Part shown: positions 1 to 64,000 of the stretch, piece by piece | How positions within the stretch are numbered: the first letter of the stretch is position 1 | Layout: each line of letters opens with the position of its first letter | DNA from: a virus | IMG/VR virus record: IMGVR_UViG_3300042988_001121 | Coordinates: 64,001 to 128,000 of that record | DNA: 64,000 bases | Strand: one strand, 5' to 3' | Made by a program: the position numbers and the translations under genes | Notes under the pieces: model-generated | Databases searched by the model: none | What the model saw: the letters and a program-made list of their open reading frames with translations, nothing else | Told to the model about the DNA's origin: nothing

Positions 1-60
1 GCAAAGATGACAAGAATCGTACCGGATGCTAAAAAACCACGTATAATCGATATCGCTTAA
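1..60 (+). CDS. 3' end of a gene, probably small heat-shock protein (Hsp20), truncated by window edge
   Basis: Frame 1 reads AKMTRIVPDAKKPRIIDIA*, resembling the sHSP C-terminal 'VPEEKKPRKIEI' IxI tail; only 19 aa visible. Confidence 0.45.
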   Translation, partial: AKMTRIVPDAKKPRIIDIA

Positions 61-94
61 CTGAATATCCCAAATAAATAAAGATTTGGGGTTC

Positions 95-319
95 ATGATG
101 GCTAAGAAACAAGACAACCTTGCTGATTTTTTGACTTCACATCCAACTGAGTTGATTAACAACAGGTTTCTTGTGAAAGCGTCTGTACTCAATACGGGCG
201 CTTTCAAACCGACCATAATGCTAGTGATTTATGATCTTATTGAACGTAACTTCAAACTTACGTACTATAATGATGTTGATCTTGCTAGCAACATGATCAA
301 ACTTTTGAAACAAACCTGA
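95..319 (+). CDS. hypothetical protein
   Basis: ORF following TAAATA; ATG at 95 preferred over TTG at 86. Confidence 0.6.
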   Translation: MMAKKQDNLADFLTSHPTELINNRFLVKASVLNTGAFKPTIMLVIYDLIERNFKLTYYNDVDLASNMIKLLKQT

Positions 320-332
320 AAGAACCTTTATT

Positions 333-617
333 ATGATGATCGAAACTTCTCAAGTAGTTATCCCTAGTGATCCAGCAACACAAAAACGCATTCGCGATGC
401 ATGTGCCGAATTCTCTGCTTCCGCTACTCGTGTTGAGGGCGAGAAAGACTTTCAGAAAGAACTGATCAGTTCTCTGGCAGAAGACACCGATCTTCCTAAG
501 AAATACCTTCGTAAGCTCTGTGCTGTGTATCACAAACAGAATCTGGCAGAGGTCGAGGGCGATGCAGAAACAATTTCTGAGATTTACAACAAAGTCTTTG
601 GTGACGATGCCTCTTAA
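333..617 (+). CDS. dsbA: T4 DsbA-like double-stranded DNA-binding protein
   Basis: 94 aa; C-terminal 'LCAVYHKQNLAEVEGDAETISEIYNKVF' matches the T4 DsbA pattern (LLALYHK..R..E.E.EE..ELY..VF). Confidence 0.7.
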   Translation: MMIETSQVVIPSDPATQKRIRDACAEFSASATRVEGEKDFQKELISSLAEDTDLPKKYLRKLCAVYHKQNLAEVEGDAETISEIYNKVFGDDAS

Positions 618-750
618 ACGCATTTAAACCAGTTTTGTGCCGTTTTCTGGACAAGTTGATACCAACACATAGGTAACAGCTAAAAACGGCTCTAATCGCT
701 TTATAATCAATTCGCTGTGCTTCAACTATCAGCACGGAAATGCGGAATCA

Positions 751-3219
751 ATGACCAATCTCTGTTATACCTTCGTTGGAAGGAAATCCAACAAAATACT
801 TTTCCGTGGCTACAAAGACGGAAAACGAATCCAATCCGGCGAAATCGCATACAAACCTTCGCTATACACGCCACTTGAATCTGGCGCTCAATCGGATTAT
901 CAGACCATCTATGGTGAACCTCTGAAGAAGATCGAGTTTTCTTCTATTCGTGATGCCAACAACTTTATCCGTGACTATAAAGATGTTTTCCGTATTCATG
1001 GCAACACTCAATTTGAATATGATTTTCTTCATTCCAATTTTCCTGATACGATCAATGCATCAATTGAGGATATCAATGTAGTCTCTGTTGACATAGAAAC
1101 GAAGGTCACTGACGGAGAGTTTCCGAATCCAGAATTGGCAAAAGAAGAAATCACTGTCATCACCATCATTGACCGTAAGACAAAGAAAGTTACCGCCCTC
1201 GGCACACTTGCTGCTAGCCACGATGGGTACACTAGGTACGCTACTGAATCTGAAATGCTTTTGGCATTCATTGACCACATTCGTGTCTCTGACCCAGATA
1301 TCATTACTGGCTGGAACGTAGATTACTTTGACTTCGCTTATCTCTGTACTCGAATCAATAATGTTCTTGGTGAGTCTGCAATGGAAAGACTTTCCCCATT
1401 CGGTGAGGTCAGAAAAAAAATTGATGTGATCAATGAACGTGAACAGATGCGGTTTGAGATTGTTGGTCGAACTATCTTGGATATGATGGACTTGTATAAG
1501 AAGTTTCGTCTTATCACCCGCGCCTCATATAAATTGGATTACATTGCTGAGATTGAATTGGGTGAGAATAAAGTCTCGAACCCATATGGCTCTTTCCGTG
1601 AGTTCTATGAGAAAGACCCTCAATTGTTTCTTCAGTACAACATTCATGATGCAATGCTTGTTGATCGACTGGAAACAAAACTTGGGTTCGTTTATCTGTC
1701 CGTGGTTCTTGCTTACTTGACCAAATGTAATTTTGCTGATGTTTTCTCGCCGGTTAAGATGTGGGAAAACTACATCACTTCTATTCTGAAGAATGAGAAT
1801 ACATTTGTTGCACGTAAATCCATGAGCAATTCCGGGTTTACTCCAATTGAGGGCGGCTATGTTAAGCAGCCTGTTCCCGGTATATATGAGTGGTTGGTTT
1901 CTCTTGACTTTGGTAGCCTTTACCCAAGTATCATTATGGCGCTCAATATGTCGCCAGAGACATTGATTGATTATGATCCTGAATTTACGGTTGATGAATT
2001 TCTTGCCGGGAAATATGTCGCCGACTCGGATAAATGTCTTGCTGTCAATGGAACGACATATCGAAAAGATAAATTGGGTGTTGTGCCTCGCCTCACGAAA
2101 GTCGTGTTCGATCTTCGTAAGAGCGCCAAGAAAGAAATGCTTTCTAATAAAAGGATGTATGAAGAAACTCACGACATAAAATATAAAGCAGAAGCTGATC
2201 GTTTAAATGTTTTGCAGCAATCTGCAAAAGTTTTGGGCAACGCATTATATGGTTCGCTTTCCAACGAGTATTTTATGTTCTTTGATACTCGAATCGCGGA
2301 AGGTGTTACGAAGACAGGGCAATATCTGATTCGCAAATCAGGTAAAGAATTGTCTGATTATGTCAATAAACTTGTTGGAACAGATAGCGTTGACTATAAT
2401 GTTTACTCTGATACCGACTCGTGTTACATTGTCTGTAATTCTCTGGTGGAAAAATACCTTTCCAGTATTACGGATGAACAAAAGATTGTCGATGCACTAG
2501 ATAAGATCGTTAAGAATAAACTTCAGGTCTGTGTTGATGCTGCTATTGAAGATGCAGCCAAGACAATGAATGTTTATGAAAATGTTCTGACAATCAAACG
2601 AGAAGCCATTTCATCATCTGCTGTATGGGTTGCCAAGAAAAGATATGCGCAGCGTGTGCTTGACAATGAAGACGTGCGATATTCTGAGCCTGAATATAAG
2701 GTTACTGGTATTGAAACTAATCGCAGTAGTACGCCTGACTTGGTACGAGGTTGGTTGATGGATGCAATCAAGATCATGCTAGACACCAATGATGTTGAAC
2801 AGGTGAAGTCTTTTGTTGATAAATGTCGCACTGAGTTCACGAAAAAGCGAGTAGAGGAAATATCTTTCCCTCGTGGAGTCAATAATCTCGCTAAGTGGCA
2901 AGGATATCCTAGTGGAACCCCTATTGCGGTTCGTGCTGCTATGCTGCACAATGATATGGTCAAAAAGAAAAATCTTACTGGTAAGGTAAGAGAGATTTCT
3001 GAGGGCGATAAGATCAAGTACACTTATCTGATCGAACCGAATCCATTGAGGGCAAATGTTATTGGTTTTGTTGACGAGTTGCCACAGGAGTTTGGTCTGC
3101 ATCGTTATGTGGATTACGACAAGCAGTTCGACAAAGCGTTCTTTGGTCCATTGAAGAACATTACCGACGCGGCGTCTTGGAAATTGGTTGAGGAAGCTGT
3201 GTTAGAAGGATTTTTTTAA
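751..3219 (+). CDS. 43: family B DNA polymerase (T4 gp43-like)
   Basis: ExoI DIETK, ExoII GWNVDYFD, motif A SLDFGSLYPSII, motif B KVLGNALYG, motif C YSDTDS. Confidence 0.98.
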   Translation: MTNLCYTFVGRKSNKILFRGYKDGKRIQSGEIAYKPSLYTPLESGAQSDYQTIYGEPLKKIEFSSIRDANNFIRDYKDVFRIHGNTQFEYDFLHSNFPDTINASIEDINVVSVDIETKVTDGEFPNPELAKEEITVITIIDRKTKKVTALGTLAASHDGYTRYATESEMLLAFIDHIRVSDPDIITGWNVDYFDFAYLCTRINNVLGESAMERLSPFGEVRKKIDVINEREQMRFEIVGRTILDMMDLYKKFRLITRASYKLDYIAEIELGENKVSNPYGSFREFYEKDPQLFLQYNIHDAMLVDRLETKLGFVYLSVVLAYLTKCNFADVFSPVKMWENYITSILKNENTFVARKSMSNSGFTPIEGGYVKQPVPGIYEWLVSLDFGSLYPSIIMALNMSPETLIDYDPEFTVDEFLAGKYVADSDKCLAVNGTTYRKDKLGVVPRLTKVVFDLRKSAKKEMLSNKRMYEETHDIKYKAEADRLNVLQQSAKVLGNALYGSLSNEYFMFFDTRIAEGVTKTGQYLIRKSGKELSDYVNKLVGTDSVDYNVYSDTDSCYIVCNSLVEKYLSSITDEQKIVDALDKIVKNKLQVCVDAAIEDAAKTMNVYENVLTIKREAISSSAVWVAKKRYAQRVLDNEDVRYSEPEYKVTGIETNRSSTPDLVRGWLMDAIKIMLDTNDVEQVKSFVDKCRTEFTKKRVEEISFPRGVNNLAKWQGYPSGTPIAVRAAMLHNDMVKKKNLTGKVREISEGDKIKYTYLIEPNPLRANVIGFVDELPQEFGLHRYVDYDKQFDKAFFGPLKNITDAASWKLVEEAVLEGFF

Positions 3220-3229
3220 AAGGAAACTT

Positions 3230-4276
3230 ATGAGTAAATTATTGGATAAAATTTTGAAGGCATCATCTGTTAAGAATACATCTATTCTATCAGAATCAAT
3301 TCTTTTCACTGATCGTGATGTAATCACAACAGAGATTCCTATTATCAATGTTGCATATTCTGGTGAGTTGAATGGTGGTATTCCGGCGGGTGTTAATTTG
3401 TGGGCAGGACCATCGAAGTCATATAAAACACTTGGTACATTGATGTGTGTAAAGGCATATCTGAACAAATATGAAGATGGTGTTTGTATTTTATATGATT
3501 CCGAAGGTGGAGTTACTCCTGACTACCTGAAGAACATTGGTATTGACCCGGCTCGTGTTGTACACATCCCAATTGAACATATCGAAATGCTGAAGTTTGA
3601 TATGGTCAAACAGCTTAAAGAATTAGACCGCGACGACAAAGTTATCATGGTCATTGATTCCATTGGTAACACAGCATCGCTCAAGGAATTGGAAGACGCA
3701 CAGAACGAAAAGACTGTTGCTGATATGCAACGAGCAAAGAGCATCAAAGCTCTGTTTCGTATGATCACCCCTTCTCTGGTCGCAAAAGATATTCCTTGTA
3801 TGGTGGTGGCTCATACTTATGCTGAAATGACCTTGTATCCTCGACAGATCATTTCTGGTGGAACCGGATTGATCTATAGTGCTAACTCGGCTTTCATTCT
3901 GTCTAAGTCACAGGAAAAGGACGGTGATGAAATCGTTGGCTGGAATTTCACCATTAACATCGAGAAATCAAGATTCGTCAAAGAGAAATCTAAACTTATC
4001 TTCACAGTGAAGTATGATGGTGGTATTGATAAGTATTCAGGTATTCTTGATCTTGCAATGGAATTTGGTTTTGTGGTTAAACCGAAAAATGGTTGGTATC
4101 AGTTAGTTGATATGGATACCGGAGAGATGGTTGGTAAGATGTATCGCGCCGCCGAAACGGGGTGCGATGAATTCTTGGGTAAAGTGCTCACACACCCCAA
4201 ATTCGCACAGGAAGTGAAGAAGAAATATTCTCTTGCTGCACCAAAACCTGTTACAATCGAAGATTCAGACGAATAA
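3230..4276 (+). CDS. uvsX: RecA-like recombinase UvsX
   Basis: Walker A GPSKSYKT, YDSEGG, DSIGNTAS..E, ISGGTG. Confidence 0.97.
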   Translation: MSKLLDKILKASSVKNTSILSESILFTDRDVITTEIPIINVAYSGELNGGIPAGVNLWAGPSKSYKTLGTLMCVKAYLNKYEDGVCILYDSEGGVTPDYLKNIGIDPARVVHIPIEHIEMLKFDMVKQLKELDRDDKVIMVIDSIGNTASLKELEDAQNEKTVADMQRAKSIKALFRMITPSLVAKDIPCMVVAHTYAEMTLYPRQIISGGTGLIYSANSAFILSKSQEKDGDEIVGWNFTINIEKSRFVKEKSKLIFTVKYDGGIDKYSGILDLAMEFGFVVKPKNGWYQLVDMDTGEMVGKMYRAAETGCDEFLGKVLTHPKFAQEVKKKYSLAAPKPVTIEDSDE

Positions 4277-4316
4277 ACAAACTAGATCGCTAAAACGCGA
4301 CAACAACTAAAACACG

Positions 4317-5708
4317 ATGCGAACAGAATCCCTTATCTTCAGTCAACTACTCAGCAATGAAACCTATACCAGAAAAGTTACACCGCATCTGAAAGAAGAC
4401 TACTTCCAGACACAGGAAGATAAGGTTTTCTATAAAATCTTTCATCGTTTCTTTACGAAACACAATGCCATTCCTAGTAAACAGGCGATGGCAGTTGAGA
4501 TAGACAATCTTCGTAGCAACGCTGATCTTCATAAAAGTATTTTAAACGTACTGAATGAAACCAGTGAATTCACGGAGTCAATGGAATATCTCGTTGATAC
4601 AACAGAAAAGTATTGCAAAGAACGGGCGCTCTTTAATGCACTAAAAGAATCTGTGATGATCGTTGATGGTCAGAGTAAAATGACACCAGAAGCGATACCA
4701 ACAATTCTTCAACAGGCTCTCTCGGTTTGCTTTAATACAGAAATCGGTCACGATTACATTGATGATGCTGAGTCTCGGTATGATTATTATCATTCATCTG
4801 AATTTAGAATCCCGATGGGGTTGAAAACTTTTGATGATGCGACTAAGGGTGGTATACCAAGAAAGACGCTGAATGTATTGCTGGCTCCGCCTCATGGTGG
4901 TAAGTCTCTTGTTATGGTAAACATGGCAGCAGGTGCATTGGCAGCAGGATTCAATGTTCTGTATATCACGATGGAAATGGCAGAAGAAGAAATCGGCAAG
5001 CGGTTCGATGTGAATCGTTTTAATGTTGATTTTGATACCCTCGAAACTTTACCAAAACAATTGTTCATGAACAAGATCACGGGTATCATGAATTCTAGTC
5101 AAGGTAAGTTGAAGATTCAAGAATACCCAACTGGCGGGGCGCATGCAGGACATTTTAAAAGTCTTATTCAGGAATTAAAACAGAAACAAAACTGGACACC
5201 TGATCTGATTGTTGTTGATTACATGGGTATCTGTTCAAGTGAGCGTTATAAGGCTTCCTCTGGCGCAAATTCTTATACAATCATGAAATCTGTTGGAGAA
5301 GAATTAAGGTCACTTGCAATTGAAACCAATACAGCGATCATTACTGCGGTACAAACAAATCGTAGCGGTGTTGGTAACAGTGATGTTGATATGACTTCAA
5401 CAAGTGAATCTTTGGGTATCCCTGCGATTGCTGACTTGTTTTGGGCTATCATCAATACAGATGAATTGAAAGACCTTCGACAACTCATGTTTAAGCAGTT
5501 GAAGAATCGATATAAAAGTCTCGATGATCCAGAAAGATTTGTGGTTGGTGTGGATACATCAAGAATGAAGTTACATGATCTTGAAAACGCTGTTGCACAA
5601 AAGCCAGCAAAGAAAGGTTCTAAATTAAATACTAACGAAAATCTTAATGTGGATATGTTACACACAATTCCACAATCAAAGGCATCGTTTGACGAATTTA
5701 ATTTTTAA
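4317..5708 (+). CDS. 41: DnaB-like replicative helicase (gp41)
   Basis: Walker A APPHGGKS, YITMEMAE, VVDYMGI, TAVQTNR, KQLKNRY. Confidence 0.97.
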   Translation: MRTESLIFSQLLSNETYTRKVTPHLKEDYFQTQEDKVFYKIFHRFFTKHNAIPSKQAMAVEIDNLRSNADLHKSILNVLNETSEFTESMEYLVDTTEKYCKERALFNALKESVMIVDGQSKMTPEAIPTILQQALSVCFNTEIGHDYIDDAESRYDYYHSSEFRIPMGLKTFDDATKGGIPRKTLNVLLAPPHGGKSLVMVNMAAGALAAGFNVLYITMEMAEEEIGKRFDVNRFNVDFDTLETLPKQLFMNKITGIMNSSQGKLKIQEYPTGGAHAGHFKSLIQELKQKQNWTPDLIVVDYMGICSSERYKASSGANSYTIMKSVGEELRSLAIETNTAIITAVQTNRSGVGNSDVDMTSTSESLGIPAIADLFWAIINTDELKDLRQLMFKQLKNRYKSLDDPERFVVGVDTSRMKLHDLENAVAQKPAKKGSKLNTNENLNVDMLHTIPQSKASFDEFNF

Positions 5709-5710
5709 TC

Positions 5711-6130
5711 ATGCAAATTGCATTTTATAAAGCCAATCGTGGGAATCTTCTGGATAAGCTGATTGGCGTCTTCACGTTTGGAAAATATTCTCACTGTGAA
5801 TTGATACTTGACGATGGTCTATGGGCAACCAGTTCTCCGCGTGACGGTGGCGTAGTGATGCGGTATTTAGAACCATCTGATAAATGGGACATATTTGATC
5901 TATATGTACCTTATGATGTTAATACCGATCTGGTTAAAAAGTGGTTTGATGCGAATGATGGCGATGCGTATGATTATCTTGGTGCATTTGGGAGTGCATT
6001 TGGTCTTGATCTAGTTTCTACTCAGAAAAAATATTGTAGTCAGACATGCGCAATTATTCTTGGAATAGATTCGACCATATCGCCGTCATCACTTTACAGA
6101 AAACTTAAAAAGATCGGATATATCAGGTGA
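5711..6130 (+). CDS. permuted papain-like (NlpC/P60, YiiX/YebB-type) amidase
   Basis: His before Cys: YSHCEL ... YDYLG ... KYCSQ. Confidence 0.7.
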   Translation: MQIAFYKANRGNLLDKLIGVFTFGKYSHCELILDDGLWATSSPRDGGVVMRYLEPSDKWDIFDLYVPYDVNTDLVKKWFDANDGDAYDYLGAFGSAFGLDLVSTQKKYCSQTCAIILGIDSTISPSSLYRKLKKIGYIR

Positions 6131-6939
6131 CTGGATTAAACGACTTCGCTGAACTGATTCGCAAGGCGAACGAAGAAAAAAGACTCAGAGAAGCGGCTGA
6201 GATAGAAAGAAAGAAGACAGAGGTTGCTCCACTTCTGTCAGAACTTTTCGGTGCAGTTGCGAAAGCAAAGGAAGAAAAACAAGAGATTGCTCTGACAGAG
6301 GCTCCTTTATTGGATGAACTCCGAACTGCTCTTGCTGATCCAGAGTCGATTAAGCTAAAGAAGGAAGAAACTAAACAGCAGATTGTTGCGCTGGTTCAGC
6401 AAGTCGAAGAAAAGGCTAACTCAATTTCAGAGATTGATATTGACAAAAAGCTGTCTGAACTCGATGAAAAGTTTCTTTCTCTGTATAAGAAGCTATCCAA
6501 TGAGTTTGAAGTGCTCAAGAAGGTGCTTAATAGCGTTTCTAAGCCGACTTCTACAACCCCGATGTGGGGTAGTACCTCTGGTAGCGGAGAAGTCCGTATA
6601 ACGCGAATGGATGACTTTCAGAACGAGAATCTTGTTAATGGCGCTGCATTGGTGTGGGACTCGGTTCTCAAGAAATTTAAACCTGTTGTGTTAAATACGA
6701 CAGGACAAACACAACAAATTACAGACGAAGAAATGCCATTCTCGAAACGAGTAGACTTTATTACTGATGACGTTCTTTATCGCGGAGAGGCAGTTGTTGG
6801 TGCATCGGAATCTGCGCCTTTGTGGAGAATACGACAGATCACCATTGGTGCCGACAATGACGTAACAGAACTGTGGGCATCTGGTAGTTCTGACTACAAT
6901 AAAGTGTGGGCAAATCGAGCGAATTATACTTACTCATAA
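6127..6939 (+). CDS. putative virion protein: N-terminal coiled coil, C-terminal beta domain
   Basis: K/E-rich N-half; GSGEVRITRMDD..LVWD motif typical of phage structural proteins; GTG start overlapping the upstream stop. Confidence 0.55.
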   Translation: MTGLNDFAELIRKANEEKRLREAAEIERKKTEVAPLLSELFGAVAKAKEEKQEIALTEAPLLDELRTALADPESIKLKKEETKQQIVALVQQVEEKANSISEIDIDKKLSELDEKFLSLYKKLSNEFEVLKKVLNSVSKPTSTTPMWGSTSGSGEVRITRMDDFQNENLVNGAALVWDSVLKKFKPVVLNTTGQTQQITDEEMPFSKRVDFITDDVLYRGEAVVGASESAPLWRIRQITIGADNDVTELWASGSSDYNKVWANRANYTYS

Positions 6940-6940
6940 A

Positions 6941-7231
6941 ATGATCAAATTAGATTCAAACGTCATCATTTTTCACAAGAAGGGTATTCTTTTTGAGAAA
7001 TGGGAATTGACACCACAAACTTGCATAGAACTGGAGTCTCTGTTTAAGCAAATGAACAGTCGCAAAAGACCTGCCGGAGAATATACAATTTTCAACGGTG
7101 AAACAAAAATCATCTTTAACTCGATCACAAAGGCAGTTAATGTCTATATCTCGGGTCAACCAACTATTATGTTGAACAAAGCAGACACAGCAACTATTCG
7201 ACGCCTCATGAAAGAAATTAAAAATGTCTAA
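6941..7231 (+). CDS. hypothetical protein
   Basis: ORF tightly packed in the operon. Confidence 0.7.
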   Translation: MIKLDSNVIIFHKKGILFEKWELTPQTCIELESLFKQMNSRKRPAGEYTIFNGETKIIFNSITKAVNVYISGQPTIMLNKADTATIRRLMKEIKNV

Positions 7232-7763
7232 TCTTACTTACTACGCTCTGTTTGAAAATGGTTCTCCTGTTTCGTTGACAGTCATTGTTGCGGGTCAAGC
7301 TGCTCCCATTGGTTATACCGAAATTTCATATGCTGATTACGAGAATTATCAAAATGACATGGGCAATCTTGATGCCCTTCGTCTTTCTTGTCTAGATCAG
7401 ATTGATGCGCATGCAGGCGATGTTCGTATGGATTTCATAACCTCGGTTCCGGGACAAGAGTCTACCTATCTGATGAAGGCACAGGAAGCACGAGAAGTTA
7501 AGGCAGCGGGTTATGTTGCTGATATGCTGCTATATCCGTTGATTGCAGCAGAGATTGCGGCGCAGAATAACGCTTCTATTCAAGCGGTTGTTGATGACAT
7601 TTTGACTACCGAGAATCAATGGCGTCAACTTGCGGCGATCATTGAAAAGGAACGCAGGTTGGGTAAAATTGCAGTTAAAACATCTACCACAACGGTTGAC
7701 ATTCTTTTAGCAAAAAATGCTGCTCTTGGTGCATTGGAATCTATTCGCGCTACTTACAAATAA
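7224..7763 (+). CDS. putative tail-fibre assembly/chaperone-like protein
   Basis: 'IDAHAGDVRMDFITSVPGQESTYLMKAQEA' pattern; lies directly before a large tail-like gene. Confidence 0.55.
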   Translation: MSNLTYYALFENGSPVSLTVIVAGQAAPIGYTEISYADYENYQNDMGNLDALRLSCLDQIDAHAGDVRMDFITSVPGQESTYLMKAQEAREVKAAGYVADMLLYPLIAAEIAAQNNASIQAVVDDILTTENQWRQLAAIIEKERRLGKIAVKTSTTTVDILLAKNAALGALESIRATYK

Positions 7764-7772
7764 GGCAATTAA

Positions 7773-10700
7773 ATGGCAGCAATTACCGTTGACTCAAATG
7801 CTAACTACGATCTTTGCTCTGGTCAAACGACTGGCGCAACGATGGATACTATTACAGTTAACAACGGTCAATTGTTGGTTAACACTGATACCAAATTTTG
7901 TGCTGGTCATACTACAACAGCCACAGCTTCTAATGGTTCGCTTGATAACGTCACCGTTGCGGCAACCGCAATTGGCGGAGAACTGAAACTTGACGGAACA
8001 AACGTCAAGATTATTCCCTATAATGGAGGATCAGGAACTGCTCCGACACAGATAGCTACTGCACTTGTTCCTACTGCCGCAACATGGTCAGCGGGTCTGG
8101 TGACATTAACATTCGCGGCAGCACATGGTTATCTTGCGGGTGATAGAATCGGTGTCGGTTCGATTAAAGGGCTTGATGAACTGAACGGTTACTGTGGTGT
8201 TTTCACGATCAACACAGTACCAACAACGACCACGCTTACCTATGCCGTTGCCGAGAACCCCGGCACATCAACAATTACTAACGGTAAGGTCATCAAGTAT
8301 TTTACATGTAGTCAGGTACACACATATAACGTAACTGCTGCATCTTGGTCAACTAACACCATAACCTTTACTACAACCGATACTACCTACCTCGCTGTTG
8401 GCAATAGTGTTGTGATTGCTGGTGCTGCACCTACCGGTTATAACGGTACTTATACGATTACTTCAGTTCCTACTTCGACCACATTTACTGTTGCTCAGGT
8501 AACGAATCCGGGTCCATGGACTTCTGGTGGAACAATTACTAAAACAGTTGTTGGAACTTATCTCGGCGCATGGAGTTCGTTTACCGCTGGTCCAACAACA
8601 GCGACTATTGGTGCATCCGGGTATATCAAAGTCAAGGATGTTGTCAACGGTCCATATAAACCCGGCGCATTGACTATTCAGGGCGGAACAACGCCCGTTG
8701 CAAAAGCGATCACCAAAGAAACCACTGGATGGATTGAGGTTGTTGGGGCAGAACTCTCAACGACCCCTGCTACATATAGTATCCCTCGATTGGGTAAATT
8801 TACGGTTACAGGTGAATGGTTCTATCCATTATCATTGCCATTTACTCTGACCACTGGCACAGCATGGGCAGCTAACGTCACCACATACACCACGACCGCT
8901 GCTCATGGTCTTGCTGTTGGGTCAACTGTACAGATTGATGGCGCAACACCAACAGGTTATAATGGTACTTATACCATTGTCAGCGTACCTACTACGACCA
9001 CATTTACTGTTGCTCAGACTGTCAACCCCGGTACATGGACTTCTGGTGGTGCTGGTTATGCACAGATGAAAACTAACGGTGTTGCTCAACAGACAATTCA
9101 GCTTCCTGCCTCGGGCGGTACAACTGTTGGTACAACCCCATATGCAGGGGTTTGGGTGGAAACTTCTCCGGGGTCAGGTACTTACGAATTCTATGCCAAT
9201 GCCTCGAACATGACTGCAACGGCATCACTTTTCGCAACAGATCAATATAGAGGAAAAGTGTGCTACATGGGTGCTGCTGGTCTGTTGAGATTCGGTGGCG
9301 ACGGTACTAACGCATGGGGATATTTGCCTCCTGCCGGTTGTGCAATTCGTTTTGGTAATGTCATTACTGTGCATGCAACAAAAGTTGTTACTAACGGAGT
9401 ATCAACACAAACTGTTCCGAACGCAACACTGACTAATAGACCAAAATTCGTCACAACATCGGCTGGTGTTGTGAATATCGATAAATGGATGACTGCATGG
9501 TATCCGATATTTCAACAGGCTTTCTCGGTCAACATTACCAACACTGGTATTTGTGACAACTTGACGATATCAGAGTGTGCGTCACCTTTTGTTCTTAATA
9601 ACATCGGAACAGGTATATCGGTTATCGCGTCTTCTGCGCAATCGACTGTTCTGAACATATCCGTTTGTTTTGCTGGCGGAACAATCAGTAACTGTTACTG
9701 GAATAAGTTTCATAACGGAACGTCTGGGCAATATAATCAGATTTTATCTGATATTCAGAACCTAACTGTCACAAATGATTTCGGACGTGTGATGACAATT
9801 ACAACTGGCGGTGGCGGTACAGCAAGGAACGCCACCTCTGGTGTAATTTCTCTGACTCGCGTTGCCAATTCTACATGGAATAATTCTACCTTCATTGGCG
9901 GTAGATGTATCACGTTTACTTGTTCTAATCTGACATTCACGAATACTCATTACGCAGACTCAACTGCCGTTGCAACGACTACCACAACTGGTATGTATGC
10001 ATACTCAGTTGAATCTAACTCATCCAACATCAAAATTGATGGGATTGATTTTAATGGATTGTTGAACGTACATCCATATGCCGGATTAGTTGCTGTTCTG
10101 AGTGCGTCATATAATGTTAAAATACGAAATATCGGATCAGTTCTGGCTCCACTTAACTTAGGATCAGCTAACGCATCCGGTGTCGTTATATCGGGTGCAG
10201 CGGGTGGTTCTTGCACCAATATTGAAGTGAAGCGAGTTTATTGTACTAACGCGAGAACAGGTGTTATTGCATCGGCAGATAACAGTTATTCGGGTGTTGT
10301 ACTTGAAAACGTGTGGGCAGGCGCTGCCTTAGCGAACACAAACATCACATTGAATACCTACTTCAAGAATATCGGCGGAACAAACTCGACTACCGGACAG
10401 ACTTCTGTTTATGGTCACACTTGGCAGGATTTCTTTACTCCTGTTGGTGCAACATTGACCACAGGAACTGCATGGTCAGCAGGAACCACTACATATACCA
10501 CGACAGCGGCTCATGGTTTGCTGGCAGGGGATACTGTTACTATATCAGGAGTTGTTGCAACACCGTTTAATGTCTCTGGCGGGTTTAATGGCACATATAC
10601 AGTTGCCACAGTTCCTACCTCAACGACATTCACGGTTGCAATGGCATCGACTCCCGGTACATGGACTTCTGGTGGAACTACCAATCCGTTGAATGGTAAG

Positions 10701-11891
10701 ATCGTTCTTCAGATGAACGAAAAGACTGCTGCAACTGATTCTCTGTACACACTCGGAAATAATGCCGATGGTTCTGGATTTACTTCGGTTGGCACATTAT
10801 TGTTGCTTAACGTTGGTGATAATATTACATGGTCAACCCCTTATAAGATTCTTGGTCATAAAGGATTCACAACAGGAACCGCGTCTGCGCTACCAACTTT
10901 CACGTCAACTAACCCAAACAACCATGACTTCTTCTATAAAATAGACAAAGGCGCTGGTTATGGTAGTACATGGAAGAATCTGAAATACACAAAGACTTCT
11001 GCATCAATAACTGCTGCATCAAAAAACATTACCATTACTACTACCGCTGCATCAGTCACAGGATCAATTGCAGGGGATGTTCTTACTGTCACGGGAGTTA
11101 CATCAGGTTCATTGTATGAAGGTATGGTATTATCGGGGACAGGTATTACTGCTAACACGGTAATTCTTGCTCAGACTTCTCAGACAGCCAGTTCAACTGG
11201 TCGAACCGGTACTTATACCGTTGGTATCATGAACTTCGCTGGTGGAACCTATACTATATCGGCTTCTAGTCAGACAGTTGCATCGACCGCTATCAGTGCC
11301 ATTCAATCAACTTATGGAATTAACATCGGTGACACTGTTTTTGATGTAACGACTCCTGCCAACATGACTCTTGGAACAAAGGTCGCTTCCATTACATCAG
11401 CAACAGTTTTTGTTACTGATACCAATACGGTCACAACGGCGACTGCGCAGGTATTAGCATTTTCTGCTATACACTCGGAGACAGGAATTGCTGCTGCAAC
11501 TGGATTGTCGTTACAAATAAAGGCAGTATGCGGTGTTGCTGCAACTACCAACAGGCTTACTACTATTGCGATACCAACTAAAACGGATTCGATATACCAA
11601 CAGGCGCAGTATCCTTTGGAAGTTGTTACTCTGACATTGACAGGATTACAGGCAGGATCGACTGTGTATGCATTTCAGGGAACTGACCCTACGACAGCGA
11701 TAACTTTGGGGTCAACCGACAATAGCGGTACTTCTTTTGCATTCACTCATAGTAGTGGTGGTCAGTCTGGATATATTCAGATTCTGGCGCTCGGTTATCA
11801 GGATATTACTTTACCGATTACTTATTCTTCTTCTGATCAGTCAATACCGATTCAGCAACAGAAGGATAGACAATACTACAACCCGAATTAA
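7773..11891 (+). CDS. large Thr/Gly-rich tail/virion protein with four copies of a ~70-aa beta module and a beta-helix-like region
   Basis: 1372 aa; repeats of W(S/A)A..T.T.TAAHGL..G..V.I.G..P.GYNGTYT...VPT.TTFT...PG.WTSGG. Confidence 0.75.
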   Translation: MAAITVDSNANYDLCSGQTTGATMDTITVNNGQLLVNTDTKFCAGHTTTATASNGSLDNVTVAATAIGGELKLDGTNVKIIPYNGGSGTAPTQIATALVPTAATWSAGLVTLTFAAAHGYLAGDRIGVGSIKGLDELNGYCGVFTINTVPTTTTLTYAVAENPGTSTITNGKVIKYFTCSQVHTYNVTAASWSTNTITFTTTDTTYLAVGNSVVIAGAAPTGYNGTYTITSVPTSTTFTVAQVTNPGPWTSGGTITKTVVGTYLGAWSSFTAGPTTATIGASGYIKVKDVVNGPYKPGALTIQGGTTPVAKAITKETTGWIEVVGAELSTTPATYSIPRLGKFTVTGEWFYPLSLPFTLTTGTAWAANVTTYTTTAAHGLAVGSTVQIDGATPTGYNGTYTIVSVPTTTTFTVAQTVNPGTWTSGGAGYAQMKTNGVAQQTIQLPASGGTTVGTTPYAGVWVETSPGSGTYEFYANASNMTATASLFATDQYRGKVCYMGAAGLLRFGGDGTNAWGYLPPAGCAIRFGNVITVHATKVVTNGVSTQTVPNATLTNRPKFVTTSAGVVNIDKWMTAWYPIFQQAFSVNITNTGICDNLTISECASPFVLNNIGTGISVIASSAQSTVLNISVCFAGGTISNCYWNKFHNGTSGQYNQILSDIQNLTVTNDFGRVMTITTGGGGTARNATSGVISLTRVANSTWNNSTFIGGRCITFTCSNLTFTNTHYADSTAVATTTTTGMYAYSVESNSSNIKIDGIDFNGLLNVHPYAGLVAVLSASYNVKIRNIGSVLAPLNLGSANASGVVISGAAGGSCTNIEVKRVYCTNARTGVIASADNSYSGVVLENVWAGAALANTNITLNTYFKNIGGTNSTTGQTSVYGHTWQDFFTPVGATLTTGTAWSAGTTTYTTTAAHGLLAGDTVTISGVVATPFNVSGGFNGTYTVATVPTSTTFTVAMASTPGTWTSGGTTNPLNGKIVLQMNEKTAATDSLYTLGNNADGSGFTSVGTLLLLNVGDNITWSTPYKILGHKGFTTGTASALPTFTSTNPNNHDFFYKIDKGAGYGSTWKNLKYTKTSASITAASKNITITTTAASVTGSIAGDVLTVTGVTSGSLYEGMVLSGTGITANTVILAQTSQTASSTGRTGTYTVGIMNFAGGTYTISASSQTVASTAISAIQSTYGINIGDTVFDVTTPANMTLGTKVASITSATVFVTDTNTVTTATAQVLAFSAIHSETGIAAATGLSLQIKAVCGVAATTNRLTTIAIPTKTDSIYQQAQYPLEVVTLTLTGLQAGSTVYAFQGTDPTTAITLGSTDNSGTSFAFTHSSGGQSGYIQILALGYQDITLPITYSSSDQSIPIQQQKDRQYYNPN

Positions 11892-11926
11892 TTAAATAAT
11901 AATAAACCCAACATAAGGAAACACAA

Positions 11927-13552
11927 ATGGCTTTTTATGGCTCCAGTCCAATAGTCGATCCCGACTTTTTGACATATTCGGTTGATGTTGCATTCGCATC
12001 CGCAACAACCGAATTGGTCATCACCACATCAACAAAAACAATTGCACTTAAGGTTACAGGCAACCTGACAACCGATGGTGTTACAATTAAATGTGTCTAC
12101 TCAAAGCTGAAAGAAATTTGGCGTACCGATTCGACTCTGATTAAGTTCCCATTTCCTGCCACTCCACTGACAGACGAAAGTATGGAACTTTCCAACGGAT
12201 GGAATTTCGACAAAACCAATACTTCCGGTGCTTCTGCTGCCAAAACTCCTGAACTGGTTCGTACAGGCGGTTGGGCTGTTGTTAGTCCATCCACTGGTCT
12301 TCCTACAGAAATGTGGGCAAGTATTATTACGTTGGGTACTTTTGCTGCCAATACCGATCAGGCTTATTTCCAGCAAGTTGCAGGCGGCGCGGCTACTAAC
12401 GTCCTTCTGACAAACAACGTTAACCAAGCGGTTCAAATCTATTCTGATCCTAACGGTGATGGTAGTACAGTTGATGGTTACGATTATCGTTCGTACTTCA
12501 AGATTTTCGTTCGCGAGTATGGTAAACTATATTCTCAGTCTTCTCTGGCAGACATTGGTGTGTCGCAACTGACTTATCAGGCATATCGTTTCCCATTGGC
12601 AAACGCTACTGATCTGGCGATTACCAACAACGATTCAACAGTTTCTACCACAACACCTTACACCAACGTTAATATCACCTATCTGCGCGATTCGAGTGAT
12701 GTACGTTACACAGTGAAAGGTAACTTTGCATCGGCAACTACTTACGTCGCTGCTGATGTGGTTAAAGATACCGGTAACAATCGTTGGTACAAGTGTATTT
12801 TGGGTTATACTTCGACCGCAACCCTACCTTCTGCTGATGCAACCCATTGGGCTGCATATGAAGGTGAACGTCTGATTGGTTCTACCTATTATCCATTTAC
12901 GGTCATCATTGATGCCGATACAACTGTTGCGACTTATAGCAATGGGGCTGCGACTCGTTATCAGGTCTATGAAAAGGTTCAATACCTGCTGCGTCAGAAC
13001 ACCGATATTGATGCTGATGCGACCGCATCGATCATTGGTAAGACCGCTGACAGTCTGTTGTCATTCGTTGGTTCTACTCTGGTGACTGCGGCAGGCGTTT
13101 ATATCGATTCTTTTGCGGCTGCTGATACCAACGACATTGAATTCTATGATGCACAGAATACAAAGCGTACTTTCCCATATGTCGCGGCATTGACCATCAA
13201 CTTCGGCGATAACCTGAAGAACGATGCTAATGCTAAATATTGGGCATTCTTCACCACACTTCCCGGTGCCGGTAATGACTTCGGCGAAACAGGTGCTGTT
13301 ATTGTTCAGGACAACGTGGGGACCGATATCACAGGTAATGTCGGGGGCGCTTCTAGCGTTGCATGGACATTCAACTATGACGGTAACGTACAAGGTGGTC
13401 GTACTGCTTCTACTGATGCCGGTATCACGGTGGTTGCGTTGGGATTGTCAACTGGTCAGTATGTGAAGGCAACAGGCACGATTGCTAAGTCAAAGGCGAA
13501 CAGTGTTTCCTTGATTTCCAGTTTGGAACGAAACTTCGCAAATCCTGTTTAA
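11927..13552 (+). CDS. virion structural protein with a carbohydrate-binding-like insert
   Basis: 541 aa, T/A/G-rich; 'FASATTYVAADVV...WYKCI...PSADATHW' resembles CBM5/12; SD AAGGA; upstream TAAATA. Confidence 0.65.
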   Translation: MAFYGSSPIVDPDFLTYSVDVAFASATTELVITTSTKTIALKVTGNLTTDGVTIKCVYSKLKEIWRTDSTLIKFPFPATPLTDESMELSNGWNFDKTNTSGASAAKTPELVRTGGWAVVSPSTGLPTEMWASIITLGTFAANTDQAYFQQVAGGAATNVLLTNNVNQAVQIYSDPNGDGSTVDGYDYRSYFKIFVREYGKLYSQSSLADIGVSQLTYQAYRFPLANATDLAITNNDSTVSTTTPYTNVNITYLRDSSDVRYTVKGNFASATTYVAADVVKDTGNNRWYKCILGYTSTATLPSADATHWAAYEGERLIGSTYYPFTVIIDADTTVATYSNGAATRYQVYEKVQYLLRQNTDIDADATASIIGKTADSLLSFVGSTLVTAAGVYIDSFAAADTNDIEFYDAQNTKRTFPYVAALTINFGDNLKNDANAKYWAFFTTLPGAGNDFGETGAVIVQDNVGTDITGNVGGASSVAWTFNYDGNVQGGRTASTDAGITVVALGLSTGQYVKATGTIAKSKANSVSLISSLERNFANPV

Positions 13553-13571
13553 TCGATAACAGATTGATCAT

Positions 13572-13591
13572 AGCCCCTTCGGGGGCTTTTT
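13572..13591 (+). terminator. rho-independent terminator with UUCG tetraloop
   Basis: AGCCCC-TTCG-GGGGCT-TTTT. Confidence 0.9.
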
Positions 13592-13629
13592 AATGTCCTT
13601 AAATAATTGAAACTAATCCTATTCTTATA

Positions 13630-13881
13630 ATGAAACTCTCACAAATTCGTTACTCTCTGCAACGTTGCAAAAATGGCTCCACTGAAGCGGAACATACTAA
13701 TGTTCTTGCCATGTATTCCGATTTACTTGCTGAATATGAGTTGACAATCGATAGTTTTGGTGTAGAATGGGATGTTGACAAAAAAGACAACACAAAAATA
13801 GCTACCGGTAAAGTAGTTGAAAAATACAATAAAAACCTGTTAACATCCCTTTTTCACCCTGATGGCATTCTGAAAGACTAA
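13630..13881 (+). CDS. hypothetical protein
   Basis: ORF following TAAATA at ~13600. Confidence 0.6.
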   Translation: MKLSQIRYSLQRCKNGSTEAEHTNVLAMYSDLLAEYELTIDSFGVEWDVDKKDNTKIATGKVVEKYNKNLLTSLFHPDGILKD

Positions 13882-13884
13882 CAC

Positions 13885-15246
13885 ATGAGCTACGTACAGG
13901 TTCCTCCAGACTCAACTGGTAAAAAAGTACACACATATCAAAACACACTTGGCGCTGATATTGTTCAGACACAAGCGGTTCATGTGGTTGGGCGTGATAA
14001 TGCTGACTATCGATTGAACGTCGATGTACGTGGTAGTGCAAGTGTGCGCTTTGCTGAAGGTCAACCAATTATGTCTGGCTTCGGTCAACTGAAGACTCAG
14101 CATGATCGTGCTCTCGGTGTTTACGAGACTTCACTTGACACATATGACGATCTGTTTAGCGTTCAACTTTCCAGTGGTGGTGTATCTGAATATCAACCAA
14201 CTGCTAGTAGTAATGTTCTAAGAACAACCGGCGCATTAGGTAGTTCAGTTGTTCGAACAACAAACCGATATCACTATTATCTTCCCGGTACTGCCAATTA
14301 CGTCAAGATGACGCTTGCAACAGGAGATTCTGGTAAGACAGGTAATACTCGTAGGTGGGGCGCATTTGATGCCAATGATGGTGTATTCTTTGAATTACAA
14401 GATACTACCCTGAATGTAGTATTACGTAGCACAACCACAGGAACACTTGTTGAAACTAGAGTCCCACAATCTTCTTGGAATAAAGATAAGGCAGATGGAA
14501 CAGGCAATTCAGGGTTTCATATTGATCTAACTAAGGTCAATATTTTCTGGATTGATTATCAATGGCTCGGTGCAGGTCGTGTTCGTTTTGGTATCGTTGA
14601 ACCTTCTGGCAATCGTTTGGTGTGTCATGAATTTGAAAATGCTGGTGCCAATGCATTGCCTTATATGCGCACAGGAACATTACCACTGCGAACCGAGAAC
14701 TTCAATACATCTGCTGTTGGTAGTTCAAGTGAATTACGCGAGGTGTGTCTTGCTATCTACTGTGAAGGCACATATGAGGATTACACATTCTGGCGTGCCG
14801 CTGATGTCGATGCATCCGTGACCGTAAGCGATGCTGTTAGTACACCTATCGTAAATCTTCGCTCTGTTACAACAATAAACGGAAAACATAATTCGGTTGT
14901 AGCATATCCAGAAAAGGTTAACGTGATGGTTGAAGGCGGGTCTATTTCACTGACTCTCTTTCAGAATACATCGGTTGCAGGTGGTACTTGGACAGGGCTT
15001 GATTCTAGTCTAGAAATTAGTAGCGGCGGAACAGTGACCACAACAAATGCACGAAAATTCAACACTGTTTTCCTTGGCGCAGGTGTACATTCATTGGACT
15101 TCACAAAATTGTTTGAATTGAATGATGAAGGTATTCAAATGAATGCTGATGGTACACCTAATGTCTGGAGTTTCTTTGTTAAGCGCATTTCTTCGACCGG
15201 GACAGTCAGTGTTGTTCTGAACATGTGTTATCGGGAACTGTGGTAA
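13885..15246 (+). CDS. putative virion protein, beta-sandwich/lectin-like
   Basis: 453 aa; 'RRWGAFDANDGVFFEL', 'IDYQWLGAGRVRFG' seen in phage structural proteins. Confidence 0.6.
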   Translation: MSYVQVPPDSTGKKVHTYQNTLGADIVQTQAVHVVGRDNADYRLNVDVRGSASVRFAEGQPIMSGFGQLKTQHDRALGVYETSLDTYDDLFSVQLSSGGVSEYQPTASSNVLRTTGALGSSVVRTTNRYHYYLPGTANYVKMTLATGDSGKTGNTRRWGAFDANDGVFFELQDTTLNVVLRSTTTGTLVETRVPQSSWNKDKADGTGNSGFHIDLTKVNIFWIDYQWLGAGRVRFGIVEPSGNRLVCHEFENAGANALPYMRTGTLPLRTENFNTSAVGSSSELREVCLAIYCEGTYEDYTFWRAADVDASVTVSDAVSTPIVNLRSVTTINGKHNSVVAYPEKVNVMVEGGSISLTLFQNTSVAGGTWTGLDSSLEISSGGTVTTTNARKFNTVFLGAGVHSLDFTKLFELNDEGIQMNADGTPNVWSFFVKRISSTGTVSVVLNMCYRELW

Positions 15247-15249
15247 GAA

Positions 15250-16773
15250 ATGTTACTGAGTCTCTGGACAGGATGGGGCGAAGATTGGAGCCTTCAGCAT
15301 AAAGTGACTTTTGATGGTGAGAATAAACTCATCATCATTGCTGATAGTGCGACTTCGCTCAATGTGAAAGCGGATATCTATTCTTCCTGGAAAGAATGGG
15401 TTCTTCTGCGTGATAACGGTAAATTCCTTCCTGCATTACGGGTCACGGGTGGCGATCCAATTGGGGTCGGGGCATATACCGGGGATGTTTACTTCTTGAT
15501 CAATGGCTGGCGAATCAAAATAAGTCATTCATGTGCAATTGATGGTGTGGTATACTCGGATGATTACCAAACGCCATTTGTTCAGACAGAAGGTACACAG
15601 ATCGTTACTAATAAAGTTTCTTCTCTGGTTTCGGTTGTTGCTCCTGTTGTGTCAGTAGATGGCTTGGTTGTTCCGACTGCTGCCGAGAATGCCGCTGCCG
15701 CTGCTTCAATGGTATGGAATTCTCCTGATAGAACTCTTACTGCCTATAATGGACCAACGGCGGCGCAGATTCGTTCTGAGATTGATGCATCATCGGTTAA
15801 ACTACAACAGATAAAATCTCTGATCGATTCGCTGGTTGTTCCTAGTGCAGTTGATATTAGAAACGAGATTGACACTAATTCAACTAAACTGAATACCGTT
15901 GTTGCGAACCAGACAACTATTTTGAATGCAATTCAAAACGTATCGGTGTCATCGGCTTCTATCAATACTCCTGCAATTTCATTTGAATTGATTCATGGTG
16001 TCGTAACCTCGGGTACAATTGATTCAACGAGAAACATCAACGGTAGTTCACATGTGATCACTGACTCGGCGCTTGCGTTCGATATCAATTACACATTTGA
16101 TATTGGATTGAATTCGATACCATCTGAGGTTGTTTTTGTTGGGCAGGTTCAAGATAAACATGAAGTCATTCAAGTTGCAGCATGGAACTATCAAACTAAC
16201 GCATGGAATCAGATCGGGACTATTTCTGGCTCCAACACAGTAACTACAAACAAATTTATTCTGTATCAACAATACACAGGAACTCAGGCAGGTCAGATCG
16301 GCGATGTTAGAATTCGTTTCTATTCTACCGCAATATCAGATATCATTCTATCGGTAGATCAGCTTTATGTTTCTTACGCGACCGTAGAAAGACCGACCGG
16401 ATATTCTGGTCACGCAGTCACCGCAACAGCGACCTCGATTCAATTGGGAGCAGATGCAGTTACTCTTGATAACTACTACGTACCCGCATTGTTATACGTT
16501 AATCATGGTACTGGCGCTCAACAATATGCCAAGGTTATCGGATATAACGGGGCAACACGAACACTGCAACTAGAATTACCGATGGTGGTTACGTTGGACA
16601 CAACAAGTCATATCACATTGTCACCTTGGGCAAATGGTGCCACTGTTGATACCAATGCGATTGCTAATGCTGTCTGGACTGCTCCTGTATCTTCAATGAC
16701 AGATAAGACAACAATTGGCGGCTGGATCACCAAAATGATTTTGACCATTCCTAAGTATATAGGGTTAAAGTAA
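15250..16773 (+). CDS. putative virion structural protein
   Basis: 507 aa, T/S/A-rich, in the structural operon. Confidence 0.6.
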   Translation: MLLSLWTGWGEDWSLQHKVTFDGENKLIIIADSATSLNVKADIYSSWKEWVLLRDNGKFLPALRVTGGDPIGVGAYTGDVYFLINGWRIKISHSCAIDGVVYSDDYQTPFVQTEGTQIVTNKVSSLVSVVAPVVSVDGLVVPTAAENAAAAASMVWNSPDRTLTAYNGPTAAQIRSEIDASSVKLQQIKSLIDSLVVPSAVDIRNEIDTNSTKLNTVVANQTTILNAIQNVSVSSASINTPAISFELIHGVVTSGTIDSTRNINGSSHVITDSALAFDINYTFDIGLNSIPSEVVFVGQVQDKHEVIQVAAWNYQTNAWNQIGTISGSNTVTTNKFILYQQYTGTQAGQIGDVRIRFYSTAISDIILSVDQLYVSYATVERPTGYSGHAVTATATSIQLGADAVTLDNYYVPALLYVNHGTGAQQYAKVIGYNGATRTLQLELPMVVTLDTTSHITLSPWANGATVDTNAIANAVWTAPVSSMTDKTTIGGWITKMILTIPKYIGLK

Positions 16774-17498
16774 TGAGTCTCCCCGACCTTTCTGGAATAA
16801 AATCTATCATCAATAGCGGCAACGCATTTAGTAACCCCATTTCTGGTAAGGTTAATTCTGCCTTACAGGGGTTTACTCCACCATCTGTTGCTGAGTTGAT
16901 GGGGATTGCTGAAGTTCAATTCGCTGCAAAAAATCTTCCTGTTCCCGATTACAACGAAATTGCTGCGGCTCAGAACAGTGTTGTTAATGCGTATAACAAG
17001 ATTCAGGATATGTTGCACCACACCAATAAACTATCTGGTGTAAACATGTCGGGCAATGGAACACTCGCAACAATCGCAAAAACCATGTCTAGCGCCAGAA
17101 ATGCATCTGGAGCAAAATCTTGTGATAAAGTATTGGCAGCATTCGGATCAATCAGGGATGCAGCTAATACAATAAATGATTGTGTGACAACAATTGACCT
17201 AGCAAAAAGAATGCTAAAAGATTTACCGGGTCACATCAAGACAATTCCAAAGCAACTGGACTCTCAGGCAGATAAAATTGTTAAGAAGATTCTTCATGAA
17301 ACCGCTGCTATTGCCAATGCTCAAATAGAAAACGCAAAACATGCACTGAGCATGCAAATGGCAGAAATGTTTCAGGATGAATGTGTTGGGCAGGTTCTTG
17401 GTGCCGTGATGACAAAGGACATGAATCTTCAGGTCAAAAAAGTTACCGATGAAATCGCAAAGAAACGTGTTAGTATGTTTCAGAAAATCATGAAATGA
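16773..17498 (+). CDS. hypothetical helical protein, probably virion-associated
   Basis: 241 aa; start overlaps upstream stop (TAATG). Confidence 0.6.
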   Translation: MSLPDLSGIKSIINSGNAFSNPISGKVNSALQGFTPPSVAELMGIAEVQFAAKNLPVPDYNEIAAAQNSVVNAYNKIQDMLHHTNKLSGVNMSGNGTLATIAKTMSSARNASGAKSCDKVLAAFGSIRDAANTINDCVTTIDLAKRMLKDLPGHIKTIPKQLDSQADKIVKKILHETAAIANAQIENAKHALSMQMAEMFQDECVGQVLGAVMTKDMNLQVKKVTDEIAKKRVSMFQKIMK

Positions 17499-17674
17499 CA
17501 GACAAATTTAAATCAAGAAAATTCATCGTTGCTCTGTTGTCAATCATGTCTTGCACCGGATTGATGTACATGAGTAAAATTTCGGACGGAGTTTATTCTA
17601 CCATCATGGTAGCAACAATTGGCGCTTATTTGGCAGCAAACGTTTTACAGAAAGAGAAACAAAATGCAAATTGA
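17495..17674 (+). CDS. small two-TM membrane protein, holin-like (not in ORF track)
   Basis: MTDKFKSRKFIVALLSIMSCTGLMYMSKISDGVYSTIMVATIGAYLAANVLQKEKQNAN*; ATGA overlap; two hydrophobic segments and a charged tail. Confidence 0.65.
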   Translation: MTDKFKSRKFIVALLSIMSCTGLMYMSKISDGVYSTIMVATIGAYLAANVLQKEKQNAN

Positions 17675-18515
17675 TAGCATTGCTCAGGCTTACATCAACA
17701 TCATTACAGAAGAATTGCATCCTGAATTACAGAATGTGATTGATACTCATGATAACCCAAAGACTAAACTATTGGCAGTCACTGCACACATTCGCGGAAT
17801 GATCAAAGCCGGTCGCGATACCGGTCTTGAGGATTCTAAGCCAAAGAAAGGTTCTAGTCGCGCCGTATTCTTTCCAAAGGAAAAGAAACAATTCACCTTA
17901 GATGGTAAGCCTGCTGAAAGCCATACCGCTGTTAAGATTGCTTTCCCCGGTAAACTTGACAAGTATCACGGAGAAGACACTTTACTTGGTGAAGATCAGA
18001 ATCGTAAAGAAGCTGATTGGTTTGTTAATGGGCATCATGGTGTTATTCATCACACCGATCAAGGAATGAAAACGAACCATGAAGGCGTTCTTGCGCCTGT
18101 GTTTGATTCGCATCCCGAGCACCATCATCTTGAAATGGGTAGGGTCGAAAAATTCAATGCAAAAGACTTGGCAAACCACACCAAGAACAGAGATTTCCCG
18201 AAGGGTCTGAATCTAGATCAGATTAAGAACGCAATGCTGCATGAACATGCTCTTGCTCATGGTGGTCGTTCTTATCAGTCTTCTACTGACGAAAATCAAC
18301 ATCAAAAATTGGTAGAGCACCCATATGTCAGTAACATGATTGATATGATGCACAATTCTGACATGCACCCCGGCGACATTAGCCCTCGTAACATGGGGAT
18401 TTATGTTCACCCACACTCAGGACACCGTTATCCTGTTATGACTGATTGGGGGTTTGGTAATGATATTGCGAAAAAATACGCCAAAGCAAGAAAGAAAATG
18501 AATATTGGTTACTAA
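17664..18515 (+). CDS. atypical protein-kinase-fold protein, probably head-packaged
   Basis: Start MQIDS at 17664; GSSRAVF, AVKIA, QNRKE, HPGDISPRN, MTDWG; N-terminal ITEE. Confidence 0.7.
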   Translation: MQIDSIAQAYINIITEELHPELQNVIDTHDNPKTKLLAVTAHIRGMIKAGRDTGLEDSKPKKGSSRAVFFPKEKKQFTLDGKPAESHTAVKIAFPGKLDKYHGEDTLLGEDQNRKEADWFVNGHHGVIHHTDQGMKTNHEGVLAPVFDSHPEHHHLEMGRVEKFNAKDLANHTKNRDFPKGLNLDQIKNAMLHEHALAHGGRSYQSSTDENQHQKLVEHPYVSNMIDMMHNSDMHPGDISPRNMGIYVHPHSGHRYPVMTDWGFGNDIAKKYAKARKKMNIGY

Positions 18516-18518
18516 AAT

Positions 18519-18539
18519 GGGCGCTTCGGCGCTCTTTTT
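18519..18539 (+). terminator. rho-independent terminator (UUCG loop)
   Basis: GGGCGC-TTCG-GCGCTC-TTTTT. Confidence 0.85.
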
Positions 18540-18553
18540 ATTTTGTTTGCTGA

Positions 18554-18829
18554 ATGAATAATTTATCAAAACCTTTATTAGACCTGAGAAGTCTTGATTA
18601 TCTGATTCCACCAAAAAATGTAGCCCCATTCATAGAAGCATATGAGAATACGGTAACAGACGATCCTTTGTTTTGTGGAACAGTGAAACACAAAAACATA
18701 GTTTTGTTTTACTTTTTTAATGAGCCTCACGAGGCTTTCATGTTAAAAGGAAATAAAATTGTTGATGGTTACACGTACCTATCCAGAGGTGTTATGTATG
18801 ACGGAAAATGGCTCCATGAATTGTTATGA
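18554..18829 (+). CDS. hypothetical protein
   Basis: ORF overlapping the next start (ATGA). Confidence 0.6.
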   Translation: MNNLSKPLLDLRSLDYLIPPKNVAPFIEAYENTVTDDPLFCGTVKHKNIVLFYFFNEPHEAFMLKGNKIVDGYTYLSRGVMYDGKWLHELL

Positions 18830-19443
18830 AAAAACTTTTAATAATTACACTATTCTTATTTTGCCTCAATTTGCATGCTGCCTGCAATAACCTATATCCA
18901 AACAATAAAAAGATTGTTTTGAAAAATACGATTGAACTATGCAACACACATTATGTTGCATTACATTCTTCAATCGACAAAAGAGTTATACTGGTTTCAG
19001 AAAGAATTGAACCCAATTCAAAATTCGATATTGTTAGGGATAATAATTTCAGACCAGACACAAGAATACCCAATCGTATTCGATCAACGCTGAAAGATTA
19101 TACAAACAGTGGGTATGATCGAGGTCACATGGCTCCTGCTGATGATGCGGTGACAATTGAGCAGATGAATGATACATTTTTACTCAGTAACATGACACCA
19201 CAGGAACCGACATTGAATAGAGGCGCATGGAAGGCTCTAGAAGGCTCTATACGCGATCAAATCAATGTAAGCAATACCCTGACATGGGTAGTGACGAAAG
19301 CGGCTTATAAAGGCTCTAAAACGATTGGTGACGGTTTGATGGTTCCGACCGTCTACTACAAGATGATGTACATCAAAGGTAAGCCAGTTGAATCTTGGCA
19401 AGCAGAAAATATTGTCAACGGAAAAGTAGTTAAAATTAAATAA
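18826..19443 (+). CDS. DNA/RNA non-specific endonuclease (NucA/Serratia family) with signal peptide
   Basis: GYDRGHMAPA, NMTPQ, LNRGAWKALE; N-terminus MKKLLIITLFLFCLNLHA. Confidence 0.92.
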   Translation: MKKLLIITLFLFCLNLHAACNNLYPNNKKIVLKNTIELCNTHYVALHSSIDKRVILVSERIEPNSKFDIVRDNNFRPDTRIPNRIRSTLKDYTNSGYDRGHMAPADDAVTIEQMNDTFLLSNMTPQEPTLNRGAWKALEGSIRDQINVSNTLTWVVTKAAYKGSKTIGDGLMVPTVYYKMMYIKGKPVESWQAENIVNGKVVKIK

Positions 19444-19463
19444 AAAAAACCAAGGAATCCACC

Positions 19464-20231
19464 ATGCACTTTTTAATTGAAACTCAAATCGCTTATGTAA
19501 TGATGAATGAATCTATTCTTCTTGAAGATCGGATTCAATATCTGAAAGACAACATAGGTAAAATCACAACCGATCACGATCCTGATGCAGAGCACAAATC
19601 TACACCAGAAATTGTTGATCATTTTGCTAACAATGCTGATCCAACCAAGAATAAGGCGCATACACAGTATCTGCTTAATTTGTATAAATCCGGTAAGATT
19701 CAACAGAAAGATGCTGAAAAGATCAAATCAACTTTGTCTGATTTTGAAAAATACAAGGGAAAACTTTCTCCTGAAGACAAGCAACTGACAAAGAAAGTAT
19801 ATCCAGATATTGAGTCTATCTCCAAGAAGATTGAACCACATTTGGGTACAATGACTTCAAAGAAGCAAGCAGAAAAAACTTTGGATCAGCCGGGGCACAA
19901 AAAAGTTTTTGAGGATGATAATATCGCTGTCTATCATCTGACAGACAAAGATGCGTCACAACATCTTTATGGTGGTGGATCAGAAAGAGGCGGCACAGGA
20001 ACTAACTGGTGTACAGCGGCACGGTCAAATCAAAATCAGTTTGATCACTATCATGGCGAGGGTAATATCCATGTTGTTCATCGTAAAAAAGATGGTAAAG
20101 TCTTTCAGATGCATCCTGCATCCGGTCAGTTTATGAATAGCAAGAACGAGCAAATTGAACCGGAAGAATTTGAATCTATTAAATCTTCTGTTCATAAAGC
20201 AATGGACGCTGTTCCGAAAATTCTCGACTAA
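19464..20231 (+). CDS. hypothetical protein with WCT motif, possibly head-packaged
   Basis: ILLEDRI near the N-terminus; GTNWCTAARS..QFDHY motif; start may be 19500/19503. Confidence 0.6.
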   Translation: MHFLIETQIAYVMMNESILLEDRIQYLKDNIGKITTDHDPDAEHKSTPEIVDHFANNADPTKNKAHTQYLLNLYKSGKIQQKDAEKIKSTLSDFEKYKGKLSPEDKQLTKKVYPDIESISKKIEPHLGTMTSKKQAEKTLDQPGHKKVFEDDNIAVYHLTDKDASQHLYGGGSERGGTGTNWCTAARSNQNQFDHYHGEGNIHVVHRKKDGKVFQMHPASGQFMNSKNEQIEPEEFESIKSSVHKAMDAVPKILD

Positions 20232-20300
20232 ACTAAATAGAAATTGAAATATTGTCAGTAGAATAAAGGTTCCACTGACATTTTTATTTGAAAGAACAAA

Positions 20301-20852
20301 ATGAGTAAATTAGATTTTATAACAAAATATGGTAGCCCGAATGCAGTTAAATCTATCCCATCCAGAATAGATAAGATATTGGATTCTGGTAGTTCGGATG
20401 AAAAAAGGGACGTTATTCGTCATCCAAATGCATCGTCGGAAAATATTTCGAAGGCATTGAATGATGAAGACTATTGGGTTAGACATTTCGCTATCAAACA
20501 TCCAAACGCAACCAAAGAACATATTTCGAAGGCTTTGGGTGATGAAGAATATCGATTTAGAAGGGCTGCTATTGAAAATCCAAATGCAACCAAAGAACAC
20601 ATTACAAAAGCATTGAATGACAAAGACTGGCATGTTAGACAATCTGCTATTCAACACCGAAATGCAACACCAGAGCACATATCGAAGGCTTTGGGTGATG
20701 AAGAATGGTTTGTTAGAAGGGATGCTATCCGGCATCCAAATGCAACCAAAGAACACATATCGAAGGCTCTAGATGACAAAGACAGTACGGTTAGACGTGC
20801 TGCTATCAACCATATATCAGACGAGGATCTTTTAAATGCGTTGAATAGTTGA
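20301..20852 (+). CDS. HEAT/LRV-like tandem-repeat protein
   Basis: About 5.5 copies of the 26-aa unit SKAL.D.(D/E)..VR..AI.HPNATKEHI. Confidence 0.85.
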   Translation: MSKLDFITKYGSPNAVKSIPSRIDKILDSGSSDEKRDVIRHPNASSENISKALNDEDYWVRHFAIKHPNATKEHISKALGDEEYRFRRAAIENPNATKEHITKALNDKDWHVRQSAIQHRNATPEHISKALGDEEWFVRRDAIRHPNATKEHISKALDDKDSTVRRAAINHISDEDLLNALNS

Positions 20853-20886
20853 ATGCTATTCGACTAAAACTTTTCTAACTTAAAAT

Positions 20887-20905
20887 AAGACGCTTCGGCG
20901 TCTTT
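20887..20905 (+). terminator. terminator-like hairpin (UUCG loop)
   Basis: AAGACGC-TTCG-GCGTCTT, short T tract. Confidence 0.7.
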
Positions 20906-20921
20906 AACTTTACCTATTATT

Positions 20922-22157
20922 ATGTTTAAATTTGAATTTGAAAACGATTATCTTTTGAGTTATCTACGGCTATGCGATTCCTGTTTATCAAGGGATGAAG
21001 TAGAAATTGGTGAATGTCATCATGTGTTCCCTCGCGCTATCTTCGGCAATAACGACTACACCGTTAAAATGACTTATCAGGAGCATTTTAAGGCGCACTG
21101 GTATCTCTGCAAGGCTTATGAAGAAGCGGGGCTTAAAAGACCATTTATGCAGATGGCAAAGGCATTATTCAGCTTCGTTGGTATTGCTGATTATCGGCGT
21201 TCAATCATTGACAATTTTACCGAAGAAGAAATTGATGAACTGGCTCCGCTGATTGCAGAGGCTCGCGAATACAACAGAATCAGTTCTATCGGTGAATTGA
21301 ATGGATTCTATGGAAAGACTCATAGTCCAGAGAGTGCTGCTAAGATGAGTTCGGCTCGCAAAGGAAAAGTTTTGTCGGAGGAAACGAGGGGTAAAATTTC
21401 TCGATATATGAGTACAAGAGATAAGAATTTTGTCAGATATTACCCGCATCACGATATAACAACAAAAGAGAATTTCTATTTTTCGATGAATGATATAAAA
21501 ATGGGGTTGGTCCCGGAAAATTTCGTTCGAGGTAGATACATTACTGAAAAAGAGAGACTCAAAAGAAGTCTTGCTATGAAACAGGCGTCCGATAATTTCG
21601 ATTATCATTGGGTTAAACGAGGTAAGGATAGTGAACTATACGAAAGTAAACACGCCTACAATCCAATGACAGGAGATCGTATTAGAATTCTTTTGGGACA
21701 AGAAATTCCAGAAGGTTGGGTATACGGAATGGTACAGGACGATGAGTGGAAACAAAAAAGAATTGCCGCATCAAGGGCTAAAATAAAGGGAGTGAAAAAT
21801 GATTATACTGCCAATGTTATAAACAAAGACCCGGAAAAGATCAGAAAAACTGCCGAGAAACATCGAGGGATGAAAAGAAGTGATGCCGCACGCAAAAACA
21901 TAAGCGAAGCTATTAAAAAGGCTTACCAAGAAAAAGGAAGCAAAAGAAACGGAGCTAAAAAGTATTTTGATTTAATTAACAGAAAGGTAATTTTTCTTCA
22001 TCCCGAACAATATGAAATGCGACCAGACAAAGAAAATCTAACAGATGAACAAATGATTCGCATAAGAAACATAGAAACAGGTAGCATAACTTATAAAACA
22101 ATGAAAGAAGAAATGCCGGTTGGGTATGAAATAGTTAATAAAAATAAATACTGTTAA
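20922..22157 (+). CDS. free-standing HNH homing endonuclease with NUMOD3-like DNA-binding repeats
   Basis: ECHHVFPRAIFG..MTYQEHFKAHWYL; FYGKTHSPESAAKMS..RKGKVLSEETRGKIS; HRGMKRSDAARKNIS. Confidence 0.85.
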   Translation: MFKFEFENDYLLSYLRLCDSCLSRDEVEIGECHHVFPRAIFGNNDYTVKMTYQEHFKAHWYLCKAYEEAGLKRPFMQMAKALFSFVGIADYRRSIIDNFTEEEIDELAPLIAEAREYNRISSIGELNGFYGKTHSPESAAKMSSARKGKVLSEETRGKISRYMSTRDKNFVRYYPHHDITTKENFYFSMNDIKMGLVPENFVRGRYITEKERLKRSLAMKQASDNFDYHWVKRGKDSELYESKHAYNPMTGDRIRILLGQEIPEGWVYGMVQDDEWKQKRIAASRAKIKGVKNDYTANVINKDPEKIRKTAEKHRGMKRSDAARKNISEAIKKAYQEKGSKRNGAKKYFDLINRKVIFLHPEQYEMRPDKENLTDEQMIRIRNIETGSITYKTMKEEMPVGYEIVNKNKYC

Positions 22158-22178
22158 TTTTAAAACTATTTCGTATCA

Positions 22179-23795
22179 ATGAATAAAAAATATTATCAGA
22201 ACAACGAATCTCTAAAGGCGGCTGGCGCACCTGTAAACTTTACTTTACAACAGGTTGAAGAATATAGGAAATGCGCAGCCGACCCGATTTATTTTCTTCG
22301 TAATTATGCCAAGATCGTTTCTCTTGATAAAGGTATAATCAATTTTGATCTGTTTTCTTATCAGGAAAGAATGATCAATGCGATGCATGAGAATAGATAT
22401 ATCATTTCCATGCTGCCGAGACAGATGGGGAAATCTACTGTCGTTGCTGGTTATGTCGCGTGGTACGTCACATTCAATGACAATAAAAATGCGGTTATTC
22501 TTGCAAATAAACAATTGATTGCGCAAGAGATTTTTGGGCGCGTAAAGATGATCATTGAGAATCTACCATATTGGATGCAATCTGGTATTTCCAAATGGGA
22601 CGAATTATCATTTAAGCTCGAAAACGGGTCTAAATGCTCATGCGCAGCAACAAGTCCCGCGTCCGTGCGTGGAAATTCGATAAATATGCTAATTTTGGAT
22701 GAATTTTCCCATCTAAAACCAAAATTAGCTGACGAATTTATCGCTTCTGTGTTTCCTACTATTTCTTCGGCGAAAAGCTCTAAAATGATTATTGTTTCTA
22801 CCCCAAAGGGAATGAACCATTTTCATAAATTGTGGAGCGATGCACAGGAAGGAAAAAATGATTTTGTTGCAATTGAAGCTAAATGGAACGAGAACCCGAA
22901 TAGGGATCAGGAGTGGGCTGATAAAGAATTGAAGACGTTGGGACCAGTAAGATTCGCACAGGAAGTTGAGTGCTCGTTTGCTGGCTCCAGTCGTACATTG
23001 GTTGACGGAACATTTCTATCAAACCTCGCGTCAATAGCCCCTGTATTCGAACAAAATAATCTAAAAATATATAAGCACCCTGAAAAAGAACATCGATACA
23101 CAACGATTGTTGACACATCTAGAGGTCAGCATCTAGATTACTCTGCGTTCGCCATCATTGATATTACGAAGATGCCATATGAGGTTGTTGCTACGTACAA
23201 AGACAACACCATATCAACATCAGCATATCCGTTTTTAATTACACAGACAGCGAAGAAATATAACGACGCATATATTCTGATTGAAGTCAATGATGCTGGC
23301 GGAGAAATTGCCAATACAATCTGGTATGAGTTTGAATACGAGAATCTTTATTTCACTCACAAAGATACCATTGCAGAGGGGCTAGGATACCCCGGTATCA
23401 GGACAACGAAAAAAGTTAAGGCAGTTGGTTGCTCTACGCTCAAAGAATTGATCGAAACCGATCAATTGATCTTGAACAGCTATGACATGATTCAAGAACT
23501 CTCTGTGTTCACTCAGAAGGGCGCTTCCTATGCAGCAGAGGATACCATGATCAACGACGACCTAACAACGTGCCTCTGGTTATTTGCATATCTTACTAAA
23601 CAGCAGATATTCTCTGATCTGACTTCAACAAATATTCGTGCCATTCTTGCGAAACAGCAAGAGGAATACATGCAGGATAACATGATTCCATTTGGTATCA
23701 TTGATGATGGTACAGAGACAGAGGAAGTTCCTCTGGCAAGTTATGTCATCGACAATGGAAGAAGCCCTCTTGAGAACTGGATGCTAGGTGTCTAG
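22179..23795 (+). CDS. 17: terminase large subunit (T4 gp17-like)
   Basis: YQERM adenine motif, Walker A PRQMGKST, Walker B LILDEF, VSTPKG, RFAQE, nuclease DTSRG and DDL. Confidence 0.97.
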   Translation: MNKKYYQNNESLKAAGAPVNFTLQQVEEYRKCAADPIYFLRNYAKIVSLDKGIINFDLFSYQERMINAMHENRYIISMLPRQMGKSTVVAGYVAWYVTFNDNKNAVILANKQLIAQEIFGRVKMIIENLPYWMQSGISKWDELSFKLENGSKCSCAATSPASVRGNSINMLILDEFSHLKPKLADEFIASVFPTISSAKSSKMIIVSTPKGMNHFHKLWSDAQEGKNDFVAIEAKWNENPNRDQEWADKELKTLGPVRFAQEVECSFAGSSRTLVDGTFLSNLASIAPVFEQNNLKIYKHPEKEHRYTTIVDTSRGQHLDYSAFAIIDITKMPYEVVATYKDNTISTSAYPFLITQTAKKYNDAYILIEVNDAGGEIANTIWYEFEYENLYFTHKDTIAEGLGYPGIRTTKKVKAVGCSTLKELIETDQLILNSYDMIQELSVFTQKGASYAAEDTMINDDLTTCLWLFAYLTKQQIFSDLTSTNIRAILAKQQEEYMQDNMIPFGIIDDGTETEEVPLASYVIDNGRSPLENWMLGV

Positions 23796-23953
23796 AAACA
23801 TCTTCCGTTAATGATGTTAAAACAAGGCTCTGTCCTGTAATCTCTCTTATAAGCAGGTTTCGGTATCGGAATGTGATTCTGTTTTACCGGAACCTTTGTT
23901 GGCGTCAAAGCAAATGAGTTTGATGCCAGAAGAATGATTAGAAAGAATCTCAT
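23792..23953 (-). CDS. small secreted peptide (not in ORF track)
   Basis: MRFFLIILLASNSFALTPTKVPVKQNHIPIPKPAYKRDYRTEPCFNIINGRCF*; ATGA overlap with upstream stop. Confidence 0.5.
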   Translation of the reverse strand: MRFFLIILLASNSFALTPTKVPVKQNHIPIPKPAYKRDYRTEPCFNIINGRCF

Positions 23954-24279
23954 TCGTAGACAATGATAGTTTTCTCTTTTGGAGACACTTCAAACATTCC
24001 TGTGAATGTCTCTCCGTCATAAGAGGCGTAATAGCCATCGAATTTGATGTAAGTCACTTCATAACCGAAAGTGAATTTGAAGACTGTCCAGTTCTCTGAA
24101 ACGTCTTCGCTACCTTCGCACCGCGTAACGTACTCACACTTGATTTCACCCAACTTATTGAATTTTTCTACTGCTACGTCTAAATTATAAAAGAAACCAA
24201 GGGTAAGATCGGTTTCTTTGATCAGTTTTGTTACATCATTAAAAAGTGGTGTCATAATAACCTCAGAGGTAGTAAACAT
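23950..24279 (-). CDS. hypothetical protein, paralog family A (YIKFDGxYxSYDG)
   Basis: Shares C-terminal motif with 38782, 39218 and 40016 ORFs. Confidence 0.8.
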   Translation of the reverse strand: MFTTSEVIMTPLFNDVTKLIKETDLTLGFFYNLDVAVEKFNKLGEIKCEYVTRCEGSEDVSENWTVFKFTFGYEVTYIKFDGYYASYDGETFTGMFEVSPKEKTIIVYE

Positions 24280-24301
24280 TTTAGCTCCTGTTGATGTATT
24301 T

Positions 24302-24335
24302 ATTATAACACAACAGAAGCAATGTGTAGATTATT
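24302..24335 (-). promoter_or_regulatory. early promoter cassette copy 1
   Basis: minus strand AATAATCTACACA-N-TGTGTTATAAT; contains the stop of the 24331 ORF. Confidence 0.85.
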
Positions 24336-24927
24336 TGATTTGTTTACCTGTTGTTCCAAGAAGAACTTTTGTGTGCCACTCGTCACCAATTTTACGAGAA
24401 TAGAGATTATTGTGTAACTCCGGGTGAGCCAACATTTCAGGATCAGTTGGATGTGGTCTACGAATTTCTTCGCCCTTGCTGGTATGATAATCATGTGCTT
24501 CATCGTAGGTCTTGGCAAACTCTCCGACGTTCATGTGTCTCTTACTGAAAGCAAGAGATTTTCCTGAAATTTCGACATGAGAACGATTTCTCTTAAGATC
24601 GTCCTTCATTATCGATGATAGAGCGTTCTTTCCTTCAGGTGAGCCATCTGTTGCAACGGCGACTCGTTTTCTTCCGTTCGAATCCTTGTACATCGCAACG
24701 GCATTGATTTTACCGTCCTTGCGACTTATTTTCCACATGGGAATCTTATTCACCATTTCCTCTGGTGAAGCGAATCCGCTGCCTTTTAATCCGCCCTGTG
24801 ATTCATAGGCTCGATGCAGCATCCCGTGGATTTCTTCGGCATGCCTTCTTTTTTCTTCCTCATGTTTAGGCAAGAAGTTTTTGAATGATTCGACTAAATG
24901 TAGGTACTGTGAAAATGTTTTCATCAT
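24331..24927 (-). CDS. hypothetical protein with capsid-targeting-like N-terminus
   Basis: MKTFSQYLHLVE resembles the T4 CTS MKTYQEFIAE. Confidence 0.7.
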   Translation of the reverse strand: MMKTFSQYLHLVESFKNFLPKHEEEKRRHAEEIHGMLHRAYESQGGLKGSGFASPEEMVNKIPMWKISRKDGKINAVAMYKDSNGRKRVAVATDGSPEGKNALSSIMKDDLKRNRSHVEISGKSLAFSKRHMNVGEFAKTYDEAHDYHTSKGEEIRRPHPTDPEMLAHPELHNNLYSRKIGDEWHTKVLLGTTGKQIK

Positions 24928-25460
24928 GACAACTGGTTATTGTCGTATTTAATTACATTAACAAGAATGTCAGCATTTTCTTCTGTCATCCTGTGACCAC
25001 CAGTTGAATAGACGATCTTACCAAGCCCGTTATAAATCTTGGCAGCGAATTGGCATGGAACTACATTGTCATCTGTGTTCAGGACAATAACTCTTGGTGT
25101 TGTTAGATTGATCCCTTTGATGCAGCACTTTTTGTATTGTTCAAGCACTTCATCTGTTACGCCGTATTTTTTTAATGATGTTGCTGGTAGCAGACTAGGA
25201 TTGCATAGATACAATGAAGAAGGAATGATGTTGGCTATCTGTTCTGCATACCATCCACCAAGAGAAGACGCAACGATCATCGGATACTGACCATTAGCGT
25301 TGATCTGTTCGACCATTCTTGCAACAGATTCTTTTGGGTTATTTGAATCGTACTCCAATGCAATGAATTCAATTTCTCTGCCAAGTTTCTCTTTGATCAT
25401 TGCACCGGTTGATGACTTCTTATTGGAACCAAAGCCATGAATGTAATAAACTGTGTTCAT
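24924..25460 (-). CDS. YqiA/UPF0227-like alpha/beta hydrolase (esterase)
   Basis: YIHGFGS, ASSLGG nucleophile elbow, DDNVV, GGH. Confidence 0.88.
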   Translation of the reverse strand: MNTVYYIHGFGSNKKSSTGAMIKEKLGREIEFIALEYDSNNPKESVARMVEQINANGQYPMIVASSLGGWYAEQIANIIPSSLYLCNPSLLPATSLKKYGVTDEVLEQYKKCCIKGINLTTPRVIVLNTDDNVVPCQFAAKIYNGLGKIVYSTGGHRMTEENADILVNVIKYDNNQLS

Positions 25461-25492
25461 TTAATTCTCCTGTTGGTTCTATTGTAACACAC

Positions 25493-25675
25493 TTATTTTG
25501 ATTTGAATGCATCAGCTAACTGAACATCCGTAAGAGAGTCAAAGAAGGCGATTGTTTTCTCTTGGCTGTTGTGATTAGCCAGAAAATAATTCACCTTCTT
25601 CCCTGTCTTGGTGTCCGTGAACGAGAATGTGTTTCCTTGGTGGCTGAATTGATAACGATCAGAATAGTTTTTCAT
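25493..25675 (-). CDS. hypothetical protein
   Basis: MKNYSDRY..., SD GAGGA upstream. Confidence 0.6.
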   Translation of the reverse strand: MKNYSDRYQFSHQGNTFSFTDTKTGKKVNYFLANHNSQEKTIAFFDSLTDVQLADAFKSK

Positions 25676-26651
25676 TATAAAAATCCTCAATAAGTTCTTC
25701 TAGTTCCTCTTGTGGCATGAGAATTATAACAGCCGGATCGAACCTAGAATCCCTTTTTATCATGCTCATAAAGATTCCTAATTCCTTGCCATCAAGACCA
25801 GTAATGATTCGGACTAGCTCTCCGTTCAGTTTGATTCGATATTCTTGTTTGAATAACATTTCCTTGATGACAGTCTCATATCGATCTTTAAGCCCCGGAA
25901 ACTTATCAAAGACAGCATTGAGTCGAGTCATATCTTTTTTCTTGGGAACACCAATCGCCTCGGGATGGTCGTCCAAGTATTTCAAGAACGCAATGTACTG
26001 TGGTCGTTTCTTGTCACGAGTTCTTGCGACTGCATTAAGATTCTCGAATGAATAAGATTCGCGACGGAATACAGGGCTGGTGGTGACATAGTGATACATG
26101 TCTTCTAATGTATCAAACCCTTTATTGAAGGTATCGGTATCAAGCCCCACCAATTCAAGAAACTCGTCATGATCCAATGTTACCAATAGTTCGGTATAAA
26201 GGTGATCCTTATCGCGAACCGGTAGAAGAAGTCCAGTATGACCGTGTTTCAGCCCATAATGCTTCGCCAGATTTCCTAGTAGGTTTCCGAGGTCGCCATT
26301 ATTGAAATACGCCTTAGCATAGTCGAAAGACGAAGAAGGAACAGTAATAAAATCTATTTGCAACTCACGATAATCGAAACTTGCAACGCTTCCGTTAATG
26401 AAAATGTCTTTAGGAGCGAATCCGATACCGTTGAGAACATTCTCGTTAATCGGGAAACTTACCAAAACATCCATGTCGCCGAAGGATTCTTTTTCGCCGA
26501 CATTCTCAAGGACATGGTAACGTAGATTGAATGAAGGATGAAATTTTGAAATGTAAGAATCAAGAAGTTTACTTACTTCCGAGACACGCTCAAGATAATC
26601 GTCTTTACTCATTCTACGGGTCGTAGTATTCTTTAATGCATTGCCGCCCAT
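25659..26651 (-). CDS. Pol-beta-superfamily nucleotidyltransferase-like protein
   Basis: MGGNA N-terminus; KESFGDMDVLV (G-D-x-D) and a later QIDFI acidic residue. Confidence 0.7.
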   Translation of the reverse strand: MGGNALKNTTTRRMSKDDYLERVSEVSKLLDSYISKFHPSFNLRYHVLENVGEKESFGDMDVLVSFPINENVLNGIGFAPKDIFINGSVASFDYRELQIDFITVPSSSFDYAKAYFNNGDLGNLLGNLAKHYGLKHGHTGLLLPVRDKDHLYTELLVTLDHDEFLELVGLDTDTFNKGFDTLEDMYHYVTTSPVFRRESYSFENLNAVARTRDKKRPQYIAFLKYLDDHPEAIGVPKKKDMTRLNAVFDKFPGLKDRYETVIKEMLFKQEYRIKLNGELVRIITGLDGKELGIFMSMIKRDSRFDPAVIILMPQEELEELIEDFYNEKLF

Positions 26652-26660
26652 GATTACCCC

Positions 26661-26945
26661 TTACTGAACTTGTGCGTCAATGAAACGGATCAGGTCTTCA
26701 GCAAAGACGCCCTCAGAAGAAGCATCTTTTTTGATGACACCCGCACGAATGCGAATGAACTCAATGTCATAGAGGTCAGTTGCTTCGTTATAACGAATCA
26801 CAACATTGCCTTTCCACTTTGCCATTCCGCTTGAACGAAACTGCAACCCATTTCCAATATTAACCAAGTCCTTTGCTCCCCAAGCAAACAGAGCCATTGG
26901 GTCAAGAGTTTTGATCTGTGTCAGGATTGTTTTTGCGATTGTCAT
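26661..26945 (-). CDS. hypothetical protein
   Basis: True start MTIAKT directly after promoter cassette. Confidence 0.75.
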   Translation of the reverse strand: MTIAKTILTQIKTLDPMALFAWGAKDLVNIGNGLQFRSSGMAKWKGNVVIRYNEATDLYDIEFIRIRAGVIKKDASSEGVFAEDLIRFIDAQVQ

Positions 26946-26979
26946 TTTGGACTTTCTGTGTTTCGTTGTTGATGTAGTT

Positions 26980-27014
26980 ATTGTATCACATAAAACTTTT
27001 ATGTGTAGATTATT
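26980..27014 (-). promoter_or_regulatory. early promoter cassette copy 2
   Basis: AATAATCTACACATAAAAGTTTTATGTGATACAAT. Confidence 0.9.
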
Positions 27015-27312
27015 GAATCGATCCTTTTCTGAATGTTGGAGTTTCTTTACCAACACACGAACCACGAACGCCGCTACCATTGACCAGCATTTCAACTAAA
27101 CATTCTTCTTCATCTGACACAAATCTCCAGACAGACCATCCAATCTGTCTGACTCCATCTGGTTTCAATGAAGCAACTACCAGATGGTAATCTTTGACTC
27201 CAATGCTTTTCATTGCATCAGCAGCTTGTCCAGAGTGAATGCTCAGAAAAATCTCGTTCCTGACTTTTGGTCGGTTGGTCAGAGTTTTAACCACCTTATC
27301 GTAGAGCGACAT
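27010..27312 (-). CDS. hypothetical protein
   Basis: MSLYDKVV...; stop lies inside the promoter cassette. Confidence 0.6.
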   Translation of the reverse strand: MSLYDKVVKTLTNRPKVRNEIFLSIHSGQAADAMKSIGVKDYHLVVASLKPDGVRQIGWSVWRFVSDEEECLVEMLVNGSGVRGSCVGKETPTFRKGSIQ

Positions 27313-27347
27313 TGAATGTGTTCCCATTGAAGTTGACATAGTGGGTT

Positions 27348-28142
27348 TCATTTGATGAATTCCTTGCATTTACTCAGTGCAGCCTGACAGTTTAATCTTG
27401 TAATGTACTCAGGTGGATTATAACATAATCCGTATATCATTCCTGCAACTGCGGCAACTGAATCTGAATCACCGGAATGATGGATAGACAATTCTAGGAG
27501 TCTATCAAAATCAGCGCCAGCGTTGATAAAAGAATAGATTGCCATGTCAACACATTCTGTTGCTACCCACCCTTGCCCGAGTTCACTGATATTCAATGCT
27601 GACTCGATCCGATAAGGAAGTTTATTATAGTAGAGATAATCCACCAACGTATCGATTGCAACTCGATTATTTTGGTGATGGTGCGTAATCTCGGCTGATT
27701 CGTACATGGATTTTCTGACAATCTCGGGATCATCAGAAACTGTAAGAAAAGGAAGCAACCGCATCACAGAACCGCAACCGTAACTATTATTGCGGTTGAC
27801 CATTCCGTTATGCAGTCTATAGAGAGAACTCAGACAAGTGTTTCCCGGCGCAGCAACTCTTGCCATCGCTGGATCAGAAGAAAACACGGAATCGGATTCT
27901 ATTCCTACCTGACCTTTCCACCAATTGATGTATGCATGTTTTACATCGCCGTTATGCAAGCCCTCGAATCCAAAAACTGTCATCTGAGTATCGTCTGTCT
28001 CTGATAGAACAGAATATTTTGCGTAATCAAGAATTTGCTTCTTAGTGAAGTCTTCTTTGTCCTTGAATTCAAATGGCTCCCCTACTGCATCAGCAACAGC
28101 AAGACACAGCAGGGAATCGTGAATTTTACTTGGTGAGAACAT
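27348..28142 (-). CDS. ADP-ribosylglycohydrolase (DraG/ARH family)
   Basis: LAVADAVGEPFEF, TDDTQMT, GCGSVMRLLP, GDSDSVAAVAG. Confidence 0.93.
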   Translation of the reverse strand: MFSPSKIHDSLLCLAVADAVGEPFEFKDKEDFTKKQILDYAKYSVLSETDDTQMTVFGFEGLHNGDVKHAYINWWKGQVGIESDSVFSSDPAMARVAAPGNTCLSSLYRLHNGMVNRNNSYGCGSVMRLLPFLTVSDDPEIVRKSMYESAEITHHHQNNRVAIDTLVDYLYYNKLPYRIESALNISELGQGWVATECVDMAIYSFINAGADFDRLLELSIHHSGDSDSVAAVAGMIYGLCYNPPEYITRLNCQAALSKCKEFIK

Positions 28143-28473
28143 AATTTTTGTCGTAGGAACCGATTACGATTCGATTGTACCACGAAACATCAAAATAATC
28201 TGTCATCACATCAGAATTATCGTGATAACCTTCTTTCATGATAGACAGTGCTGCATTCAGATAATCCTTAGCAGCACCGCTGAAGTTTTTGTCGATCCAA
28301 TAATGGTTTACATCGCAATAGTCGTGACCGAAGTCAATTGAGCCTTGCGTGATTCTCAGTGTCAACTCAGAACTGTTTGAGCCTGAGAAACGTGCCTTGA
28401 CTCCAAATTTTTTATTCAACTCTTTCAGAGCAACAGATTTAGTAGCAACTTCGGTTTTAGTGATGTAAGCCAT
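28126..28473 (-). CDS. hypothetical protein (LPD29-like)
   Basis: DNSDVMTDYFDVSWY motif; start MAYITK after SD GGAG. Confidence 0.6.
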   Translation of the reverse strand: MAYITKTEVATKSVALKELNKKFGVKARFSGSNSSELTLRITQGSIDFGHDYCDVNHYWIDKNFSGAAKDYLNAALSIMKEGYHDNSDVMTDYFDVSWYNRIVIGSYDKNYVLTK

Positions 28474-28506
28474 TTTGAACTCCATTTACGTTTCGTTGAT
28501 GGAGTT

Positions 28507-28541
28507 ATTGTATCACAACTAAATTTTATGTGTAGATTATT
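28507..28541 (-). promoter_or_regulatory. early promoter cassette copy 3
   Basis: AAATAATCTACACATAAAATTTAGTTGTGATACAAT. Confidence 0.9.
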
Positions 28542-28707
28542 TTGATGATTTAATTTGATTATTCGGATGCAACAGCCATTTTTCGCCTAACTTCTGTTTT
28601 GCTTCCTCAAGCCGAATCTCATTACGCTGGCGCAGAGCAATCAAATCTGCCTCTGATACAAATACGGATGGTTTCTTGACTTCAAAGAATTTTTTAAAGA
28701 TGTTCAT
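28537..28707 (-). CDS. small hypothetical protein (not in ORF track)
   Basis: MNIFKKFFEVKKPSVFVSEADLIALRQRNEIRLEEAKQKLGEKWLLHPNNQIKSSK*; stop is the TAA of the cassette. Confidence 0.7.
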   Translation of the reverse strand: MNIFKKFFEVKKPSVFVSEADLIALRQRNEIRLEEAKQKLGEKWLLHPNNQIKSSK

Positions 28708-28816
28708 GATCAATTTAAACGAGTTTTGAGAGGTTTAAAGGGGTTGTGGCTATGTTGGTATCAACTTTGGTTTAAAACGGCTGTAATCGTGTTTAAATGC
28801 GTTCTAGAGGGGTTCC

Positions 28817-29377
28817 TTATTTTGCTGCTACGTAAAAGATGTGTTGACCGACCTTTTCGACCTTCTTATTGGGGTCTACCCATTTGGGAGTCTTGATGTA
28901 GTCGGTGTGATAGAACTTTGCATCCTTCAATTCAGGGATTCTTCCGCCTTGTTTGAATTCAGCAACAGCCTTCTTGCTTTCTACCCATAACTTTCCTTTT
29001 GGTGTCACGGTTTTCTTTTTCTTTTCGAGTGTCCAGCTAAATTGAGACTTAGCAAAAACAACTTTACAAATGTCGGACCCCCATCGACCTGTCTTCAATC
29101 TGTTGTAAGTTACCTGAGCAACAGCAATCTTACCTTCAAATGGTTCTACTCCTGCTTCGTGCATTACATTTTTTGTAAGACACTCTGTTTCCTTATTTGA
29201 CAGGTTCACGACTTCAGAAGTCTTGATAACCTGTATCTCTTTTCTTAGACTCGCTACCTCTGACTTGATTTCACGAATCTCTGTTCCGATTGATGATACC
29301 GTTTGCTGAGTTGTATAAGAAGAATACAGAACAGCAGAGGTGATGATGATGGATAACCCGGTTACAATTTTAGGCAT
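28817..29377 (-). CDS. SleB-like cell wall hydrolase (Hydrolase_2) with N-terminal membrane anchor
   Basis: CLTKNVMHEA, EGKIAVAQVTYNR, ICKVV..SQFSW, FYHTDY, GQHIFY. Confidence 0.92.
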   Translation of the reverse strand: MPKIVTGLSIIITSAVLYSSYTTQQTVSSIGTEIREIKSEVASLRKEIQVIKTSEVVNLSNKETECLTKNVMHEAGVEPFEGKIAVAQVTYNRLKTGRWGSDICKVVFAKSQFSWTLEKKKKTVTPKGKLWVESKKAVAEFKQGGRIPELKDAKFYHTDYIKTPKWVDPNKKVEKVGQHIFYVAAK

Positions 29378-29396
29378 TTCGTTTTCTCCTGCCTCT

Positions 29397-29430
29397 ATTG
29401 TACCGGGTTTCTTTTTATGTGTAGTTTATT
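29397..29430 (-). promoter_or_regulatory. early promoter cassette copy 4 (variant)
   Basis: AATAAACTACACATAAAAAGAAACCCGGTACAATAG. Confidence 0.75.
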
Positions 29431-30334
29431 TCTTACTGGTCAGATCGTAATAAGACCACTTGCCTGTATCACCGACCTTGACAGCTTGCCACTTAGGATG
29501 CTTACCAGTTGTCTCGGACAAAACATCTACGTTCTTATTGATACATGCACGAAGGTTTGTCAGCCCTTTTACAAAAGTATCGGTCTTATATTGACGAGTT
29601 ACGAACAGTGCATTGGTCGCAACAGTGGAAACCCCGGTCGAACTCATCTTCGAGTAATTCAGTTTAGCGGGTACATACACGTTCTTCAGTTTCGCAACAG
29701 TTGCCTCAGGAATCTCTAACAGCTTATATGTATTTGTCAGGGGCGCAAGAATAGGCAATGGGCTACCACCAACCAATACCGCTGCATGAGCCTGACCTGT
29801 TGTGATCATCTTAATTGCGTCATCGTTAGTCTTTGCTTCAACGATATTAAAGTTAATCTCGGTTTGAAGACGAATGACCTGTGCTGTGATGTAGCTGCCA
29901 CCACTTGCAACAACTGTTCGACCAACTAGATCATTGATGGAGTTGAATTGTACTTGTTTAGCACCGAACCCCATTGTTCCACCTTCTTTGATGTTAGGTG
30001 TCGTGAGTGTAACGAAGTGTACTTCTTCTGGATGCAAAGTCACCAGAGTTTTAACATTAGATAAATCTTCGGTTCGACTCCGATAGAAAAGAACATCAGT
30101 CTGAACAAATGCACCGTTAACAGTGTTACCCGTGAGCATATCAATATTATCCATTGAGCCGTTGCTATTCTGCTCGGACAGCATAATGGTGTCTTTACAA
30201 GTCTCCTGAAGTTCTTTGAACATCTTGCTATAGGTTCCGCTACTACTTCCTGTTGCGACCTTAAGATTTTGACTGAATGTCACTGATGTGAACATCATCA
30301 GAGCGAAGACGAAAATTGTTTTGAGTTTAGTCAT
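29426..30334 (-). CDS. TAXI-family TRAP solute-binding-like protein with signal peptide
   Basis: VATGSSSGTY, GSMDNI, AFVQTDV, LHPEEVHFV, GGSYITA. Confidence 0.85.
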   Translation of the reverse strand: MTKLKTIFVFALMMFTSVTFSQNLKVATGSSSGTYSKMFKELQETCKDTIMLSEQNSNGSMDNIDMLTGNTVNGAFVQTDVLFYRSRTEDLSNVKTLVTLHPEEVHFVTLTTPNIKEGGTMGFGAKQVQFNSINDLVGRTVVASGGSYITAQVIRLQTEINFNIVEAKTNDDAIKMITTGQAHAAVLVGGSPLPILAPLTNTYKLLEIPEATVAKLKNVYVPAKLNYSKMSSTGVSTVATNALFVTRQYKTDTFVKGLTNLRACINKNVDVLSETTGKHPKWQAVKVGDTGKWSYYDLTSKK

Positions 30335-30342
30335 GATTTTCC

Positions 30343-30483
30343 TTAGTTAATAGAAAGACTTTTCAGGGCATTATTGCCGGTTGGCGCTGTTGGTGTTGGA
30401 GTCTGATCATTTGGTTGCGTGATAACCAGAAGAACAAAGACCACCAGAAGAACAAGAAGGGTTCCGATTAGTCGGGCAAACAT
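30343..30483 (-). CDS. small single-TM protein (not in ORF track)
   Basis: MFARLIGTLLVLLVVFVLLVITQPNDQTPTPTAPTGNNALKSLSIN*; TAATG overlap. Confidence 0.65.
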   Translation of the reverse strand: MFARLIGTLLVLLVVFVLLVITQPNDQTPTPTAPTGNNALKSLSIN

Positions 30484-31220
30484 TATGCAGTCACCTTTAC
30501 TTTCGAGTTAATAGTAGTTGCAGGAATAATAGTGTAACCGGGATTGTTTTCAATAGCAAGGGTTGAGGCAGGTTCCAATGATGCAGCAACCTCAATCTCA
30601 GCAAATGCAGTGCTCATGCTATTGATAACCGAATCAAGCGCAGTGTCTGCTTTCAGCTTCTCATAAAGATCGCCTGTATCCATCTTCGCTGCCTTATTTG
30701 CTTCCTGTGCGGCTTGGCTCATTTCCCAGTATGCTCGCGCCTCTACTAGCTTATCTTCCCCGGCTTCAATTGCACGTCTTGCTTGTTCTAGCGCTGCCTT
30801 TTTCTGCTCAACCAACTTAGTCATTGCTGCTAGTTGATTCTCGAACTCAGCGGCACGGGCAGGGTATTTTGTCGAGAACTCTCGACACTTGACCGCAAAA
30901 TTATTCCTTGCCGCAACAGCTTCAGTAACATTTGTGACAAAGGTATCGTAGGCGTTGCGTTTCTCGATCAAAAGATTCTGTAGAGTCTCAATCGGATTCT
31001 TTGCTGCCTCGGCAGTAATTGCTCCGACTTTCCAGTTTGCTAGTTTCATTGAAACCACCGGCGCAGCGTTCACGACAACCAATCCAATTGATGCCGCAAT
31101 AACTGCGCCAACGATTCCTTGAACTACCATGAAAATGATAGGGCTAATGATCAATGCCCCAAGAGCGATTAGCCCTACTTTAAAAATCTTATTCCACTTT
31201 TCAAATTTTTGATTCATCAT
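30483..31220 (-). CDS. membrane-anchored coiled-coil protein, PspA/IM30-like
   Basis: Two N-terminal TM segments followed by a long A/E/K-rich helical region. Confidence 0.6.
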   Translation of the reverse strand: MMNQKFEKWNKIFKVGLIALGALIISPIIFMVVQGIVGAVIAASIGLVVVNAAPVVSMKLANWKVGAITAEAAKNPIETLQNLLIEKRNAYDTFVTNVTEAVAARNNFAVKCREFSTKYPARAAEFENQLAAMTKLVEQKKAALEQARRAIEAGEDKLVEARAYWEMSQAAQEANKAAKMDTGDLYEKLKADTALDSVINSMSTAFAEIEVAASLEPASTLAIENNPGYTIIPATTINSKVKVTA

Positions 31221-31642
31221 TTCACCTCATTGTAAGTTAAACCTAAAACATCCATCAACATTGTTTTGACCATCAAATTCGGAATTCGGTTTCTTTTTCC
31301 GGCTACTTCGAATCCCATCATTGTAGCAACCTCAACGATAGCTCCACTTCGACAAATTCCTGCATGGCAGTGAACAATGACGTTCATTTCTTCTGTCAGA
31401 GCAAATTCTAACAGAGATTTGATCATTTTTGCTTGCAAGTATGTGAATTTGGATTCCTCGGGAAACCCGCTATCCTTTTCACAGTCCAAAAATTCAAATT
31501 GATGAACTGATGAAAAGTTATAAGCAGGCACAGGGAACCCATACGCAGGATCAGCGATCTGAATTAACATTGACCGAGGACCGGGGTCAGTGTGATGCCC
31601 GTGTATCACATCGATCCTCGGGCAATTTTCAATAAAACTCAT
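31217..31642 (-). CDS. protein-tyrosine/dual-specificity phosphatase-like protein
   Basis: VHCHAGICRSGA (HCxxGxxR). Confidence 0.85.
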   Translation of the reverse strand: MSFIENCPRIDVIHGHHTDPGPRSMLIQIADPAYGFPVPAYNFSSVHQFEFLDCEKDSGFPEESKFTYLQAKMIKSLLEFALTEEMNVIVHCHAGICRSGAIVEVATMMGFEVAGKRNRIPNLMVKTMLMDVLGLTYNEVK

Positions 31643-31977
31643 AGTGTCACCTCTGCGTAACCCGGTGCTTCACGGTATCCGATTTTCTCGAAAACGAAAA
31701 CCTCGAACCAATCCTTTACTTCTTGAGGAAGTGATGCGTAACTTACATCTTCTGGATTTTCATAATCCGTGTCAGATGAAGCAAACTTTACCCAACAATC
31801 TTCGTGTCCCTGAAGACGAAGATCATCCACATCATCAGCATCGAGCAACCATTCTGGCATCTTCACTGTGCAATCAAATGTATATTCAAACCCATTGAAT
31901 TCAATAACACCCCAAAATGTATTGGATACCATTGTTTCTTCTACATCATCGAAGCAGAGGGAGAATTTTGAAGCCAT
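31639..31977 (-). CDS. acidic hypothetical protein
   Basis: First gene after promoter cassette copy 5. Confidence 0.7.
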   Translation of the reverse strand: MASKFSLCFDDVEETMVSNTFWGVIEFNGFEYTFDCTVKMPEWLLDADDVDDLRLQGHEDCWVKFASSDTDYENPEDVSYASLPQEVKDWFEVFVFEKIGYREAPGYAEVTL

Positions 31978-32010
31978 TTTTAACTTTCGCATTTCGTTGT
32001 CGATGGAGTT

Positions 32011-32044
32011 ATTGTATCACAGAGAAACTTTATGTGTAGTTTAT
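32011..32044 (-). promoter_or_regulatory. early promoter cassette copy 5
   Basis: ATAAACTACACATAAAGTTTCTCTGTGATACAAT. Confidence 0.85.
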
Positions 32045-32328
32045 CCTGAAACAGAATCAGGTGAGCCACCAACGATGTGTCCAGAATAGTAACCATCGAA
32101 ATTATCTCCAATTCTGGCTAACTGAACCCCATCAACTATATCAGTGCCACTTCCAGAAACAATGACGCCTGTATGACCACATGCAGCACGTACAGTATCA
32201 CCGACTCTTGCGACACCAATACCATTATCAATAACATCAGGACTACAGCTTACAATGGCTCCTGTCTGTGCCTTATGTTTCTTACAGTATCCTACTGTCG
32301 AATCGCCTAACCTTGCAACTGGAATCAT
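32041..32328 (-). CDS. PAAR-repeat spike tip protein (T4 gp5.4-like)
   Basis: PVARLGD, GVARVGD..CGH, QLARIGD. Confidence 0.92.
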   Translation of the reverse strand: MIPVARLGDSTVGYCKKHKAQTGAIVSCSPDVIDNGIGVARVGDTVRAACGHTGVIVSGSGTDIVDGVQLARIGDNFDGYYSGHIVGGSPDSVSG

Positions 32329-32600
32329 TGCGGAATCCTCGAAAATTTAAGTAACTTTTCTTTTTTCTTCTGTGCAGCCATTTCAACCGCATCAGCCGAC
32401 ACGATCCCATGCTTTGTTAGAAGATGAATCATGTGCATCAGATCACCGATTTCTTCGGTCAGATTATCTCGATTCGTGAGATTTGGGTTATCTGGATGAC
32501 ATGAATCATAACCGAACCGAACGATCTTGGTGATTTCTTTGATTACTTCTGAGCATTCTTCGGCAGTAATAACCAAAATTTCCATTTCAATGTTATTCAT
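32325..32600 (-). CDS. MazG-like nucleotide pyrophosphohydrolase
   Basis: ITAEECSEVIKE ... EEIGDL. Confidence 0.82.
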   Translation of the reverse strand: MNNIEMEILVITAEECSEVIKEITKIVRFGYDSCHPDNPNLTNRDNLTEEIGDLMHMIHLLTKHGIVSADAVEMAAQKKKEKLLKFSRIPQ

Positions 32601-32772
32601 ATATTGCTTCGCTATCTGTCTTTAGAACAAAATTTATGCAATTCCAGTGGCTATCTGGAAGTTCGCGCACCCAATATTTGGTTTCGCTTTCTCGTATCAC
32701 ATCTATCGTTGCCCCGACATAAGAAGAATACCAAAACATCTGATCAGCACAAGATATGATTTTGATCTTCAT
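32593..32772 (-). CDS. small hypothetical protein (not in ORF track)
   Basis: MKIKIISCADQMFWYSSYVG...INFVLKTDSEAIYE*, 59 aa, overlaps both neighbours. Confidence 0.6.
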   Translation of the reverse strand: MKIKIISCADQMFWYSSYVGATIDVIRESETKYWVRELPDSHWNCINFVLKTDSEAIYE

Positions 32773-33011
32773 TTGTATGACGTGATCTTGTCTTTACGAA
32801 AGCAGCGCCATTCATTTTGATCAAGATCAAATGCAGCCACGATGTTGTCACCAATCAAAGTAGGAGAATTAGCTCCGCTATGTTTCTCTACCGGGATATG
32901 GTGATAATTCTTTGTACAGCGCATTGAATACGGCTTGTTTTTCTTTGTCATGAAGTTGACAATAATGATACCATCATTCAGACTGTTTTTAAGTGCATTG
33001 ATATCGATCAT
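32769..33011 (-). CDS. WYL-like SH3-fold protein
   Basis: F.TKKN..YSMRCT ... AFDLDQNEWRCFR. Confidence 0.7.
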   Translation of the reverse strand: MIDINALKNSLNDGIIIVNFMTKKNKPYSMRCTKNYHHIPVEKHSGANSPTLIGDNIVAAFDLDQNEWRCFRKDKITSYK

Positions 33012-33241
33012 CGGACAATTTTTCCTATAGTGTTGTTAATATATTCCTGAATCCATTGTTCCACGGTCTTGCTACGATTGACTCCAATAACAATTTTATG
33101 TAACTCTTTTGCGGCTTCGTAAATGTCATCTCTGCCTATGTATCTGCGATCAACTTCATCTAACAATTCTTCATCAGAGAAATATTCTATATGCGTGGCT
33201 GTGTTGTTACGAATCCAATCAATAACATCATCTTGTGTCAT
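33008..33241 (-). CDS. hypothetical protein
   Basis: ATGA overlaps on both sides. Confidence 0.65.
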   Translation of the reverse strand: MTQDDVIDWIRNNTATHIEYFSDEELLDEVDRRYIGRDDIYEAAKELHKIVIGVNRSKTVEQWIQEYINNTIGKIVR

Positions 33242-34623
33242 TTCAGTGTCTCCAGTGTGTCAGTAGAATCTTTATCTTCGCGCAGGCAGACGAAACGTGG
33301 TAAGAAAAGAGAATAATTCTTATCTACATCACAGATCAATTCGTTATATCGAACCGTAACGACACTACCGACACCGATATCACAATCACCGGGGTTGGCG
33401 ATAAGTGTTTCAAATGAATCTGTTTCTTTGTTCATCATCTGATATTCAACAGGAGCGCCTGTTAAATTCGCATAGATTTCTGAACGTAGTTTAAGAGAAA
33501 ATCCTGATACAGAAACTTTTACCTTATTGTCATCTGTTTCGAGATTAAGTGATCCGAGGTTTCCTAACAGTTCGCCCTTGCCTTCATTGAAGGAAACGAC
33601 TCGGAATTCACCTTCTTTTTCTGACTTGAGTTTCAACGTGTCCTTGACCCGTTTGTTCTCCCAAATCCCATCAATTCGCTTTAGCATAGCCCCTTCTTCT
33701 CCATCAGACAATTTCTTCTGGAAGAATTCATTGACTTCGCGCTGAGAATACACAACCTTCGATTCGATCAGACTGATTAGATTCTTATATGGGTTCTTTT
33801 CAACAAATGAACTCAACATCGCCAATCGGTCGCAATATGGCAAATCATATTTTTCTGAAAAATATGAATCCAGCGGAATCATGTCCCATGCAACCAGATG
33901 CAGGTACTTGATTTCATCTTGTGAAATAGTTCCCTTCACTGCCTTGTTGATGATCCCGTTACCAATTTTACGTGGAAGAAATTTTCCTGTATTCGGATCA
34001 ATTGCCAGTAACTCGCAGTCTACCACAAAATCTGATGGAAATGTAGAGAGCAGAGAATCGAAATGATTATTCACCTCGATTTCTCGACCACTTCGAGTAT
34101 TGAGTGTCACGGTTCCATTTGTCAGTGTAACAAAGGTGCGTGTACCATCTGACTTAAGTTGAACAATATAAGACTTTTGATTACCATAATACTTATCGAA
34201 AGCCTTCTGCGTAAATGGACTAGCAAGCATCTGAGGAAACTCCGGCGCGATTCCGTCCCAAATATCATTTGCCTGTGTATCAACCCCGCACCCCGGTTTC
34301 TTCTTTAGAATACGACAAATAAGATCGGCATATTCAGGTGAAACAGAATCAATCAACTCCTGAATATATTCAATCGCAGCATTGCCTGTAATCTGACGAC
34401 CAGCAATGTCTTTCTCTAGTTTCCGCATTGCAACAACAATTGGAACATCGCCGGTTGCTCGTTGAACGAAATCCTTTTTTTGATAGAAGTTAATGTGAGG
34501 GTGCAGTGCAAGCCGAAAGAAGTCACGAAGAATTGGATTATCAGCATGTTCTTTCAGAATAGCTAGTTTGTCGTTCTTCTTCGTGGTTGATTCGAGCAAC
34601 TTAATAACACCATGTACAGTCAT
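33238..34623 (-). CDS. 30: ATP-dependent DNA ligase (T4 gp30-like)
   Basis: QLKSDGTR (KxDG), VDCEL, EEGAMLK, LKLK, SLFLPRF. Confidence 0.95.
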   Translation of the reverse strand: MTVHGVIKLLESTTKKNDKLAILKEHADNPILRDFFRLALHPHINFYQKKDFVQRATGDVPIVVAMRKLEKDIAGRQITGNAAIEYIQELIDSVSPEYADLICRILKKKPGCGVDTQANDIWDGIAPEFPQMLASPFTQKAFDKYYGNQKSYIVQLKSDGTRTFVTLTNGTVTLNTRSGREIEVNNHFDSLLSTFPSDFVVDCELLAIDPNTGKFLPRKIGNGIINKAVKGTISQDEIKYLHLVAWDMIPLDSYFSEKYDLPYCDRLAMLSSFVEKNPYKNLISLIESKVVYSQREVNEFFQKKLSDGEEGAMLKRIDGIWENKRVKDTLKLKSEKEGEFRVVSFNEGKGELLGNLGSLNLETDDNKVKVSVSGFSLKLRSEIYANLTGAPVEYQMMNKETDSFETLIANPGDCDIGVGSVVTVRYNELICDVDKNYSLFLPRFVCLREDKDSTDTLETLK

Positions 34624-34640
34624 TTTGAACTTTCAAATAA

Positions 34641-36674
34641 TTAAACAGGAACCTCAACGAGTTTCGCTTGACATTTAATCTGCTTAGTGATACCGGGGAA
34701 ATTCATCATCACGATATCATCATAGTCAAACACATCAGTGAACCATTTCTTTCCAAGAATTATACCAAACTTTTTCATCACAATTCCATTGAGCAGAGAA
34801 GAAATTTCTTGTTGTACTTCTTTGACGTCGCGAGTTGTGTTGATGACAGTTGACATTGCCTGTTGACTAGGAGTCAGATTTTTCCCGGCAGCAATTGCGT
34901 CACGCACATCAGATACTTTTGGAATAGAAGAAAAACCGGCAAGGCTGATACGCAATTCCTTTGCCATGTACGGATCAACTTTCTCATCGGCATCAGTTAA
35001 TGGAGAGAAACCACCTTCGCTGATACCATACTTTTTCAGGAACAGGGTTGCTTCTTCTCCATAGAGAGCAGAAAACTTCTGACCGGGAGCTGACCTATCT
35101 TTTCCTTCATTGATTACTTTTTGTTCGCACCGAAGTGTATACAACTTAAAGTAGTCAGTAAACATTTCCTTGGCAGTGGTTGGAGTTACCATTGAACGGT
35201 TAATTACTGGCATCGAAGAAATATCAATGACATATGTCTTACCAACCATAAAAGGTTCAAGTGGAATACCATTCATTACCAGAAGATCATGAGTAGCCTT
35301 CGTAAGAATGACCGGCAGTTTCTTCAGATTAACGATCCCATCGGTAACAATAGAGTAGTTACGGAAAATGAATGTATCAAACTCAGTGAACCCATAAGAA
35401 TTATCTGGCAACTGAACTTTACCATTACGGCGAACGAGCAGACCGATGTTTGGTCGATCTTCATTGAATTTCAGAGTCGTGATATCAGCCAGAATTACAG
35501 TATCTGTGTCAACGAACTTTGGTGTGAACCCATCGATTTCTCGCGGTTTGCGTGAATTTCCGATTGACCGATATTCAAATTCAGGATGACTAATGTTCAG
35601 TAAATTGCCCTCAAACGAAACAATATCCATCAACAAAGTCAACACATTATATGCATTTGGGTCAACCGCAAGATTAGTGTTGCGTGGTTTAATTGCATAG
35701 AATGGATTATCTGGCGTTCCAAGCGTTTTTGCGACTTCAACAACCTGATTGTAGTCTTGCTTAGTAAAAGCGTTCTGAAGACGATTAAAGAGGTTTACGT
35801 CACCGATTGCAGCAGCAACATCAACAGCAACATCTGTTAAGCCGCGTTGAACCAATGCAGCGACCAACATAGACATGTCACGATTGGATTCAGCTAGTTC
35901 CGGCGCTATTTCGAGATTGCCGCTGCCCGTGAAATATGCGATTGTATTAACATTCGCAGGAACAGTAACTTCCTTTGCTCCATTGGGAACAGAGATTACA
36001 TAACTGTCATCCGTGAACCCAACAACAAATCCGATGGAGTTGATTTCAGAGACTTTGATAGTAACACGTTTGCCACCAGAAACATTACCACCCAATGTTT
36101 TTTCAAGCAAAGTTGAATAAGAAGAAAATTCACTTGCCCCAATGACTTCACCTCCAACAGCCTCTGCCATCATGGTAAGTGTATCGTGATCAGCATAGTA
36201 ACCATATTCAATGAAGATCGAAGAATCAATGACTTCACTGAGTTGTTCACACATTTCATATACAGCGGTCTTTGGTGACTGATTTTCACCACCATCTGTC
36301 ATGAAATACATTGCGTTAGCATCCGTATCGCTGTTGCTGATAATTCGTTTCACTTCTTCTAGCGGAGAAACGAAACCTGTTGCACCAATAGGTTTCAGGA
36401 AACGGTCGATTGCAGCATTGATGGTAGACAGGTCAGTTGCTGTTGCGATTTTGATATTTTCAAAGATCGTTCCGCATTCATTGCGACCACTAAACCAAAC
36501 AAGACTCAGAGAATCCTTTGGTGATACCAGTGAAGGTAACTTGTTCTTCAGGTGTTGGCGCAGCTTAGGAAGATCATTTGACATTGAACCAGAAACATCA
36601 ACCACAACAATGCGATTGACGCTCTGATCTTTTTTGACTTCTGGTTTGTCGATTTTATGAAATACGATTTTCAT
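34641..36674 (-). CDS. von Willebrand factor A domain protein
   Basis: MIDAS VVVDVSGSM, T (GATG), FMTDG. Confidence 0.85.
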   Translation of the reverse strand: MKIVFHKIDKPEVKKDQSVNRIVVVDVSGSMSNDLPKLRQHLKNKLPSLVSPKDSLSLVWFSGRNECGTIFENIKIATATDLSTINAAIDRFLKPIGATGFVSPLEEVKRIISNSDTDANAMYFMTDGGENQSPKTAVYEMCEQLSEVIDSSIFIEYGYYADHDTLTMMAEAVGGEVIGASEFSSYSTLLEKTLGGNVSGGKRVTIKVSEINSIGFVVGFTDDSYVISVPNGAKEVTVPANVNTIAYFTGSGNLEIAPELAESNRDMSMLVAALVQRGLTDVAVDVAAAIGDVNLFNRLQNAFTKQDYNQVVEVAKTLGTPDNPFYAIKPRNTNLAVDPNAYNVLTLLMDIVSFEGNLLNISHPEFEYRSIGNSRKPREIDGFTPKFVDTDTVILADITTLKFNEDRPNIGLLVRRNGKVQLPDNSYGFTEFDTFIFRNYSIVTDGIVNLKKLPVILTKATHDLLVMNGIPLEPFMVGKTYVIDISSMPVINRSMVTPTTAKEMFTDYFKLYTLRCEQKVINEGKDRSAPGQKFSALYGEEATLFLKKYGISEGGFSPLTDADEKVDPYMAKELRISLAGFSSIPKVSDVRDAIAAGKNLTPSQQAMSTVINTTRDVKEVQQEISSLLNGIVMKKFGIILGKKWFTDVFDYDDIVMMNFPGITKQIKCQAKLVEVPV

Positions 36675-36722
36675 TTCTGTTTGTCCAATAAAGTTTGATA
36701 ATGATACCCGAAAATGTGAAGG

Positions 36723-36866
36723 TCACATCGGGTGATTTGGTTTTCCCTCGTCCAGTTGATGACGAGGTGTGTTGTCCAATTCTTCTTTTGCTTCTCGGAA
36801 AGCAATCTTAGCAATCCGTTTTGCTTCTGGGGCGTCGAAAACGGATTGTGGTACAGTGCGTTTCAT
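36723..36866 (-). CDS. small hypothetical protein (not in ORF track)
   Basis: MKRTVPQSVFDAPEAKRIAKIAFREAKEELDNTPRHQLDEGKPNHPM*; SD AAGGA. Confidence 0.55.
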   Translation of the reverse strand: MKRTVPQSVFDAPEAKRIAKIAFREAKEELDNTPRHQLDEGKPNHPM

Positions 36867-36922
36867 ATCGTTTCCTTGGTTGGTTTCCGTTATTGTATTA
36901 CAGAAACCAACCGAATTTTAAT

Positions 36923-37888
36923 TTACGCTGCCAGCGCAATCAAATCATTGAAGATTTCTGTCTTCAGAGATTCGCCTGTACCGAAGTAAGAGTTATGAAA
37001 CTGCCATGAAGGATCACGGCGACCTGTTCCGTGAGTTCCAACTTCAGTGAATGCATTCAGAACACCGTAAGCACTGCCGTGATGATATTCTGCTCCCATG
37101 CCGTTACGGAATTTGTCCATCAAGTTGCTGACCATTTTCTGTGCAGCGCGGGTCTGTTCACTTTCCAGAACATCCTTGTTGAATACTTTCTGTTTAAAGA
37201 AAGCCAGCGCATCGGCATCAGAGGCTTCGATCTGAGTCAGTTTGGTGATCTTGTTACGGAAGTTATCCCAAGATTCATCGACCAGACCAAGATCAAATTT
37301 GAAACGCTTTGCATCCCATTCTTTTGCATGTGTCTGCCGAACTGTACGGCTCTTGTCGCTCAGAGCGATTGACAGTGTATTGTTACATACTGTTCGCGTG
37401 CTAGTGAATTTTGCGCTTGTGGCAAGTGAACCATCGATCGATGTTGTTACTAACAAGTAACCGCCGATATCGTCACCATTGATCGGTGAGAAAGACTTAC
37501 CGATATCGGCTGTTGCCCAAAAACGGCGACCACCAAACAATGTACCGGCAGCAGACATTTTGAAACCATTCAGATCAATCAGTTCACGGAAGAATTCCAT
37601 GATTTCCGCTGGCTGAACTACTTTATAGTCTTTTGATACAACGGACATTGCTTCGTTTGTATCAGACCGAAACAGAACATTTCGATCATTGAAAAGCTGT
37701 TTTCCTGATGCAGTCTGATATTCAACCACTGAACGGAATGCTTCCCACTCCATTCCTGCGGCTTGTTTCCATTGTTCAAGAGTAGCTGTTTCCTCGATTT
37801 GTTGACCCAACCCGTGCCAAATCTTGTTGCGATCACCTGTGAAAGCGAATTCGAACTTGCCATTGGTTTCAGTGATTTGATGTGCCAT
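36923..37888 (-). CDS. DUF932 / phage-plasmid-like protein
   Basis: WHGLG, VSKDYKVVQP, AGTLFGGRRFW, RTVCNNTL. Confidence 0.9.
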   Translation of the reverse strand: MAHQITETNGKFEFAFTGDRNKIWHGLGQQIEETATLEQWKQAAGMEWEAFRSVVEYQTASGKQLFNDRNVLFRSDTNEAMSVVSKDYKVVQPAEIMEFFRELIDLNGFKMSAAGTLFGGRRFWATADIGKSFSPINGDDIGGYLLVTTSIDGSLATSAKFTSTRTVCNNTLSIALSDKSRTVRQTHAKEWDAKRFKFDLGLVDESWDNFRNKITKLTQIEASDADALAFFKQKVFNKDVLESEQTRAAQKMVSNLMDKFRNGMGAEYHHGSAYGVLNAFTEVGTHGTGRRDPSWQFHNSYFGTGESLKTEIFNDLIALAA

Positions 37889-37924
37889 TTTAGGTTTCCT
37901 TCCAAGTTTTGTTGCGATGGAGTT

Positions 37925-37958
37925 ATTGTATCACATAGAAAAATATGTGTAGATTATT
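37925..37958 (-). promoter_or_regulatory. early promoter cassette copy 6
   Basis: AATAATCTACACATATTTTTCTATGTGATACAAT. Confidence 0.9.
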
Positions 37959-38514
37959 TTGTCTTACCGTGGTGTTGAATAAGAGGTTTATCTTTCAGAA
38001 GACGTATTACATCATCGAGCAACCAAGGCTGCATGTCGCCATTTGGTCGGGTATCAATACCAACATCCATACAGCGACCTTCTTGCTCAAACCCACCATG
38101 CTCATGTCCAAAAAGATGAATTGCACCATAATGACACCCTTCCCATCGAGCAATAGGAAAGTGAAACAGGACAAACTGTTGCTTCTGGTAACTAAACCGT
38201 TTATAGTCCTGCACCGAAGCAAAACACGATTGAAGTACCGCATTACCACGTATCACTTTATCGTGATTACCGTATATCAGGTGCTTCGTACCATTCAGTC
38301 GATCAGCGAAGTTCTTAATCTTATCTGGTCTGCCACCAAATGCAAAGTCACCAAGGAAATAAACGGTATCCTCTGGGCTAACGACACGGTTATGCGCCTG
38401 CACAAGATTTTCGGTCATTTCCTCGGTCGAAGAACCTTTTCTTGTCTTGGGACAGAATTCGATGATACGCTCATGGAAAGCGTGTGTGTCACTGGTAACA
38501 AAAATTTTGCTCAT
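37954..38514 (-). CDS. calcineurin-like metallophosphoesterase
   Basis: SDTH, LGD, GNHD, FHFP, GHEH. Confidence 0.92.
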   Translation of the reverse strand: MSKIFVTSDTHAFHERIIEFCPKTRKGSSTEEMTENLVQAHNRVVSPEDTVYFLGDFAFGGRPDKIKNFADRLNGTKHLIYGNHDKVIRGNAVLQSCFASVQDYKRFSYQKQQFVLFHFPIARWEGCHYGAIHLFGHEHGGFEQEGRCMDVGIDTRPNGDMQPWLLDDVIRLLKDKPLIQHHGKTK

Positions 38515-38587
38515 TTTGTTTTATCGTTTCTAAAGAACATCAAGAATTTTCTTCATGCGATGTGTGTAATGACATACATTAACCGGA

Positions 38588-38785
38588 TCAATGTATGTCA
38601 TTACACACATTGTCAAACTTTTCCATTAACAACGCATGAATGGCTTTTGCGAGTTCTTGTGTGGGCGCTTCGGCAATGGTGTTACCGTTTGCGTCATCAA
38701 CGTAAAAGCCATTTACTCGCAGAGGAAGAATAAATGTTCTTCCACCGAGAATAATTGTTCGTTTCGTTACTTGCAGTCTACTCAA
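38588..38785 (-). CDS. hypothetical protein
   Basis: ATGA overlap with upstream gene. Confidence 0.55.
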   Translation of the reverse strand: MSRLQVTKRTIILGGRTFILPLRVNGFYVDDANGNTIAEAPTQELAKAIHALLMEKFDNVCNDIH

Positions 38786-39120
38786 CTCGAAATCGATTCG
38801 TACACAGTTACTTTGACTTCTCTTGGCTCTACTTCATAGAATCGATCAAATGTAGAACCATCATAAGAGACGTAACTGCCATCAAATTTGATATAGCAGG
38901 TTTCTTGATCGCGAGTAAATTTATATACTTTCCAATACTCGATCCCCTGATCTTCTCCGCCATATGAGTCAACTATTTTAAAACTAGCATTGATCAGTTC
39001 TTCTAATTCTGGAATTTCTTTCGCCCTATAAAGGTACGCCCCCCAGAAAAATTTATTGATAACATCTTTTTTGTTGTCAGAATCAAGGATGTTTTTAATT
39101 TCGAGGTAAAGTTTAGTCAT
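38782..39120 (-). CDS. hypothetical protein, paralog family A
   Basis: DSYGGEDQG..YW.VYKF..YIKFDGSYVSYDG. Confidence 0.8.
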   Translation of the reverse strand: MTKLYLEIKNILDSDNKKDVINKFFWGAYLYRAKEIPELEELINASFKIVDSYGGEDQGIEYWKVYKFTRDQETCYIKFDGSYVSYDGSTFDRFYEVEPREVKVTVYESISS

Positions 39121-39217
39121 GATTTAAACGGGTTATAAACGATTTAAATTGAAATTGAGAGGTTGATATCAAATCAGCAAGAAACCCGCTTAAAACGGGT
39201 TCTAATGCGTTCTTGGG

Positions 39218-39553
39218 CTATTCGTAGATGGTTTTCATTACTTGCTTAGGAAAAACCTGTTTCACAGATACTACGTTATAACCATCATATGAGCTTCCGC
39301 TGGACACAATCCTAATGAAGAAGCCTTCAATTTGCCAAACCGAAGAAGTTTCATTCAGATAATCGTCTTTTTCTGACTCAATGAAACCAACTACAAGACC
39401 GAATTTATCGGAAAAAATAGCATCTGCTGCATCGGCATATGATGTGTCTTCTTCGTCGTCATAGAAATCGACACACCCAAACGAGTCGGTTGTTCCTAAG
39501 ATATCAACCATCAATTTGTTTTTCGGATGATGGTAAAATTCTGCGTAGTTCAT
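39218..39553 (-). CDS. hypothetical protein, divergent paralog family A
   Basis: FIRIVSSGSSYDG..V.PKQVMKTIYE. Confidence 0.7.
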   Translation of the reverse strand: MNYAEFYHHPKNKLMVDILGTTDSFGCVDFYDDEEDTSYADAADAIFSDKFGLVVGFIESEKDDYLNETSSVWQIEGFFIRIVSSGSSYDGYNVVSVKQVFPKQVMKTIYE

Positions 39554-39576
39554 GTTAATCCTTGTTTTGTGAATCT

Positions 39577-39610
39577 ATTGTAACACAGGAAAACTTATGT
39601 GTAGATTATT
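39577..39610 (-). promoter_or_regulatory. early promoter cassette copy 7
   Basis: AATAATCTACACATAAGTTTTCCTGTGTTACAAT. Confidence 0.9.
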
Positions 39611-39617
39611 AAAAGTG

Positions 39618-39962
39618 TCACTGCATAAGTTCGTCAAGCACTTCGACTTCATCGCCCAGTTTAGAAGCAACATATGCTCGCATTGCAGCCACAAGTGGTG
39701 TTGGTCCTTCTGCACGCCAATCACTGATTCCGTAATCTGACCATGCATGCCATACATCTTTGTCATCAACGATGACTGGGCACAGGTGCATCTTCTCCCG
39801 TTCAATGATATACCCGCCTTGCGCCCAATCTGTGGAGTATAGGCAATCGTCATCATCGTGGAGAACATGGATGTACGTGTCGTCTTCGAACCACAACCCT
39901 TCACACTTAGCCACAACCAAATCGAGCGCAGCGCCTGCCAGTTCACGTGTTTTAACTTTCAT
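39618..39962 (-). CDS. NinX/DUF2591-like protein
   Basis: LAGAALDLVVA..YSTDWAQGGYIIERE..GPTPLVAAMRAYV. Confidence 0.8.
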   Translation of the reverse strand: MKVKTRELAGAALDLVVAKCEGLWFEDDTYIHVLHDDDDCLYSTDWAQGGYIIEREKMHLCPVIVDDKDVWHAWSDYGISDWRAEGPTPLVAAMRAYVASKLGDEVEVLDELMQ

Positions 39963-39986
39963 AACAACTCCTGTTTTGTTGCATCT

Positions 39987-40020
39987 ATTGTATCACATAA
40001 AGTTTTATGTGTAGATTATT
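39987..40020 (-). promoter_or_regulatory. early promoter cassette copy 8
   Basis: AATAATCTACACATAAAACTTTATGTGATACAAT. Confidence 0.9.
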
Positions 40021-40360
40021 TTTTCTTGTACTGGATAACAGTAACTTCTTGAGGCTCTACTTCAAAATACTCATGCAAATGAGCACCATCATAAGATGCA
40101 TAGCTACCATCAAATTTGATATAACAGGTTTCTTCCTCGCGAGTGAATTTGTAGGTAGACCAGAAAGAATCACCTTTTCCTTCGCCACCATAATTGTCAA
40201 CTAATTTAAATTTGATGCCGATCTTCTTCAATTCATTTACGATTACGTCCGATACATCGATGTGGAATAACTCGTCTTCAATAGAATTCTGAAATTTTAA
40301 CTCATCGCCCTCAATAGATTTGCCATCGATGAATTCTTTAATAGTTTCAAATAATGTCAT
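40016..40360 (-). CDS. hypothetical protein, paralog family A
   Basis: DNYGGEGKG..FW.TYKF..YIKFDGSYASYDG. Confidence 0.8.
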   Translation of the reverse strand: MTLFETIKEFIDGKSIEGDELKFQNSIEDELFHIDVSDVIVNELKKIGIKFKLVDNYGGEGKGDSFWSTYKFTREEETCYIKFDGSYASYDGAHLHEYFEVEPQEVTVIQYKKK

Positions 40361-41195
40361 TTTCTTCCTTTAGCTTGTTTACAACAGAATCTACTTTACT
40401 AACGCTGGATGATAACATCATTTTATAGATATCATCATAGTAATCGATAGCAAAGTCACGAAACCAGCCCGAGCAAAGCGTAGTACAAATCTTATCTACC
40501 GAGCGCAGGATAGCCAATTTTGTGAGTAATGGTTTCTCGATCTTCGGTGACACAATAAACCTCTCAATGGCAATAACCATCGCTTCTTCTAATACACACT
40601 CACACTTTTCTTGATGACTAAGTTTCTGCCAGTATTCCTTTTTGCACCATGCTATTGTTGGATCATCTTGAAGTCGCGTATAGAGTGGTTTATCGTAGTA
40701 CGCTACTTGCTCATGTAACCAATCATGATTATAGACTTTAGTCACATAGTCATCAAAGAATTCTTCGTTCTTCTGCATCAAATTTGGATTACCTTGAGGG
40801 TATTCCTTCTTGGTCAACTCAATTCTTTTCACCAGAAACTCGATGGTAGATTCCTTGGCACTTCGCATTGCCTCAACCAAGCCATGCTTATGATAGTGCG
40901 TGATATGTTTCTGGAAGGACAGCGAACGATGTAAGTGGCTACGTTTGATGGCAGCAAGCCCTTCCATTGTCACCACGTTAACCGGAGTGTTGCCGACATG
41001 AATGATCATATCCGAGGCAAACTGACCGATCTCGCTGTTATTAAGAACACTGGTCTTGTGGTGCTCGAAATTTCGTAGATGATCAAACATCATCGGAAAG
41101 TCAGTAACAATGTCCCAATCTGCGTTGTCGTTAATCCTTGCGCTAGGATTCCAGAAATTAAGTGCTCGACTTCCAATGAGGTAATGCATGATCAA
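40347..41195 (-). CDS. nucleotidyltransferase-fold protein
   Basis: LIGSRAL...DWDIV (GS + DxD), then AIKRSH and HDWLHE. Confidence 0.65.
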   Translation of the reverse strand: MIMHYLIGSRALNFWNPSARINDNADWDIVTDFPMMFDHLRNFEHHKTSVLNNSEIGQFASDMIIHVGNTPVNVVTMEGLAAIKRSHLHRSLSFQKHITHYHKHGLVEAMRSAKESTIEFLVKRIELTKKEYPQGNPNLMQKNEEFFDDYVTKVYNHDWLHEQVAYYDKPLYTRLQDDPTIAWCKKEYWQKLSHQEKCECVLEEAMVIAIERFIVSPKIEKPLLTKLAILRSVDKICTTLCSGWFRDFAIDYYDDIYKMMLSSSVSKVDSVVNKLKEENDII

Positions 41196-41213
41196 ATCCT
41201 ATTATTCAAAATT

Positions 41214-41663
41214 TCATTTAGCCGCGCCATGTTGCTCTAGTAGTTCGATCAATTGTTTTTTGGTCATTTTTTCGTATTTCGACACTTCAACAGAAGGAAC
41301 TGTAATTTCTGCCAGATCACCGTCAAGAAATTGAAACCTATTAAGGTATTTTTCCTTTTCTTCAATTTGGTTTTCGGCTTCGTACCTTGCCAGAGTTTTC
41401 ATAATGTCTTGCTTCGTTATGACACCCCAACAACTGATTTTTTCTTTAATAGGAAGTTCTGTTGGCACGATGGCAATTCCCCTTGTTATGGAAACAACTT
41501 TTGCGCGAATCCCAAATGATCCTTTGTCATATCCAATAAAATAATTCAAATAATAATTATAACCACCCGTAAACCAAACAATGTCGCCTATTTTGCATTT
41601 ATCGAATTTTTTCTGTGCAGCCGCTGTTTTAGGATAAGTTGTGTAATCTATTTTCATGATCAA
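41214..41663 (-). CDS. hypothetical protein
   Basis: ORF in packed operon. Confidence 0.65.
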   Translation of the reverse strand: MIMKIDYTTYPKTAAAQKKFDKCKIGDIVWFTGGYNYYLNYFIGYDKGSFGIRAKVVSITRGIAIVPTELPIKEKISCWGVITKQDIMKTLARYEAENQIEEKEKYLNRFQFLDGDLAEITVPSVEVSKYEKMTKKQLIELLEQHGAAK

Positions 41664-41926
41664 GCTAAATTTTGAAGTGAATTAACAGTTACTTCTGATG
41701 GGATCGCTTTATCGAATTTTACCACAAAATTCTCAAACTCGTAAAGTGTCGATAAATCTTCTATTGTTCCAATGTAGTTTTTCAGCGTACTGTTAGGCTT
41801 ATACTGCTTCATCATGATTACATGCTCTTGTAGGTAAGCGCGTGTCACTCGCAAAGCGGTTACATTATCAATATCAACTTTCATCTTCAACTCCGTCACA
41901 CCATGCACCAACATGAAGATCGACAT
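41660..41926 (-). CDS. hypothetical protein
   Basis: ORF in packed operon; start uncertain. Confidence 0.5.
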   Translation of the reverse strand: MSIFMLVHGVTELKMKVDIDNVTALRVTRAYLQEHVIMMKQYKPNSTLKNYIGTIEDLSTLYEFENFVVKFDKAIPSEVTVNSLQNLA

Positions 41927-42056
41927 TGGTTTTGTTTGAGTAAAAGTTTATCCCCTCGATATCAAATGAACCCGGAGATAGCTCTACTATCATTTTTACA
42001 TCATACTCGCGCAAGAGGGCGAAAAGTTTTTCTTTGAATTCTTCTGTCTTTTCCAT
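41874..42056 (-). CDS. hypothetical protein
   Basis: Likely start MEKTEEFK. Confidence 0.5.
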   Translation of the reverse strand: MEKTEEFKEKLFALLREYDVKMIVELSPGSFDIEGINFYSNKTNVDLHVGAWCDGVEDES

Positions 42057-42072
42057 TTGTTTTTTCTTGTTA

Positions 42073-42369
42073 TTATTGACGATGGAAGATGTGCAATGCC
42101 TTTGCGAAGAAGGTAGGTTTACCGCCTTCTTGTGAGCGTTGTCCGTTTTCGAACACACCAACTGAATAGGCACCATTCAGCCGCAATGCGGCAGCAGGAT
42201 GAACGACTACCACTCCTGCAAATTCGCCTTTACTGGCAACATCAGATGGTGTTACGCTGAATGCGTCCATGTCGCCAACTACTACCAACTCGATCCCTTT
42301 TTCGGCAGCTAGTTCTGCCTGTTCTGTGGTTGGAACATGACGAGAAATGAATGCATAGGTAGTAGACAT
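42073..42369 (-). CDS. hypothetical protein
   Basis: SD GGAG; first gene after cassette copy 9. Confidence 0.75.
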   Translation of the reverse strand: MSTTYAFISRHVPTTEQAELAAEKGIELVVVGDMDAFSVTPSDVASKGEFAGVVVVHPAAALRLNGAYSVGVFENGQRSQEGGKPTFFAKALHIFHRQ

Positions 42370-42399
42370 TTTGGACTCCGTTTCATTGTTGATGGTGTT

Positions 42400-42432
42400 A
42401 TTGTATCACATAAATTTTATGTGTAGATTATT
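42400..42432 (-). promoter_or_regulatory. early promoter cassette copy 9
   Basis: AATAATCTACACATAAAATTTATGTGATACAAT. Confidence 0.9.
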
Positions 42433-42856
42433 TTGATGAGCATTCCAAGCAAGCCACGGAATCAATTATGAAAATAAAATGACCGCCTCGGTTTTCTTGA
42501 TAGAAAACTTCATCCCAAATGTAGTATGAGTTGTTACGTAGAGCACGGATTAAAGCCTCGTTGCCACTCCATCCAACTGTTGACATTGATATAAAGTTTT
42601 TGCCATCTTTTTTGTAGCGAGCCATCGTGCCATAAGCCTTTACGCCCCACCAACATTTTTCCAGCATGTCGAATAGCTCGGGAATCATGAACGAAGACCA
42701 ATTCTCGATTGCATCGTACAATTCTTCTGTCGGATAGCCATCTGAATCGAGATACCCATTCACCTCAAGGCTAGCGATGTGGTCGCGAGTGATCTTCATC
42801 TGATCATCAATTCGCGCTTGGATTTCTTCGTCAGTCAGTCGTTTAATTTGACTCAT
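42428..42856 (-). CDS. hypothetical protein
   Basis: MSQIKR...STVGWSGNE..IRAL..W..RGGH. Confidence 0.75.
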   Translation of the reverse strand: MSQIKRLTDEEIQARIDDQMKITRDHIASLEVNGYLDSDGYPTEELYDAIENWSSFMIPELFDMLEKCWWGVKAYGTMARYKKDGKNFISMSTVGWSGNEALIRALRNNSYYIWDEVFYQENRGGHFIFIIDSVACLECSSK

Positions 42857-42912
42857 GTTGATTCCAATAAGTTGTACTTGAACCCTTCCCATGAGCATTC
42901 CAAGCAAGCCAC
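42436..42912. repeat. 22-bp perfect direct repeat (42436-42457 and 42891-42912)
   Basis: ATGAGCATTCCAAGCAAGCCAC at both positions. Confidence 0.9.
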
Positions 42913-42962
42913 AGGTGCATCACCATCGCCTAGTTTAACGGAATGACAGAAGAATTCTTCAT

Positions 42963-44340
42963 TCTTGTTTTAGTAAGGAAACCTAACGACTAAAGATCGT
43001 TAGGAGGAATTGCGTTAAAAATCTTATCTTAAATACGATTATACAACAAACATCCCATTATGTCAACCCAACTTCGCGCCTACAAATACAGACTGTATCC
43101 AGATGTTGCTCAAACAGCAACGCTGGCACAGTTCTTTGGTGCGAAGCGTTGGATTTTCAATCATTTTCTCAATGAACAAAAAACTCGGTTTGATAATAAA
43201 GAAACCCACTTGAGTAACTTTGATTGTAACAAGTTGATTACAGAATTGAAGAAACAAGAAGATACCGATTGGCTTCGTGGGATTGATGATTGGGTCTTAA
43301 AAAGTTCATCAGAAGATTTAAGTGTAGCATACAAAAATTTCTTTGCTTCTATTACAGGAAAACGAAAAGGTCCGAATGTTAAGCCCCCTACCTTCAAGTC
43401 AAAAAATTCCAGACAGAGTTACAGAACTCGTGGCATCAAAATTGATTTTGAGAATAATTTAATTACCGTTCCAAAGATCAAGAGCATCAAGTGTATTATT
43501 CATCGTCAATTCGTAGGAACAATTAAACAAGCAACTGTTTCTAAGAATACTGATGGTCGTTATTATATTTCCATTCTGGTCGATGAAACTATCCAGTTGA
43601 AGCAAATGACTCATCGGGAAGTTGGTATTGACTTTGGGCTTAGAGATTTAGCTATTTTATCAACAGGAGTCAAATTCAATCATCCAGAACAAATGCTTTC
43701 AAGAACCAAGAAAGCATTGAAAAGAGCACAAAGAATCCTTGCTCGTAAAACAAAAGGGTCTAATTCTTATCATAAACAGCGTTTAGTTGTAGCAAAATTG
43801 TATTCAAGACTAACTCGAATGAGGAATGAATATTATCATCTGATTTCTCGTTACTTGGTTAATAATTTTGACGCAATATACCTTGAAGATTTAAACGTCA
43901 ATGGAATGTTGAAGAATCGTAGGTTATCAAGAAAGATACACGAAACCGCTTGGTCTACTTTGAAGAATATGATCAAGTATAAAGCAAATTATGCTGGAAA
44001 GACTGTTCATGAAATCAACCGTTGGCTCCCATCATCCAAGACTTGTTCTTGCTGTGGTTACAAACTTGACAAACTGAATCTCGATGTTCGTGAATGGACT
44101 TGTCCAGTTTGTAACGAGCACCATGACCGTGACCTAAACGCTGCTATAAACATTCTGAATCAAGGTCAAATTGATCTTTATGATTCTAAACAAAATTCCA
44201 GCGCAACACTGGAATTGGAGGCTTCGCCTCCAATGGCTTTGCAGAAACATTCTATGAAAATCGAGAGGTCCAGTTCTAAACGAACTGGTTGGAATGGGGA
44301 GCAAGCAAGCCTAACAGTATTTAGCTGTTAGGTGGTTGAC
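42963..44340 (+). mobile_element. non-autonomous IS200/IS605-family (IS1341-like) element, TnpB only
   Basis: LE hairpin CCTAACGA-ctaaaga-TCGTTAGG; RE hairpin CCTAACAG-tatttag-CTGTTAGG followed by TGGTTGAC; preceded by TCAT. Confidence 0.88.
43060..44331 (+). CDS. tnpB: TnpB RNA-guided endonuclease (IS605 OrfB)
   Basis: RAYKYRLYP HTH; RuvC GIDFG / YLEDL / DRDLNA; Zn finger CSCC..CPVC. Confidence 0.96.
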   Translation: MSTQLRAYKYRLYPDVAQTATLAQFFGAKRWIFNHFLNEQKTRFDNKETHLSNFDCNKLITELKKQEDTDWLRGIDDWVLKSSSEDLSVAYKNFFASITGKRKGPNVKPPTFKSKNSRQSYRTRGIKIDFENNLITVPKIKSIKCIIHRQFVGTIKQATVSKNTDGRYYISILVDETIQLKQMTHREVGIDFGLRDLAILSTGVKFNHPEQMLSRTKKALKRAQRILARKTKGSNSYHKQRLVVAKLYSRLTRMRNEYYHLISRYLVNNFDAIYLEDLNVNGMLKNRRLSRKIHETAWSTLKNMIKYKANYAGKTVHEINRWLPSSKTCSCCGYKLDKLNLDVREWTCPVCNEHHDRDLNAAINILNQGQIDLYDSKQNSSATLELEASPPMALQKHSMKIERSSSKRTGWNGEQASLTVFSC

Positions 44341-44768
44341 AATAAACGTCCCATGAGTCTTTGTGTTGTCGGTAGATCGCGATATCGCGAACACCTTCTT
44401 TATGCCGCATTCGTTCCAGAACTTTTGATGTGTTCTTGCGAGTCTTCAAACTGATTTTAACACAATCTCTGCCAACAGTAAAGTAGATGTAAATACAATA
44501 ACGGATTTTAGGTTTCCTTGCTTTACGTTTCCTTGCAATTTGTTTTCGTGTTAACCGATCATCGGGATCATGGCTCACCGCAATCACGGCAGGATGTGCA
44601 TGCAGCAGAATTTTAGTCATCTGTTCGTCATAGTAAAGATACCCTAGCTTGCATTCGTATCTTTCGCTGTTCCATTCAACAATCGCGTATTTGTTGTCAT
44701 CATAAGCAAGTAACGTGACTTCCTTGATCGAGTGGTCATCTTCCTCGAATGGATAGTCGGTAAAGAAT

Positions 44769-45035
44769 TTACGCATTTCGGTTTAACCTTTCTCTTGCAG
44801 ACATTGCAAAATAAGACCAGTTACCACACTTATCCTCGGTTCGCAAAAGATCACGTGCGGTATAGGAAATGTCTGTCTTACTAAAGCACCGAGCCTCTTG
44901 GTTCAAGATTCCGTTAGTGAAACATCTAACGTGATAAGCACCGTTGATTTTTCTGACCTGAATTTCGTGTTCTACTTCGTCCAACATAACTCGCGAAATT
45001 TGTAATACTGTTTCGTAACGTGGTTTCGTTTTCAT
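44769..45035 (-). CDS. hypothetical protein
   Basis: ATGA overlap with the 3' half of the split gene. Confidence 0.65.
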   Translation of the reverse strand: MKTKPRYETVLQISRVMLDEVEHEIQVRKINGAYHVRCFTNGILNQEARCFSKTDISYTARDLLRTEDKCGNWSYFAMSARERLNRNA

Positions 45036-45101
45036 AATTTACTCACAATGTCATTTACAGTTTCACGGTTAGAAAAGATTCTACCACTAACATGCCAATA
45101 A

Positions 45102-46337
45102 TCATGCCGTTTTATAAAAATCTATAAAACTGACTAGACATTTCAACGAGGTTGCTTTTGGTAACTCCAAAAGACTTACATCCTCTCTATGTCTGTAATC
45201 GGCTGATTCGTCCGATGTGAATCCATAAAGGTCATTCATACCTTTATTGTAAATGTTAACAGCAGCATTCAAGTCTCTATTATGATGGGAACCACAAGAA
45301 GGACAATCCCACTCTCTTATCGATAGCTCCATCTTTTCAATTCTATGACCACAAGAAGAACATGTCTTACTAGAAGGGTAGAAACGATCTATTTTATGGA
45401 AAGTTCTACCTCGCCAATTAGATTTATATGAAATCATTGACACCAATGATGACCATGATGCATCAGATATAGATTTTGATAATTTTCTATTCTTCAGCAT
45501 TCCTTTTATGTTCAAGTCTTCCATTACAATCGTATCATAATTTTTTACAAGCCAAGAACTGATATTGTGGTGAATAAAAGATCGCTGGTTACTAACTTCT
45601 CTGTGAATTCTAGCAACTTTTGTTCTTTGTATTTCCCTTCTATTGGAACCTTCTTGTTTTCTACTAAAGTGCTGCTGTGCGGTTTTTAGCTTCGCTTGGT
45701 TTTTACGAAACCATTTTGGATTAGAGATTTTCATTCCGTTACTAAGAATGCACAAATCTGTTAATCCAAGATCAACACCAATAGTTTTACCTGTTTGTTC
45801 GTAAAGAACTACGTCTTCTTCAACTAGAACAGATACAAAATATTGGTTTGTTTTATTTTTAGAGACAGTAACCGACTTGACCTGCCCATAAAACTTTCTA
45901 TCAATGACCACCTTCAATGGAGACATTTTAGGCAGTTTAATTTTACTGGTATCGAAATTTATGAATTTATTGAAGCCTATAGCCTGCCCCGGTATTCTGA
46001 AAGAATCTGTTGACACGCCCTTTTTCTTAAATTTCATCCTACCAAGTTTTGTTTTCCTTGAAGGGTTAAAATATTGCTTCTTTGTTTCAATGAAATCCAT
46101 GCGTTTTTGCTGAAGCGCATAACTTATTGTATCATTGAGCCAAGAAAACTCAGGCATATCTTTCAATATCTTTTCATCCATCGGTCGGTTCGGACCGTCC
46201 TTGCTATATGAATTGAAATTTGCCACCAGTTGATTCCAAACAAAACGCACGCAACCAAAAGTAGAATCCAAAAATTTAGACTGCTCTTTTGTTGGGTATA
46301 CCCTATATTTGTAGGCTCGAATTTGTTTTGGCATCAT
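45102..46337 (-). CDS. tnpB: TnpB RNA-guided endonuclease (IS607)
   Basis: RAYKYRVYP; GVDLG / VMEDL / NRDLNA; CSSC..CPSC. Confidence 0.96.
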   Translation of the reverse strand: MMPKQIRAYKYRVYPTKEQSKFLDSTFGCVRFVWNQLVANFNSYSKDGPNRPMDEKILKDMPEFSWLNDTISYALQQKRMDFIETKKQYFNPSRKTKLGRMKFKKKGVSTDSFRIPGQAIGFNKFINFDTSKIKLPKMSPLKVVIDRKFYGQVKSVTVSKNKTNQYFVSVLVEEDVVLYEQTGKTIGVDLGLTDLCILSNGMKISNPKWFRKNQAKLKTAQQHFSRKQEGSNRREIQRTKVARIHREVSNQRSFIHHNISSWLVKNYDTIVMEDLNIKGMLKNRKLSKSISDASWSSLVSMISYKSNWRGRTFHKIDRFYPSSKTCSSCGHRIEKMELSIREWDCPSCGSHHNRDLNAAVNIYNKGMNDLYGFTSDESADYRHREDVSLLELPKATSLKCLVSFIDFYKTA

Positions 46338-46362
46338 AAAACTATAAAAATTATATAGTTAT

Positions 46363-46956
46363 TTATTGTTTGTCTACTTTCAATGTCTCTATTAGTTCAA
46401 TTGTTTTTCTCTTACTGCGCCGTTTACCATAAATTCTGGCGCAGAAAGATGTTATCTCTGACACGAAATCTTGTACGATATCTTCATTCCCGACAGAAAC
46501 TTGGTTCACGACTTCTATTTCTTTTTTATTCGCACGAAGCATAGTTTCTATGTAATTAAAACCAAACCGAGTCAGTCGGTCTTTGTGTTCAACGACAATC
46601 TTGGTAAAATCTTGTTCGGATAATAACTTTTGTAATTTTGGGCGCGAATCGTTAAGACCAGAACCAAATTCTGTTATTACATCATGAATTTTATATCCGC
46701 GAGCAGTGCAATATGAAATCATCCTATCTTTTTGAGATTCTAGATTAGTTTTATTGACTGTGCTACTAACACGACAGTATATAACGATTTTTTCTTCGCT
46801 TTTCTCTTTGACGCCGATAAATTTATTATATGTTTCTGTGTCAACAAAATTCATACCGCCGATTTTATGGAACTTTAGTTTACCGGCAGATTTCCAGTTC
46901 CATAAAGTCATTTTGGTAACACCTAGGTCTTTAGCAAATTTACTCAACTTAATCAT
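46363..46956 (-). CDS. tnpA: IS607 TnpA serine recombinase with N-terminal MerR-like HTH
   Basis: LGVTKMTLWNW HTH; IYCRVSS, EFGSGLNDSRP, VEHKDRLTRFGF, SFCARIYG. Confidence 0.96.
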   Translation of the reverse strand: MIKLSKFAKDLGVTKMTLWNWKSAGKLKFHKIGGMNFVDTETYNKFIGVKEKSEEKIVIYCRVSSTVNKTNLESQKDRMISYCTARGYKIHDVITEFGSGLNDSRPKLQKLLSEQDFTKIVVEHKDRLTRFGFNYIETMLRANKKEIEVVNQVSVGNEDIVQDFVSEITSFCARIYGKRRSKRKTIELIETLKVDKQ

Positions 46957-47193
46957 AAACTTTTGGTAAATATTATATAGTTTTTGGTTGGATTATTTAT
47001 TTATATATTATATTCAGGCAATCCGTTGGAATAAACGCCGCGCTTCCAATGATATCCAGAAGTATCGGTGACTTCAACAACTTCCCCGCATCGAGTCACA
47101 TAATTTCCTGCGCCATCAATGATTCGAGGAAAAGAAATGAAAAACGCTTCATACGGTATGTTTGCCACGATAAACTCCTGTTTTGTTGAATCT

Positions 47194-47225
47194 ATTGTAT
47201 CACATGAAACAGTTTATGTAGATTT
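47194..47225 (-). promoter_or_regulatory. early promoter cassette copy 10 (variant)
   Basis: AAATCTACATAAACTGTTTCATGTGATACAAT. Confidence 0.75.
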
Positions 47226-47447
47226 GTCGCCAAACTTCTTAAAAATAACTTTTGGGGTCGGGTTTGCCATGAAATTAATAAAAGCAATAATGACGACAAG
47301 CACATTGATCATTGGCAAGAATGAAACGAGCGCGAATCCCACAAGATCGGGTGCAGTCACATCATCTGTTTTTCTTTGTGTGTAAATGAATCCCATGAAC
47401 AAGAGGCTACTGAAAATAAAGTAACCGACTACTGTGTAATTGAACAT
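47214..47447 (-). CDS. small two-TM membrane protein
   Basis: Two hydrophobic segments; SD AGGAG. Confidence 0.7.
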   Translation of the reverse strand: MFNYTVVGYFIFSSLLFMGFIYTQRKTDDVTAPDLVGFALVSFLPMINVLVVIIAFINFMANPTPKVIFKKFGDKST

Positions 47448-47472
47448 GATTAACTCCTGTTTTGTTGAATCT

Positions 47473-47505
47473 ATTGTATCACAGGCAAACTTATGTGTAG
47501 ATTAT
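47473..47505 (-). promoter_or_regulatory. early promoter cassette copy 11
   Basis: ATAATCTACACATAAGTTTGCCTGTGATACAAT. Confidence 0.9.
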
Positions 47506-47744
47506 CTTTTCTTGAAACGTAGCATCTCAGATTCGTGAAAAGGTAGACCCGGTTCCCCTTCCAGTACCCTTAATTCACGCGCAAAGACACAAATTTCACG
47601 AAAAATTTCGCGCCACGTTGCATGGGGAAACGTGTCAACCAGAAACTCCCAATAACCTAACAATGCGCGTGCATCGTCTAGCCGCATCCCATGCAGAACT
47701 TCACTGAACTTCGATGCAGTCAGAAAACTAATTTTTTGTTTCAT
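47502..47744 (-). CDS. hypothetical protein
   Basis: Start MKQKIS after SD GAGGTG. Confidence 0.6.
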   Translation of the reverse strand: MKQKISFLTASKFSEVLHGMRLDDARALLGYWEFLVDTFPHATWREIFREICVFARELRVLEGEPGLPFHESEMLRFKKR

Positions 47745-47754
47745 TGGTTTCACC

Positions 47755-48102
47755 TCAGATTTTAGCGAAACCAACAGGAGCAACCATGTAGAGGTCGCCT
47801 TGTGGCGTCAAGATAACATCACCTACACTGACTGAGCACATTGTTACGTTAGGGCGCGCTACCAGTTTGCTCTTATCACCAACACCATTTCCAATACCGA
47901 ACACCTCATCAAGAGATTTTGCGTTAATGTCAGCAACAGTTTCATAAAATTTAAAAGCTGCCTTTGCGTTTGTAACATTTTCTCTCTTTTTCAGAAACGC
48001 GGCGACACGTTCACTTTTGTTTGCTGCATCATCCCAACCGAGCGCGTTGACCATGTTGGATTCGGCGATTGTCAGATTGAATTGGAAAACTGTGTAAGTC
48101 AT
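47755..48102 (-). CDS. hypothetical protein
   Basis: Start MTYTVF after SD GGAG; C-terminal SVSVGDV motif. Confidence 0.75.
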   Translation of the reverse strand: MTYTVFQFNLTIAESNMVNALGWDDAANKSERVAAFLKKRENVTNAKAAFKFYETVADINAKSLDEVFGIGNGVGDKSKLVARPNVTMCSVSVGDVILTPQGDLYMVAPVGFAKI

Positions 48103-48133
48103 TTTGAACTCCGGTTTCGTTGTCGATGGAGTT

Positions 48134-48168
48134 ATTGTATCACAGAGAAACTTTATGTGTAGATTATT
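48134..48168 (-). promoter_or_regulatory. early promoter cassette copy 12
   Basis: AATAATCTACACATAAAGTTTCTCTGTGATACAAT. Confidence 0.9.
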
Positions 48169-48405
48169 TTTCACAAAAAGTAAAACCGATTTAAACGGCG
48201 TATAATCGTTTTAAATCGGTTTGGCTACATTGGTACTACTTAACAGAAATGATTGCTCAAACACCGTTTAAATGCGTTCTAGCGGTATTTGGTCGGGATT
48301 TACCACAGTATTCTGCCGAAGCGAGTCATGTGGTCTTTTGATTACGTCGTTTTTCCCGAGTGGTTTCCACTTCCGACAATAAGGTGAGCGCGACTACACC
48401 ATGCA

Positions 48406-48690
48406 TTAGATCAATCTATAGATTACTGAATCCTGTAAATCTTCTTCTTTATAAGAAAATTTGCGAACTTCGTAGTAACTACTTACGATTCCGCCCCAAT
48501 TTCTTTTGTACTGAGTAAATGTTTTACTCAACATTGTCTGGTGCGCCTGTTCGTAGCAGTTGTCATCAAGGAAATAAACAGCAGTCAGGTCACCAAGATG
48601 CTCCATTGTTGATGAAGTCGAATAAACAATCTTCGTCACTCCGAGCGACAACAACTGTTTAATTGATTTTCCGTCCAGATAACCGATCAT
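48406..48690 (-). CDS. hypothetical protein
   Basis: SD GAGGTG, ATGA overlap. Confidence 0.65.
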   Translation of the reverse strand: MIGYLDGKSIKQLLSLGVTKIVYSTSSTMEHLGDLTAVYFLDDNCYEQAHQTMLSKTFTQYKRNWGGIVSSYYEVRKFSYKEEDLQDSVIYRLI

Positions 48691-48854
48691 AGTTTCACCT
48701 CACGCTGAAGATTATAAATTGCTTTTTGTTTCGTTGCGCCATACTGACAATCGCCTACTTGGTCGCCGTTACTATTTTGGTAAAAGGCAACATAGCAATC
48801 ATAATCTCTGTAGTAATAGGTGATGATCTTTGGTGGTAGTTTAGATAAGAACAT
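48687..48854 (-). CDS. small hypothetical protein (not in ORF track)
   Basis: MFLSKLPPKIITYYYRDYDC...GATKQKAIYNLQREVKL*; SD GGAG after cassette. Confidence 0.65.
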   Translation of the reverse strand: MFLSKLPPKIITYYYRDYDCYVAFYQNSNGDQVGDCQYGATKQKAIYNLQREVKL

Positions 48855-48880
48855 TTTAGTTTCTCCGTGTCATTGAATCT

Positions 48881-48914
48881 ATTGTAACACAGAGAAACTT
48901 ATGTGTAGATTATT
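48881..48914 (-). promoter_or_regulatory. early promoter cassette copy 13
   Basis: AATAATCTACACATAAGTTTCTCTGTGTTACAAT. Confidence 0.9.
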
Positions 48915-49230
48915 TCATTTCTTGCCGATTTTGTAGGCGCATTTCAATGTCAGCCACTGTATCTAATGCATCCGACACCGAGATTGTGTGACCAGATGCC
49001 GCAATCAGATGCACCACTGCCCGTAACCGTTCGCTTTGTAAAGTTGTCTCGGTATGCTTATTCAGATAATGTCGATATGCTTCTCGCATCTCTTTTGAAT
49101 TTGTAGCAACACTGGCGTCCAGTTCATTACATCGATTCATGAACTGATTTACTTGCCGTTCGAAATCGTTATTAACTAAAGCAACAAAATTATTGAGCTT
49201 TTCGTTCAGTTCACTCATTGTGATTGGTTC
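48910..49230 (-). CDS. hypothetical helical protein
   Basis: Start MEPITM; ends QEMK* in the cassette. Confidence 0.65.
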   Translation of the reverse strand, partial: EPITMSELNEKLNNFVALVNNDFERQVNQFMNRCNELDASVATNSKEMREAYRHYLNKHTETTLQSERLRAVVHLIAASGHTISVSDALDTVADIEMRLQNRQEMK

Positions 49231-49244
49231 CATTTTATTTCCTT

Positions 49245-50552
49245 TCAAAATTTATTTGCGCGTTCAACGATAGTTGAGAACGATTCATTGACCAATAAAT
49301 CGCCGTTATCGTAGACCTTACGCATCAATGAAGTGATCTGACGACCACCAACAGATTTTTTACCTGAGTCTGTGATAGGGTCTTTAACAGTATCGATCCA
49401 CGTATCACCAACACGAATAGCAGAAGTCTTCTGAGCAAAAGAATAAGTATCTCGATTGACGTTCTGAAGCAACCCACCGCCTGAGCCATAAATCACATTC
49501 TCGGGAGCATAATTGTATGCAGAGATTGCTCTCAACAGCATAGGCATCGTGGTTCGATTGATTCCATCACCCTGAAGAACCCCGACATTGTTGATAACAA
49601 TTTTACCTTTGCTATTAACAGTAAATCCGAATGCCAGTTTCAGTTTCTCCAGAATCCTTGGCAGCACAACAAATGGATCGCCACTATCAGGACGAACCAC
49701 AAACTTACCACCAGAGTTCTTGATAGCTTCAACAAATTCTGGCTCACACAACACGTCTACCTCACGATAAATGTCATATCCATCCATGACCGCCGAAACA
49801 ATGTTTCCGGGACGAAGTAAACTAATCATTCGCTTCAGATACTCTCGCTGACCTTCTTTGCCATAAGAACACTGGACACTGTGTTCACTAGCAAGAACGC
49901 TATAACCCGGCATATCGGCATTGTAGTTATCACGAAGGTACTTCAACGCAACCACATCGTCAGTTCCTTTGAAATAGATCAAGTGAGCAGCGCCACCTAC
50001 TTCGGCGGTTTGACGACTACTGACCCCGCGACTACCGAAGCTGTGCAAAGAGAAAGGAATCATGTCTGTCGCATCTGAATCTCGCTTATAAACAGCTTGA
50101 ATCTGATTGTAGCTGTATAGGTCTTGACTAGCAATAGTGGTTGGATACCAGATAGCCCGTTGCATCGATGTTTCAATGAATGAAGCAATCGAGAAACAAT
50201 CGGCATCATAGCATTCAACTGTTACCAATGGGTTCGATGAATCAACTACCTTGCCTTCAGGAACAGCAAAAATAGTGACAGGAAGATAACCACCATAGAC
50301 AGTAAGAACTTTCTCCCACATTGCGCGATTGAATGACAGTCCATGAGAAACAAGAATAGTCTCTGCCTCGTCAATGTCTTGTTTCGTAATAGGCTTCAGT
50401 AAGTTTTCTTTAATCCATCCCTGTAACCCAAATGGCACAATCTGTTCGTTCTTTTTACGCGCCTGTACGTAAGAAGACATTGCATTGGTTCCCTCGGGAT
50501 ACATCGCGAAGTGACTATTTTTATAACTGTCGGCATCAAGAATAATGTTCAT
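49245..50552 (-). CDS. nadV: nicotinamide phosphoribosyltransferase (NAMPT)
   Basis: DADSYKNSH, HSFGSRG, ASEHSV, VMDGYD, VRPDSGD, LQGDG, GSGGGLLQ, RDT..FA.K. Confidence 0.97.
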   Translation of the reverse strand: MNIILDADSYKNSHFAMYPEGTNAMSSYVQARKKNEQIVPFGLQGWIKENLLKPITKQDIDEAETILVSHGLSFNRAMWEKVLTVYGGYLPVTIFAVPEGKVVDSSNPLVTVECYDADCFSIASFIETSMQRAIWYPTTIASQDLYSYNQIQAVYKRDSDATDMIPFSLHSFGSRGVSSRQTAEVGGAAHLIYFKGTDDVVALKYLRDNYNADMPGYSVLASEHSVQCSYGKEGQREYLKRMISLLRPGNIVSAVMDGYDIYREVDVLCEPEFVEAIKNSGGKFVVRPDSGDPFVVLPRILEKLKLAFGFTVNSKGKIVINNVGVLQGDGINRTTMPMLLRAISAYNYAPENVIYGSGGGLLQNVNRDTYSFAQKTSAIRVGDTWIDTVKDPITDSGKKSVGGRQITSLMRKVYDNGDLLVNESFSTIVERANKF

Positions 50553-50568
50553 TTTTAACTCCTAAAAA

Positions 50569-51561
50569 TTACGCCATTGAAACGTATGCAGGAACTGGCG
50601 TGACGTTCAGCATCATACTTAAAATGTGTTTGTGATCATCGAACAATGGATAGTTGTTGATTGCATCTTTTACTGATACCCAACGTGTCTCGGCAGCGTC
50701 ATCACATCCATTTGCGCGAGGCAATGACCCATCTTTATCCAATTCAATTTTAAACATAACTACCAATGAATTGCGAGGGATACCAATCGATCGTTTCGGA
50801 TTATCGAACATTTTAGTTGAAACGACTGACCCACGAATAACTTTTTCAGGAACTCGGAGATTAGTTTCCTCGAATAGTTCGCGTACCGCACAATCAAAGA
50901 ATGTCTCGTTACGGTTCTTGAATCCTCCGGGAAGCGCCCATGTACCTGCACCGGGAGCAAATTTACGTTTAATCAGAAGAACATGACCTGCACACAGAAC
51001 CAATGCATCGGAGCAATTGAAATTCAATGTCTCGGGAAAAGGATAATCAGCAAAAAGTTCTTTTTCCTTCTGATAGAATTTCCAGTCGTCCATTACCGAT
51101 GAAGGCATATTATGGTCATTACTCATGAACATGGCAGTTCGTATATCGGTCGCCGAGCGACCATTCATTTGCTGATGAAGACCCTGAAACTTATAACCGG
51201 GGAACCAGTTCAGGTAGTCATTACCTTCTTTCATGTGCCCAAGAATAACAACTTCATCGCCTTCTTGATTATATTCATCGATTGTACGCTGAACATCTGC
51301 GATCCACTGTGTATCCGAATAGAGATAATCATTCAATGGCGCGATTTCTACTTCAATGTCGATTGAATGTGCGAAGTTTCGTATAGTGTTCTTACGTTCC
51401 GAGTAAGTCCAAGGATTTTTGACAGTTCGGGCGCTATTAGCAGAACCGACCAGAATAAGGATGCGATCAACCAAGGTTGATACTTGTTGAATCATTTTCC
51501 GATGACCATCGTGCAATGGCTGGAAACGACCGATAATAATACCAAGTTTTGCTTTTGACAT
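50569..51561 (-). CDS. nadM: bifunctional NMN adenylyltransferase / Nudix hydrolase (NadM-Nudix, NatV-like)
   Basis: GRFQPLHDGH; SATDIR; Nudix box GG..NRNETFFDCAVRELFEET. Confidence 0.96.
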   Translation of the reverse strand: MSKAKLGIIIGRFQPLHDGHRKMIQQVSTLVDRILILVGSANSARTVKNPWTYSERKNTIRNFAHSIDIEVEIAPLNDYLYSDTQWIADVQRTIDEYNQEGDEVVILGHMKEGNDYLNWFPGYKFQGLHQQMNGRSATDIRTAMFMSNDHNMPSSVMDDWKFYQKEKELFADYPFPETLNFNCSDALVLCAGHVLLIKRKFAPGAGTWALPGGFKNRNETFFDCAVRELFEETNLRVPEKVIRGSVVSTKMFDNPKRSIGIPRNSLVVMFKIELDKDGSLPRANGCDDAAETRWVSVKDAINNYPLFDDHKHILSMMLNVTPVPAYVSMA

Positions 51562-51596
51562 TTTAACTCCTAATTTGTCTTGATTTATTTATTGTA

Positions 51597-52142
51597 TCAC
51601 AGAAACTGATTCGGAATTTCACGAGAACCAAATTTTCCTGCCCATGATGCGATGTGTTGCTTTTCTTTTCGATAATAGTTCCAGTAAGACTCGACCGAAC
51701 TGTTTTTCACAACACAGTGCCCCGGCATTGCAGGAGTAGGTTCAGTAAATTTAGCCAGACTAATTTTAGTTGGTGCATTTTTCAGAACATCGTATAGTTC
51801 ACGACACTTGTGAATTCTACCATAACGATAAGTGTATTCTTCATTCAGGGCAACGAAAAGTGAGTAAAGCCAATCGTAATTTTCTTTTGATTGTCTTACC
51901 CACACGGTGCTAGGATGATTAACATGAGTTGACTTGTAGACCCTAGAATTACGATGATCAAATAAAACCCATTGCTTTGTTCTTCGACCAGAATCACTCA
52001 TGACAATTCTTTCCTCTCCATCAATGACACGATGGGCAGTGGAAAGTAATTGTGCGTACTCTGTGATCATTTTTATGCAATGCTTAGAAACGTGATACCG
52101 AGCCGCTTTGACTGGATCATTGTCAAGGTAGAAGATGTTCAT
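51597..52142 (-). CDS. pyrimidine-dimer DNA glycosylase-like (DenV-related) protein
   Basis: MNIFYLD..HCIKMITEYAQLLSTAH..HVNHPSTVW..EYTYRYGRIH. Confidence 0.8.
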   Translation of the reverse strand: MNIFYLDNDPVKAARYHVSKHCIKMITEYAQLLSTAHRVIDGEERIVMSDSGRRTKQWVLFDHRNSRVYKSTHVNHPSTVWVRQSKENYDWLYSLFVALNEEYTYRYGRIHKCRELYDVLKNAPTKISLAKFTEPTPAMPGHCVVKNSSVESYWNYYRKEKQHIASWAGKFGSREIPNQFL

Positions 52143-52362
52143 GATGCTGTTTTGCAACGGTTTTGTATTTCCGAATTGTTTCCACTAAATCAAATGCTGA
52201 TTCTAACAAAGATTCTTTGATGTAGATTGTTGCTTGACCACCACGAACATCATCTGCCTCGTTAATTATTCGTTTGAGCAGGTGATATAGATTGTCGCGT
52301 TGATGCAGGATGGTTTCGTAGTCAACCATGCCACTATCACGGGTATCAACATTTGAATTCAT
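52123..52362 (-). CDS. hypothetical protein
   Basis: Start MNSNVD after SD GAAAGG. Confidence 0.6.
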   Translation of the reverse strand: MNSNVDTRDSGMVDYETILHQRDNLYHLLKRIINEADDVRGGQATIYIKESLLESAFDLVETIRKYKTVAKQHHEHLLP

Positions 52363-52363
52363 G

Positions 52364-52564
52364 TTAAACCTTTCCTGCGTAGTCGGCACGCATGTACCAA
52401 TCAGGTGCAACATCTTGGTTGTTTCTTGAATTGTATTGCCGACAGAATTGCCGGGCAGATTCTTCGCTATCGAAGTATTTTACTTCGTCAACTTTCTGAC
52501 CCCAACCACGCTCTGACTCAATTATTTCTACTTTGTAGATGTTTCCGATTTTGATTTCTGCCAT
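52364..52564 (-). CDS. hypothetical protein
   Basis: IIESERGWGQK..YF.SEE.A motif; SD AGGAG. Confidence 0.75.
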   Translation of the reverse strand: MAEIKIGNIYKVEIIESERGWGQKVDEVKYFDSEESARQFCRQYNSRNNQDVAPDWYMRADYAGKV

Positions 52565-52589
52565 GATTAACTCCTGTTTTGTTGAATCA

Positions 52590-52623
52590 ATTATAACACA
52601 GGAAAAATTACGTGTAGATTATT
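52590..52623 (-). promoter_or_regulatory. early promoter cassette copy 14
   Basis: AATAATCTACACGTAATTTTTCCTGTGTTATAAT. Confidence 0.85.
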
Positions 52624-52815
52624 TTATTCAAACTTCTCACTTGGGTTGTATCTTCGCTTCATTCTCCAAAAAGTTCTCATCATGCAGCATGCAGGCGTTC
52701 TGTGCTGGCTTTGTGTGCCAATATGCAACCGTCCGTTATAAAACTTGCAAAATGGCTTTGGTTTTGGCAGCTTTTGCAGTAGATTGCTGGCGTATCGTTC
52801 ATAAGCTGGCGTCAT
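52624..52815 (-). CDS. hypothetical basic protein
   Basis: ATGA overlap. Confidence 0.55.
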   Translation of the reverse strand: MTPAYERYASNLLQKLPKPKPFCKFYNGRLHIGTQSQHRTPACCMMRTFWRMKRRYNPSEKFE

Positions 52816-53069
52816 TTACTTTCCTTCAAAACCTCGTTGATTTCCTCGATACCTTTGTCGCCCATGCACTGAAAAAGGCACATTGCAGGGACTCCGTACT
52901 CAAAGCATTTGCTGGCTTGCGATAAGGTCAACCCTCTTTTGCCGTGTACAAATTCGCTGTAATGGCTCTGTGATATTCCAATGACCTTTGCCCATTGCCG
53001 CTGTGTAAGCATGTATTGGTCACGTCTGAATTCCACTGCGTCGATGATTGATGGTAGCCCCACATTCAT
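52812..53069 (-). CDS. XRE/Cro-family HTH protein
   Basis: TQRQWAKVIGISQSHYSEFVHGKRGLT. Confidence 0.85.
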   Translation of the reverse strand: MNVGLPSIIDAVEFRRDQYMLTQRQWAKVIGISQSHYSEFVHGKRGLTLSQASKCFEYGVPAMCLFQCMGDKGIEEINEVLKESK

Positions 53070-53380
53070 CCTCCAGTCGCTTTTGCAATTACCACTGCTA
53101 GACCTTTACCTTGAATGAGCCAAGTAAATTCTTCGATAGGTATCACTGCGTCTGTGCTGTTTGCCCACCTATCAAAGTCAGCACTCGGACAAGACACATC
53201 AACATCCCATGTAGTCCCAAAATGAAACCGAAAAAGCCTGCTACCTTTTTTGGCGATGCAGCACCCTTTCCCATAAAAGTCTCTTGATACTTTAAATCCA
53301 TGTCTTTTTAGGAATGTCTTAAACGCTGCTCGCTTTTTAAATTTAGGGTGAGAGAACGTCCACTTGATTCTTCTCATCAA
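53066..53380 (-). CDS. hypothetical protein
   Basis: Ends IAKATGG*. Confidence 0.65.
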   Translation of the reverse strand: MMRRIKWTFSHPKFKKRAAFKTFLKRHGFKVSRDFYGKGCCIAKKGSRLFRFHFGTTWDVDVSCPSADFDRWANSTDAVIPIEEFTWLIQGKGLAVVIAKATGG

Positions 53381-53670
53381 GACTCTCCAGTCGCTTTTGC
53401 GATTGCTGCACGAGCCATAAACGCAAAATGGTTTATTGTTGTGGTGCTGTACGTAACTGCACCATCAGTCGAAGACTGTTCGACATGAACGTAGTCAGAA
53501 AAAGATTTAAGCGCCTCCAGTAAATCAGGTGCTGCTGCAATTAGTCGTGCATTGGCTGGTGATGGGTCTGTCACAAAGTCGCAGATAAACTTCTCGTCTG
53601 CACCAAAAAGGTATCCGACCTCATACTCGCAATCAGGCACAAATTTCCAAGGTGCTGGTGTGTGGCTCAT
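53377..53670 (-). CDS. MSHTP/ANARLIAAAP-family phage protein, copy 1
   Basis: MSHTPAPW..ANARLIAAAPDLLEAL..AAIAKATGES. Confidence 0.8.
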   Translation of the reverse strand: MSHTPAPWKFVPDCEYEVGYLFGADEKFICDFVTDPSPANARLIAAAPDLLEALKSFSDYVHVEQSSTDGAVTYSTTTINHFAFMARAAIAKATGES

Positions 53671-53807
53671 TTCATTTCTCCACGTATCTTGTTGTAAATC
53701 TCGTCGGCAGTCGAGCCTCTTTCCTCGCAATGACTTATAAATTCAGTCCAATTTGCACCAAGAAAATCCAGTAGTACATTTATCTCAAATTCATCCAATT
53801 CAGTCAT
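53667..53807 (-). CDS. small hypothetical protein ending GEMK (not in ORF track)
   Basis: MTELDEFEINVLLDFLGANWTEFISHCEERGSTADEIYNKIRGEMK*. Confidence 0.7.
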   Translation of the reverse strand: MTELDEFEINVLLDFLGANWTEFISHCEERGSTADEIYNKIRGEMK

Positions 53808-53833
53808 TTCATTTCTCCGTCAGAATGTGTGGC

Positions 53834-54040
53834 TCATAATTCCACCCCGCACATAGGGCAGTATGTGGCGAAGACTTGCACTGCATTTGACCTTGCTTTT
53901 GGATGCACCTTGCACGTAGCCAGCAATATGCGCTCTTTGTCATCGCTACCTAGACTAATTGTGTCCATCAATCTAGTGTTATATGGTTTTAAAAGCTCAT
54001 TGAGCTTTGCTACACAGTCGTGTTTTGTTTCTGCTGTCAT
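53834..54040 (-). CDS. small Zn-ribbon protein (MTAETK family), copy 1
   Basis: HDC ... YCPMCG. Confidence 0.75.
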   Translation of the reverse strand: MTAETKHDCVAKLNELLKPYNTRLMDTISLGSDDKERILLATCKVHPKARSNAVQVFATYCPMCGVEL

Positions 54041-54291
54041 TTCATGTCTCTTTCAGACTCTTTGATAACGGCTTCCATTTGCACGAAGGCTCTCAAATAC
54101 CCTTCAGCCTCAATCATTCCGGCTGAAAGACCTTGCTGCTTATAGTCATCATATAAAGCGCGAGCATTTTCAACGCCACTTAAAATGTCATGTTTAATCC
54201 ACTCATAGGACTCAATCGTTTTCTTTGCTTTTTCCAGCAAAGGAGGCTCTTTGTAATACGTGATGCCGTTAACTGTTATTGAGTTACTCAT
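54037..54291 (-). CDS. hypothetical protein
   Basis: Start at a GGAGAAATGAAATG joint. Confidence 0.7.
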   Translation of the reverse strand: MSNSITVNGITYYKEPPLLEKAKKTIESYEWIKHDILSGVENARALYDDYKQQGLSAGMIEAEGYLRAFVQMEAVIKESERDMK

Positions 54292-54695
54292 TTCATTTCT
54301 CCAGTCGCTTTTGTGATTGCTGCGCGTAATGTTTTAATGGCGTCTAAATCTTGTTCGTCTGCTCCGAAAAACTCGCCATATGAGTTCAATCTAGATAGAG
54401 CAAGCATTGCCGCCTCTAGCAACTCAGGTGCTGCTGCAATTAAGCGTGCATTGGCAAGAGCTGTCTCTTTGTGCTTTTCTTCGTCATCATCGAAGTCATA
54501 GCAATCCGTATCAATGTCGCATATATGTGCTGTATGTCCTTTGAGATGGCTTCGTGTGCATTCGCGCGGATTTCCGGCATAAACGCCATGCTGACTTTCA
54601 TATAGCAGCTTATTGGTTATTTCATCTGATGAGAGAAGTTCTCGCTGCATCGCTAATTCCTTCCAGATATACCAAGGCCCAGGTGTGTGGCTCAT
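54288..54695 (-). CDS. MSHTP/ANARLIAAAP-family phage protein, copy 2
   Basis: MSHTPGPW..ANARLIAAAPELLEAA..AAITKATGEMK. Confidence 0.8.
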   Translation of the reverse strand: MSHTPGPWYIWKELAMQRELLSSDEITNKLLYESQHGVYAGNPRECTRSHLKGHTAHICDIDTDCYDFDDDEEKHKETALANARLIAAAPELLEAAMLALSRLNSYGEFFGADEQDLDAIKTLRAAITKATGEMK

Positions 54696-54892
54696 AATTT
54701 CACCCCGCACATAGGGCAGTAAGTGGCGAAGAATATTACGGGCTTTTTCTTAATGGCTGAATCCGCTTTTTCCGTAGTAACCGCAATTCGATCTCTGCCA
54801 TCCATAGTGATGAAAGATGTCAATCGCGTGTTGTGCTTTTTAAGTAATTCATTGATGCGCTCTACGCAGTCGTGTTTTGTTTCTGCTGTCAT
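54692..54892 (-). CDS. small Zn-ribbon protein (MTAETK family), copy 2
   Basis: MTAETKHDC ... FATYCPMCGVKL. Confidence 0.75.
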   Translation of the reverse strand: MTAETKHDCVERINELLKKHNTRLTSFITMDGRDRIAVTTEKADSAIKKKPVIFFATYCPMCGVKL

Positions 54893-55092
54893 TTCATTTC
54901 TCCTTTGGGTACGCAAACCATCTTCAACCCTTTTGCCAATTTTTTGGCTTCAATTGACGCAAATTGGCATGCTTTGAGCGAGTCGAATTCCTGCGTAGTA
55001 ATGGCGTATGACCTGTATGTGCTTGGGTATGCTGCGGCGTCCGTCTGTCCTGCGGATACCGCCCAAGACATAATGAGAATCCATGCTGTCAT
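54889..55092 (-). CDS. small secreted/membrane protein
   Basis: MTAWILIMSWAV...QEFDSLKAC..A...CVPKGEMK. Confidence 0.7.
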   Translation of the reverse strand: MTAWILIMSWAVSAGQTDAAAYPSTYRSYAITTQEFDSLKACQFASIEAKKLAKGLKMVCVPKGEMK

Positions 55093-55114
55093 TTCATTTC
55101 TCCTTATTAATAGT

Positions 55115-55260
55115 TGATGGTGGCAGGCGCTGATCTCCTGCATGACCTTTTAGCCGTTTATGACCGCTTACAAAAAGGACGGTATTACGCAAGACAAGGT
55201 AGCTACTCCCTGCGTAGTCAAACTTTTGTCCCTGTGCATCAGCCTGCACATTCACCATCA
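55115..55260 (-). ncRNA. C4-like antisense RNA (P1/P7 c4-type cloverleaf) with enlarged central domain
   Basis: TGATGGTG/CACCATCA closing stem; GTGAATGTGCAGGCTGATGCAC 5' hairpin; GCAGGAGATCAGCGCCTGC 3' hairpin; complementary loops GCTGAT/ATCAGC. Confidence 0.75.
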
Positions 55261-55377
55261 GGTGTGATGACTGCTTACTTTCTCCGCGTTTTTGTGTGAT
55301 TCGAGTACGACCACCGCATCACAGATTTCGACCAGTCATCACGCCTGATAGCCCTCGCCGGAGCGAGGACGTATTAC

Positions 55378-55764
55378 TTATTCCTGCTTAATCGGACACA
55401 TGGCTTTGCCCCATGCAATGGCGTCTTCTTTGGTGAGGAAAAAAAGTCCGCGCTTCTGGTGTTGTTTGTCACAGCAGTCATCTATCCAATGGGTCATATC
55501 GTAGAAACTAGGTAAACCCGTTGATGGGTAGTAATATGTTTGAGCCATCTCTAGCTTCCCCATATAAGGCGCTGGCAATTCAAAGCCGTTGAAGGTGATG
55601 GTTTCTGGCTTGACTCGATAGTGTTCTTTTCTGTACATCACGTTAGATACCTGATATAGCACTGTGGGCCAGTCTTCATTTATCCAATCACCTTCGCCGT
55701 CTTGCCACTGAATCTGTTTTCCATCTGCAATAGCTTGCAGGATTTCTGCGTATTGGTGTTTCAT
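55378..55764 (-). CDS. hypothetical phage protein
   Basis: MKHQYAEILQAIADGKQIQ..YRVKPETITFNG.E.PAP; SD AGGAG. Confidence 0.8.
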   Translation of the reverse strand: MKHQYAEILQAIADGKQIQWQDGEGDWINEDWPTVLYQVSNVMYRKEHYRVKPETITFNGFELPAPYMGKLEMAQTYYYPSTGLPSFYDMTHWIDDCCDKQHQKRGLFFLTKEDAIAWGKAMCPIKQE

Positions 55765-55788
55765 ACCATCTCCTGTTTTGTTGAATCA

Positions 55789-55823
55789 ATTATAACACAA
55801 GTAAAGGTTATGTGTAGATTATT
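55789..55823 (-). promoter_or_regulatory. early promoter cassette copy 15
   Basis: AATAATCTACACATAACCTTTACTTGTGTTATAAT. Confidence 0.88.
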
Positions 55824-55878
55824 TTACGACAAATCTTCTAAAGTAAATTTCTTGTCGTTCACAAATTTCCTTCACGGT

Positions 55879-56460
55879 TCACTTATCGATGCCGAGTGCA
55901 ATCAATTCTTCTTTTGTCAACTTTGCTTTAGCAGAAGCGATGAGAGATGTACGATCCGCTTCTTCGATGGCTGCTTTAAGAATGTGAACAATCTTTTTAA
56001 GGTCAACATCATGAATAGTCGCCTTCTTTTCCTCAACTTCCTTCATCAATTCTTTACAGTAATCATAATTACATTCGTTTGAAGGAACATCAACTACTTT
56101 CTTTCTTTTCTTCGAGGCTTTCTTTATTTCAGTCACAATTTCCACCAAGGGGTGCATAGAGACTTCAAAATTTTCAAAATCGGAACTTGATGACGTTGAA
56201 CTGTCATAAGTGTAGTGGCAAGGTGTTCCTTGGTGATACTGATAATTGCCGCCTTTATATCCAGTAAATGTATCGATCAATGCACACTCAACGTGCTTAA
56301 TGGATTCATCGATAGTCACTTCATCAAAATTAAATGCGACTTCATAATAATACCCTCGGTGGCTGTGAGGGTTAACAGGCAGATCACTCACCCAACTTCC
56401 ACCATAACCGGGAGCAGATTTGATGGTTTTGAGAATTCGAAGAACTTCACCTAATTTCAC
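55879..56460 (-). CDS. hypothetical protein
   Basis: GTG start after SD AGGAG; PHSHRGYYYEVAF..TFTGYKGG motif. Confidence 0.75.
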   Translation of the reverse strand: MKLGEVLRILKTIKSAPGYGGSWVSDLPVNPHSHRGYYYEVAFNFDEVTIDESIKHVECALIDTFTGYKGGNYQYHQGTPCHYTYDSSTSSSSDFENFEVSMHPLVEIVTEIKKASKKRKKVVDVPSNECNYDYCKELMKEVEEKKATIHDVDLKKIVHILKAAIEEADRTSLIASAKAKLTKEELIALGIDK

Positions 56461-56484
56461 AACAACTCCTGTTTTGTTGAATCT

Positions 56485-56518
56485 ATTGTAACACAGACAA
56501 ACTTATGTGTAGATTATT
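56485..56518 (-). promoter_or_regulatory. early promoter cassette copy 16
   Basis: AATAATCTACACATAAGTTTGTCTGTGTTACAAT. Confidence 0.9.
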
Positions 56519-56525
56519 CGGGTTC

Positions 56526-57101
56526 TTATTTCGTCAACTCAGTTATGTCCGTGAATCTACGCGAAACATAACCACAGTTCTTTGTGTAATGTTTATCATT
56601 AGCAATTCGCTTAAACACATCAATTGCCTTTTCATCACGACTGCATGGAAACGATTCTCCGCACGTTCCGCCTTTCCATGAACCTTTATCCTCCCCTATC
56701 TCGTGATTATAAAGCACCTCTAGGTTGATATAGATTTTCTTTTTCAAGAACAAACGAAGGAATTTGAACAGTCCTGTTCCTCGTCTGTATTCGGCATAAG
56801 TCTTGTGGCACTGCGCCTCGATGATGGTTCCATCAAAGTCACGGAACTGGATGACAGTTTTCTTTACTGCGTTCCTTGCAGCTTCCAGCGACTTAAAATC
56901 AATTCTACCGTTCGGAAGATCACTCACATTCGCAAACTGGCTACCATCTTCATTCAGAATCAGACACTTAGTACGATCTTCTTCGACCCACGGAAACTGT
57001 TTACACCAAGATTTCGATCCTTCCTTGCCGCCCCAACTACCATTTTGAATTCCGTAACGTATGTGGATGTAGTTGTCATAAAGGGTCAACGAGTATCGCA
57101 T
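56526..57101 (-). CDS. hypothetical protein
   Basis: GEDKGSWKGGT motif. Confidence 0.75.
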   Translation of the reverse strand: MRYSLTLYDNYIHIRYGIQNGSWGGKEGSKSWCKQFPWVEEDRTKCLILNEDGSQFANVSDLPNGRIDFKSLEAARNAVKKTVIQFRDFDGTIIEAQCHKTYAEYRRGTGLFKFLRLFLKKKIYINLEVLYNHEIGEDKGSWKGGTCGESFPCSRDEKAIDVFKRIANDKHYTKNCGYVSRRFTDITELTK

Positions 57102-57116
57102 CTAAATATGTCTTTC

Positions 57117-57124
57117 TATAAATA
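57117..57124 (+). promoter_or_regulatory. T4-type late promoter consensus inside the element left end
   Basis: TATAAATA about 35 bp before the tnpB start. Confidence 0.6.
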
Positions 57125-57158
57125 ACAAAAACAATTTAACAAAAATTATACACAATAA

Positions 57159-58361
57159 ATGCAACACAAGGCATATAAGTTTAGACTGTACCCAACGAAA
57201 GTTCAAGAAGCTCTCTTGAACCAAACTTTTGGGTGCGTTCGTTTCTTATGGAACCAACATGTTGCTGCTTTCAATAGTTTTTCTTCCTTCGGTCCAAACA
57301 AAATTGTAACATCAAAACTATTGAAGGACACAGAAGAATTTTCTTGGTTGAATTCTGTTTCTGCGGCTGCTCTGCAACAAAAAGATAACGATTTTTCTGA
57401 ATTTAAGAAGCAGTTTTTCTCCAAAACACGTAAAAAGAAAATTGAGCGCCCTAAATTCAAAAAGAAAGGACAGAAAGACTCTTATCGTCTTCCTAATCAA
57501 AAGTTTACTTTGGACCAAGAAACAAAAAGAATTCGACTCGAAAAAATTGGTAAAGTGAAAATAGTTTTAGACAAAACAATACCAGAAGGCGCTAAGTTTT
57601 TATCGGTAACAATAACAAAAAATCAAACCGGTGAGTATTACGCATCTGTTTTGGTTGAACAAGAAATAAGATGTAAGGAAACAACAGGAAATAGTATTGG
57701 TATAGACCTCGGGTTTATTGATTTGATGACTCTATCAAATGGAATGGTTATACGCAACCCAAGGTGGTTTCGTAAAAATCAAGCGAAGCTAAAAAGAAAA
57801 CAAAAATCATTAAGTAGAAAAAAGATAGGCTCTCGTAGGAGAGAAAAACAAAGAATTGTTGTTGCAAAACAGCATCTAAAAGTTGCTCGACAGCGAGAAT
57901 GGTATCATCATCAAATTTCATCGTGGTTGGTTAATAATTTTGACACTATTTGTATGGAAGACTTGAATTTGAATGGAATGAAAAAATTTCTAGGAAAATC
58001 TGTCAATGATGCCGGTCTTTCTAATCTAATGAATAAAATTGAGTATAAATCTAAGTGGTACGGAAGAACCTTCCATAAAGTGGATAGATTCTTTGCATCC
58101 TCAAAAACATGTTCTTCTTGTGGCAATAAAACAGCGTTTGGTATGGATGTGCGAGAATGGACATGTCAGGCGTGTGGTACATTCCACGACAGAGATTTGA
58201 ATGCATCAATAAACATTTTGAAAAAAGGTCTTAGTGACCTTTATCAATATACTTCGGCTGAGTTAACCGAAGTCATTGAACGTGGAGAAGTCGTAAGACC
58301 TAGATTGGGTGAAATTCATCCAATGGTGGCTACTTCTATGAAGCGTTTAGCGAAACTGTAA
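57159..58361 (+). CDS. tnpB: TnpB RNA-guided endonuclease
   Basis: KAYKFRLYP; GIDLG / CMEDL / DRDLNA; CSSC..CQAC. Confidence 0.96.
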   Translation: MQHKAYKFRLYPTKVQEALLNQTFGCVRFLWNQHVAAFNSFSSFGPNKIVTSKLLKDTEEFSWLNSVSAAALQQKDNDFSEFKKQFFSKTRKKKIERPKFKKKGQKDSYRLPNQKFTLDQETKRIRLEKIGKVKIVLDKTIPEGAKFLSVTITKNQTGEYYASVLVEQEIRCKETTGNSIGIDLGFIDLMTLSNGMVIRNPRWFRKNQAKLKRKQKSLSRKKIGSRRREKQRIVVAKQHLKVARQREWYHHQISSWLVNNFDTICMEDLNLNGMKKFLGKSVNDAGLSNLMNKIEYKSKWYGRTFHKVDRFFASSKTCSSCGNKTAFGMDVREWTCQACGTFHDRDLNASINILKKGLSDLYQYTSAELTEVIERGEVVRPRLGEIHPMVATSMKRLAKL

Positions 58362-58380
58362 AATTTACGGTTTTGCGTAA

Positions 58381-58539
58381 CTACTTCGATTTCTTGGGCT
58401 GAATGAACGCAGGCAGCTTGAATGTTCGATAACCGAATTTTCCGAGATAAAAGGTTAGATCGTTGTGGTCATACCGTTTGACTCGATCTTCCATTTCTCG
58501 ACCAACACGAAACGTGATACCGTAATAGTGTGCCATCAT
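58381..58539 (-). CDS. small hypothetical protein (not in ORF track)
   Basis: MMAHYYGITFRVGREMEDRVKRYDHNDLTFYLGKFGYRTFKLPAFIQPKKSK*; ATGA overlap. Confidence 0.65.
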   Translation of the reverse strand: MMAHYYGITFRVGREMEDRVKRYDHNDLTFYLGKFGYRTFKLPAFIQPKKSK

Positions 58540-58724
58540 TCGCTCCGTAGTTGATCAATGTGCATCAAAATAAATGCACTGGCAATAACAATGTTCAATA
58601 CGGGCGCAATCGCGAACAGCAACCCAATGAGCAATGTGTTATCACTATAGTCAATGTAATCATGATATATTGCACGAATTACGTAGGCAAAACAGATTGC
58701 CATCGGGATAAAGTAGTAAATCAT
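58536..58724 (-). CDS. small two-TM membrane protein
   Basis: Two hydrophobic segments. Confidence 0.65.
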   Translation of the reverse strand: MIYYFIPMAICFAYVIRAIYHDYIDYSDNTLLIGLLFAIAPVLNIVIASAFILMHIDQLRSE

Positions 58725-59728
58725 TTTTGTTTCAACAGATATTCGTTACTGATTGACTTGAATGAAACCCGGTCATCCGAGTACAAGGTAAAAACCAGCC
58801 CTTCACGAAGAACACCGGATTTATTCAGAACTGTCTTACCATTCGCCATATCCAGAATGTCATCCAGAGACTTACCCGTAAGCGACAACTTATCAAAGAT
58901 GACAGGAACCATGTCAAGACACAGATCACGGCACACCTTCTGTTTTTCTTCTACTGACAAGTAACGCTGTGCATCAATGTCGAATACATCGAATACTCGA
59001 AGAACATAAGAATCCAGTTTATAGATGTTGCCCGAGATACCGGGACCGCACTGTTCGCCTTGGATCGCAAGATTACGACCATATGCACGAAGTTTTTCTT
59101 CTAGTGCATACTTACGTGCAGTGTTCCAGAAAGTATTATCATCCGAATATTTCAGATCAAGATTTCGTGAAGCAACTCCAAATTCATTGTTATTGAGATA
59201 TGCCGTGAAAGACTGACCCTCAAGTTTCTCGGTAACTTGCCATTCACCTGTCTGAATCAAAACAAGAACATCTTGATAAACCGTCTGGATACGCGCCTGA
59301 TCTGTTTTCTGAATGAAGGATGGGAACGACCCTTTGGTATCTGCCGAAGTGAATTCTTGTGGAGGCTCCCATTTCTGGATACCTAACACGTCTGTCAAAT
59401 CTTGACCGATGGTCGATCCTTCTGCTAAGGTAATTGGCAGCAACAGACCCTGACTCAATGCACCACGCAATTTAACGGTACGAAGTCGCTCTCCTGATAC
59501 TTCATTATAGACTCGGGGAGTTTTTCCTTTTGTTAGGAATGGAGCAAGTGCTGTTGGAATCCAGCTATCAATCTGACAATAGATAACGGTATCGCCTACT
59601 TTATAAACACCTTTTTTGTCAACTACCCACCAACCTTGTACACGGTATTGACAAATTGCATCAGCATCGGGAATGTCCCGGATTTCTTCGATACGAACTA
59701 CTTCTGCTAGTTTACGTTTCATTTCCAT
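58721..59728 (-). CDS. RNA ligase, Rnl2/DRB0094 family
   Basis: VTEKLEGQS, IQGEQCGPGI, FDVF, REGLVF, FKSISNEYL. Confidence 0.93.
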   Translation of the reverse strand: MEMKRKLAEVVRIEEIRDIPDADAICQYRVQGWWVVDKKGVYKVGDTVIYCQIDSWIPTALAPFLTKGKTPRVYNEVSGERLRTVKLRGALSQGLLLPITLAEGSTIGQDLTDVLGIQKWEPPQEFTSADTKGSFPSFIQKTDQARIQTVYQDVLVLIQTGEWQVTEKLEGQSFTAYLNNNEFGVASRNLDLKYSDDNTFWNTARKYALEEKLRAYGRNLAIQGEQCGPGISGNIYKLDSYVLRVFDVFDIDAQRYLSVEEKQKVCRDLCLDMVPVIFDKLSLTGKSLDDILDMANGKTVLNKSGVLREGLVFTLYSDDRVSFKSISNEYLLKQK

Positions 59729-59730
59729 GA

Positions 59731-59985
59731 TTACCTCACAAAGACATTATGTTTTTCGATGTTCCACTTTTCTGTGATAGGACTACCATCAGCAGCTTCA
59801 TCAACACAAATGTAGGCAACTGTCTTCTTTACAATCGCATAACGAACGCCATCAAGTACATCGATTTCATGAGTGAATCCATTCTGGATCGCCCAAGAAT
59901 CCTTAGTCACTGTGTAAGTGAACCAGTTGCGAACATCTGATTCACGAAATTCACCTACTGTGTTCTGTGTTGGTTTGTAAGCCAT
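59731..59985 (-). CDS. hypothetical protein
   Basis: SD AGGAG; first gene after cassette copy 17. Confidence 0.75.
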   Translation of the reverse strand: MAYKPTQNTVGEFRESDVRNWFTYTVTKDSWAIQNGFTHEIDVLDGVRYAIVKKTVAYICVDEAADGSPITEKWNIEKHNVFVR

Positions 59986-60016
59986 TTTGGACTCCTAAGT
60001 TTGCTGCGATGGAGTT

Positions 60017-60050
60017 ATTGTATCACAGAGAAAAATATGTGTAGATTATT
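60017..60050 (-). promoter_or_regulatory. early promoter cassette copy 17
   Basis: AATAATCTACACATATTTTTCTCTGTGATACAAT. Confidence 0.9.
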
Positions 60051-60816
60051 TTGGATACCACTTACCGAATACTTGTACCGCTTTCAGGGCTTCCTTGTCA
60101 GCATACTCAATTCTATATTGTTGAACCATTCCCATTTCATTTACCCAATTGTTCACATATGCAGCAAGGAAAACATCGCCTGCGCCAATAACATCTACCA
60201 CATCAACTTCTGAATCTCGCTTCATCATTGATGTACAGAAGTTTCCGTCAATCCACATAGGAGGATTTTCCCCACGAGTAACAATCAATCTATTCGGTGT
60301 ATTGCCGTTCAAACGCTCAAATTCAATCTGATTGATTTTAAACACAATTCTCTTATATTGTGATATGTCAGATTTTTTCGTGTCACAAAATACGATGGTA
60401 TATGATGTGTTATCTAGATACTCCAGAAGTTCGTGTGTCACTGAACCTTTATTGTAATCGCATATAACAATAGCCTCTGGATGAAACGATTGAATGGTAC
60501 GTTCAACTTCTTCTATCGTAAAAGGCAGAACCGAATTTTCTGAATCTAGCCGCATCAACAGTTTAGTACCGTCCCAAAATCTAGTTTTTGATCCTGTCTG
60601 TCGTAGCAACGATTTAACTGTATTTCCGTAACTCTCTAGTAATTTTGCTACATAACCGCCCATTCCATCAGACACCCCGGAATCTTCTATTGAATCTCCG
60701 TCTATCCACAGCTTTGGGATTTCATTGCCATGACTCTCGGTCGTATATGTTGTTGTCTTATCTGATTTGATATCAATATCAAAACAAGAATCGCCGATAA
60801 CTAAAACTCTACTCAT
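60046..60816 (-). CDS. PfkB/ribokinase-family sugar kinase (RfaE/HldE kinase-domain-like)
   Basis: VLVIGD, KTRF, LMRLD, CDYNKG, VDVIGAGDVFLAA. Confidence 0.85.
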   Translation of the reverse strand: MSRVLVIGDSCFDIDIKSDKTTTYTTESHGNEIPKLWIDGDSIEDSGVSDGMGGYVAKLLESYGNTVKSLLRQTGSKTRFWDGTKLLMRLDSENSVLPFTIEEVERTIQSFHPEAIVICDYNKGSVTHELLEYLDNTSYTIVFCDTKKSDISQYKRIVFKINQIEFERLNGNTPNRLIVTRGENPPMWIDGNFCTSMMKRDSEVDVVDVIGAGDVFLAAYVNNWVNEMGMVQQYRIEYADKEALKAVQVFGKWYPK

Positions 60817-60825
60817 GTCAATTCC

Positions 60826-61293
60826 TTATGAACAAGACTTGGCAATGCAATATTTTTGAACATAGTTCTCTTTATTGCGATAAACAGTGATTCTATCATG
60901 AAAAGTGGAACCGGGCGCGATTTTCACTGTTATTCTTTGCTGGCTTCCGTCTTCGATTTTGTAGACCACGTACATATCATGGTGATGAACTGTTCTTTTT
61001 CGTCCCTTACTCGCATTTTCGGTTGTCTGGTAGTATTTCCCCTCTAGCCCGTCATAAATCGCCGTTGTCACTTCGTTCTCGGGCGTCATCTTGACACCGG
61101 TAGTAAATGATTTGTATGAAACAAACGATGTTAAAGCGACAATTACTCCCATCAAAAAGGAAACAATTGTTTCACCTTCCCATAAAGAAAAAAGAAACCA
61201 CAATGCACCCGCTGCTATTAAACAGCACACAACTAGACCAGAATGCATGTCAACGGTGTTAATTTCTGGCAATGGAGAAATGGAGTAGAACAT
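60826..61293 (-). CDS. membrane protein
   Basis: Two N-terminal TM segments. Confidence 0.7.
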   Translation of the reverse strand: MFYSISPLPEINTVDMHSGLVVCCLIAAGALWFLFSLWEGETIVSFLMGVIVALTSFVSYKSFTTGVKMTPENEVTTAIYDGLEGKYYQTTENASKGRKRTVHHHDMYVVYKIEDGSQQRITVKIAPGSTFHDRITVYRNKENYVQKYCIAKSCS

Positions 61294-61454
61294 TATAACA
61301 ACTCAAGAAATTTAGGTGGAATAGCAAAAGGGTTTGCTCGATTTTTGAATTTGACTAGTACCATGTTATTCTTCGAAAGACCAACAATGGTGCCGATTGT
61401 GCAAATGTGTTTCTTGAACTTCACGCGCCCGTAATAACGCTCGATCCATTTCAT
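61293..61454 (-). CDS. small basic hypothetical protein (not in ORF track)
   Basis: MKWIERYYGRVKFKKH...PPKFLELL*; TAATG overlap. Confidence 0.55.
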   Translation of the reverse strand: MKWIERYYGRVKFKKHICTIGTIVGLSKNNMVLVKFKNRANPFAIPPKFLELL

Positions 61455-61515
61455 GTTAATAGCACAAAAAGCACCGACCTACCTTTGCAGAAGTCGATCA
61501 TGTAGAGTTCTGGTT

Positions 61516-61965
61516 TCATCGTTGCACCTTGAATTTATAAAATGATTCCAGTGTCTTGATTTCTTCCGCTGTCAGTTTATCAAGAACTCTTTTCACGTTT
61601 TTATAGTCTTCCGAGATAGCAATGTCCAGTTTCTCATAAGAAAGAGCAGGAGCAAAATCTTTCAGGAAATTGATGGTCGATAACCTAGACAGATGTGAAT
61701 TTGCTCCGTACTTTGAATACTGAACAAGTTTTACTTGCAGCGCAGCAAGCCGCTTCTTATACAATTGAAAGTAGGTCACTTTCCGGCGATCATTGCGTTG
61801 CTGTTCTACTCGCTTCCATGCCCTGAACAACGGCACAACATCATACAGAAACTTATTGAGATTTCTTGTATTCACACCATCGCGTAACAGATGATGGTGA
61901 CCGTTGACCCAATAACGAGCATTGGTAATCATTTTTTCAAGAGCAAGCAATTGTTCGCTGTACAT
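61516..61965 (-). CDS. hypothetical basic protein
   Basis: SD AAGGA; first gene after cassette copy 18. Confidence 0.7.
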   Translation of the reverse strand: MYSEQLLALEKMITNARYWVNGHHHLLRDGVNTRNLNKFLYDVVPLFRAWKRVEQQRNDRRKVTYFQLYKKRLAALQVKLVQYSKYGANSHLSRLSTINFLKDFAPALSYEKLDIAISEDYKNVKRVLDKLTAEEIKTLESFYKFKVQR

Positions 61966-61989
61966 AATAATTTCCTTTTCGATGATGCT

Positions 61990-62023
61990 ATTGTAACATC
62001 ATCGAAAATATGTGTAGATTATT
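61990..62023 (-). promoter_or_regulatory. early promoter cassette copy 18
   Basis: AATAATCTACACATATTTTCGATGATGTTACAAT. Confidence 0.82.
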
Positions 62024-62813
62024 CAGTAATTTTTGATGGTGAGTGACCAACGATCTTTGCATGCCACATATATACACCGCCGCCAAGATGAGTCGGCTTA
62101 GGATGAATCTCTATGTCATGCCCACGATGTAGTAGAATCTCGTTTTCTTCTTTGTGATAAGATTTTGATTTTACGCTAGATGCATTAGTTCCTGCTGGAA
62201 CATGAATCTTAAGAATGTGTGACTGAAACCCGTTATCATCAGTTTCTGTTAGATTGTGTCCGTGATGTGCATCATATGGGTCATTGAACATATCTGCTGC
62301 CGAGAATGTCTCTGCTACCTTACGATGTGTTGATGTGCTGGTGTAGGCAGGAAGATGAACATTGATTGGATTCAATCTATCATTTGCGTCAGGTTTAAAC
62401 TTGGTGTGAGGGGATTCTTTGACGCCAGTGTAAACGTGCATGTCTTCTTTTGTCTTATGTTTATCCATCAAAGAATCGATGCCAGCGATGTTTTTTAGGG
62501 TTCTTGTTCTTCCCTTGACCGACTTTCCGTTATGATAGTCATGTAGAGCATTGTTGATTGCCTTGCTGTCAGTAGTATAGGCATCAATTGCTGATTCTTC
62601 GTCATCAGTCAATTTCTTTGACAATGGAGCGACTTTCGTGTGCAGTCTGGTATTCTCTGCGGTATCAATTTCTTTGTGACCATCTGTTGTTGCTGTGACG
62701 AACTTGGTCGCCTCATTGAGAGCATTATCAATCGCATGGGAGCCAAGAATAGTTACCAAAGATGGTTTACCACGAGAATCTTTTGATTTGATGTATTGAC
62801 CGAATGTTTTCAT
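62019..62813 (-). CDS. VIP2/C3-like ADP-ribosyltransferase (Alt/Mod-like) with capsid-targeting-like N-terminus
   Basis: AIDAYT..INNAL, VYTG, YTSTS, ILKIHVPAG, EENEILL; N-terminus MKTFGQYI. Confidence 0.88.
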   Translation of the reverse strand: MKTFGQYIKSKDSRGKPSLVTILGSHAIDNALNEATKFVTATTDGHKEIDTAENTRLHTKVAPLSKKLTDDEESAIDAYTTDSKAINNALHDYHNGKSVKGRTRTLKNIAGIDSLMDKHKTKEDMHVYTGVKESPHTKFKPDANDRLNPINVHLPAYTSTSTHRKVAETFSAADMFNDPYDAHHGHNLTETDDNGFQSHILKIHVPAGTNASSVKSKSYHKEENEILLHRGHDIEIHPKPTHLGGGVYMWHAKIVGHSPSKITE

Positions 62814-62826
62814 TGTTTCCTCAATT

Positions 62827-62846
62827 AAAAAGCCCCCGAAGGGGCT
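62827..62846 (-). terminator. rho-independent terminator (UUCG loop)
   Basis: minus strand AGCCCC-TTCG-GGGGCT-TTTT. Confidence 0.88.
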
Positions 62847-62851
62847 ATATA

Positions 62852-64000
62852 TTATTTAGCGGAAGCTATGTTGATAGTTTTCTTGACTTTATCTGGATGC
62901 AGCCAGATTGTACCATCTTTATCAACCTTGTTAGCAAAATTACCTGCCTTCTCGTTAGTGACGCCTTTCAGCGCAAGACCAGAAACGACACCAATTTTCT
63001 TGGCACGATAATCTTTTGCCTTCTGAGCATGGAATTCTTTTTCTTCCTTTGAAGTCGCAGAAGCTGCTTTCTGATCGTGAATCTTTGCAGCGGCTTCATG
63101 ACGCTGATCCAAATTATCATCAGAATCACCATCAACGATTTCCCACTCGTGTTCCCCTTCTTTGGAGCCAACGACCTTAACACGCTTTGGGTGAGGTGTA
63201 TTTTTACCACGTTGGTAAACCATCGCAGCAATGCCACCATTCGACAGATGTTTAATCACATCATGCGAATTACTCTCTGCATGATTATCTCCTGTATGAG
63301 ACAACCCGACAGTGTAGTTTGATGGCAAATCTTTACTCATCGCTGTGCCAGTGTTCTTTGTGTAGTCATAGAATTTTGTGTTATGATGACGTTCAAAGAA
63401 TTTAGCTGGCATCAAACGATGGTATTGCAGATCAGAGGTAACGTTCAGTCGAACGCCTGAATCGATTTTCTTTTCGTGCAATTCGCCCTTAGCCAATTTA
63501 TCAGCAACATCTTTGTGAGAAAGTTTTCCGTTAGGATTTCCCTTTTCAATATCTTCCTTTGTTGGAGGTTTCTCTGATTTTATTTTACCTGTCTTCAGAT
63601 TTTTATGACCAACAATGTTTCCTTCAGAATCATGCAGAGTATGATGGCTGGAAGTCCATTTTTCGTTCTCAGTTACTTCATTGTCAAGAATTCGAGCCGC
63701 ATGCTCAGGATGTTCCATCACATAACGCTGACGCAGAACCTTTGACCGTAATGCAGTTTCTGGATATTGACGGTTGCCACCCGCAGTAAGTCCCAAGCAG
63801 TTCTCTTCACATTCTTTGGATGCCTTTGGACATACATTGGAGTGACCACTCAGAGGGTGTCCTTCAGCAAGCGTACCGAGAACGTGTGGAGCCAGACTCA
63901 GACCAATTGTGTTGCGACCTTCACCGGCGCTCGATGCAGTCTTTCCGTTTTGACCTGTCATCACCAGTTTGTTTTTATCTACGTGACCGCCTTCTTTTGC
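62852..64000 (-). CDS. GP88-like protein with Cys cluster, 5' end truncated by window edge
   Basis: Frame is open to the window edge; LSLAPH, CPKASKECEENCL, VRLNVTSD, FYDYTK. Confidence 0.75.
   Translation of the reverse strand, partial: AKEGGHVDKNKLVMTGQNGKTASSAGEGRNTIGLSLAPHVLGTLAEGHPLSGHSNVCPKASKECEENCLGLTAGGNRQYPETALRSKVLRQRYVMEHPEHAARILDNEVTENEKWTSSHHTLHDSEGNIVGHKNLKTGKIKSEKPPTKEDIEKGNPNGKLSHKDVADKLAKGELHEKKIDSGVRLNVTSDLQYHRLMPAKFFERHHNTKFYDYTKNTGTAMSKDLPSNYTVGLSHTGDNHAESNSHDVIKHLSNGGIAAMVYQRGKNTPHPKRVKVVGSKEGEHEWEIVDGDSDDNLDQRHEAAAKIHDQKAASATSKEEKEFHAQKAKDYRAKKIGVVSGLALKGVTNEKAGNFANKVDKDGTIWLHPDKVKKTINIASAK

Follow-up and report, generated by a model that had tools for sequence, protein, structure and literature searches.

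Repeated units between genes in the window

We analysed a 64,000-nt window of the viral record IMGVR_UViG_3300042988_001121 together with the complete 178-kb genome to which it belongs (G000). Fuzzy scans and direct reading identified 18 copies in the window, all on the minus strand, of the motif (A)AAATAA-TCTACACAT-N9-11-TGTG(A/T)TA(C/T)AAT. A first-pass annotation had reported the same 18 copies with a single N between the two halves of the motif; taken literally that pattern has no match in the window, because the single N stands for a spacer of 9-11 nt, and once it is read in this way the reported copies are borne out. With a variable gap, CTACACAT-N-TGTGWTAYAAT gave 14 exact minus-strand matches, against 0 in 100 shuffles, and a generic sigma-70 scan singles out the copies as TCTACA-17-TACAAT with an upstream TG. 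The whole genome holds 24 copies, located at 46-50 kb and 88-133 kb, which fit TCTACA-16/18-TGnTA(C/T)AAT. The window copies are given below, where "TAA" is the triplet directly 5' of the TCTACA box and tails are the last residues of the upstream protein.

Cassette 1, 24280..24333, minus strand, motif at 24331: TAA (24331-24333) is the stop of gene 24331-24753/24927 (tail QIK); would drive gene 23950-24279
Cassette 2, 26946..27012, minus strand, motif at 27010: TAA is the stop of gene 27010-27351 (tail SIQ); the spacer is a 9-bp palindrome
Cassette 3, 28474..28539, minus strand, motif at 28537: the 56-aa gene 28537-28707 (tail SSK) stops at the TAA; the cassette's leader forms the only strong hairpin (-10.6 kcal/mol)
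Cassette 4, 29378..29428, minus strand, motif at 29426: variant AACTACACAT with -10 box GGTACAAT and a short leader; a 302-aa gene (tail SKK) stops at the TAA
Cassette 5, 31978..32043, minus strand, motif at 32041: TAA is the stop of PAAR-like gene 32041-32328 (tail VSG)
Cassette 6, 37889..37956, minus strand, motif at 37954: TAA is the stop of phosphoesterase gene 37954-38514 (tail KTK); would drive DUF932 gene 36923-37888; in the relative G001 both genes have a cassette on the same side but are not adjacent to each other
Cassette 7, 39554..39608, minus strand, motif at 39606: TAA is not the stop; the upstream gene closes 12 nt earlier with a TGA that shares the frame of the cassette TAA
Cassette 8, 39963..40018, minus strand, motif at 40016: TAA is the stop of gene 40016-40360 (tail YKKK)
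Cassette 9, 42370..42430, minus strand, motif at 42428: TAA is the stop of gene 42428-42856 (tail SSK)
Cassette 10, 47169..47225, minus strand, motif at 47223: variant ATCTACATAA without the first TAA; the upstream 77-aa gene is closed by the motif's second TAA
Cassette 11, 47448..47504, minus strand, motif at 47502: TAA is the stop of gene 47502-47744 (tail KKR); class-2 leader
Cassette 12, 48103..48166, minus strand, motif at 48164: TAA is not the stop; preceded by a 240-nt ORF-less stretch
Cassette 13, 48855..48912, minus strand, motif at 48910: TAA is the stop of gene 48910-49233 (tail EMK)
Cassette 14, 52565..52621, minus strand, motif at 52619: the upstream ORF's TAA lies 5 nt earlier, within the A-rich stretch
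Cassette 15, 55765..55821, minus strand, motif at 55819: the upstream gene ends 60 nt earlier
Cassette 16, 56461..56516, minus strand, motif at 56514: the upstream gene closes 12 nt earlier with a TAA that shares the frame of the cassette TAA
Cassette 17, 59986..60048, minus strand, motif at 60046: TAA is the stop of PfkB-like kinase gene 60046-60816 (tail YPK); near-identical to the plus-strand copy at genome position 46368
Cassette 18, 61966..62021, minus strand, motif at 62019: TAA is the stop of ADP-ribosyltransferase gene 62019-62813 (tail ITE); a 7-bp inverted repeat brackets the -10 box

Anatomy of the cassette

The unit is about 55-70 bp long and spans the entire gap from stop codon to start codon. 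It consists of an A-rich stretch, TAA, a T4-like -35 box (TCTACA), a 16-18 bp spacer and an extended -10 box (TGnTACAAT), followed by one of two leaders, a ribosome-binding site and the start codon; the two leader classes, also described in the first pass, are real. The ribosome-binding site is GGAG or AGGA, and the ATG or GTG follows 52-67 nt past the motif's first base, which is the A of ATCTACAC adjoining the -35 box. Called genes start within this distance in 23 of the 24 copies and at 276 nt in one. The genes served include ADP-ribosyltransferase, NAD salvage and ligase genes, which are typical early functions. This anatomy suggests that the repeated units are probably early promoters of a novel T4-like phage, organized as cassettes of the PeSL (promoter-early stem-loop) type that fill the whole intergenic gap; promoter activity is inferred here from the consensus.

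Stable folding is not a consistent property of the units, and the stem-loop after which PeSLs are named is weak or missing. Spacer hairpins had a mean z-score of -1.3 and reached -4 kcal/mol or lower in only 6 of 24 copies, the leader hairpin was significant in only one of 11 copies tested, and none of the terminator-like sites falls on a cassette. Pairing between the ribosome-binding site and the bases directly after the -10 box occurs in some class-1 leaders. A CACA...TGTG inverted repeat flanks the spacer in most copies and is extended to palindromes of 6-9 bp in five or six.

The cassette TAA as stop codon of the upstream gene

In 12 of the 18 window copies the TAA directly 5' of TCTACA is the in-frame stop of the upstream gene, and each of these stops terminates a called gene of 56-302 aa, in agreement with the 12 in-frame stops reported previously. 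The shared TAA occupies positions -38 to -36 with zero spacing between promoter and preceding gene, so that promoter bases double as a stop codon. A second TAA within the motif (CACATAA) serves genes in another frame, whose products carry the tail IYT. The A/T-rich sequence reads AAAATAA; in 21 of the 24 copies the upstream stop falls no more than 14 nt from the first base of the motif, being the conserved TAA in 12. We compared the in-register counts with a null expectation of 1/3, which is generous in that every gene is assumed to run into the motif in a random frame. The counts are 12/18 in the window (p=0.004), 12/24 in the whole genome (p=0.07), 18/28 in the relative G001 (p=0.0008) and 30/52 for both genomes together (p=0.0003). 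The nine reported Lys/Arg tails are as quoted, the other three of the 12 proteins ending in SIQ, VSG and ITE; Lys or Arg is thus terminal in 9 of the 12, compared with 64 of 251 proteins genome-wide (p=0.0003). The 56-aa reading frame at 28537-28707, proposed in the first pass, has a homologue in a relative.

The same arrangement is found in two distant relatives: one is an IMG/VR genome of 192 kb with TAATTTACACAT, the other a group of metagenome contigs in which the stop is used at -2 or +9. The register thus recurs in three diverged lineages. In G001, where the cassette consensus is nnTAATTTACACAT, 25 of 28 copies retain the TAA with no A-rich stretch around it. A fixed register was absent from a small sample of T4 (its first 50 kb), where the distance from a stop to the -35 box downstream of it ranges from 2 to 59 nt.

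Only about 10 of the roughly 75 genes at 24-62 kb of the window have an orthologue in G001. Paralogues of gene 40016-40360 without an adjoining cassette end in YE and YESISS, against YKKK for the cassette-abutting copy, and among orthologues KIVIAE without a cassette corresponds to KIIYT and QIIYT, and SRARPH to SNLIYT. These comparisons of homologues show that the last one to four residues of several proteins are encoded by cassette bases.

Exchange between cassettes and gene turnover

A cassette is closer to other copies in its own genome than to the cassette at the corresponding site of another genome. Identity is 75-77% between cassettes of orthologous junctions, whereas every one of them matches some other copy in the same genome at 87-92%; near-identical leaders occur only within one genome. 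As no sibling turned up for the window genome, recombination at its own cassettes is deduced from relatives and from this exchange between copies. The related genomes G001 and G003 differ by a 5.8-kb insertion/deletion bounded by two cassettes that left a hybrid behind: the single G003 cassette has its left flank from one G001 cassette and its segment from the -35 box to the leader from a second, 5.8 kb away. In addition, the G001 gene b183, which lies between two cassettes, gives way in G003 to an unrelated gene of 73 aa. Two further differences, each the size of a gene, extend precisely from one stop to another at the cassette's left edge (TAA), one of them with a GAAAT repeat at both ends.

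The first-pass annotation had proposed that the cassette is a recombination joint that captures genes and donates their 3' ends, and had suggested checking whether breakpoints map to the TAATCTACAC motif. One cassette-by-cassette crossover that altered the 3' end of a gene and one cassette-flanked swap speak for the joint. Such a concentration of breakpoints was not significant between G001 and G003 (rearrangement in 6 of 8 intervals with a cassette vs 16 of 33 without, p=0.25). In the comparison of G000 with G001, synteny is lost at 3 of 3 cassette junctions, but likewise at 4 of 6 junctions without a cassette in the hyperplastic regions. Stop-to-stop deletion at short repeats accounts for how the register can arise with no capture mechanism.

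Comparison with known systems

PeSL cassettes have been described in the T4-type phages RB49/phi1, T4/PST and KVP40/nt-1 (Arbiol et al. 2010, PMC2839356; Comeau et al. 2014, PMC4122927), and the published description already has the upstream stop codon as the first element (Arbiol 2010, PMC2839356, Fig. 2 legend). They are the closest known system, and the unit described here is a tidy variant of these shuffling cassettes. In both, the space between small genes, many of unknown function, is taken up by a repeated early promoter of sigma-70 type, and the cassettes are concentrated in hyperplastic regions; the unit extends from the upstream stop in an A/T-rich stretch to the ribosome-binding site and the ATG of the next gene; and copies appear to recombine with each other, a hybrid cassette marking a multi-gene insertion/deletion in the relatives. 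The cassettes of the window phage differ as follows: they have no consistent stable stem-loop or terminator; their stop, instead of falling just anywhere in the A/T-rich stretch, is a conserved TAA held directly against the -35 box, and the motif offers a second TAA for another frame; and their -35 region is a 14-nt block conserved across three diverged lineages.

Early promoters of T4 have a GTTTAC -35 box, an A-rich upstream element and TATAAT. The window cassettes are similar in their -35 box (TCTACA/TTTACA), A-rich upstream bases and tandem arrangement on one strand, and in the presence of a phage ADP-ribosyltransferase, whereas T4 lacks the fixed stop register in the sample above and its promoters have no whole leaders in common with one another. 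The overlapping punctuation of T4 (ATGA, TAATG) and the read-through hairpins of its genes e and soc likewise double the use of bases to save space, but here the overlap is of a stop codon with a promoter, and leader pairing is rarely significant.

Origin of the stop register

The register probably arises and persists partly through precise stop-to-stop gene deletions at short repeats, and by a second route, homologous crossovers between cassettes that would carry the stop along. Gene shuffling in the hyperplastic region would then favour the cassettes as joints without being confined to them, as has been suggested for PeSLs, and a dedicated recombinase would not be involved. Integron-like capture, in which such a recombinase inserts circular gene cassettes at a repeat that donates their 3' ends, is extremely improbable and was rejected. 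The array does resemble a run of cassettes, small genes separated by a repeat that, as in attC arrays, can hold a stop codon; protein tails are encoded by its bases, and the ends of some gene gains and losses fall exactly on the TAA. However, a search of the complete 178-kb genome for the tyrosine recombinase family PF00589 gave no match, whereas all control genomes matched, and the single serine recombinase is part of an IS607-type TnpA/TnpB element. There is no IntI, attI or Pc and no conserved attC-like imperfect hairpin, the inverted repeats being weak and inconsistent; integron cassettes are promoterless, whereas each unit here brings a promoter and a ribosome-binding site of its own; many gains and losses occur at cassette-free junctions; and exchange here looks homologous or microhomology-driven. 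The integron analogy drawn in the first pass is therefore not supported.

It is unlikely, though less so, that promoters and compaction explain everything, with deletion pressure in a headful-packaging phage having removed every spacer, the shared TAA being the gene's own stop overlapping an A/T-rich position upstream of the promoter, and cassettes having no special role in recombination. TAA accounts for 53% of stops in G000 and 58% in G001, near the in-register fractions of 50% and 64%, TGA-ending genes are out of register, and the A-rich stretch and TAA are also present in the nine G000 copies in which this TAA goes unused; a median distance of 8 nt from one same-strand gene to the next, the two clean stop-to-stop differences (one at a 5-nt repeat) and the lack of significant rearrangement enrichment at cassettes point the same way. 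Compaction alone is less easily reconciled with the hybrid cassette and gene swap in G003, with the concerted evolution of cassettes within a genome, which includes functionally free spacers and leaders, with the TAA retained in G001 outside any A-rich stretch, or with T4, which is equally compact yet has no fixed register. Alternatively, the 14-nt block TAAT(C/T)TACACATAA may bind an additional phage or host regulator, the TAA being conserved for binding and its use as a stop being a by-product. The block exceeds the length needed for sigma-70 -35 contact and varies hardly at all among three lineages that share only 35-60% protein identity, and the inverted repeat around the spacer could be read in the same sense, but the extended -10 box accounts for its TGTG half, the palindrome is not conserved in most copies and a candidate binding protein was not identified. 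Moreover, three copies (47223, genome 133367 and G003 21337) lack the first TAA and the upstream gene uses the second, which suggests that the first is dispensable for promoter function. We regard a regulator as quite improbable.

A further interpretation is possible though doubtful: across an entire clade of T4-like phages, the promoter consensus may have been shaped as gene punctuation, with both TAAs, the second nine bases after the first, selected as built-in stops that make the cassette a joint of gene end and gene start. If so, any frame brought to the cassette's left edge by crossover or stop-to-stop deletion would be closed within 0-4 codons, and the built-in stops would cut the cost of gene shuffling and permit zero-length spacers.

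Significance

These observations do not reveal a new recombination system. They provide a clean example of bases shared by a promoter consensus and a stop codon, with a register that stays fixed from one diverged genome to another, and nucleotide-level examples of two routes of gene turnover beside a promoter, crossover between cassettes and precise stop-to-stop deletion. For annotation, the rule that a gene ends at the TAA before TCTACAC/TTTACAC aids the calling of small early genes and of true C-termini. The observations probably also extend PeSL-type cassettes to an uncultivated T4-like branch, whose portal protein shares only about 50-55% identity with its counterparts in cultured phages.

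Copies of the cassette and register of the stop codon

The source record, an IMG/VR virus of 178,209 bp with direct terminal repeats and an estimated completeness of 100%, encodes a T4-type portal protein that is only 52-55% identical to those of the best-matching cultured phages, the cyanomyoviruses. Megablast of an 8-kb stretch against 50,697 phage records (cultured phages) gave no match. Between 24 and 62 kb of the window about 75 minus-strand genes, mostly small, follow one another in a row; those that can be identified encode DNA and RNA ligases, NAMPT, an NMNAT/Nudix protein, an ADP-ribosyltransferase, a phosphoesterase, a PAAR protein and a DUF932 protein, which are typical T4-like early or auxiliary functions. 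Individual features of this region are listed here.

43060-44331, plus strand, TnpB-like gene
45102-46337, minus strand, TnpB/OrfB_IS605 gene of an IS607-type pair
46363-46956, minus strand, serine recombinase TnpA of the same pair
48165-48405, 240 nt without an ORF longer than 36 aa, directly upstream of cassette 12, in otherwise tightly packed surroundings
49245-51561, minus strand, NAD salvage pair (NAMPT and NMNAT-Nudix fusion)
57159-58361, plus strand, TnpB-like gene
62019-62813, minus strand, Alt/Mod-like ADP-ribosyltransferase gene

The two plus-strand TnpB-like genes are 37-52% identical to the TnpB at 45102-46337, and neither they nor the IS607-type pair, which lies within the early-gene array, are related to the cassettes. 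The predicted fold of the ORF-free stretch is no better than that of shuffled sequence (z = -1.15), and an Rfam search found no match anywhere in the window, this stretch included.

The first-pass annotation had reported 18 minus-strand copies of a promoter cassette in this region, with the TAA of the motif serving as stop codon of the upstream gene in 12 of them. Its literal pattern, with a single N, has no match in the window, so the N was evidently meant as a spacer. Once the gap was allowed to vary, the core gave 14 minus-strand matches in the window, as against none in 100 shuffles, and looser scans together with direct reading recovered all 18 copies, and 24 in the whole genome: five on the plus strand (genome 46.4-50.1 kb) and 19 on the minus strand (genome 88.3-133.4 kb).

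Position of the upstream gene's stop codon in the 24 genome copies, counted from the first base of ATCTACAC to the stop of the called upstream gene
Offset; copies; remark
-2; 12; TAA within AATAATC; all in the window and identical to the stops first listed
-3; 1
+7/+9; 3; second TAA, in CACATAA
+14; 1
-7; 2
-14; 2; in frame with the motif TAA
Farther off; 3

Under a generous null, in which each gene enters the motif in a random frame and the chance of an in-register stop is 1/3, the window departs from expectation (12/18, p=0.004), and the corresponding figure for the whole genome is 12/24 (p=0.07). Proteins with an in-register stop end in Lys or Arg in nine of twelve cases, with the tails as originally quoted, compared with 64 of 251 genome-wide (p=0.0003). 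The two leader classes proposed at the outset are both present in the alignment of copies, and the 56-aa ORF that had been recovered by applying the stop rule has a homologue in a relative.

Anatomy of the repeated unit

When all copies are aligned, similarity starts about 4-6 nt before the TAA and stops at the next start codon, indicating that the repeat is the whole intergenic space. A generic promoter scan reports these copies as TCTACA-17-TACAAT with an upstream TG.

Parts of the unit, left to right
Left end; AAAA, then TAA
-35 box; TCTACA, agreeing with TTGACA at 4/6 positions and with the TTTACA of T4 at 5/6
After the -35 box; CAT, with a spacer of 16-18 bp in total
Extended -10 box; TGnTA(C/T)AAT
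Leader; AACTCCATCG... or AGATTCAACAAAACAGGAG
Right end; ribosome-binding site and ATG

The unit does not regularly include a stable stem-loop. Pairing of CACA with TGTG over the spacer is weak (mean z-score -1.3; -4 kcal/mol or lower in 6 of 24 copies), leader folding is significant in only one of 11 cases (the copy at 28537, -10.6 kcal/mol, z = -4.25), and no terminator-like site falls at a cassette. CACA..TGTGA was also considered as a CRP-like site but dismissed because, judging by the sequence alone, its half-sites stand in the wrong order. In class-1 leaders, AACTCC right after the -10 box and the GGAGTT of the ribosome-binding site can base-pair with each other:

28471-28506, minus strand, class-1 leader
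48100-48133, minus strand, class-1 leader
59983-60016, minus strand, class-1 leader

The fold is significant in one copy only. If transcription starts past AACTCC, only read-through transcripts would mask the ribosome-binding site; T4 genes e and soc are a known precedent for a ribosome-binding site hidden in this way.

Protein tails encoded by the cassette

The proposal that the cassette donates the 3' end of the upstream gene holds for its last 1-4 codons, which are supplied by cassette bases, and the C-termini of homologues and paralogues differ with cassette context. A core ending ..V(I/T)xY is common to three paralogues, each about 110 aa long. Only one of them lies against a cassette, and its tail is ..YKKK*, from AAG AAA AAA TAA TCTACAC; the tails of the other two are ..YE* and ..YESISS*. 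Another family ends ..SKIVIAE* in G001, a 192-kb relative, where no cassette follows, but ..AKIIYT* in the window genome and ..DQIIYT* in a third lineage of metagenome contigs, the IIYT* tails (ATA ATC TAC ACA TAA) being the cassette itself. A further family ends ..SRARPH* in G001 and ..SNLIYT* beside a cassette.

Recurrence in related genomes

The cassette arrangement is not peculiar to the window genome. G001, complete and found by a portal-based search, has a portal protein 66% identical to that of the window genome, with reciprocal best hits limited to 93 of 251 genes. Its most over-represented words are TAATTTACACATAA, with at least 28 copies upstream of TGTrGTATAAT; TAA at -2 closes an ORF of at least 40 aa in 18 of 28 copies (p=0.0008). 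The TAA is present in 25 of 28, and the sequence ahead of it shows neither conservation nor a bias to Lys, so the motif has the TAA as its left edge. A metagenome scan with the window genome's motif yielded eight contigs of the third lineage, whose proteins are 35-60% identical to those of both genomes, and here the upstream stop likewise lies at -2 or +9. In a simple scan of the first 50 kb of T4, a small sample, the distance from early promoters to the preceding stop varied between 2 and 59 nt and followed no fixed register.

The NAD salvage pair is the sole adjacent gene pair of the early region kept in all three lineages. In a second class of cassette in G001 (loci L082-L091, for example at genome 142645, 146025 and 40190) ATG lies only 6-7 nt past TATAAT, which suggests that these early mRNAs may be leaderless. 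In its gene b226, conserved in the related shorter record G003, the reading frame crosses the entire promoter and stops in TATAATAA.

Probable recombination at cassettes

G001 and G003 form a usable pair: the latter, a 38-kb record, aligns collinearly with 121-152 kb of G001, with a nucleotide identity of 72-93%. G001 has the order b170, degenerate cassette, b171 to b173, cassette, b175, cassette, b176, where G003 has b170, cassette, b176. The left part of the G003 cassette matches the b170 flank and its -35 box to leader matches the b176-proximal cassette, which indicates a crossover of two cassettes or a segment inserted between them; the tail of b170, a read-through of the degenerate cassette in G001, has become ..KKIYT* in G003. 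Elsewhere b183 of G001, between two cassettes, is swapped for an unrelated 73-aa gene in G003. G003 also has additional genes of 184 aa, between b221 and its cassette, and 59 aa, between b229 and its cassette, the latter with GAAAT at either end. In both cases the two genomes diverge at precisely the stop codon (left side) and the TAA of the cassette (right side); a deletion that runs from stop to stop in this way yields an in-register junction directly.

The suggestion that cassettes are recombination joints is partly supported by the hybrid cassette and the b183 swap, but rearrangement is not significantly concentrated at them: breakpoints had been expected to map to the motif, and of the 41 intervals delimited by orthologous anchor genes, rearrangement affected 6/8 that contain a cassette and 16/33 that do not (p=0.25). 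In an underpowered comparison of hyperplastic regions, synteny between G001 and the window genome was broken at 3/3 cassette junctions and 4/6 others. Cassettes participate in gene turnover, yet are no privileged site of it. Within genomes they probably recombine with each other, since cassettes at orthologous junctions are 75-77% identical between genomes while each is matched at 87-92% by a non-orthologous site of its own genome, and near-identical leaders occur within one genome only.

No sibling of the window genome was found: the exact motif is absent from IMG/VR, a ligase-based search obtained no relatives, and look-ups of exact proteins yielded nothing but Logan contigs that match the window at 100% identity and are broken at cassettes, as assemblies are at repeats. 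Two of these, independent assemblies of SRR35181316 (L100, L101), end inside cassettes, as expected of repeats, and confirm gene order across six internal cassettes (100% identity to window 48133-54044; about 32.0-47.2 kb matched by gene content). The eight metagenome contigs had the look of sibling pairs but were rejected as such, having about 2x coverage and including one chimera. In the latter (L093:1-667) phage DNA (33% GC) is fused to a bacterial rpsG-fusA operon (57% GC; ribosomal protein S7 gene and EF-G start) just beyond the start codon after a cassette, at a shared ATGGCACGT; the join is an assembly chimera, with coverage of about 2x, and the phage does not carry this S7 gene. The two breakpoints that lie at the 3' edges of cassettes were therefore not used as evidence.

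Relation to known systems and origin of the register

Repeated early-promoter cassettes are known from hyperplastic regions of RB49/phi1, T4/PST and KVP40/nt-1 as PeSLs (PMC2839356, PMC4122927). The present units work as PeSLs do, but they have no stem-loop, hold the stop codon fixed against the -35 box and contain an additional second stop. Searching the literature for T4-like phage promoters that overlap stop codons brought up, apart from the PeSL paper, only unrelated work. The comparison with integrons breaks down at their defining features: the genome has no tyrosine recombinase, its sole serine recombinase belongs to the IS607-type element, an attC-like fold is absent, and each unit has a promoter of its own.

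The first-pass observation is confirmed and its interpretation partly supported. A purely compaction-driven origin of the register remains a serious rival, because TAA makes up 53-58% of all stops, close to the in-register share. Most likely, however, the cassettes are predicted early promoters packed at zero distance to the gene in front, whose register would be maintained by stop-to-stop deletion and exchange between cassettes.

Follow-up and report, generated by a model that had tools for sequence, protein, structure and literature searches.

A TnpB-only IS200/IS605-family element within a small gene of an uncultivated T4-like phage, and its possible persistence by RNA-guided homing

Two bacterial insertion sequences, IS608 of Helicobacter pylori and ISDra2 of Deinococcus radiodurans, provide the reference points for the locus described here. 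IS608 has hairpins at both ends, 4-nt guides and no target duplication (PMC3201880, PMC5934647), and its left cleavage point lies 19 nt from the hairpin foot (PMC3201880). At its left end, the guide (GL) AAAG occupies positions +16 to +19 and the cleavage site (CL) is TTAC, with A+16 pairing with T-3 and A+17 with T-4 (PMC5934647). At its right end, the guide (GR) GAAT goes with the cleavage site (CR) TCAA (PMC5934647, PMC3201880). ISDra2 has the 5-nt TAM TTGAT, and in its guide RNA ~16 nt of flanking DNA follow the right end (RE) of the element (PMC8612924). For IS605 TnpB, homing is an established process in bacterial hosts (PMC10055086, PMC8612924), and homing between co-infecting phages has been discussed as a possibility under the heading of "non-restorative homing" (PMC13565253). 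None of the components of the element reported below is new, and phages often carry TnpB genes, with homologues in 429 of 50,697 GenBank phage records and at more than 500 IMG/VR loci. As a single case, the element leaves the knowledge of IS200/IS605 or TnpB unchanged. It is a clear natural example of its kind: the sequence yields its ends, its predicted TAM and guide, the omega-RNA scaffold and the target gene, and covariation among relatives allows each of them to be cross-checked. It is also one more indication that large lytic phages with no transposase at all can keep TnpB lineages under selection.

The element lies in a 64,000-nt stretch of DNA (the window) that comprises bases 64001–128000 of a 178,209-bp IMG/VR virus record with terminal repeats and a completeness estimate of 100%. 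The major capsid protein encoded in the record is of the T4 type (Pfam Gp23, 405 bits), by which we identify the phage as T4-like; relatives come from freshwater metagenomes, and the carrier is an uncultivated T4-like freshwater phage. At window positions 42963–44340, a stretch of 1,378 bp that encodes TnpB and a guide RNA, and no transposase, sits inside a small phage gene. We read it as an IS200/IS605-family element of the IS1341 style, TnpB-only and non-autonomous, that lies in a small early-region gene, was delivered originally by TnpA and is kept through homing by TnpB and its RNA, and we put the probability of this reading as a whole at roughly 0.6. In its structural part, the reading holds that the element belongs to IS200/IS605 but is non-autonomous, that its TnpB is intact, and that the TAM is in the left flank and the guide in the right flank. 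This part is supported by the pairing rule between guides and cleavage sites, covariation in relatives, the structure of the omega-RNA, the RuvC triad and the lack of a TnpA.

A preliminary description of this DNA had noted that the window contains no Y1 TnpA. This observation extends to the complete 178,209-bp record: no match to PF01797 above the cut-off was found in the window or in the whole genome, which makes the element non-autonomous. The same description called the element solo, which is apt in that TnpA is missing but not in that this is the phage's only TnpB, as two further tnpB genes are present. There is no target-site duplication, the flanks (...TTCTTCAT and AATAAACG...) having no common repeat, and there are no terminal inverted repeats. 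The tnpB-only organization and IS605-type ends are shared with IS1341-type derivatives and with the TnpBs of cultured phages. None of the cultured-phage proteins, however, is closer than about 40%, and a megablast search of GenBank phages with the element region gave no match.

The tnpB gene (43060–44331, plus strand) is intact and encodes 423 amino acids with three Pfam domains above their cut-offs (HTH_OrfB_IS605, OrfB_IS605 and Cas12f1-like_TNB). The closest characterized protein is ISDra2 TnpB (8H1J, 8BF8, 8EXA), with ~40% identity over residues 6–369 and an E value of 3e-68 against the 8H1J and 8BF8 structures. Residues D191, E276 and D358 align with D191, E278 and D361 of ISDra2, confirming that all three RuvC acidic residues are present, and the CxxC...CxxC zinc finger is aligned as well. 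The D-E-D triad and the zinc finger are thus common to both systems, whereas ISDra2 carries tnpA and resides in a bacterial chromosome and the present element lacks TnpA and resides in a T4-like phage. Comparison with the element L008, which is also 1,378 bp long and whose TnpB is 82% identical, gave a dN/dS of 0.13 at a dS of ~0.92. Against the same relative, the ratio is 0.105 over residues 1–370 and 0.36 over residues 371–423, a C-terminal tail whose coding sequence doubles as part of the RNA scaffold. The overall value of 0.13 indicates, at the level of sequence comparison, that the TnpB lineage is kept in phage DNA by purifying selection.

Each end of the element carries a hairpin that can be read directly from the plus strand. 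The left end (LE, 42963–43059) and its flank read TTCAT/TCTTGTTTTAGTAAG-GAAA-CCTAACGA-CTAAAGA-TCGTTAGG-AGGAATTGCG, where the slash marks the boundary. Here GL GAAA (42978–42981) stands directly 5' of the hairpin CCTAACGA-CTAAAGA-TCGTTAGG (42982–43004), which is followed by a conserved box, AGGAATTGCG (43005–43014), and, ahead of tnpB, by a late-promoter-like TTAAATA (43029–43035). The right end reads GGGGAGCAAG-CAAG-CCTAACAG-TATTTAG-CTGTTAGG-TGGT-TGAC/AATAAACG, with GR CAAG (44306–44309) directly 5' of the hairpin CCTAACAG-TATTTAG-CTGTTAGG (44310–44332) and CR TGAC (44337–44340) forming the last 4 nt of the element. Several features pointed out in the preliminary description can be verified by inspection: the two hairpins have identical stems with a common CCTAAC, CAAG lies at the foot of the RE hairpin and TGAC at the end of the element, and TCAT (42959–42962) is found exactly 19 nt upstream of the LE hairpin, whose foot is GAAA. 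The spacing between the left cleavage point (after 42962) and the hairpin foot (42982) is therefore exactly 19 nt, the IS608 value. On the right, unlike in IS608, the cleavage site ends 8 nt rather than 10 nt after the hairpin.

From the two ends of IS608 we derived a pairing rule, g1:c2, g2:c1, g3.c3 = A.A and g4:c4, that fits both of them. The pairs TCAT/GAAA on the left and TGAC/CAAG on the right satisfy all four positions of the rule, in agreement with the earlier prediction that the IS608 rule should link CAAG to TGAC and GAAA to TCAT. The probability of finding three Watson-Crick pairs at fixed positions at both ends by chance is about (1/64)^2. Moreover, guides and cleavage sites covary in relatives. 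The rule is obeyed by 16 of 17 right ends, in five different pair combinations, with L042 as the sole failure: CAAG/TGAC (the window, L008, L020, L022 and L024), AAAG/TTAC (L019), AAAA/TTAT (L021), GAAA/TCAT (L031, L041, L048 and L054) and GAAG/TCAC (Methanolobus and relatives). At left ends, where the cleavage site lies 18–19 nt upstream, the combinations are GAAA/TCAT (the window, L018, L019 and L020), GAAT/TCAA (L008) and AAAA/TTAT (L026 and L041). This covariation fixes both boundaries independently of the gene restoration described below. Two of the combinations are known from IS608, whose right-end pair TCAA/GAAT recurs at the left end of L008 and whose TTAC/AAAG recurs at the right end of L019. 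The present element differs from IS608 in the absence of tnpA, in its cleavage sites TCAT and TGAC, in a family-specific loop and in the inversion of that loop at LE.

The ends of the family follow a common plan, in which both ends have a hairpin whose 8-bp stem varies and co-varies, whose loop TCTTTAG is conserved, and which is followed by AKGAATTGC on the left and by TAGT plus the cleavage tetranucleotide on the right. In the window copy, the RE loop TATTTAG is one change away from the consensus. The LE loop CTAAAGA is the reverse complement of TCTTTAG, opposite to all left and right ends found in relatives, and reverse-complementing CCTAACGA-TCTTTAG-TCGTTAGG yields exactly the LE hairpin. 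The two hairpins therefore do not have the same top-strand orientation expected for a Y1 transposase: their stems are identical (CCTAAC) and their loops are opposed. The ends had been called self-consistent. This description holds for the pairing with the cleavage site at both ends, but the inverted LE loop means that they are not wholly so for a transposase. Given that TCTTTAG is strictly conserved while the stems vary, the loop is probably what the transposase reads, and the flipped loop probably makes this copy hard to excise. The flip looks like a secondary change in this copy and provides no ground for leaving the IS200/IS605 family.

TCAT had also been proposed as the TAM. Both the motif and its position fit, but the flank conserved in relatives is 5 nt long, which makes TTCAT the likelier TAM. 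TTCAT is shared by the window with L018, L019 and L020 (four cases), and TTCAA occurs together with GL GAAT in L008 (one case). On this basis, and by analogy with the likewise T-rich 5-nt TTGAT of ISDra2, we predict that the TAM or target motif is TTCAT (42958–42962, plus strand), located in flanking DNA outside the element and 19 nt 5' of the LE hairpin foot. TCAT would then probably be the 3' four bases of this positionally predicted motif.

The interrupted gene is encoded on the minus strand. Its first 145 codons occupy 44341–44776, with the open reading frame running on to 44321 and adding CQPPNS and a stop from RE, and its displaced last 36 codons and stop lie at 42853–42962. Excision of 42963–44340 (1,378 bp, 1 modulo 3) joins the codons at 44776–44341 to the 36 at 42962–42856. 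The restored minus-strand frame has 181 codons, and its TGA stop (42855–42853) is part of an ATGA overlap with the start of the next gene. Only one of the three frames of the left flank is open, the one that the gene needs, and the other two stop after 0 and 10 codons. The claim that excision restores an in-frame 181-aa gene is thus well founded; by itself, frame restoration places the junction to about 2 nt at best. The displaced frame reads VACLECS from a 22-bp sequence (42891–42912) with a second copy at 42436–42457, which codes for the identical peptide where the next gene ends.

The product of the interrupted gene has no Pfam or PHROG family match. Distant homologues detected with HMMER (≤39% identity over full-length proteins) are mostly 164–198 aa long and have a common N-terminal domain of ~100 aa; the displaced C-terminal 36 residues do not align with their C-termini. 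A word-indexed search of 5.8 billion proteins with the gene product returned only the self-match, and tblastn of its N-terminal 145 aa against IMG/VR returned nothing. The exact 20-mer junction of the empty allele (...TTCTTCAT/AATAAACG...) has no match in IMG/VR, where a neighbouring 88-aa gene also has no close relative. The interrupted gene is a fast-evolving phage gene, almost an ORFan. Since the insertion lies beyond the conserved domain, the truncated 151-aa product, which ends in the RE-derived CQPPNS, may still work. We also considered whether RE might stand in for the displaced gene end as a re-coded rescue patch and rejected this idea, as RE supplies only the six unrelated codons of that tail.

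The 3' part of the element is predicted to encode a structured RNA. Nine elements were aligned over their last 200 nt, and the consensus fold obtained in this way defines an omega-RNA (reRNA) scaffold of ~150 nt (~44190–44340, plus strand) that overlaps the 3' end of tnpB and RE. The consensus contains 48 predicted pairs in eight helices, with compensatory changes in 32 of the 48. Cells are paired in 96.5% of cases, compared to 30–42% in controls in which the partners were slid by 1–3 columns, and the observed values were reached by none of 500 shuffles. In the window copy, seven helices are delimited and all seven are intact (44195–44215, 44216–44232, 44236–42/44301–06, 44248–54/44290–96, 44260–69, 44270–88 and, corresponding to the RE hairpin, 44309–33). 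Minimum free energy folding of the window copy alone gives this structure too (-53 kcal/mol, z = -4.5), and a covariance model built from the alignment scores 140 bits at the window scaffold. Rfam has no family matching the element region or the window. Like the ISDra2 reRNA, the scaffold extends over the part of tnpB that codes for the poorly conserved C-terminal tail and stops exactly at the right boundary. Overall, these data show that a conserved, strongly co-varying RNA scaffold is encoded at the 3' end of tnpB and RE.

Given that the scaffold ends at the boundary, the ISDra2 position rule predicts a guide templated by the adjoining 16 nt of the right flank, AATAAACGTCCCATGA (44341–44356, plus strand), which is antisense to codons 140–145 of the interrupted gene. 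The 17-mer guide named in the preliminary description is the same stretch plus one base. A second guide target inside the phage was sought and dismissed, the best other matches having at least 3 mismatches and no TAM, as expected by chance. With the exception of a 53-nt stump, the covariance model found no further guide-RNA copy in the phage genome, so that the element's TnpB (TnpB1) has no orphan guides and the other two TnpBs use different RNAs.

These features can be combined into a proposed life history. The element would have arrived by "peel and paste" integration 3' of TTCAT, catalysed by a Y1 TnpA, as suggested by the family rules and by relatives found at different sites behind the same motif. 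With TnpA gone from the phage and the LE loop flipped, excision by a transposase would now be unlikely. TnpB could be expressed from the left end, perhaps from the late-promoter-like TTAAATA. A TAAATA motif precedes the ATG in all close relatives; the promoter motif CTTAAATA matches TATAAATA weakly, and the region 5' of tnpB has no clear Shine-Dalgarno sequence. The protein would bind an RNA of ~165 nt, made up of the scaffold (44190–44340) and ~16 nt of flank (AATAAACGTCCCATGA), and the complex would cut DNA in which TTCAT is joined to a match to the guide. Such DNA may be the uninterrupted allele of this gene in a co-infecting relative, or the donor joint that excision leaves behind. Repair of the cut by recombination with the genome that bears the element would then copy it into the site, and the T4-like identity of the phage implies very active recombination. 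The resident copy would be spared because TTGAC, rather than TTCAT, precedes its guide-matching DNA.

Homing on the uninterrupted allele in mixed infections is the process that would best explain the persistence of the element, judging from these sequence features. The preliminary description had offered two options, that the element is mobilized in trans or immobile. We retain both as rivals and add TnpA-independent homing between co-infecting phages as a third. The proposed mode resembles that of the free-standing Seg and Mob homing endonucleases of T-even phages, in which a nuclease cuts the allele that lacks it and recombination copies it in (PMC13565253). The resemblance ends there: recognition by Seg and Mob is protein-based and the proteins are unrelated, whereas recognition by this element would be RNA-guided, so the comparison is one of analogy and not of family membership. 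If homing from phage to phage does occur, RNA-guided homing of transposons would reach beyond bacterial chromosomes into populations of viruses.

The distribution of relatives bears on how the element has moved. TnpBs with 59–92% identity to that of the window were found in IMG/VR, in JGI metagenomes and in the 5.8-billion-protein collection, many of them on phage contigs of 79–244 kb; the identities of P0049, P0051 and P0050 are 92%, 83% and 81%, respectively. Outside large contigs of uncultivated phages or metagenomes, this clade was not encountered. Among 185,579 species genomes the best TnpB match is ~42% identical, and among GenBank phages it is ~40% identical; the DNA pattern of the right end was found only in the L008 contig in IMG/VR and nowhere in the species genomes. 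A Y1 transposase is absent from the contigs of four of five relatives. The fifth, L022, has a 58-aa TnpA stump between its left hairpin and tnpB, from which we infer that the lineage descends from a full IS605-type element. Family members occupy different sites (the window, L008, L019, L020 and a stump at genome positions 49243–49295). As homing alone makes no new sites, this spread suggests that a transposase acted on the lineage fairly recently.

The same evidence lends some credit to the strongest alternative, in which the element is an active transposon mobilized in trans by a Y1 TnpA of the host or of another element and TnpB serves to restore the donor copy (restorative homing). The rule linking guides to cleavage sites holds at both ends, with spacing like that of IS608, related elements are found at several sites, each 3' of TTCAT or TTCAA, the same genome holds a second RE in the form of a stump, and the TnpA remnant of a relative shows that this enzyme was once part of the lineage. 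We nevertheless consider active mobilization improbable. The phage has no TnpA, the species set contains no cellular TnpB closer than ~42% and hence no matching host element is in sight, and, as IS608 structures lead one to expect, the inverted LE loop should disturb strand-specific recognition of the hairpin.

The lack of a transposase, the flipped LE loop and the single mismatch in the RE loop could instead mark an immobile relic, a dead-end insertion that has not yet decayed and whose TnpB and RNA have no present function in the phage. That such elements decay here is shown by another copy in this genome, most of which has been deleted, and no convincing expression signal was seen. This explanation is still less probable, however, since the 423-codon reading frame is intact with all catalytic and zinc residues, all seven omega-RNA helices of the window copy are preserved, and dN/dS is 0.13 over a dS of ~0.9 relative to L008, another phage copy without TnpA. 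Finally, three intact TnpB genes with different ends within 15 kb, an apparently phage-restricted lineage under purifying selection and a guide matching the coding sequence of a phage gene could also mean that the TnpBs are domesticated weapons, kept mainly to destroy competing relatives' genomes with the uninterrupted allele (marker exclusion without copying), but homing predicts the same anatomy, so that present data do not separate the two, and a fast-evolving, almost ORFan target gene leaves few rivals with a matching 16-mer, which makes this the most doubtful of the three alternatives.

Homing of a once TnpA-delivered element thus remains our preferred reading, and the neighbourhood of the element invites a bolder version of it. 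The phage encodes two other TnpBs, both 41–43% identical to TnpB1. TnpB2 (45102–46337, minus strand; 41%) lies 0.76 kb to the right of the element, and TnpB3 (57159–58361) lies 13 kb from it, giving three intact tnpB genes with different ends within 15 kb. The lineage to which TnpB1 belongs could be a phage-restricted one that has given up its transposase and spreads between co-infecting T4-like phages purely by RNA-guided homing, using a late-type promoter, and the cluster of three TnpBs could constitute a gene-drive hotspot. We offer this version tentatively, as a conjecture that is somewhat more likely to fail than to hold.

A serine recombinase with a Resolvase domain (46363–46956, minus strand) is encoded directly upstream of TnpB2, and the two together are an IS607-type unit outside the element. 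We examined whether 42963–44340 might itself belong to the IS607 family and found no serine-recombinase TnpA inside it. Mobilization by the neighbouring recombinase was also rejected, as that enzyme belongs to its own IS607-type unit and the ends of the element are ssDNA hairpins of the IS605 type. An earlier insertion has left its stump elsewhere, in the form of the RE copy at genome positions 49243–49295 (53 nt, 94% identical to RE), where a ligase-like gene of 365 aa has its 3' end.

In the TnpB-only element (window 42963-44340), the start of tnpB is overlapped by a minus-strand sigma-70 promoter that matches the consensus perfectly (TTGACA / 17 nt / TATAAT, 12/12; window 43038-43066). This promoter is directed out of the left end, toward the phage genes that follow downstream; the relative on contig L008 does not keep the -10 hexamer. 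The match could be due to chance, or the promoter could compensate for polarity caused by the insertion. Compared with the consensus of all relatives, the left-end hairpin (42982-43004) has an inverted loop, and the two stem pairs closest to the loop are inverted with it, as though intrastrand template switching had flipped this part of the palindrome.

A 53-nt stump of the element's right end (94% identical) lies on the minus strand outside the window, at G000:C1:49243-49295 in the whole-genome numbering (locus L002, 1501-1553). A ligase-like gene of 365 aa takes its final codons and stop from this stump, whose last bases are TTGAC; the remainder of the element that left it is deleted.

For the related element on contig L019 (2915-2935), the TAM TTTCAT is the reverse complement of ATGAAA, the start codon of the neighbouring gene, and thus this element abuts its neighbour's ATG. 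On contig L020 (2860-2880), the related element adjoins, or is inside, a truncated IS607-type serine recombinase gene, an arrangement that looks like nested insertions. A 59%-identical relative (L179 / L022, IMGVR_UViG_3300036715_000153) retains a 58-aa Y1 transposase remnant between its left hairpin and tnpB (contig 77995-78150; Pfam Y1_Tnp positions 70-121, 37.6 bits).

Only 0.76 kb separates the window element from an IS607-type unit on the minus strand (45102-46956), in which a 197-aa serine recombinase (46363-46956, minus strand; Pfam Resolvase) lies directly upstream of the window's second TnpB, an intact protein of 411 aa. The motif TATAAATA occurs near this unit (46998-47005, minus strand) and also, at 57117-57124, near a third TnpB of 400 aa (57159-58361, plus strand). 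Adjoining the third TnpB is a homologue of the CBASS inhibitor Acb3 (56526-57101, minus strand; Pfam PF25187, E 9e-26), and the same region contains an RNA ligase gene (58721-59728).

Finally, two neighbouring genes that are unrelated to each other share, at their 3' ends, a perfect 22-bp direct repeat (42436-42457 and 42891-42912) that encodes VACLECS in both. This suggests that recombination at the repeat inserted the gene which its two copies enclose.

Follow-up and report, generated by a model that had tools for sequence, protein, structure and literature searches.

What do three TnpB genes, each predicted to encode an RNA-guided nuclease, do in the genome of one lytic phage? Cas12 is descended from TnpB, and to our knowledge the only natural role known for TnpB is the retention of transposons in bacteria. 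The window analysed here, a stretch of 64,000 nucleotides, comes from the complete 178-kb genome of a T4-like phage that is uncultivated, of lake/freshwater origin and lytic. The genome encodes the T4-like core genes gp55, gp45, gp43, gp41, uvsX and gp46/47, and the three elements that carry the tnpB genes sit in its early-gene region. The sequence-only reading noted a motif like a phage late promoter before each and took these elements to be phage-adapted, RNA-guided homing systems that cut the empty sites of sibling genomes during co-infection.

Three TnpB genes and the elements that carry them

Three ORFs have the full TnpB architecture – HTH_OrfB_IS605, OrfB_IS605 and a Cas12f1-like TNB domain, all above the Pfam cut-offs – and match PHROG 506, and there is no TnpB beyond these three in the 178-kb genome. 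Each aligns from end to end with the solved ISDra2-type TnpB (E 1e-59 to 1e-68). With D191/E278/D361 of the ISDra2-type chain as the reference (PDB 8exa, 8bf8, 8h1j), the RuvC D-E-D triad is intact in all three proteins, as are both zinc-finger CxxC pairs. The domain matches and this alignment bear out the earlier claim of three divergent TnpBs with complete triads; their mutual identity is 37–52%, with B3 and B2 at 52%. The elements and their parts are as follows.

42996–44341 (+): element B1, consisting of left end, tnpB1, guide-RNA scaffold and right end (terminal GTTGACA), delimited by similarity to L095
43060–44331 (+): tnpB1, 423 aa, D191/E276/D358, two CxxC pairs
44129–44341 (+): predicted scaffold of the B1 guide RNA (omegaRNA), which overlaps tnpB1 at its 3' end
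44342–44357 (+): predicted B1 guide/target flank, the first bases past the right end, unique in the genome
45098–47000 (-): element B2, IS607-type, with tnpA and tnpB2; right end at 45098, left end approximate, about 46990–47005
46363–46956 (-): tnpA, serine recombinase, 197 aa, YCRVSS motif and N-terminal HTH
45102–46337 (-): tnpB2, 411 aa, D189/E273/D355, two CxxC pairs
45098–45325 (-): predicted B2 guide-RNA scaffold, from covariation
45082–45097 (-): predicted B2 guide/target flank, in the spacer upstream of an 88-aa gene at 44769–45035 (-)
57102–58384 (+): element B3, a solo TnpB element; right end GTAACTA(C/T) common to L006–L009
57159–58361 (+): tnpB3, 400 aa, D183/E267/D346, two CxxC pairs
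58198–58384 (+): predicted B3 guide-RNA scaffold, from covariation
58385–58400 (+): predicted B3 guide/target flank, in the 3' end of a 52-aa ORF at 58384–58539 (-)

The boundaries of B1 come from L095, an 82%-identical copy with other flanks, in which similarity starts near 42996–43003 and ends at 44341; the protein also has homologues at 92% and 81% identity, encoded on contigs of 186,947 and 174,978 bp. The right end of B2, T(G/A)ATTA(T/C), is common to L096–L098, while its left end, compared among three tnpA relatives, can be placed only at about 46990–47005. The boundaries of B3 are ambiguous by 1–3 nt because CTA/C repeats lie at both junctions, and its left junction adjoins the ATG of an Acb3-like gene. 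The 52-aa ORF on the other side of B3 was considered as the missing N-terminus of the Acb3-like protein, but in an HMM built from four homologues the fused sequence scores no better than shuffled controls, so the split-gene reading is a coincidence of length and frame.

A serine-recombinase TnpA upstream of tnpB, the mark of the IS607 family, is present in B2 and absent from B1 and B3, because the genome has a single Resolvase match, the tnpA of B2, which is its sole serine recombinase and sole transposase. A Y1 (HUH) TnpA was also sought, and there is no PF01797 match across the 178-kb genome. By its gene content B2, with a predicted serine transposase, is a complete IS607-type element, and B1 and B3 are transposase-less cassettes. 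Loss of tnpA is found in B3 and in nearly all phage relatives.

For all three TnpBs, the nearest relatives are found on other phage contigs. In a tree, B2 and B3 fall within a clade of viral and metagenome loci alone, and the family of B1 forms a separate clade. The elements probably represent two TnpB lineages circulating in T4-like phages. In the bacterial genomes scanned, no relative exceeded 41% identity, and the B2 protein, used alone as a query against bacterial genomes, gave no match.

A covarying predicted guide-RNA scaffold lies at the 3' end of each tnpB, with 9–13 compensatory pairs in each: 9 of 62 predicted pairs in B1 (against L095), 13 of 59 in B2 (four sequences) and 13 of 58 in B3 (five sequences). 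No Rfam model matches within 42000–60000. The predicted guides, the sequence just 3' of the right ends, differ among the three elements and each is unique in the genome, as the sequence-only reading had anticipated in assigning a different guide to each. The B1 guide lies within the 3' end of a 151-aa phage ORF at 44321–44776 (-). That reading had also assigned each element a different predicted TAM, but when the left flanks were compared among sister copies, no consistent motif emerged from which a TAM could be established.

Insertion sites of related elements differ from phage to phage. In a megablast search, the 17-kb region had no match among phage records. In protein scans of the viral collection, neither the 151-aa ORF nor the Acb3-like ORF had close relatives, and the best relative of the flanking RNA ligase was 47% identical. 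With flanking genes that lack close relatives in this collection, no empty site or presence/absence polymorphism was recovered.

Late-promoter-like boxes upstream of the element genes

The phage encodes homologues of both gp55 (matching the PHROG late sigma factor at 5e-41) and the gp45 clamp, both expected where late promoters are gp55-dependent. In the 60 nt preceding gene starts no hexamer is more enriched than TAAATA, which has 34 of its 87 copies there (9.5-fold), and the copies upstream of genes are strand-matched. It stands before the genes for the major head, scaffold, large terminase, tail tube, baseplate cap and tail fibre proteins. The phage's own late box is A(A/T)TAAATA, located 11–59 nt upstream of capsid, scaffold, terminase, tail-tube and baseplate genes; 27 such boxes give the consensus A(A/T)TAAATA(A/C) and lie a median of 26 nt from the ATG. 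This has the form of a late box – similar to TATAAATA, variable at the first two positions and preceding late genes. Late boxes in the T4 family vary at -13/-12 (PMC2988020), and that of S-PM2 is NATAAATA (PMC2984593). The boxes at the element genes are listed below.

43030–43035 (+): late-promoter-like box tctTAAATAcga, 24 nt upstream of the tnpB1 ATG, within the element
46360–46365 (-): box caaTAAATAact, 22 nt upstream of the tnpB2 ATG, including the tnpA stop codon
46994–47005 (-): two overlapping boxes upstream of tnpA, aaaTAAATAatc and TATAAATA, at 37 nt and 41 nt to the ATG
57103–57124 (+): two boxes, cTAAATAtg at the left junction and TATAAATA at 57117–57124, at 50 nt and 34 nt to the tnpB3 ATG

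The positions given earlier for TATAAATA, 57117–57124 (+) and 46998–47005 (-), are exactly right, and TAAATA was likewise confirmed before the other two tnpB starts, at 43030 (+) and 46360 (-). The sequence-only reading had named TATAAATA itself as the late-promoter motif. Its TAAATA core does mark the structural genes of this phage, but the full octamer is not the phage's box. There are 3 copies of it in the genome against about 8 expected, two of the three within the elements, and the T at -2 in the best box of B3 is absent from that position in all 27 of the phage's own boxes. Since TATAAATA is rare and atypical for the phage, the TAAATA core is the unit that matters. The copy before tnpA overlaps the stop codon (TAA, 47001–47003) of the preceding small phage gene and may therefore straddle the element boundary.

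A TAAATA core lies 22–41 nt upstream of all four element genes, compared with 26 of 240 other genes (hypergeometric probability about 2e-4). AT-richness alone had been named as a possible source of the motifs. It is a poor explanation of the set, for which the joint probability from local shuffles is about 4e-4, but it could account for single sites: the upstream regions are 72–92% AT, the chance of a box at a single site is 0.04–0.31, and the boxes of B3 and tnpA, in sequence that is 83–85% AT, are not significant singly (p about 0.3). Part of the conservation of the boxes could also reflect compact gene junctions, because boxes overlap the stop codons of tnpA and of the small gene before it. 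No Shine-Dalgarno sequence is visible before any tnpB, and there is no good sense-orientation match to a sigma-70 promoter before the tnpB genes.

A survey of phage against host copies had been proposed as a check. In viral relatives the box is present in 12 of 14 members of the B3 clade (at least 52% identity, the nearest of them flanked by T4-like genes), in 9 of 12 relatives of B2 and in L095, the sole relative of B1 with DNA context, where its version ttgTAAATActa is likewise inside the element; such counts are over relatives with shared ancestry and are not independent events. Two of three phage relatives of the IS607 tnpA have it as well. Among bacterial relatives it is present in 1 of 78, and in 1 of 20 in the AT-rich subset. 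The phage relatives retain the box at a promoter-typical distance even though the surrounding sequence has diverged.

Since the core is upstream of all four genes and is kept in phage relatives and not in bacterial ones, the apparent wiring of the elements to late transcription is well supported. The claim that they are phage-adapted draws support from gp55, the core at structural genes, the common spacing and the contrast between phage and bacterial copies.

A proposed role and its alternatives

Each element gene appears to stand behind a copy of a gp55-type late promoter core, (A/T)TAAATA, so TnpB and its guide RNA would be produced in the late phase of infection, with many genome copies replicating and recombining. 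The guide RNA would be cut from the 3' end of the tnpB mRNA. The TnpB–guide complex would then cut a homologous phage genome – that of a relative in the same infection, or one from which the element has been lost – at an uninterrupted site that joins the TAM to the guide-matching flank, and T4-type recombination-dependent repair would copy the element in. We infer late transcription, cleavage and homing of this kind, and we lean towards regarding these as late-promoter-driven TnpB/guide-RNA elements with selfish homing between phage genomes as their most likely role. A broader proposal deserves tentative consideration at most: that TnpB–guide cassettes took over, in this T4-like lineage, the niche held in T4 by the protein-only seg and mob endonucleases, with late, RNA-programmed homing or marker exclusion and transposase-free spread between co-infecting phages, and that at least two TnpB clades gained a gp55 promoter independently.

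The elements might instead be ordinary passenger insertion sequences from the host, in which TAAATA is a by-product of AT-rich ends and stop codons and an active TnpB serves only for retention after excision. The base composition of the upstream regions, the chance of a box at any single site and the stop codons inside two boxes all fit this, as does the description in 2010 of TnpB-only insertion sequences in T4-related Campylobacter phages, with no special role given to them (PMC2853527). We nevertheless think it unlikely: the joint chance of the boxes is low, the box is kept amid divergence in phage relatives and nearly missing from AT-rich bacterial copies, B1 and B3 have no transposase for excision, and the genomes scanned yielded no bacterial relative above 41% identity. 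It is about equally improbable that the box is an element end or target – a TAM overlapping the late core, or a left-end recognition sequence – with the association due to insertion specificity. The sequence cTAAATA does sit exactly on the left junction of B3, the similarity of L007, L013 and L014 to sister copies begins at or beside a TAAATA, and in L100-type relatives the first box is at the extreme left end. Against this, most copies carry a second, internal box 22–29 nt from the ATG, well within the conserved left end, a box of B2 is between tnpA and tnpB, remote from the ends, and no single motif is common to the left flanks of sister copies.

The nucleases could also be kept for the benefit of the phage, to exclude or degrade competing related phages without copying of the element, or to regulate neighbouring genes. 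Homing endonucleases can give a competitive advantage by killing rival phages (review, PMC13565253), no GIY-YIG or HNH_3 endonuclease genes are found in the genome, and the left end of B1 contains a perfect match to a sigma-70 promoter, the only perfect one, antisense to tnpB and directed outward towards the adjacent phage gene. We give this little weight, since the predicted guides are plain adjacent flank, as in selfish elements, the insertion sites vary among phages, and no retargeted guides or guide arrays are apparent. Selfish homing remains the reading we prefer.

Relation to known systems

The three proteins resemble ISDra2 TnpB of the IS200/IS605 family in domain order, triad, zinc finger and full-length alignment, and, as predicted here, in a scaffold over the 3' end of the gene and a guide from the right flank. 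They differ from it in the lack of a Y1 TnpA in the genome, in a lytic phage host and in a gp55-type late box in place of a host-type promoter. B2 has, like other IS607 elements, a small serine recombinase (N-terminal HTH, YCRVSS) directly upstream of tnpB, and it has the right-end motif T-R-A-Y-T-A-Y in common with the solo B3. In L195 tnpA and tnpB overlap, leaving no spacer, whereas in B2 each of the two is preceded by a late box of its own. ISCaje1–4 of the Campylobacter phages CP220 and CPt10, compared by description, are TnpB-only IS200/IS605 elements at differing sites in T4-type relatives, one copy having a TnpA as well; that report did not connect them with guide RNAs, homing or late promoters (PMC2853527).

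By analogy, the elements may be RNA-guided versions of the T4 homing endonucleases. The genes for I-TevI, for I-TevII and for I-TevIII, and the seg and mob genes, likewise encode selfish nucleases between or within phage genes, and the intron endonucleases of T4 are expressed from middle or late promoters of their own, some of their genes embedding promoters for downstream genes (PMC2988022), which the outward sigma-70 promoter of B1 resembles. In the T4 enzymes, GIY-YIG or HNH proteins read the target, whereas here a guide RNA would read it for a nuclease of the RuvC fold. In bacteria it is established that TnpB homes to vacant sites (PMC10055086, PMC10690162), and the mechanism proposed here is the same as that of bacterial TnpB/IscB – a guide-directed cut of the vacant site, with recombination restoring the element – except that in bacteria the sister chromosome is cut once TnpA has excised the element, whereas the cut proposed here would be made in the genome of a co-infecting phage. 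Such transposon homing from phage to phage is called 'non-restorative homing' in a 2026 review, which discusses it as a theoretical case only (PMC13565253), and our literature search found no report tying TnpB to T4-type late promoters.

If these elements are indeed expressed with the late genes and home from one co-infecting genome to another, viruses would have a natural, RNA-guided gene drive, and the homing lifestyle would have been reached by a second route, independent of the first. This would account for the persistence of transposase-less TnpB genes in lytic phages. It would also provide compact nucleases with native guides, in a testable system made up of a promoter box, a guide and an empty site.

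TnpB elements of the phage

The phage genome (an IMG/VR record of 178,209 bp with direct terminal repeats, complete by the completeness estimate, of which the window covers bases 64001–128000) encodes homologues of T4 gp43, gp41, uvsX, gp44, gp45, gp46, gp47, gp61, regA and gp55, as found by tblastn with the T4 proteins. The gp55 homologue, outside the window (genome 148628–149257), matches the PHROG "late sigma transcription factor" (5e-41). On these T4 core homologues and the late sigma match, the phage is classed as a distant T4-like virus; no near relative was found among the deposited phages searched. The region of interest is adjoined by NAD-salvage genes. TNB-domain matches in the whole genome are limited to three elements, B1, B2 and B3, whose genes in the window are:

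43060–44331, plus strand: tnpB1 (B1), 423 aa, three TnpB domains, Asp/Glu/Asp at 191/276/358
45102–46337, minus strand: tnpB2 (B2), 411 aa, three TnpB domains, Asp/Glu/Asp at 189/273/355
46363–46956, preceding tnpB2: tnpA (B2), serine recombinase, 197 aa, YCRVSS motif
57159–58361, plus strand: tnpB3 (B3), 400 aa, three TnpB domains, Asp/Glu/Asp at 183/267/346

An earlier sequence-only reading had described three divergent TnpBs with complete D-E-D triads, and this is confirmed. B1 is 37–40% identical to B2 and B3, which are 52% identical to each other, and all three align end to end with a solved ISDra2-type TnpB (E 1e-59 to 1e-73), with every catalytic residue aligned and both CxxC pairs kept. 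The order in B2, a serine recombinase followed by tnpB, is that of IS607. No second recombinase of the tnpA type is encoded anywhere in the genome, and Y1 transposases are absent, which leaves B1 and B3 without a transposase. GIY-YIG and HNH_3 matches were also absent from the 178-kb genome, and the sole HNH match (genome 44631–44711) was sub-threshold. Among the GIY-YIG, HNH and TnpB families covered, the TnpB elements are the main selfish nucleases detected in the genome.

Comparison with L095, an 82%-identical copy of B1 with different flanks in another viral contig, places the start of B1 at ca. 42996–43003 and its right end, GTTGACA, at 44341. Four relatives (68–71%) place the right end of B3, GTAACTA(C/T), at 58383/58384. 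The right end of B2, T(G/A)ATTA(T/C) at 45098, follows the B3 pattern, and the tnpB stop codon lies four bases before the end. The final ~200–230 nt of each element have a conserved fold with compensatory changes within coding sequence (9 in 62 pairs in B1, 13 in 59 in B2, and 13 in 58 in B3). These structures look like guide-RNA (omegaRNA) scaffolds, and an Rfam search matched no family to them. A different guide had been predicted for each element; the 16–20 nt 3' of the right ends do differ, each occurring once in the genome. The left flanks of sister copies have no clear common motif that could be a TAM, the short motif beside the target. Judged from sequence, the three are built like TnpB/omegaRNA elements. 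At 58250–58275, the B3 scaffold lacks a 21-nt hairpin (7 TnpB codons) that is present in, and covaries among, the relatives L006–L009; it looks like a dispensable stem.

A 151-aa phage ORF takes its final six codons and its stop from the right end of B1, and would be about nine codons longer without the element. The B2 guide lies in the spacer upstream of an 88-aa gene. B3 is exactly between a 52-aa ORF (58384–58539, minus) and an Acb3-like ORF (56526–57101, minus); CTA is found at both junctions, and B3 therefore provides the 52-aa ORF with its stop codon. B3 may split an anti-CBASS-like gene, because its removal (57102/3..58383/4) fuses the 52-aa and 191-aa ORFs in frame to give 243 aa, full Acb3-family proteins have 237–291 aa, and the 191-aa ORF is short of ~85–93 N-terminal profile positions. 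The N-terminal similarity of the fusion to the Acb3 family was not significant.

Late boxes before the element genes

The motif TATAAATA had been pointed out, as the T4 gp55 late promoter, in the left ends of two of the elements. It occurs only three times in the genome, against ~8 expected, with two of the copies at the sites named there, so it is not the word that marks late promoters in this phage. The most enriched hexamer is instead TAAATA, the core of the T4-type gp55 late promoter (34 of 87 copies, 9.5-fold, when k-mers were counted without bias in the 60-nt upstream stretches of 244 greedily called ORFs). Its orientation tracks gene orientation, and it lies 11–59 nt (median 26) before the major head, scaffold, large terminase, tail tube and baseplate cap genes and a gene for a tail-fibre or baseplate protein. 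The 27 non-element sites give the consensus A(A/T)TAAATA(A/C), in which position -2 is never T. This fits the known variation at the first two positions of the T4-family 8-mer – A for T at nine T4 sites, and a/gC in Aeh1 (PMC2988020); the S-PM2 late motif is NATAAATA (PMC2984593).

TAAATA boxes before the element genes, with distance to ATG
tnpB1: tctTAAATAcga, 24 nt
tnpB2: caaTAAATAact, 22 nt
tnpA: aaaTAAATAatc, 37 nt; second box ataTAAATAaat, 41 nt
tnpB3: ctaTAAATAaca, 34 nt; second box atcTAAATAtgt, 50 nt

The claim of a late-promoter-like motif before each TnpB thus stands for the TAAATA core, though not for TATAAATA itself. The core stands at typical spacing before each of the four element genes, versus 26 of 240 other genes (~2e-4). 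B1 and B3 are antisense inside a 65-kb minus-strand block that has six plus-strand copies of TAAATA, three of them before these two elements. The boxes could be the product of chance or AT-richness, and shuffles of the upstream segments gave single-site chances of 0.04–0.31, but the joint chance was ~4e-4: AT-richness accounts for any single box, not for the set. Alternatively, the box could be an element end or target sequence.

Other repeats and promoter-like sequences were seen at the elements. A 24-nt direct repeat (46345–46368 / 46967–46990, 83% identical) just before tnpB2 and tnpA holds AACTATATAAT on the minus strand, and may act as a binding box for the recombinase or as a -10-like element. 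An early-promoter-like cassette beginning TGTGATACAAT is repeated at ~47170–47215 and ~47455–47500 (minus) ahead of small minus-strand genes beside B2; its read-through is CDTIDSTKQE. Over the whole genome, the motif TGTGATACAATAACTCCATCG ranks with the most enriched words upstream of genes. A perfect sigma-70 consensus (TTGACA, 17 nt, TATAAT; 43038–43066, minus) spans the tnpB1 start codon and faces outward, toward the gene at 42907->42428, followed by a terminator-like hairpin formed by the left end and flank (42982–43004, minus). L095 lacks its -10 hexamer. It may serve the phage gene downstream as an embedded promoter, like those of T4 seg/mob genes, or give a short antisense RNA.

Boxes in phage and bacterial relatives

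The box is kept in phage copies and rare in bacterial ones, a survey that the sequence-only reading had proposed for its motif. A metagenome scan for the B3 family gave 80 loci: TAAATA lies 22–47 nt before the ATG in 12 of 14 relatives with at least 52% identity, and 10–60 nt upstream in about 6 of 64 loci below 50%. The closest members with flanks (L006, L007, L009) have homologues of this phage's genes as neighbours, including gp46-type SbcC and thymidylate synthase. Of 12 B2 relatives found in viral contigs, 9 have the box 22–28 nt upstream; these relatives are neighboured by baseplate, terminase, clamp-loader and polymerase genes, and none of them has a tnpA. The B1 relative retains the box within the element. 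A box is also present in two of three phage tnpA relatives. A pattern scan of prokaryotes (one genome per species, 185,579 species) found at least 598 relatives, and among the matches listed none exceeded 41% identity and the box was present in 1 of 78, or 1 of 20 with at least 65% AT upstream.

In a quick maximum-likelihood tree with weak deep nodes, B2 and B3 fall in a well-supported clade of viral and metagenome loci only; the B1 family is a clade of its own, long-branched and closer to Bacillota copies. These separate clades suggest that TnpB was joined to a late box independently at least twice. The phage relatives L100–L107, L110 and L013–L015 carry AAACTTnACTAAATA twice at ~130 nt upstream of tnpB, the two copies separated by a GC-rich hairpin, and have a covarying long-range stem around the second box and 5' leader. 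The layout recalls that of I-TevI, where an inhibitory hairpin silences all but the late transcripts.

Late expression and homing

T4 intron-encoded homing endonucleases are driven from middle or late promoters of their own (PMC2988022), and the wiring of these elements is alike as far as sequence can tell. A role of TnpB in homing is established in bacteria, where the nuclease is directed by its guide RNA to cut vacant sites (PMC10055086, PMC10690162). Homing into the genomes of co-infecting phages has been considered as a theoretical category only (PMC13565253). TnpB-only IS elements were reported in T4-related phages in 2010, without a late-promoter or homing reading (PMC2853527). The nucleases could alternatively have been domesticated for phage competition.

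The proposal that these are phage-adapted homing systems, cutting empty sites of sibling genomes during co-infection, is partly supported: the late-box wiring, kept in phage relatives, speaks for phage adaptation; late transcription, cleavage and conversion are inferences. The TnpB observation is confirmed, with the TAAATA core of the phage's own late box as the relevant motif. A TnpB-guide complex made late in infection would coincide with many recombining genome copies, and so would be well placed to convert element-free alleles.

Follow-up and report, generated by a model that had tools for sequence, protein, structure and literature searches.

The window analysed here is a stretch of 64,000 nucleotides from the IMG/VR virus record IMGVR_UViG_3300042988_001121, and it belongs to a phage genome of 178,209 bp. 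The DNA sequencing runs containing the stretch come from a freshwater metagenome, and the phage is a distant T4-like phage. Its T4-type TerL is 54% identical to the TerL of Synechococcus phage BUCT-ZZ01, and the genome also encodes UvsX, a gp41-like helicase, a family B DNA polymerase, NAMPT and an RNA ligase. No relatives of the phage were found among GenBank phages by nucleotide BLAST of the spacer described below and of the surrounding 10 kb, and a protein-based locus search with the gene upstream of the spacer returned none either. Three genes of the TnpB/IS605 OrfB type lie within 15 kb (43060-44331, plus strand; 45102-46337, minus strand; 57159-58361, plus strand).

The subject of this work is an RNA element of about 146 nt on the minus strand at 55115-55260. 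It is intercistronic, with a gene for a 128-aa protein on one side and an array of small, overlapping genes on the other, all of them encoded by the minus strand, and 22 nt separate it from the next start codon. A promoter scan placed a promoter-like site about 440 nt upstream of the element, from which the 128-aa gene, the element and the small-gene array are probably transcribed together. Three copies of a block of about 40 nt (repeat family D3), which on the minus strand resembles an extended -10 promoter with a ribosome-binding site, lie in the region (52560-52600, 55759-55799 and 56455-56495), each followed by a gene. The genes of the array (53377-55143, minus strand) are joined by stop/start overlaps in a recurring GGAGAAATGAAATGA junction. 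The array contains two paralogous pairs, 53834-54040 with 54692-54916 and 53377-53670 with 54288-54695, and both members of the latter match phrog_1273. The proteins encoded downstream of the element match only PHROGs of unknown function. The features of the spacer and its promoter are as follows:

55789-55818, minus strand: promoter-like site with an extended -10, from the promoter scan
55353-55368, minus strand: small G+C-rich hairpin right after the stop codon of the upstream gene, without a U-run; the terminator scan made no call
55255-55351, minus strand: upstream domain A, a stem of 17-19 bp (55333-55351 with 55255-55273) around a smaller hairpin, from inverted repeat I2 and the spacer fold
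55253-55260, minus strand: 5' strand of the closing stem, acceptor-like, 8 nt, partner 55115-55122; changes on both sides in 6 of the 8 pairs across the family
55250-55252, minus strand: AAU linker between closing stem and hairpin 1, kept in 99 of 100 family members
55234-55249, minus strand: hairpin 1, in D-arm position, with a 5-bp stem and the 6-nt loop GGCUGA, the same in 96 of 100 members
55142-55233, minus strand: variable cargo (insert) of 92 nt with two hairpins, in the position of the anticodon arm of a tRNA
55123-55141, minus strand: hairpin 2, in T-arm position, with a 5-bp stem and a 9-nt loop containing UCAGC, abutting the 3' strand of the closing stem
55115-55122, minus strand: 3' strand of the closing stem, from the sequence and family covariation
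55111-55114, minus strand: tail ACUA, one base off the NCCA-like consensus of the family

A preliminary description of this locus, made from the sequence alone, had reported a closing stem, two hairpins with complementary loops and an insert of about 90 nt with further stems. Inspection of the sequence found all of these stems and loops on the minus strand, and covariation within the family described below backs the structure. The loops of hairpins 1 and 2 in the window are complementary over 5-6 nt. Folded alone, the element is unremarkable (z = -1.35). The complete spacer of 286 nt folds better than 100 of 100 shuffles (z = -3.4), mainly because of the 17-19 bp stem of the upstream domain. 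The 3' strand of this stem shares 6 nt with the closing stem of the element, and the predicted long stem may serve RNase III as a cleavage site or compete with the fold of the element. On predicted folds, about 10 of 18 loci were judged by eye to have a similar long stem that continues into the closing stem. In some loci (L008, L017 and P1), long stems before the element enclose canonical T-arm-like hairpins.

The element belongs to a widespread family of non-coding, tRNA-shaped RNAs found in proteobacterial phages. A core of 23 nt, comprising the end of the closing stem, the linker and hairpin 1, is present without mismatch in 17 IMG/VR contigs. These share the same build, while their closing-stem sequences differ and their insert lengths vary widely. 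The same 23-mer was found, again exact, in 107 stretches of GTDB species genomes of gamma-, beta- and some alpha-proteobacteria. The common build consists of a closing stem of 7-9 bp, AAU, a 5-bp hairpin with the loop GGCUGA, a cargo of 28-162 nt, and a second 5-bp hairpin, which has a UCAGC-containing loop and abuts the closing stem. When the three helices are counted together with the pairing between the loops, the alignment of the 17 copies is 95.7% paired, and the nine pairs changed on both sides all lie in helices. A covariance model built from this alignment, window included (R1), detected full-length copies in every IMG/VR locus searched, amounting to at least 100 copies at 40-100 bits. 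The window element, itself among the 17 seeds of the model, scores 100.4 bits; independent support comes from about 83 copies outside the seed set, at 40-90 bits. The element is single-copy in its phage genome according to R1. A second scan of IMG/VR, in which the loop of hairpin 1 was left free, yielded at least 120 stretches, and BLAST against GenBank phages gave 221 records. R1 found no copy in T4, P4 or HK022.

Across an alignment of 100 copies, the three helices are 97.2% paired, and 12 of their 18 pairs have changes on both sides. None of 500 shuffles equalled this pairing, and slid controls pair at no more than 55%. Hairpin 2 has such changes in 4 of 5 stem pairs, and pair 2 of the hairpin 1 stem alternates between U-A and C-G. 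Because G-U pairs occur on the element's strand only, the RNA strand is fixed as minus in the window. The cargo folds are unrelated across the family. The cargo type of the window is shared with the closest relative, L033, and compensatory changes are found in both cargo hairpins. This relative is a lambdoid contig, in which a CI-like repressor gene is followed by the element and then by RecE/RecT-like genes. The preliminary description had spoken of an RNA of temperate-phage type inside a lytic T4-like genome, and as far as temperate-phage type and T4-like genome are concerned this is fair: the nearest relative lies behind a CI-like repressor, and the host genome has T4-type TerL, UvsX and a gp41-like helicase. 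One other cargo (L105:3942-4059) contains a canonical D-arm and T-arm without an anticodon arm, i.e., a tRNA fragment nested in the tRNA-shaped scaffold.

When the window and eight homologous loci were scanned permissively with Rfam, the element had no match; the sole permissive match in the window was freshwater-2 on a ribosome-binding site (19 bits, E = 3), a chance hit. The family is absent from Rfam 15, and no description of it was found in the searchable literature. In a 2023 survey of IMG/VR, structured RNAs without a name were predicted in their thousands, tRNA-like ones among them (PMC10690425), and this set may include the family. One preprint catalogues sRNAs of lambda (LPR1/PreS), and the Pas sRNAs of another preprint are Hfq-type sRNAs with terminators.

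The geometry of the element is tRNA-like. The closing stem measures 7-9 bp in 73 of 85 distinct copies and is adjoined by hairpin 2, and the consensus of the tail is [A/C]-C-C-A, with an exact NCCA in 13 of the 85 copies against about one expected. The family is also linked to tRNA genes: 12 of the 100 copies have one or more at a distance of at most 400 nt, and all 25 of these tRNAs lie on the element's strand. In six copies, the tRNA gene begins 1-8 nt downstream, and among the 14 loci with a tRNA gene, 12 have it beside the element. The conserved part lacks an anticodon arm as well as canonical D- and T-loops. The window element itself is far from any tRNA gene, with none within 58 kb: the two tRNAs of the phage genome, Arg(tct) and Met(cat), are encoded outside the window at C1:60957-61033 and C1:61725-61799, about 58 kb away. 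The same two species directly follow the element in Klebsiella phage ZCKP8 and are its commonest neighbours elsewhere.

Identification of the element as a tRNA or tmRNA was rejected, since neither ARAGORN nor Rfam (RF00005, RF00023, RF04321) made a call and it has no cloverleaf anticodon arm, and the phage genome has no tag-like module; ARAGORN made no call on it at default settings, and relaxed thresholds produced noise only. Phage HK022 has put RNA. The element is not a put RNA, because R1 finds nothing in HK022. The RNAs rnaC and rnaD of T4 were also set aside, as their sequences look different and R1 has no match in T4.

The two loops are conserved to an unusual degree. Of 100 copies, 96 have GGCUGA as the loop of hairpin 1, and the loop of hairpin 2 nearly always contains UCAGC or UCAGU. 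Among the variants in which position 2 of loop 1 has changed from G to A, two of three carry a compensating U in loop 2 (Fisher p = 0.034), and a weak second copy in locus L017 has wholly different loops that are nevertheless complementary over five positions. These 3-4 variant copies support kissing of the two loops. The near-invariance of the loops suggests that their sequence may be read by something else, instead of or besides kissing.

The carriers of the family include well-known phages. In HK620, the element occupies 16092-16190, between the late promoter/qut site and the terminator tQ and before the holin gene; the same leader slot of the late operon is occupied by tRNA genes in phages L and Sf6 (PMC8022706). 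In Pseudomonas phage PAJU2, a Q-like gene is followed by the element and then by a terminator, and in locus L092 the order is operator/promoter, the element within about a dozen bases, terminator and early gene. Upstream, the neighbours on the same strand are often CI-like repressors or Q-like antiterminators; downstream, N-like proteins, holins, small terminase subunits and SSB are among the neighbours. A terminator-like site follows the element in 31 of 94 copies, compared with 17 of 94 on the control strand. In ZCKP8, genes for tRNA-Arg(tct) and tRNA-Met(cat) come directly after the element, which is on the strand opposite to all neighbouring genes. Phage P1 has two copies, at 69815-69921 and 70076-70204 (L150:816-922 and L150:1077-1205). 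Both lie within the tRNA operon of P1 (Asn, Thr ... tciABC ... Ile), beneath the opposite-strand ORFs plp and upl and at a distance of 21 kb from c4.

A different module was noticed about 190 nt upstream of the element in both HK620 (L021:2190-2340) and ZCKP8 (L022:2200-2316). It gives sub-threshold tmRNA matches and contains a tag-like frame encoding a ten-residue tag that ends in LAVA and is followed by a stop. BLAST located this module in 725 phage records of GenBank, among them ViI-like, Felix O1-like, N4-like and T1-like phages. The phage genome analysed here lacks it.

Several known RNAs resemble the element in part. The family shares genomic slots, strand and tight spacing with the tRNA genes of phages (L, Sf6, P1 and T1-like phages), along with a 7-9 bp acceptor-like stem that stacks on an arm of 5 bp, and its tail consensus resembles NCCA; it differs from them in that its elbow consists of Watson-Crick loop-loop pairing and in having neither an anticodon arm nor a canonical D- or T-loop. 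The tRNA-like domain of tmRNA (RF00023) likewise combines a tRNA-shaped scaffold with a large variable domain in place of the anticodon arm, whereas the element has no T-loop consensus, no G3-U70 pair and, in the window, no tag reading frame. YrlA (PMC4201824) and the T4 RNAs rnaC and rnaD are tRNA-mimicking non-coding RNAs encoded beside tRNA genes, also in phages, with functions that are unknown or accessory, but no sequence or model match links them to the element. YrlA has canonical T- and D-arms plus a Ro-binding stem (PMC4201824).

The preliminary description had assigned the element to the C4 antisense RNAs of P1/P7-type phages. This identity is contradicted by the Rfam C4 model, the architecture and the genomic context alike, and the element is not a member of C4. 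With a criterion of at least 45 bits, the C4 covariance model (RF01695) had no match at gathering score in the window, and at E<=10 it had none over 54700-55700 or in the 178,209-bp genome. The same library scored 68.8 bits for c4 and 51 bits for the a1/b1 target motif (RF03163) in P1, which served as the positive control. GUGAAU and GCUGA/UCAGC, given in that description as the signature of C4, are absent from the Rfam C4 consensus, so that attribution was mistaken. C4 (RF01695, clan CL00128) is likewise a small phage RNA with a closing stem around hairpins and a C-rich 3' end beside the stem. However, its closing stem has 17 bp instead of 8 bp, and its hairpins are directly adjacent within a total of about 77-87 nt, whereas the element has a 3-nt linker and a 92-nt insert in about 146 nt. 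The loops of C4 are specificity determinants that pair with nearby a1/b1 and a2/b2, while those of the element are invariant and mutually paired. Finally, P1 has both RNAs, at separate loci.

The antisense role that accompanied this assignment, with the insert as the specificity domain, found no support either. No c4-a1b1 motif (RF03163) was found, and the complementarity of the whole spacer, including the cargo, to the phage's own genome is at chance level. Between the cargo and its 1.5-kb flanks in 88 loci, complementarity amounts to 8.39 nt, compared with 8.36 nt in shuffles. A search downstream of the element for an antirepressor gene, as in an icd-ant operon, found none. C4 of P1/P7 is an RNase P substrate. 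Of the earlier proposal of a processed tRNA-like RNA of C4 type, the tRNA-like build stands and the C4 membership falls; because of that build, processing of the element by RNase P is plausible.

We propose that the element is a tRNA mimic belonging to a widespread family, matured by tRNA-processing enzymes and acting on a conserved host factor, and we give this reading a probability of about 0.6. The element would be transcribed on the minus strand in the operon between the 128-aa gene and the small-gene array. In the predicted molecule, the closing stem would stack on hairpin 2 as an acceptor stem does on the T arm of a tRNA, pairing between the loops of hairpins 1 and 2 would replace the D-loop/T-loop elbow, and the variable cargo domain would take the place of the anticodon arm. 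We infer that host tRNA-maturing enzymes would excise the element, with RNase P acting at the 5' end and trimming producing the N-CCA-like 3' end. The product would be a stable tRNA mimic that may engage, in trans, a highly conserved host tRNA-binding factor through the invariant elbow and the acceptor end. A conserved partner is favoured by the occurrence of the exact 23-nt core across alpha-, beta- and gamma-proteobacterial genomes while stems and cargo vary. Against mimicry and processing stand the ACUA tail in the window, the absence of a nearby tRNA gene and the fact that neither ARAGORN nor Rfam calls the element a tRNA. In addition, the predicted upstream long stem could hinder RNase P by sequestering 6 nt of the closing stem.

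The tRNA genes of phages have come to be regarded as a means of countering host defences directed at tRNA. A bolder version of the proposal, which we put forward only tentatively and consider unlikely to be right in full, is that this previously undescribed tRNA mimic captures a universal host tRNA-binding factor by its kissing elbow and acceptor end. It might then serve as a decoy against tRNA-directed defence nucleases, or stabilise and deliver its swappable cargo RNA via the tRNA maturation/CCA pathway, and it would be a cassette exchanged among P1, lambdoids, T1-like phages, N4-like phages and the T4-like phage described here.

A serious rival, although in our estimate also an improbable one, holds that the element acts only in cis, as a leader element: it would provide a signal for processing or punctuation (by RNase P or RNase III) or serve the antitermination or stability of its transcript, with no role in trans. 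It draws on the promoter-proximal position in temperate phages, seen in the gene order of L092 and in HK620 and PAJU2, where the element lies between late promoter and terminator, and on the terminator-like site behind about one third of the copies. The upstream long stem resembles an RNase III site, and the window element itself lies between two cistrons, 22 nt ahead of a start codon. A purely cis-acting signal is, however, hard to reconcile with two observations: virulent phages have the element as a unit within their tRNA clusters, and in ZCKP8 all neighbouring genes are on the other strand. The conservation of loops and linker across host classes also exceeds the needs of a mere cleavage site, the cargo structure is conserved within a subfamily (the window and L033), and HK022, a phage with put RNA, has no copy. 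Position speaks in part for a C4-type immunity RNA as well, that is, a processed antisense RNA whose loops or insert would pair with a nearby mRNA and repress the downstream operon: many members of the family lie in leaders of immunity regions, behind CI-like repressors or before N-like genes, and there is a loose resemblance in topology, the C-rich 3' end included. We nevertheless regard this reading as highly improbable. RF01695 and RF03163 match neither the window nor the genome, as opposed to 68.8 and 51 bits in the P1 control, and the loops do not vary between phages that differ in immunity and host class, which is the opposite of what is expected of specificity determinants. Complementarity is at chance, no antirepressor gene lies downstream, and the copies in P1 are apart from c4.

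A functionless remnant, either a decayed tRNA gene or a leftover fragment of an attachment site, would explain why tRNA slots are occupied and why canonical T-arm or D-arm pieces are found in some cargos and upstream domains (L105, L008 and L017). This explanation is effectively refuted by the covariation: about 100 copies display strong purifying selection and compensatory change, the 23-nt core is invariant in three proteobacterial classes, and the conserved part has no canonical T- or D-loop. A small protein gene deserves practically no credence. A frame of 54 codons (55094-55258, minus strand) is open over the element in the window, and in ZCKP8 a hypothetical protein, gp60, is annotated over the copy (L022:2507-2605). 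Yet 33% of the copies keep an open frame throughout the element, compared with 47% of shuffles, the element lengths are evenly spread modulo 3 rather than being multiples of three, and the variation tracks base pairing and not codons. The window frame and gp60 of ZCKP8 are probably not genes, and the P1 ORFs plp and upl may be spurious.

The findings thus correct probable mis-annotations, in which small ORFs have been drawn over such RNAs, as with gp60 of ZCKP8 and possibly plp and upl of P1. The presence of the family in the model phages P1 and HK620 makes it directly testable in laboratory E. coli. A non-decoding, tRNA-shaped RNA that occupies tRNA slots and is conserved at the level of individual bases across phages of alpha-, beta- and gamma-proteobacteria points to an unexplored interaction, at the RNA level, with a core machine of the host.
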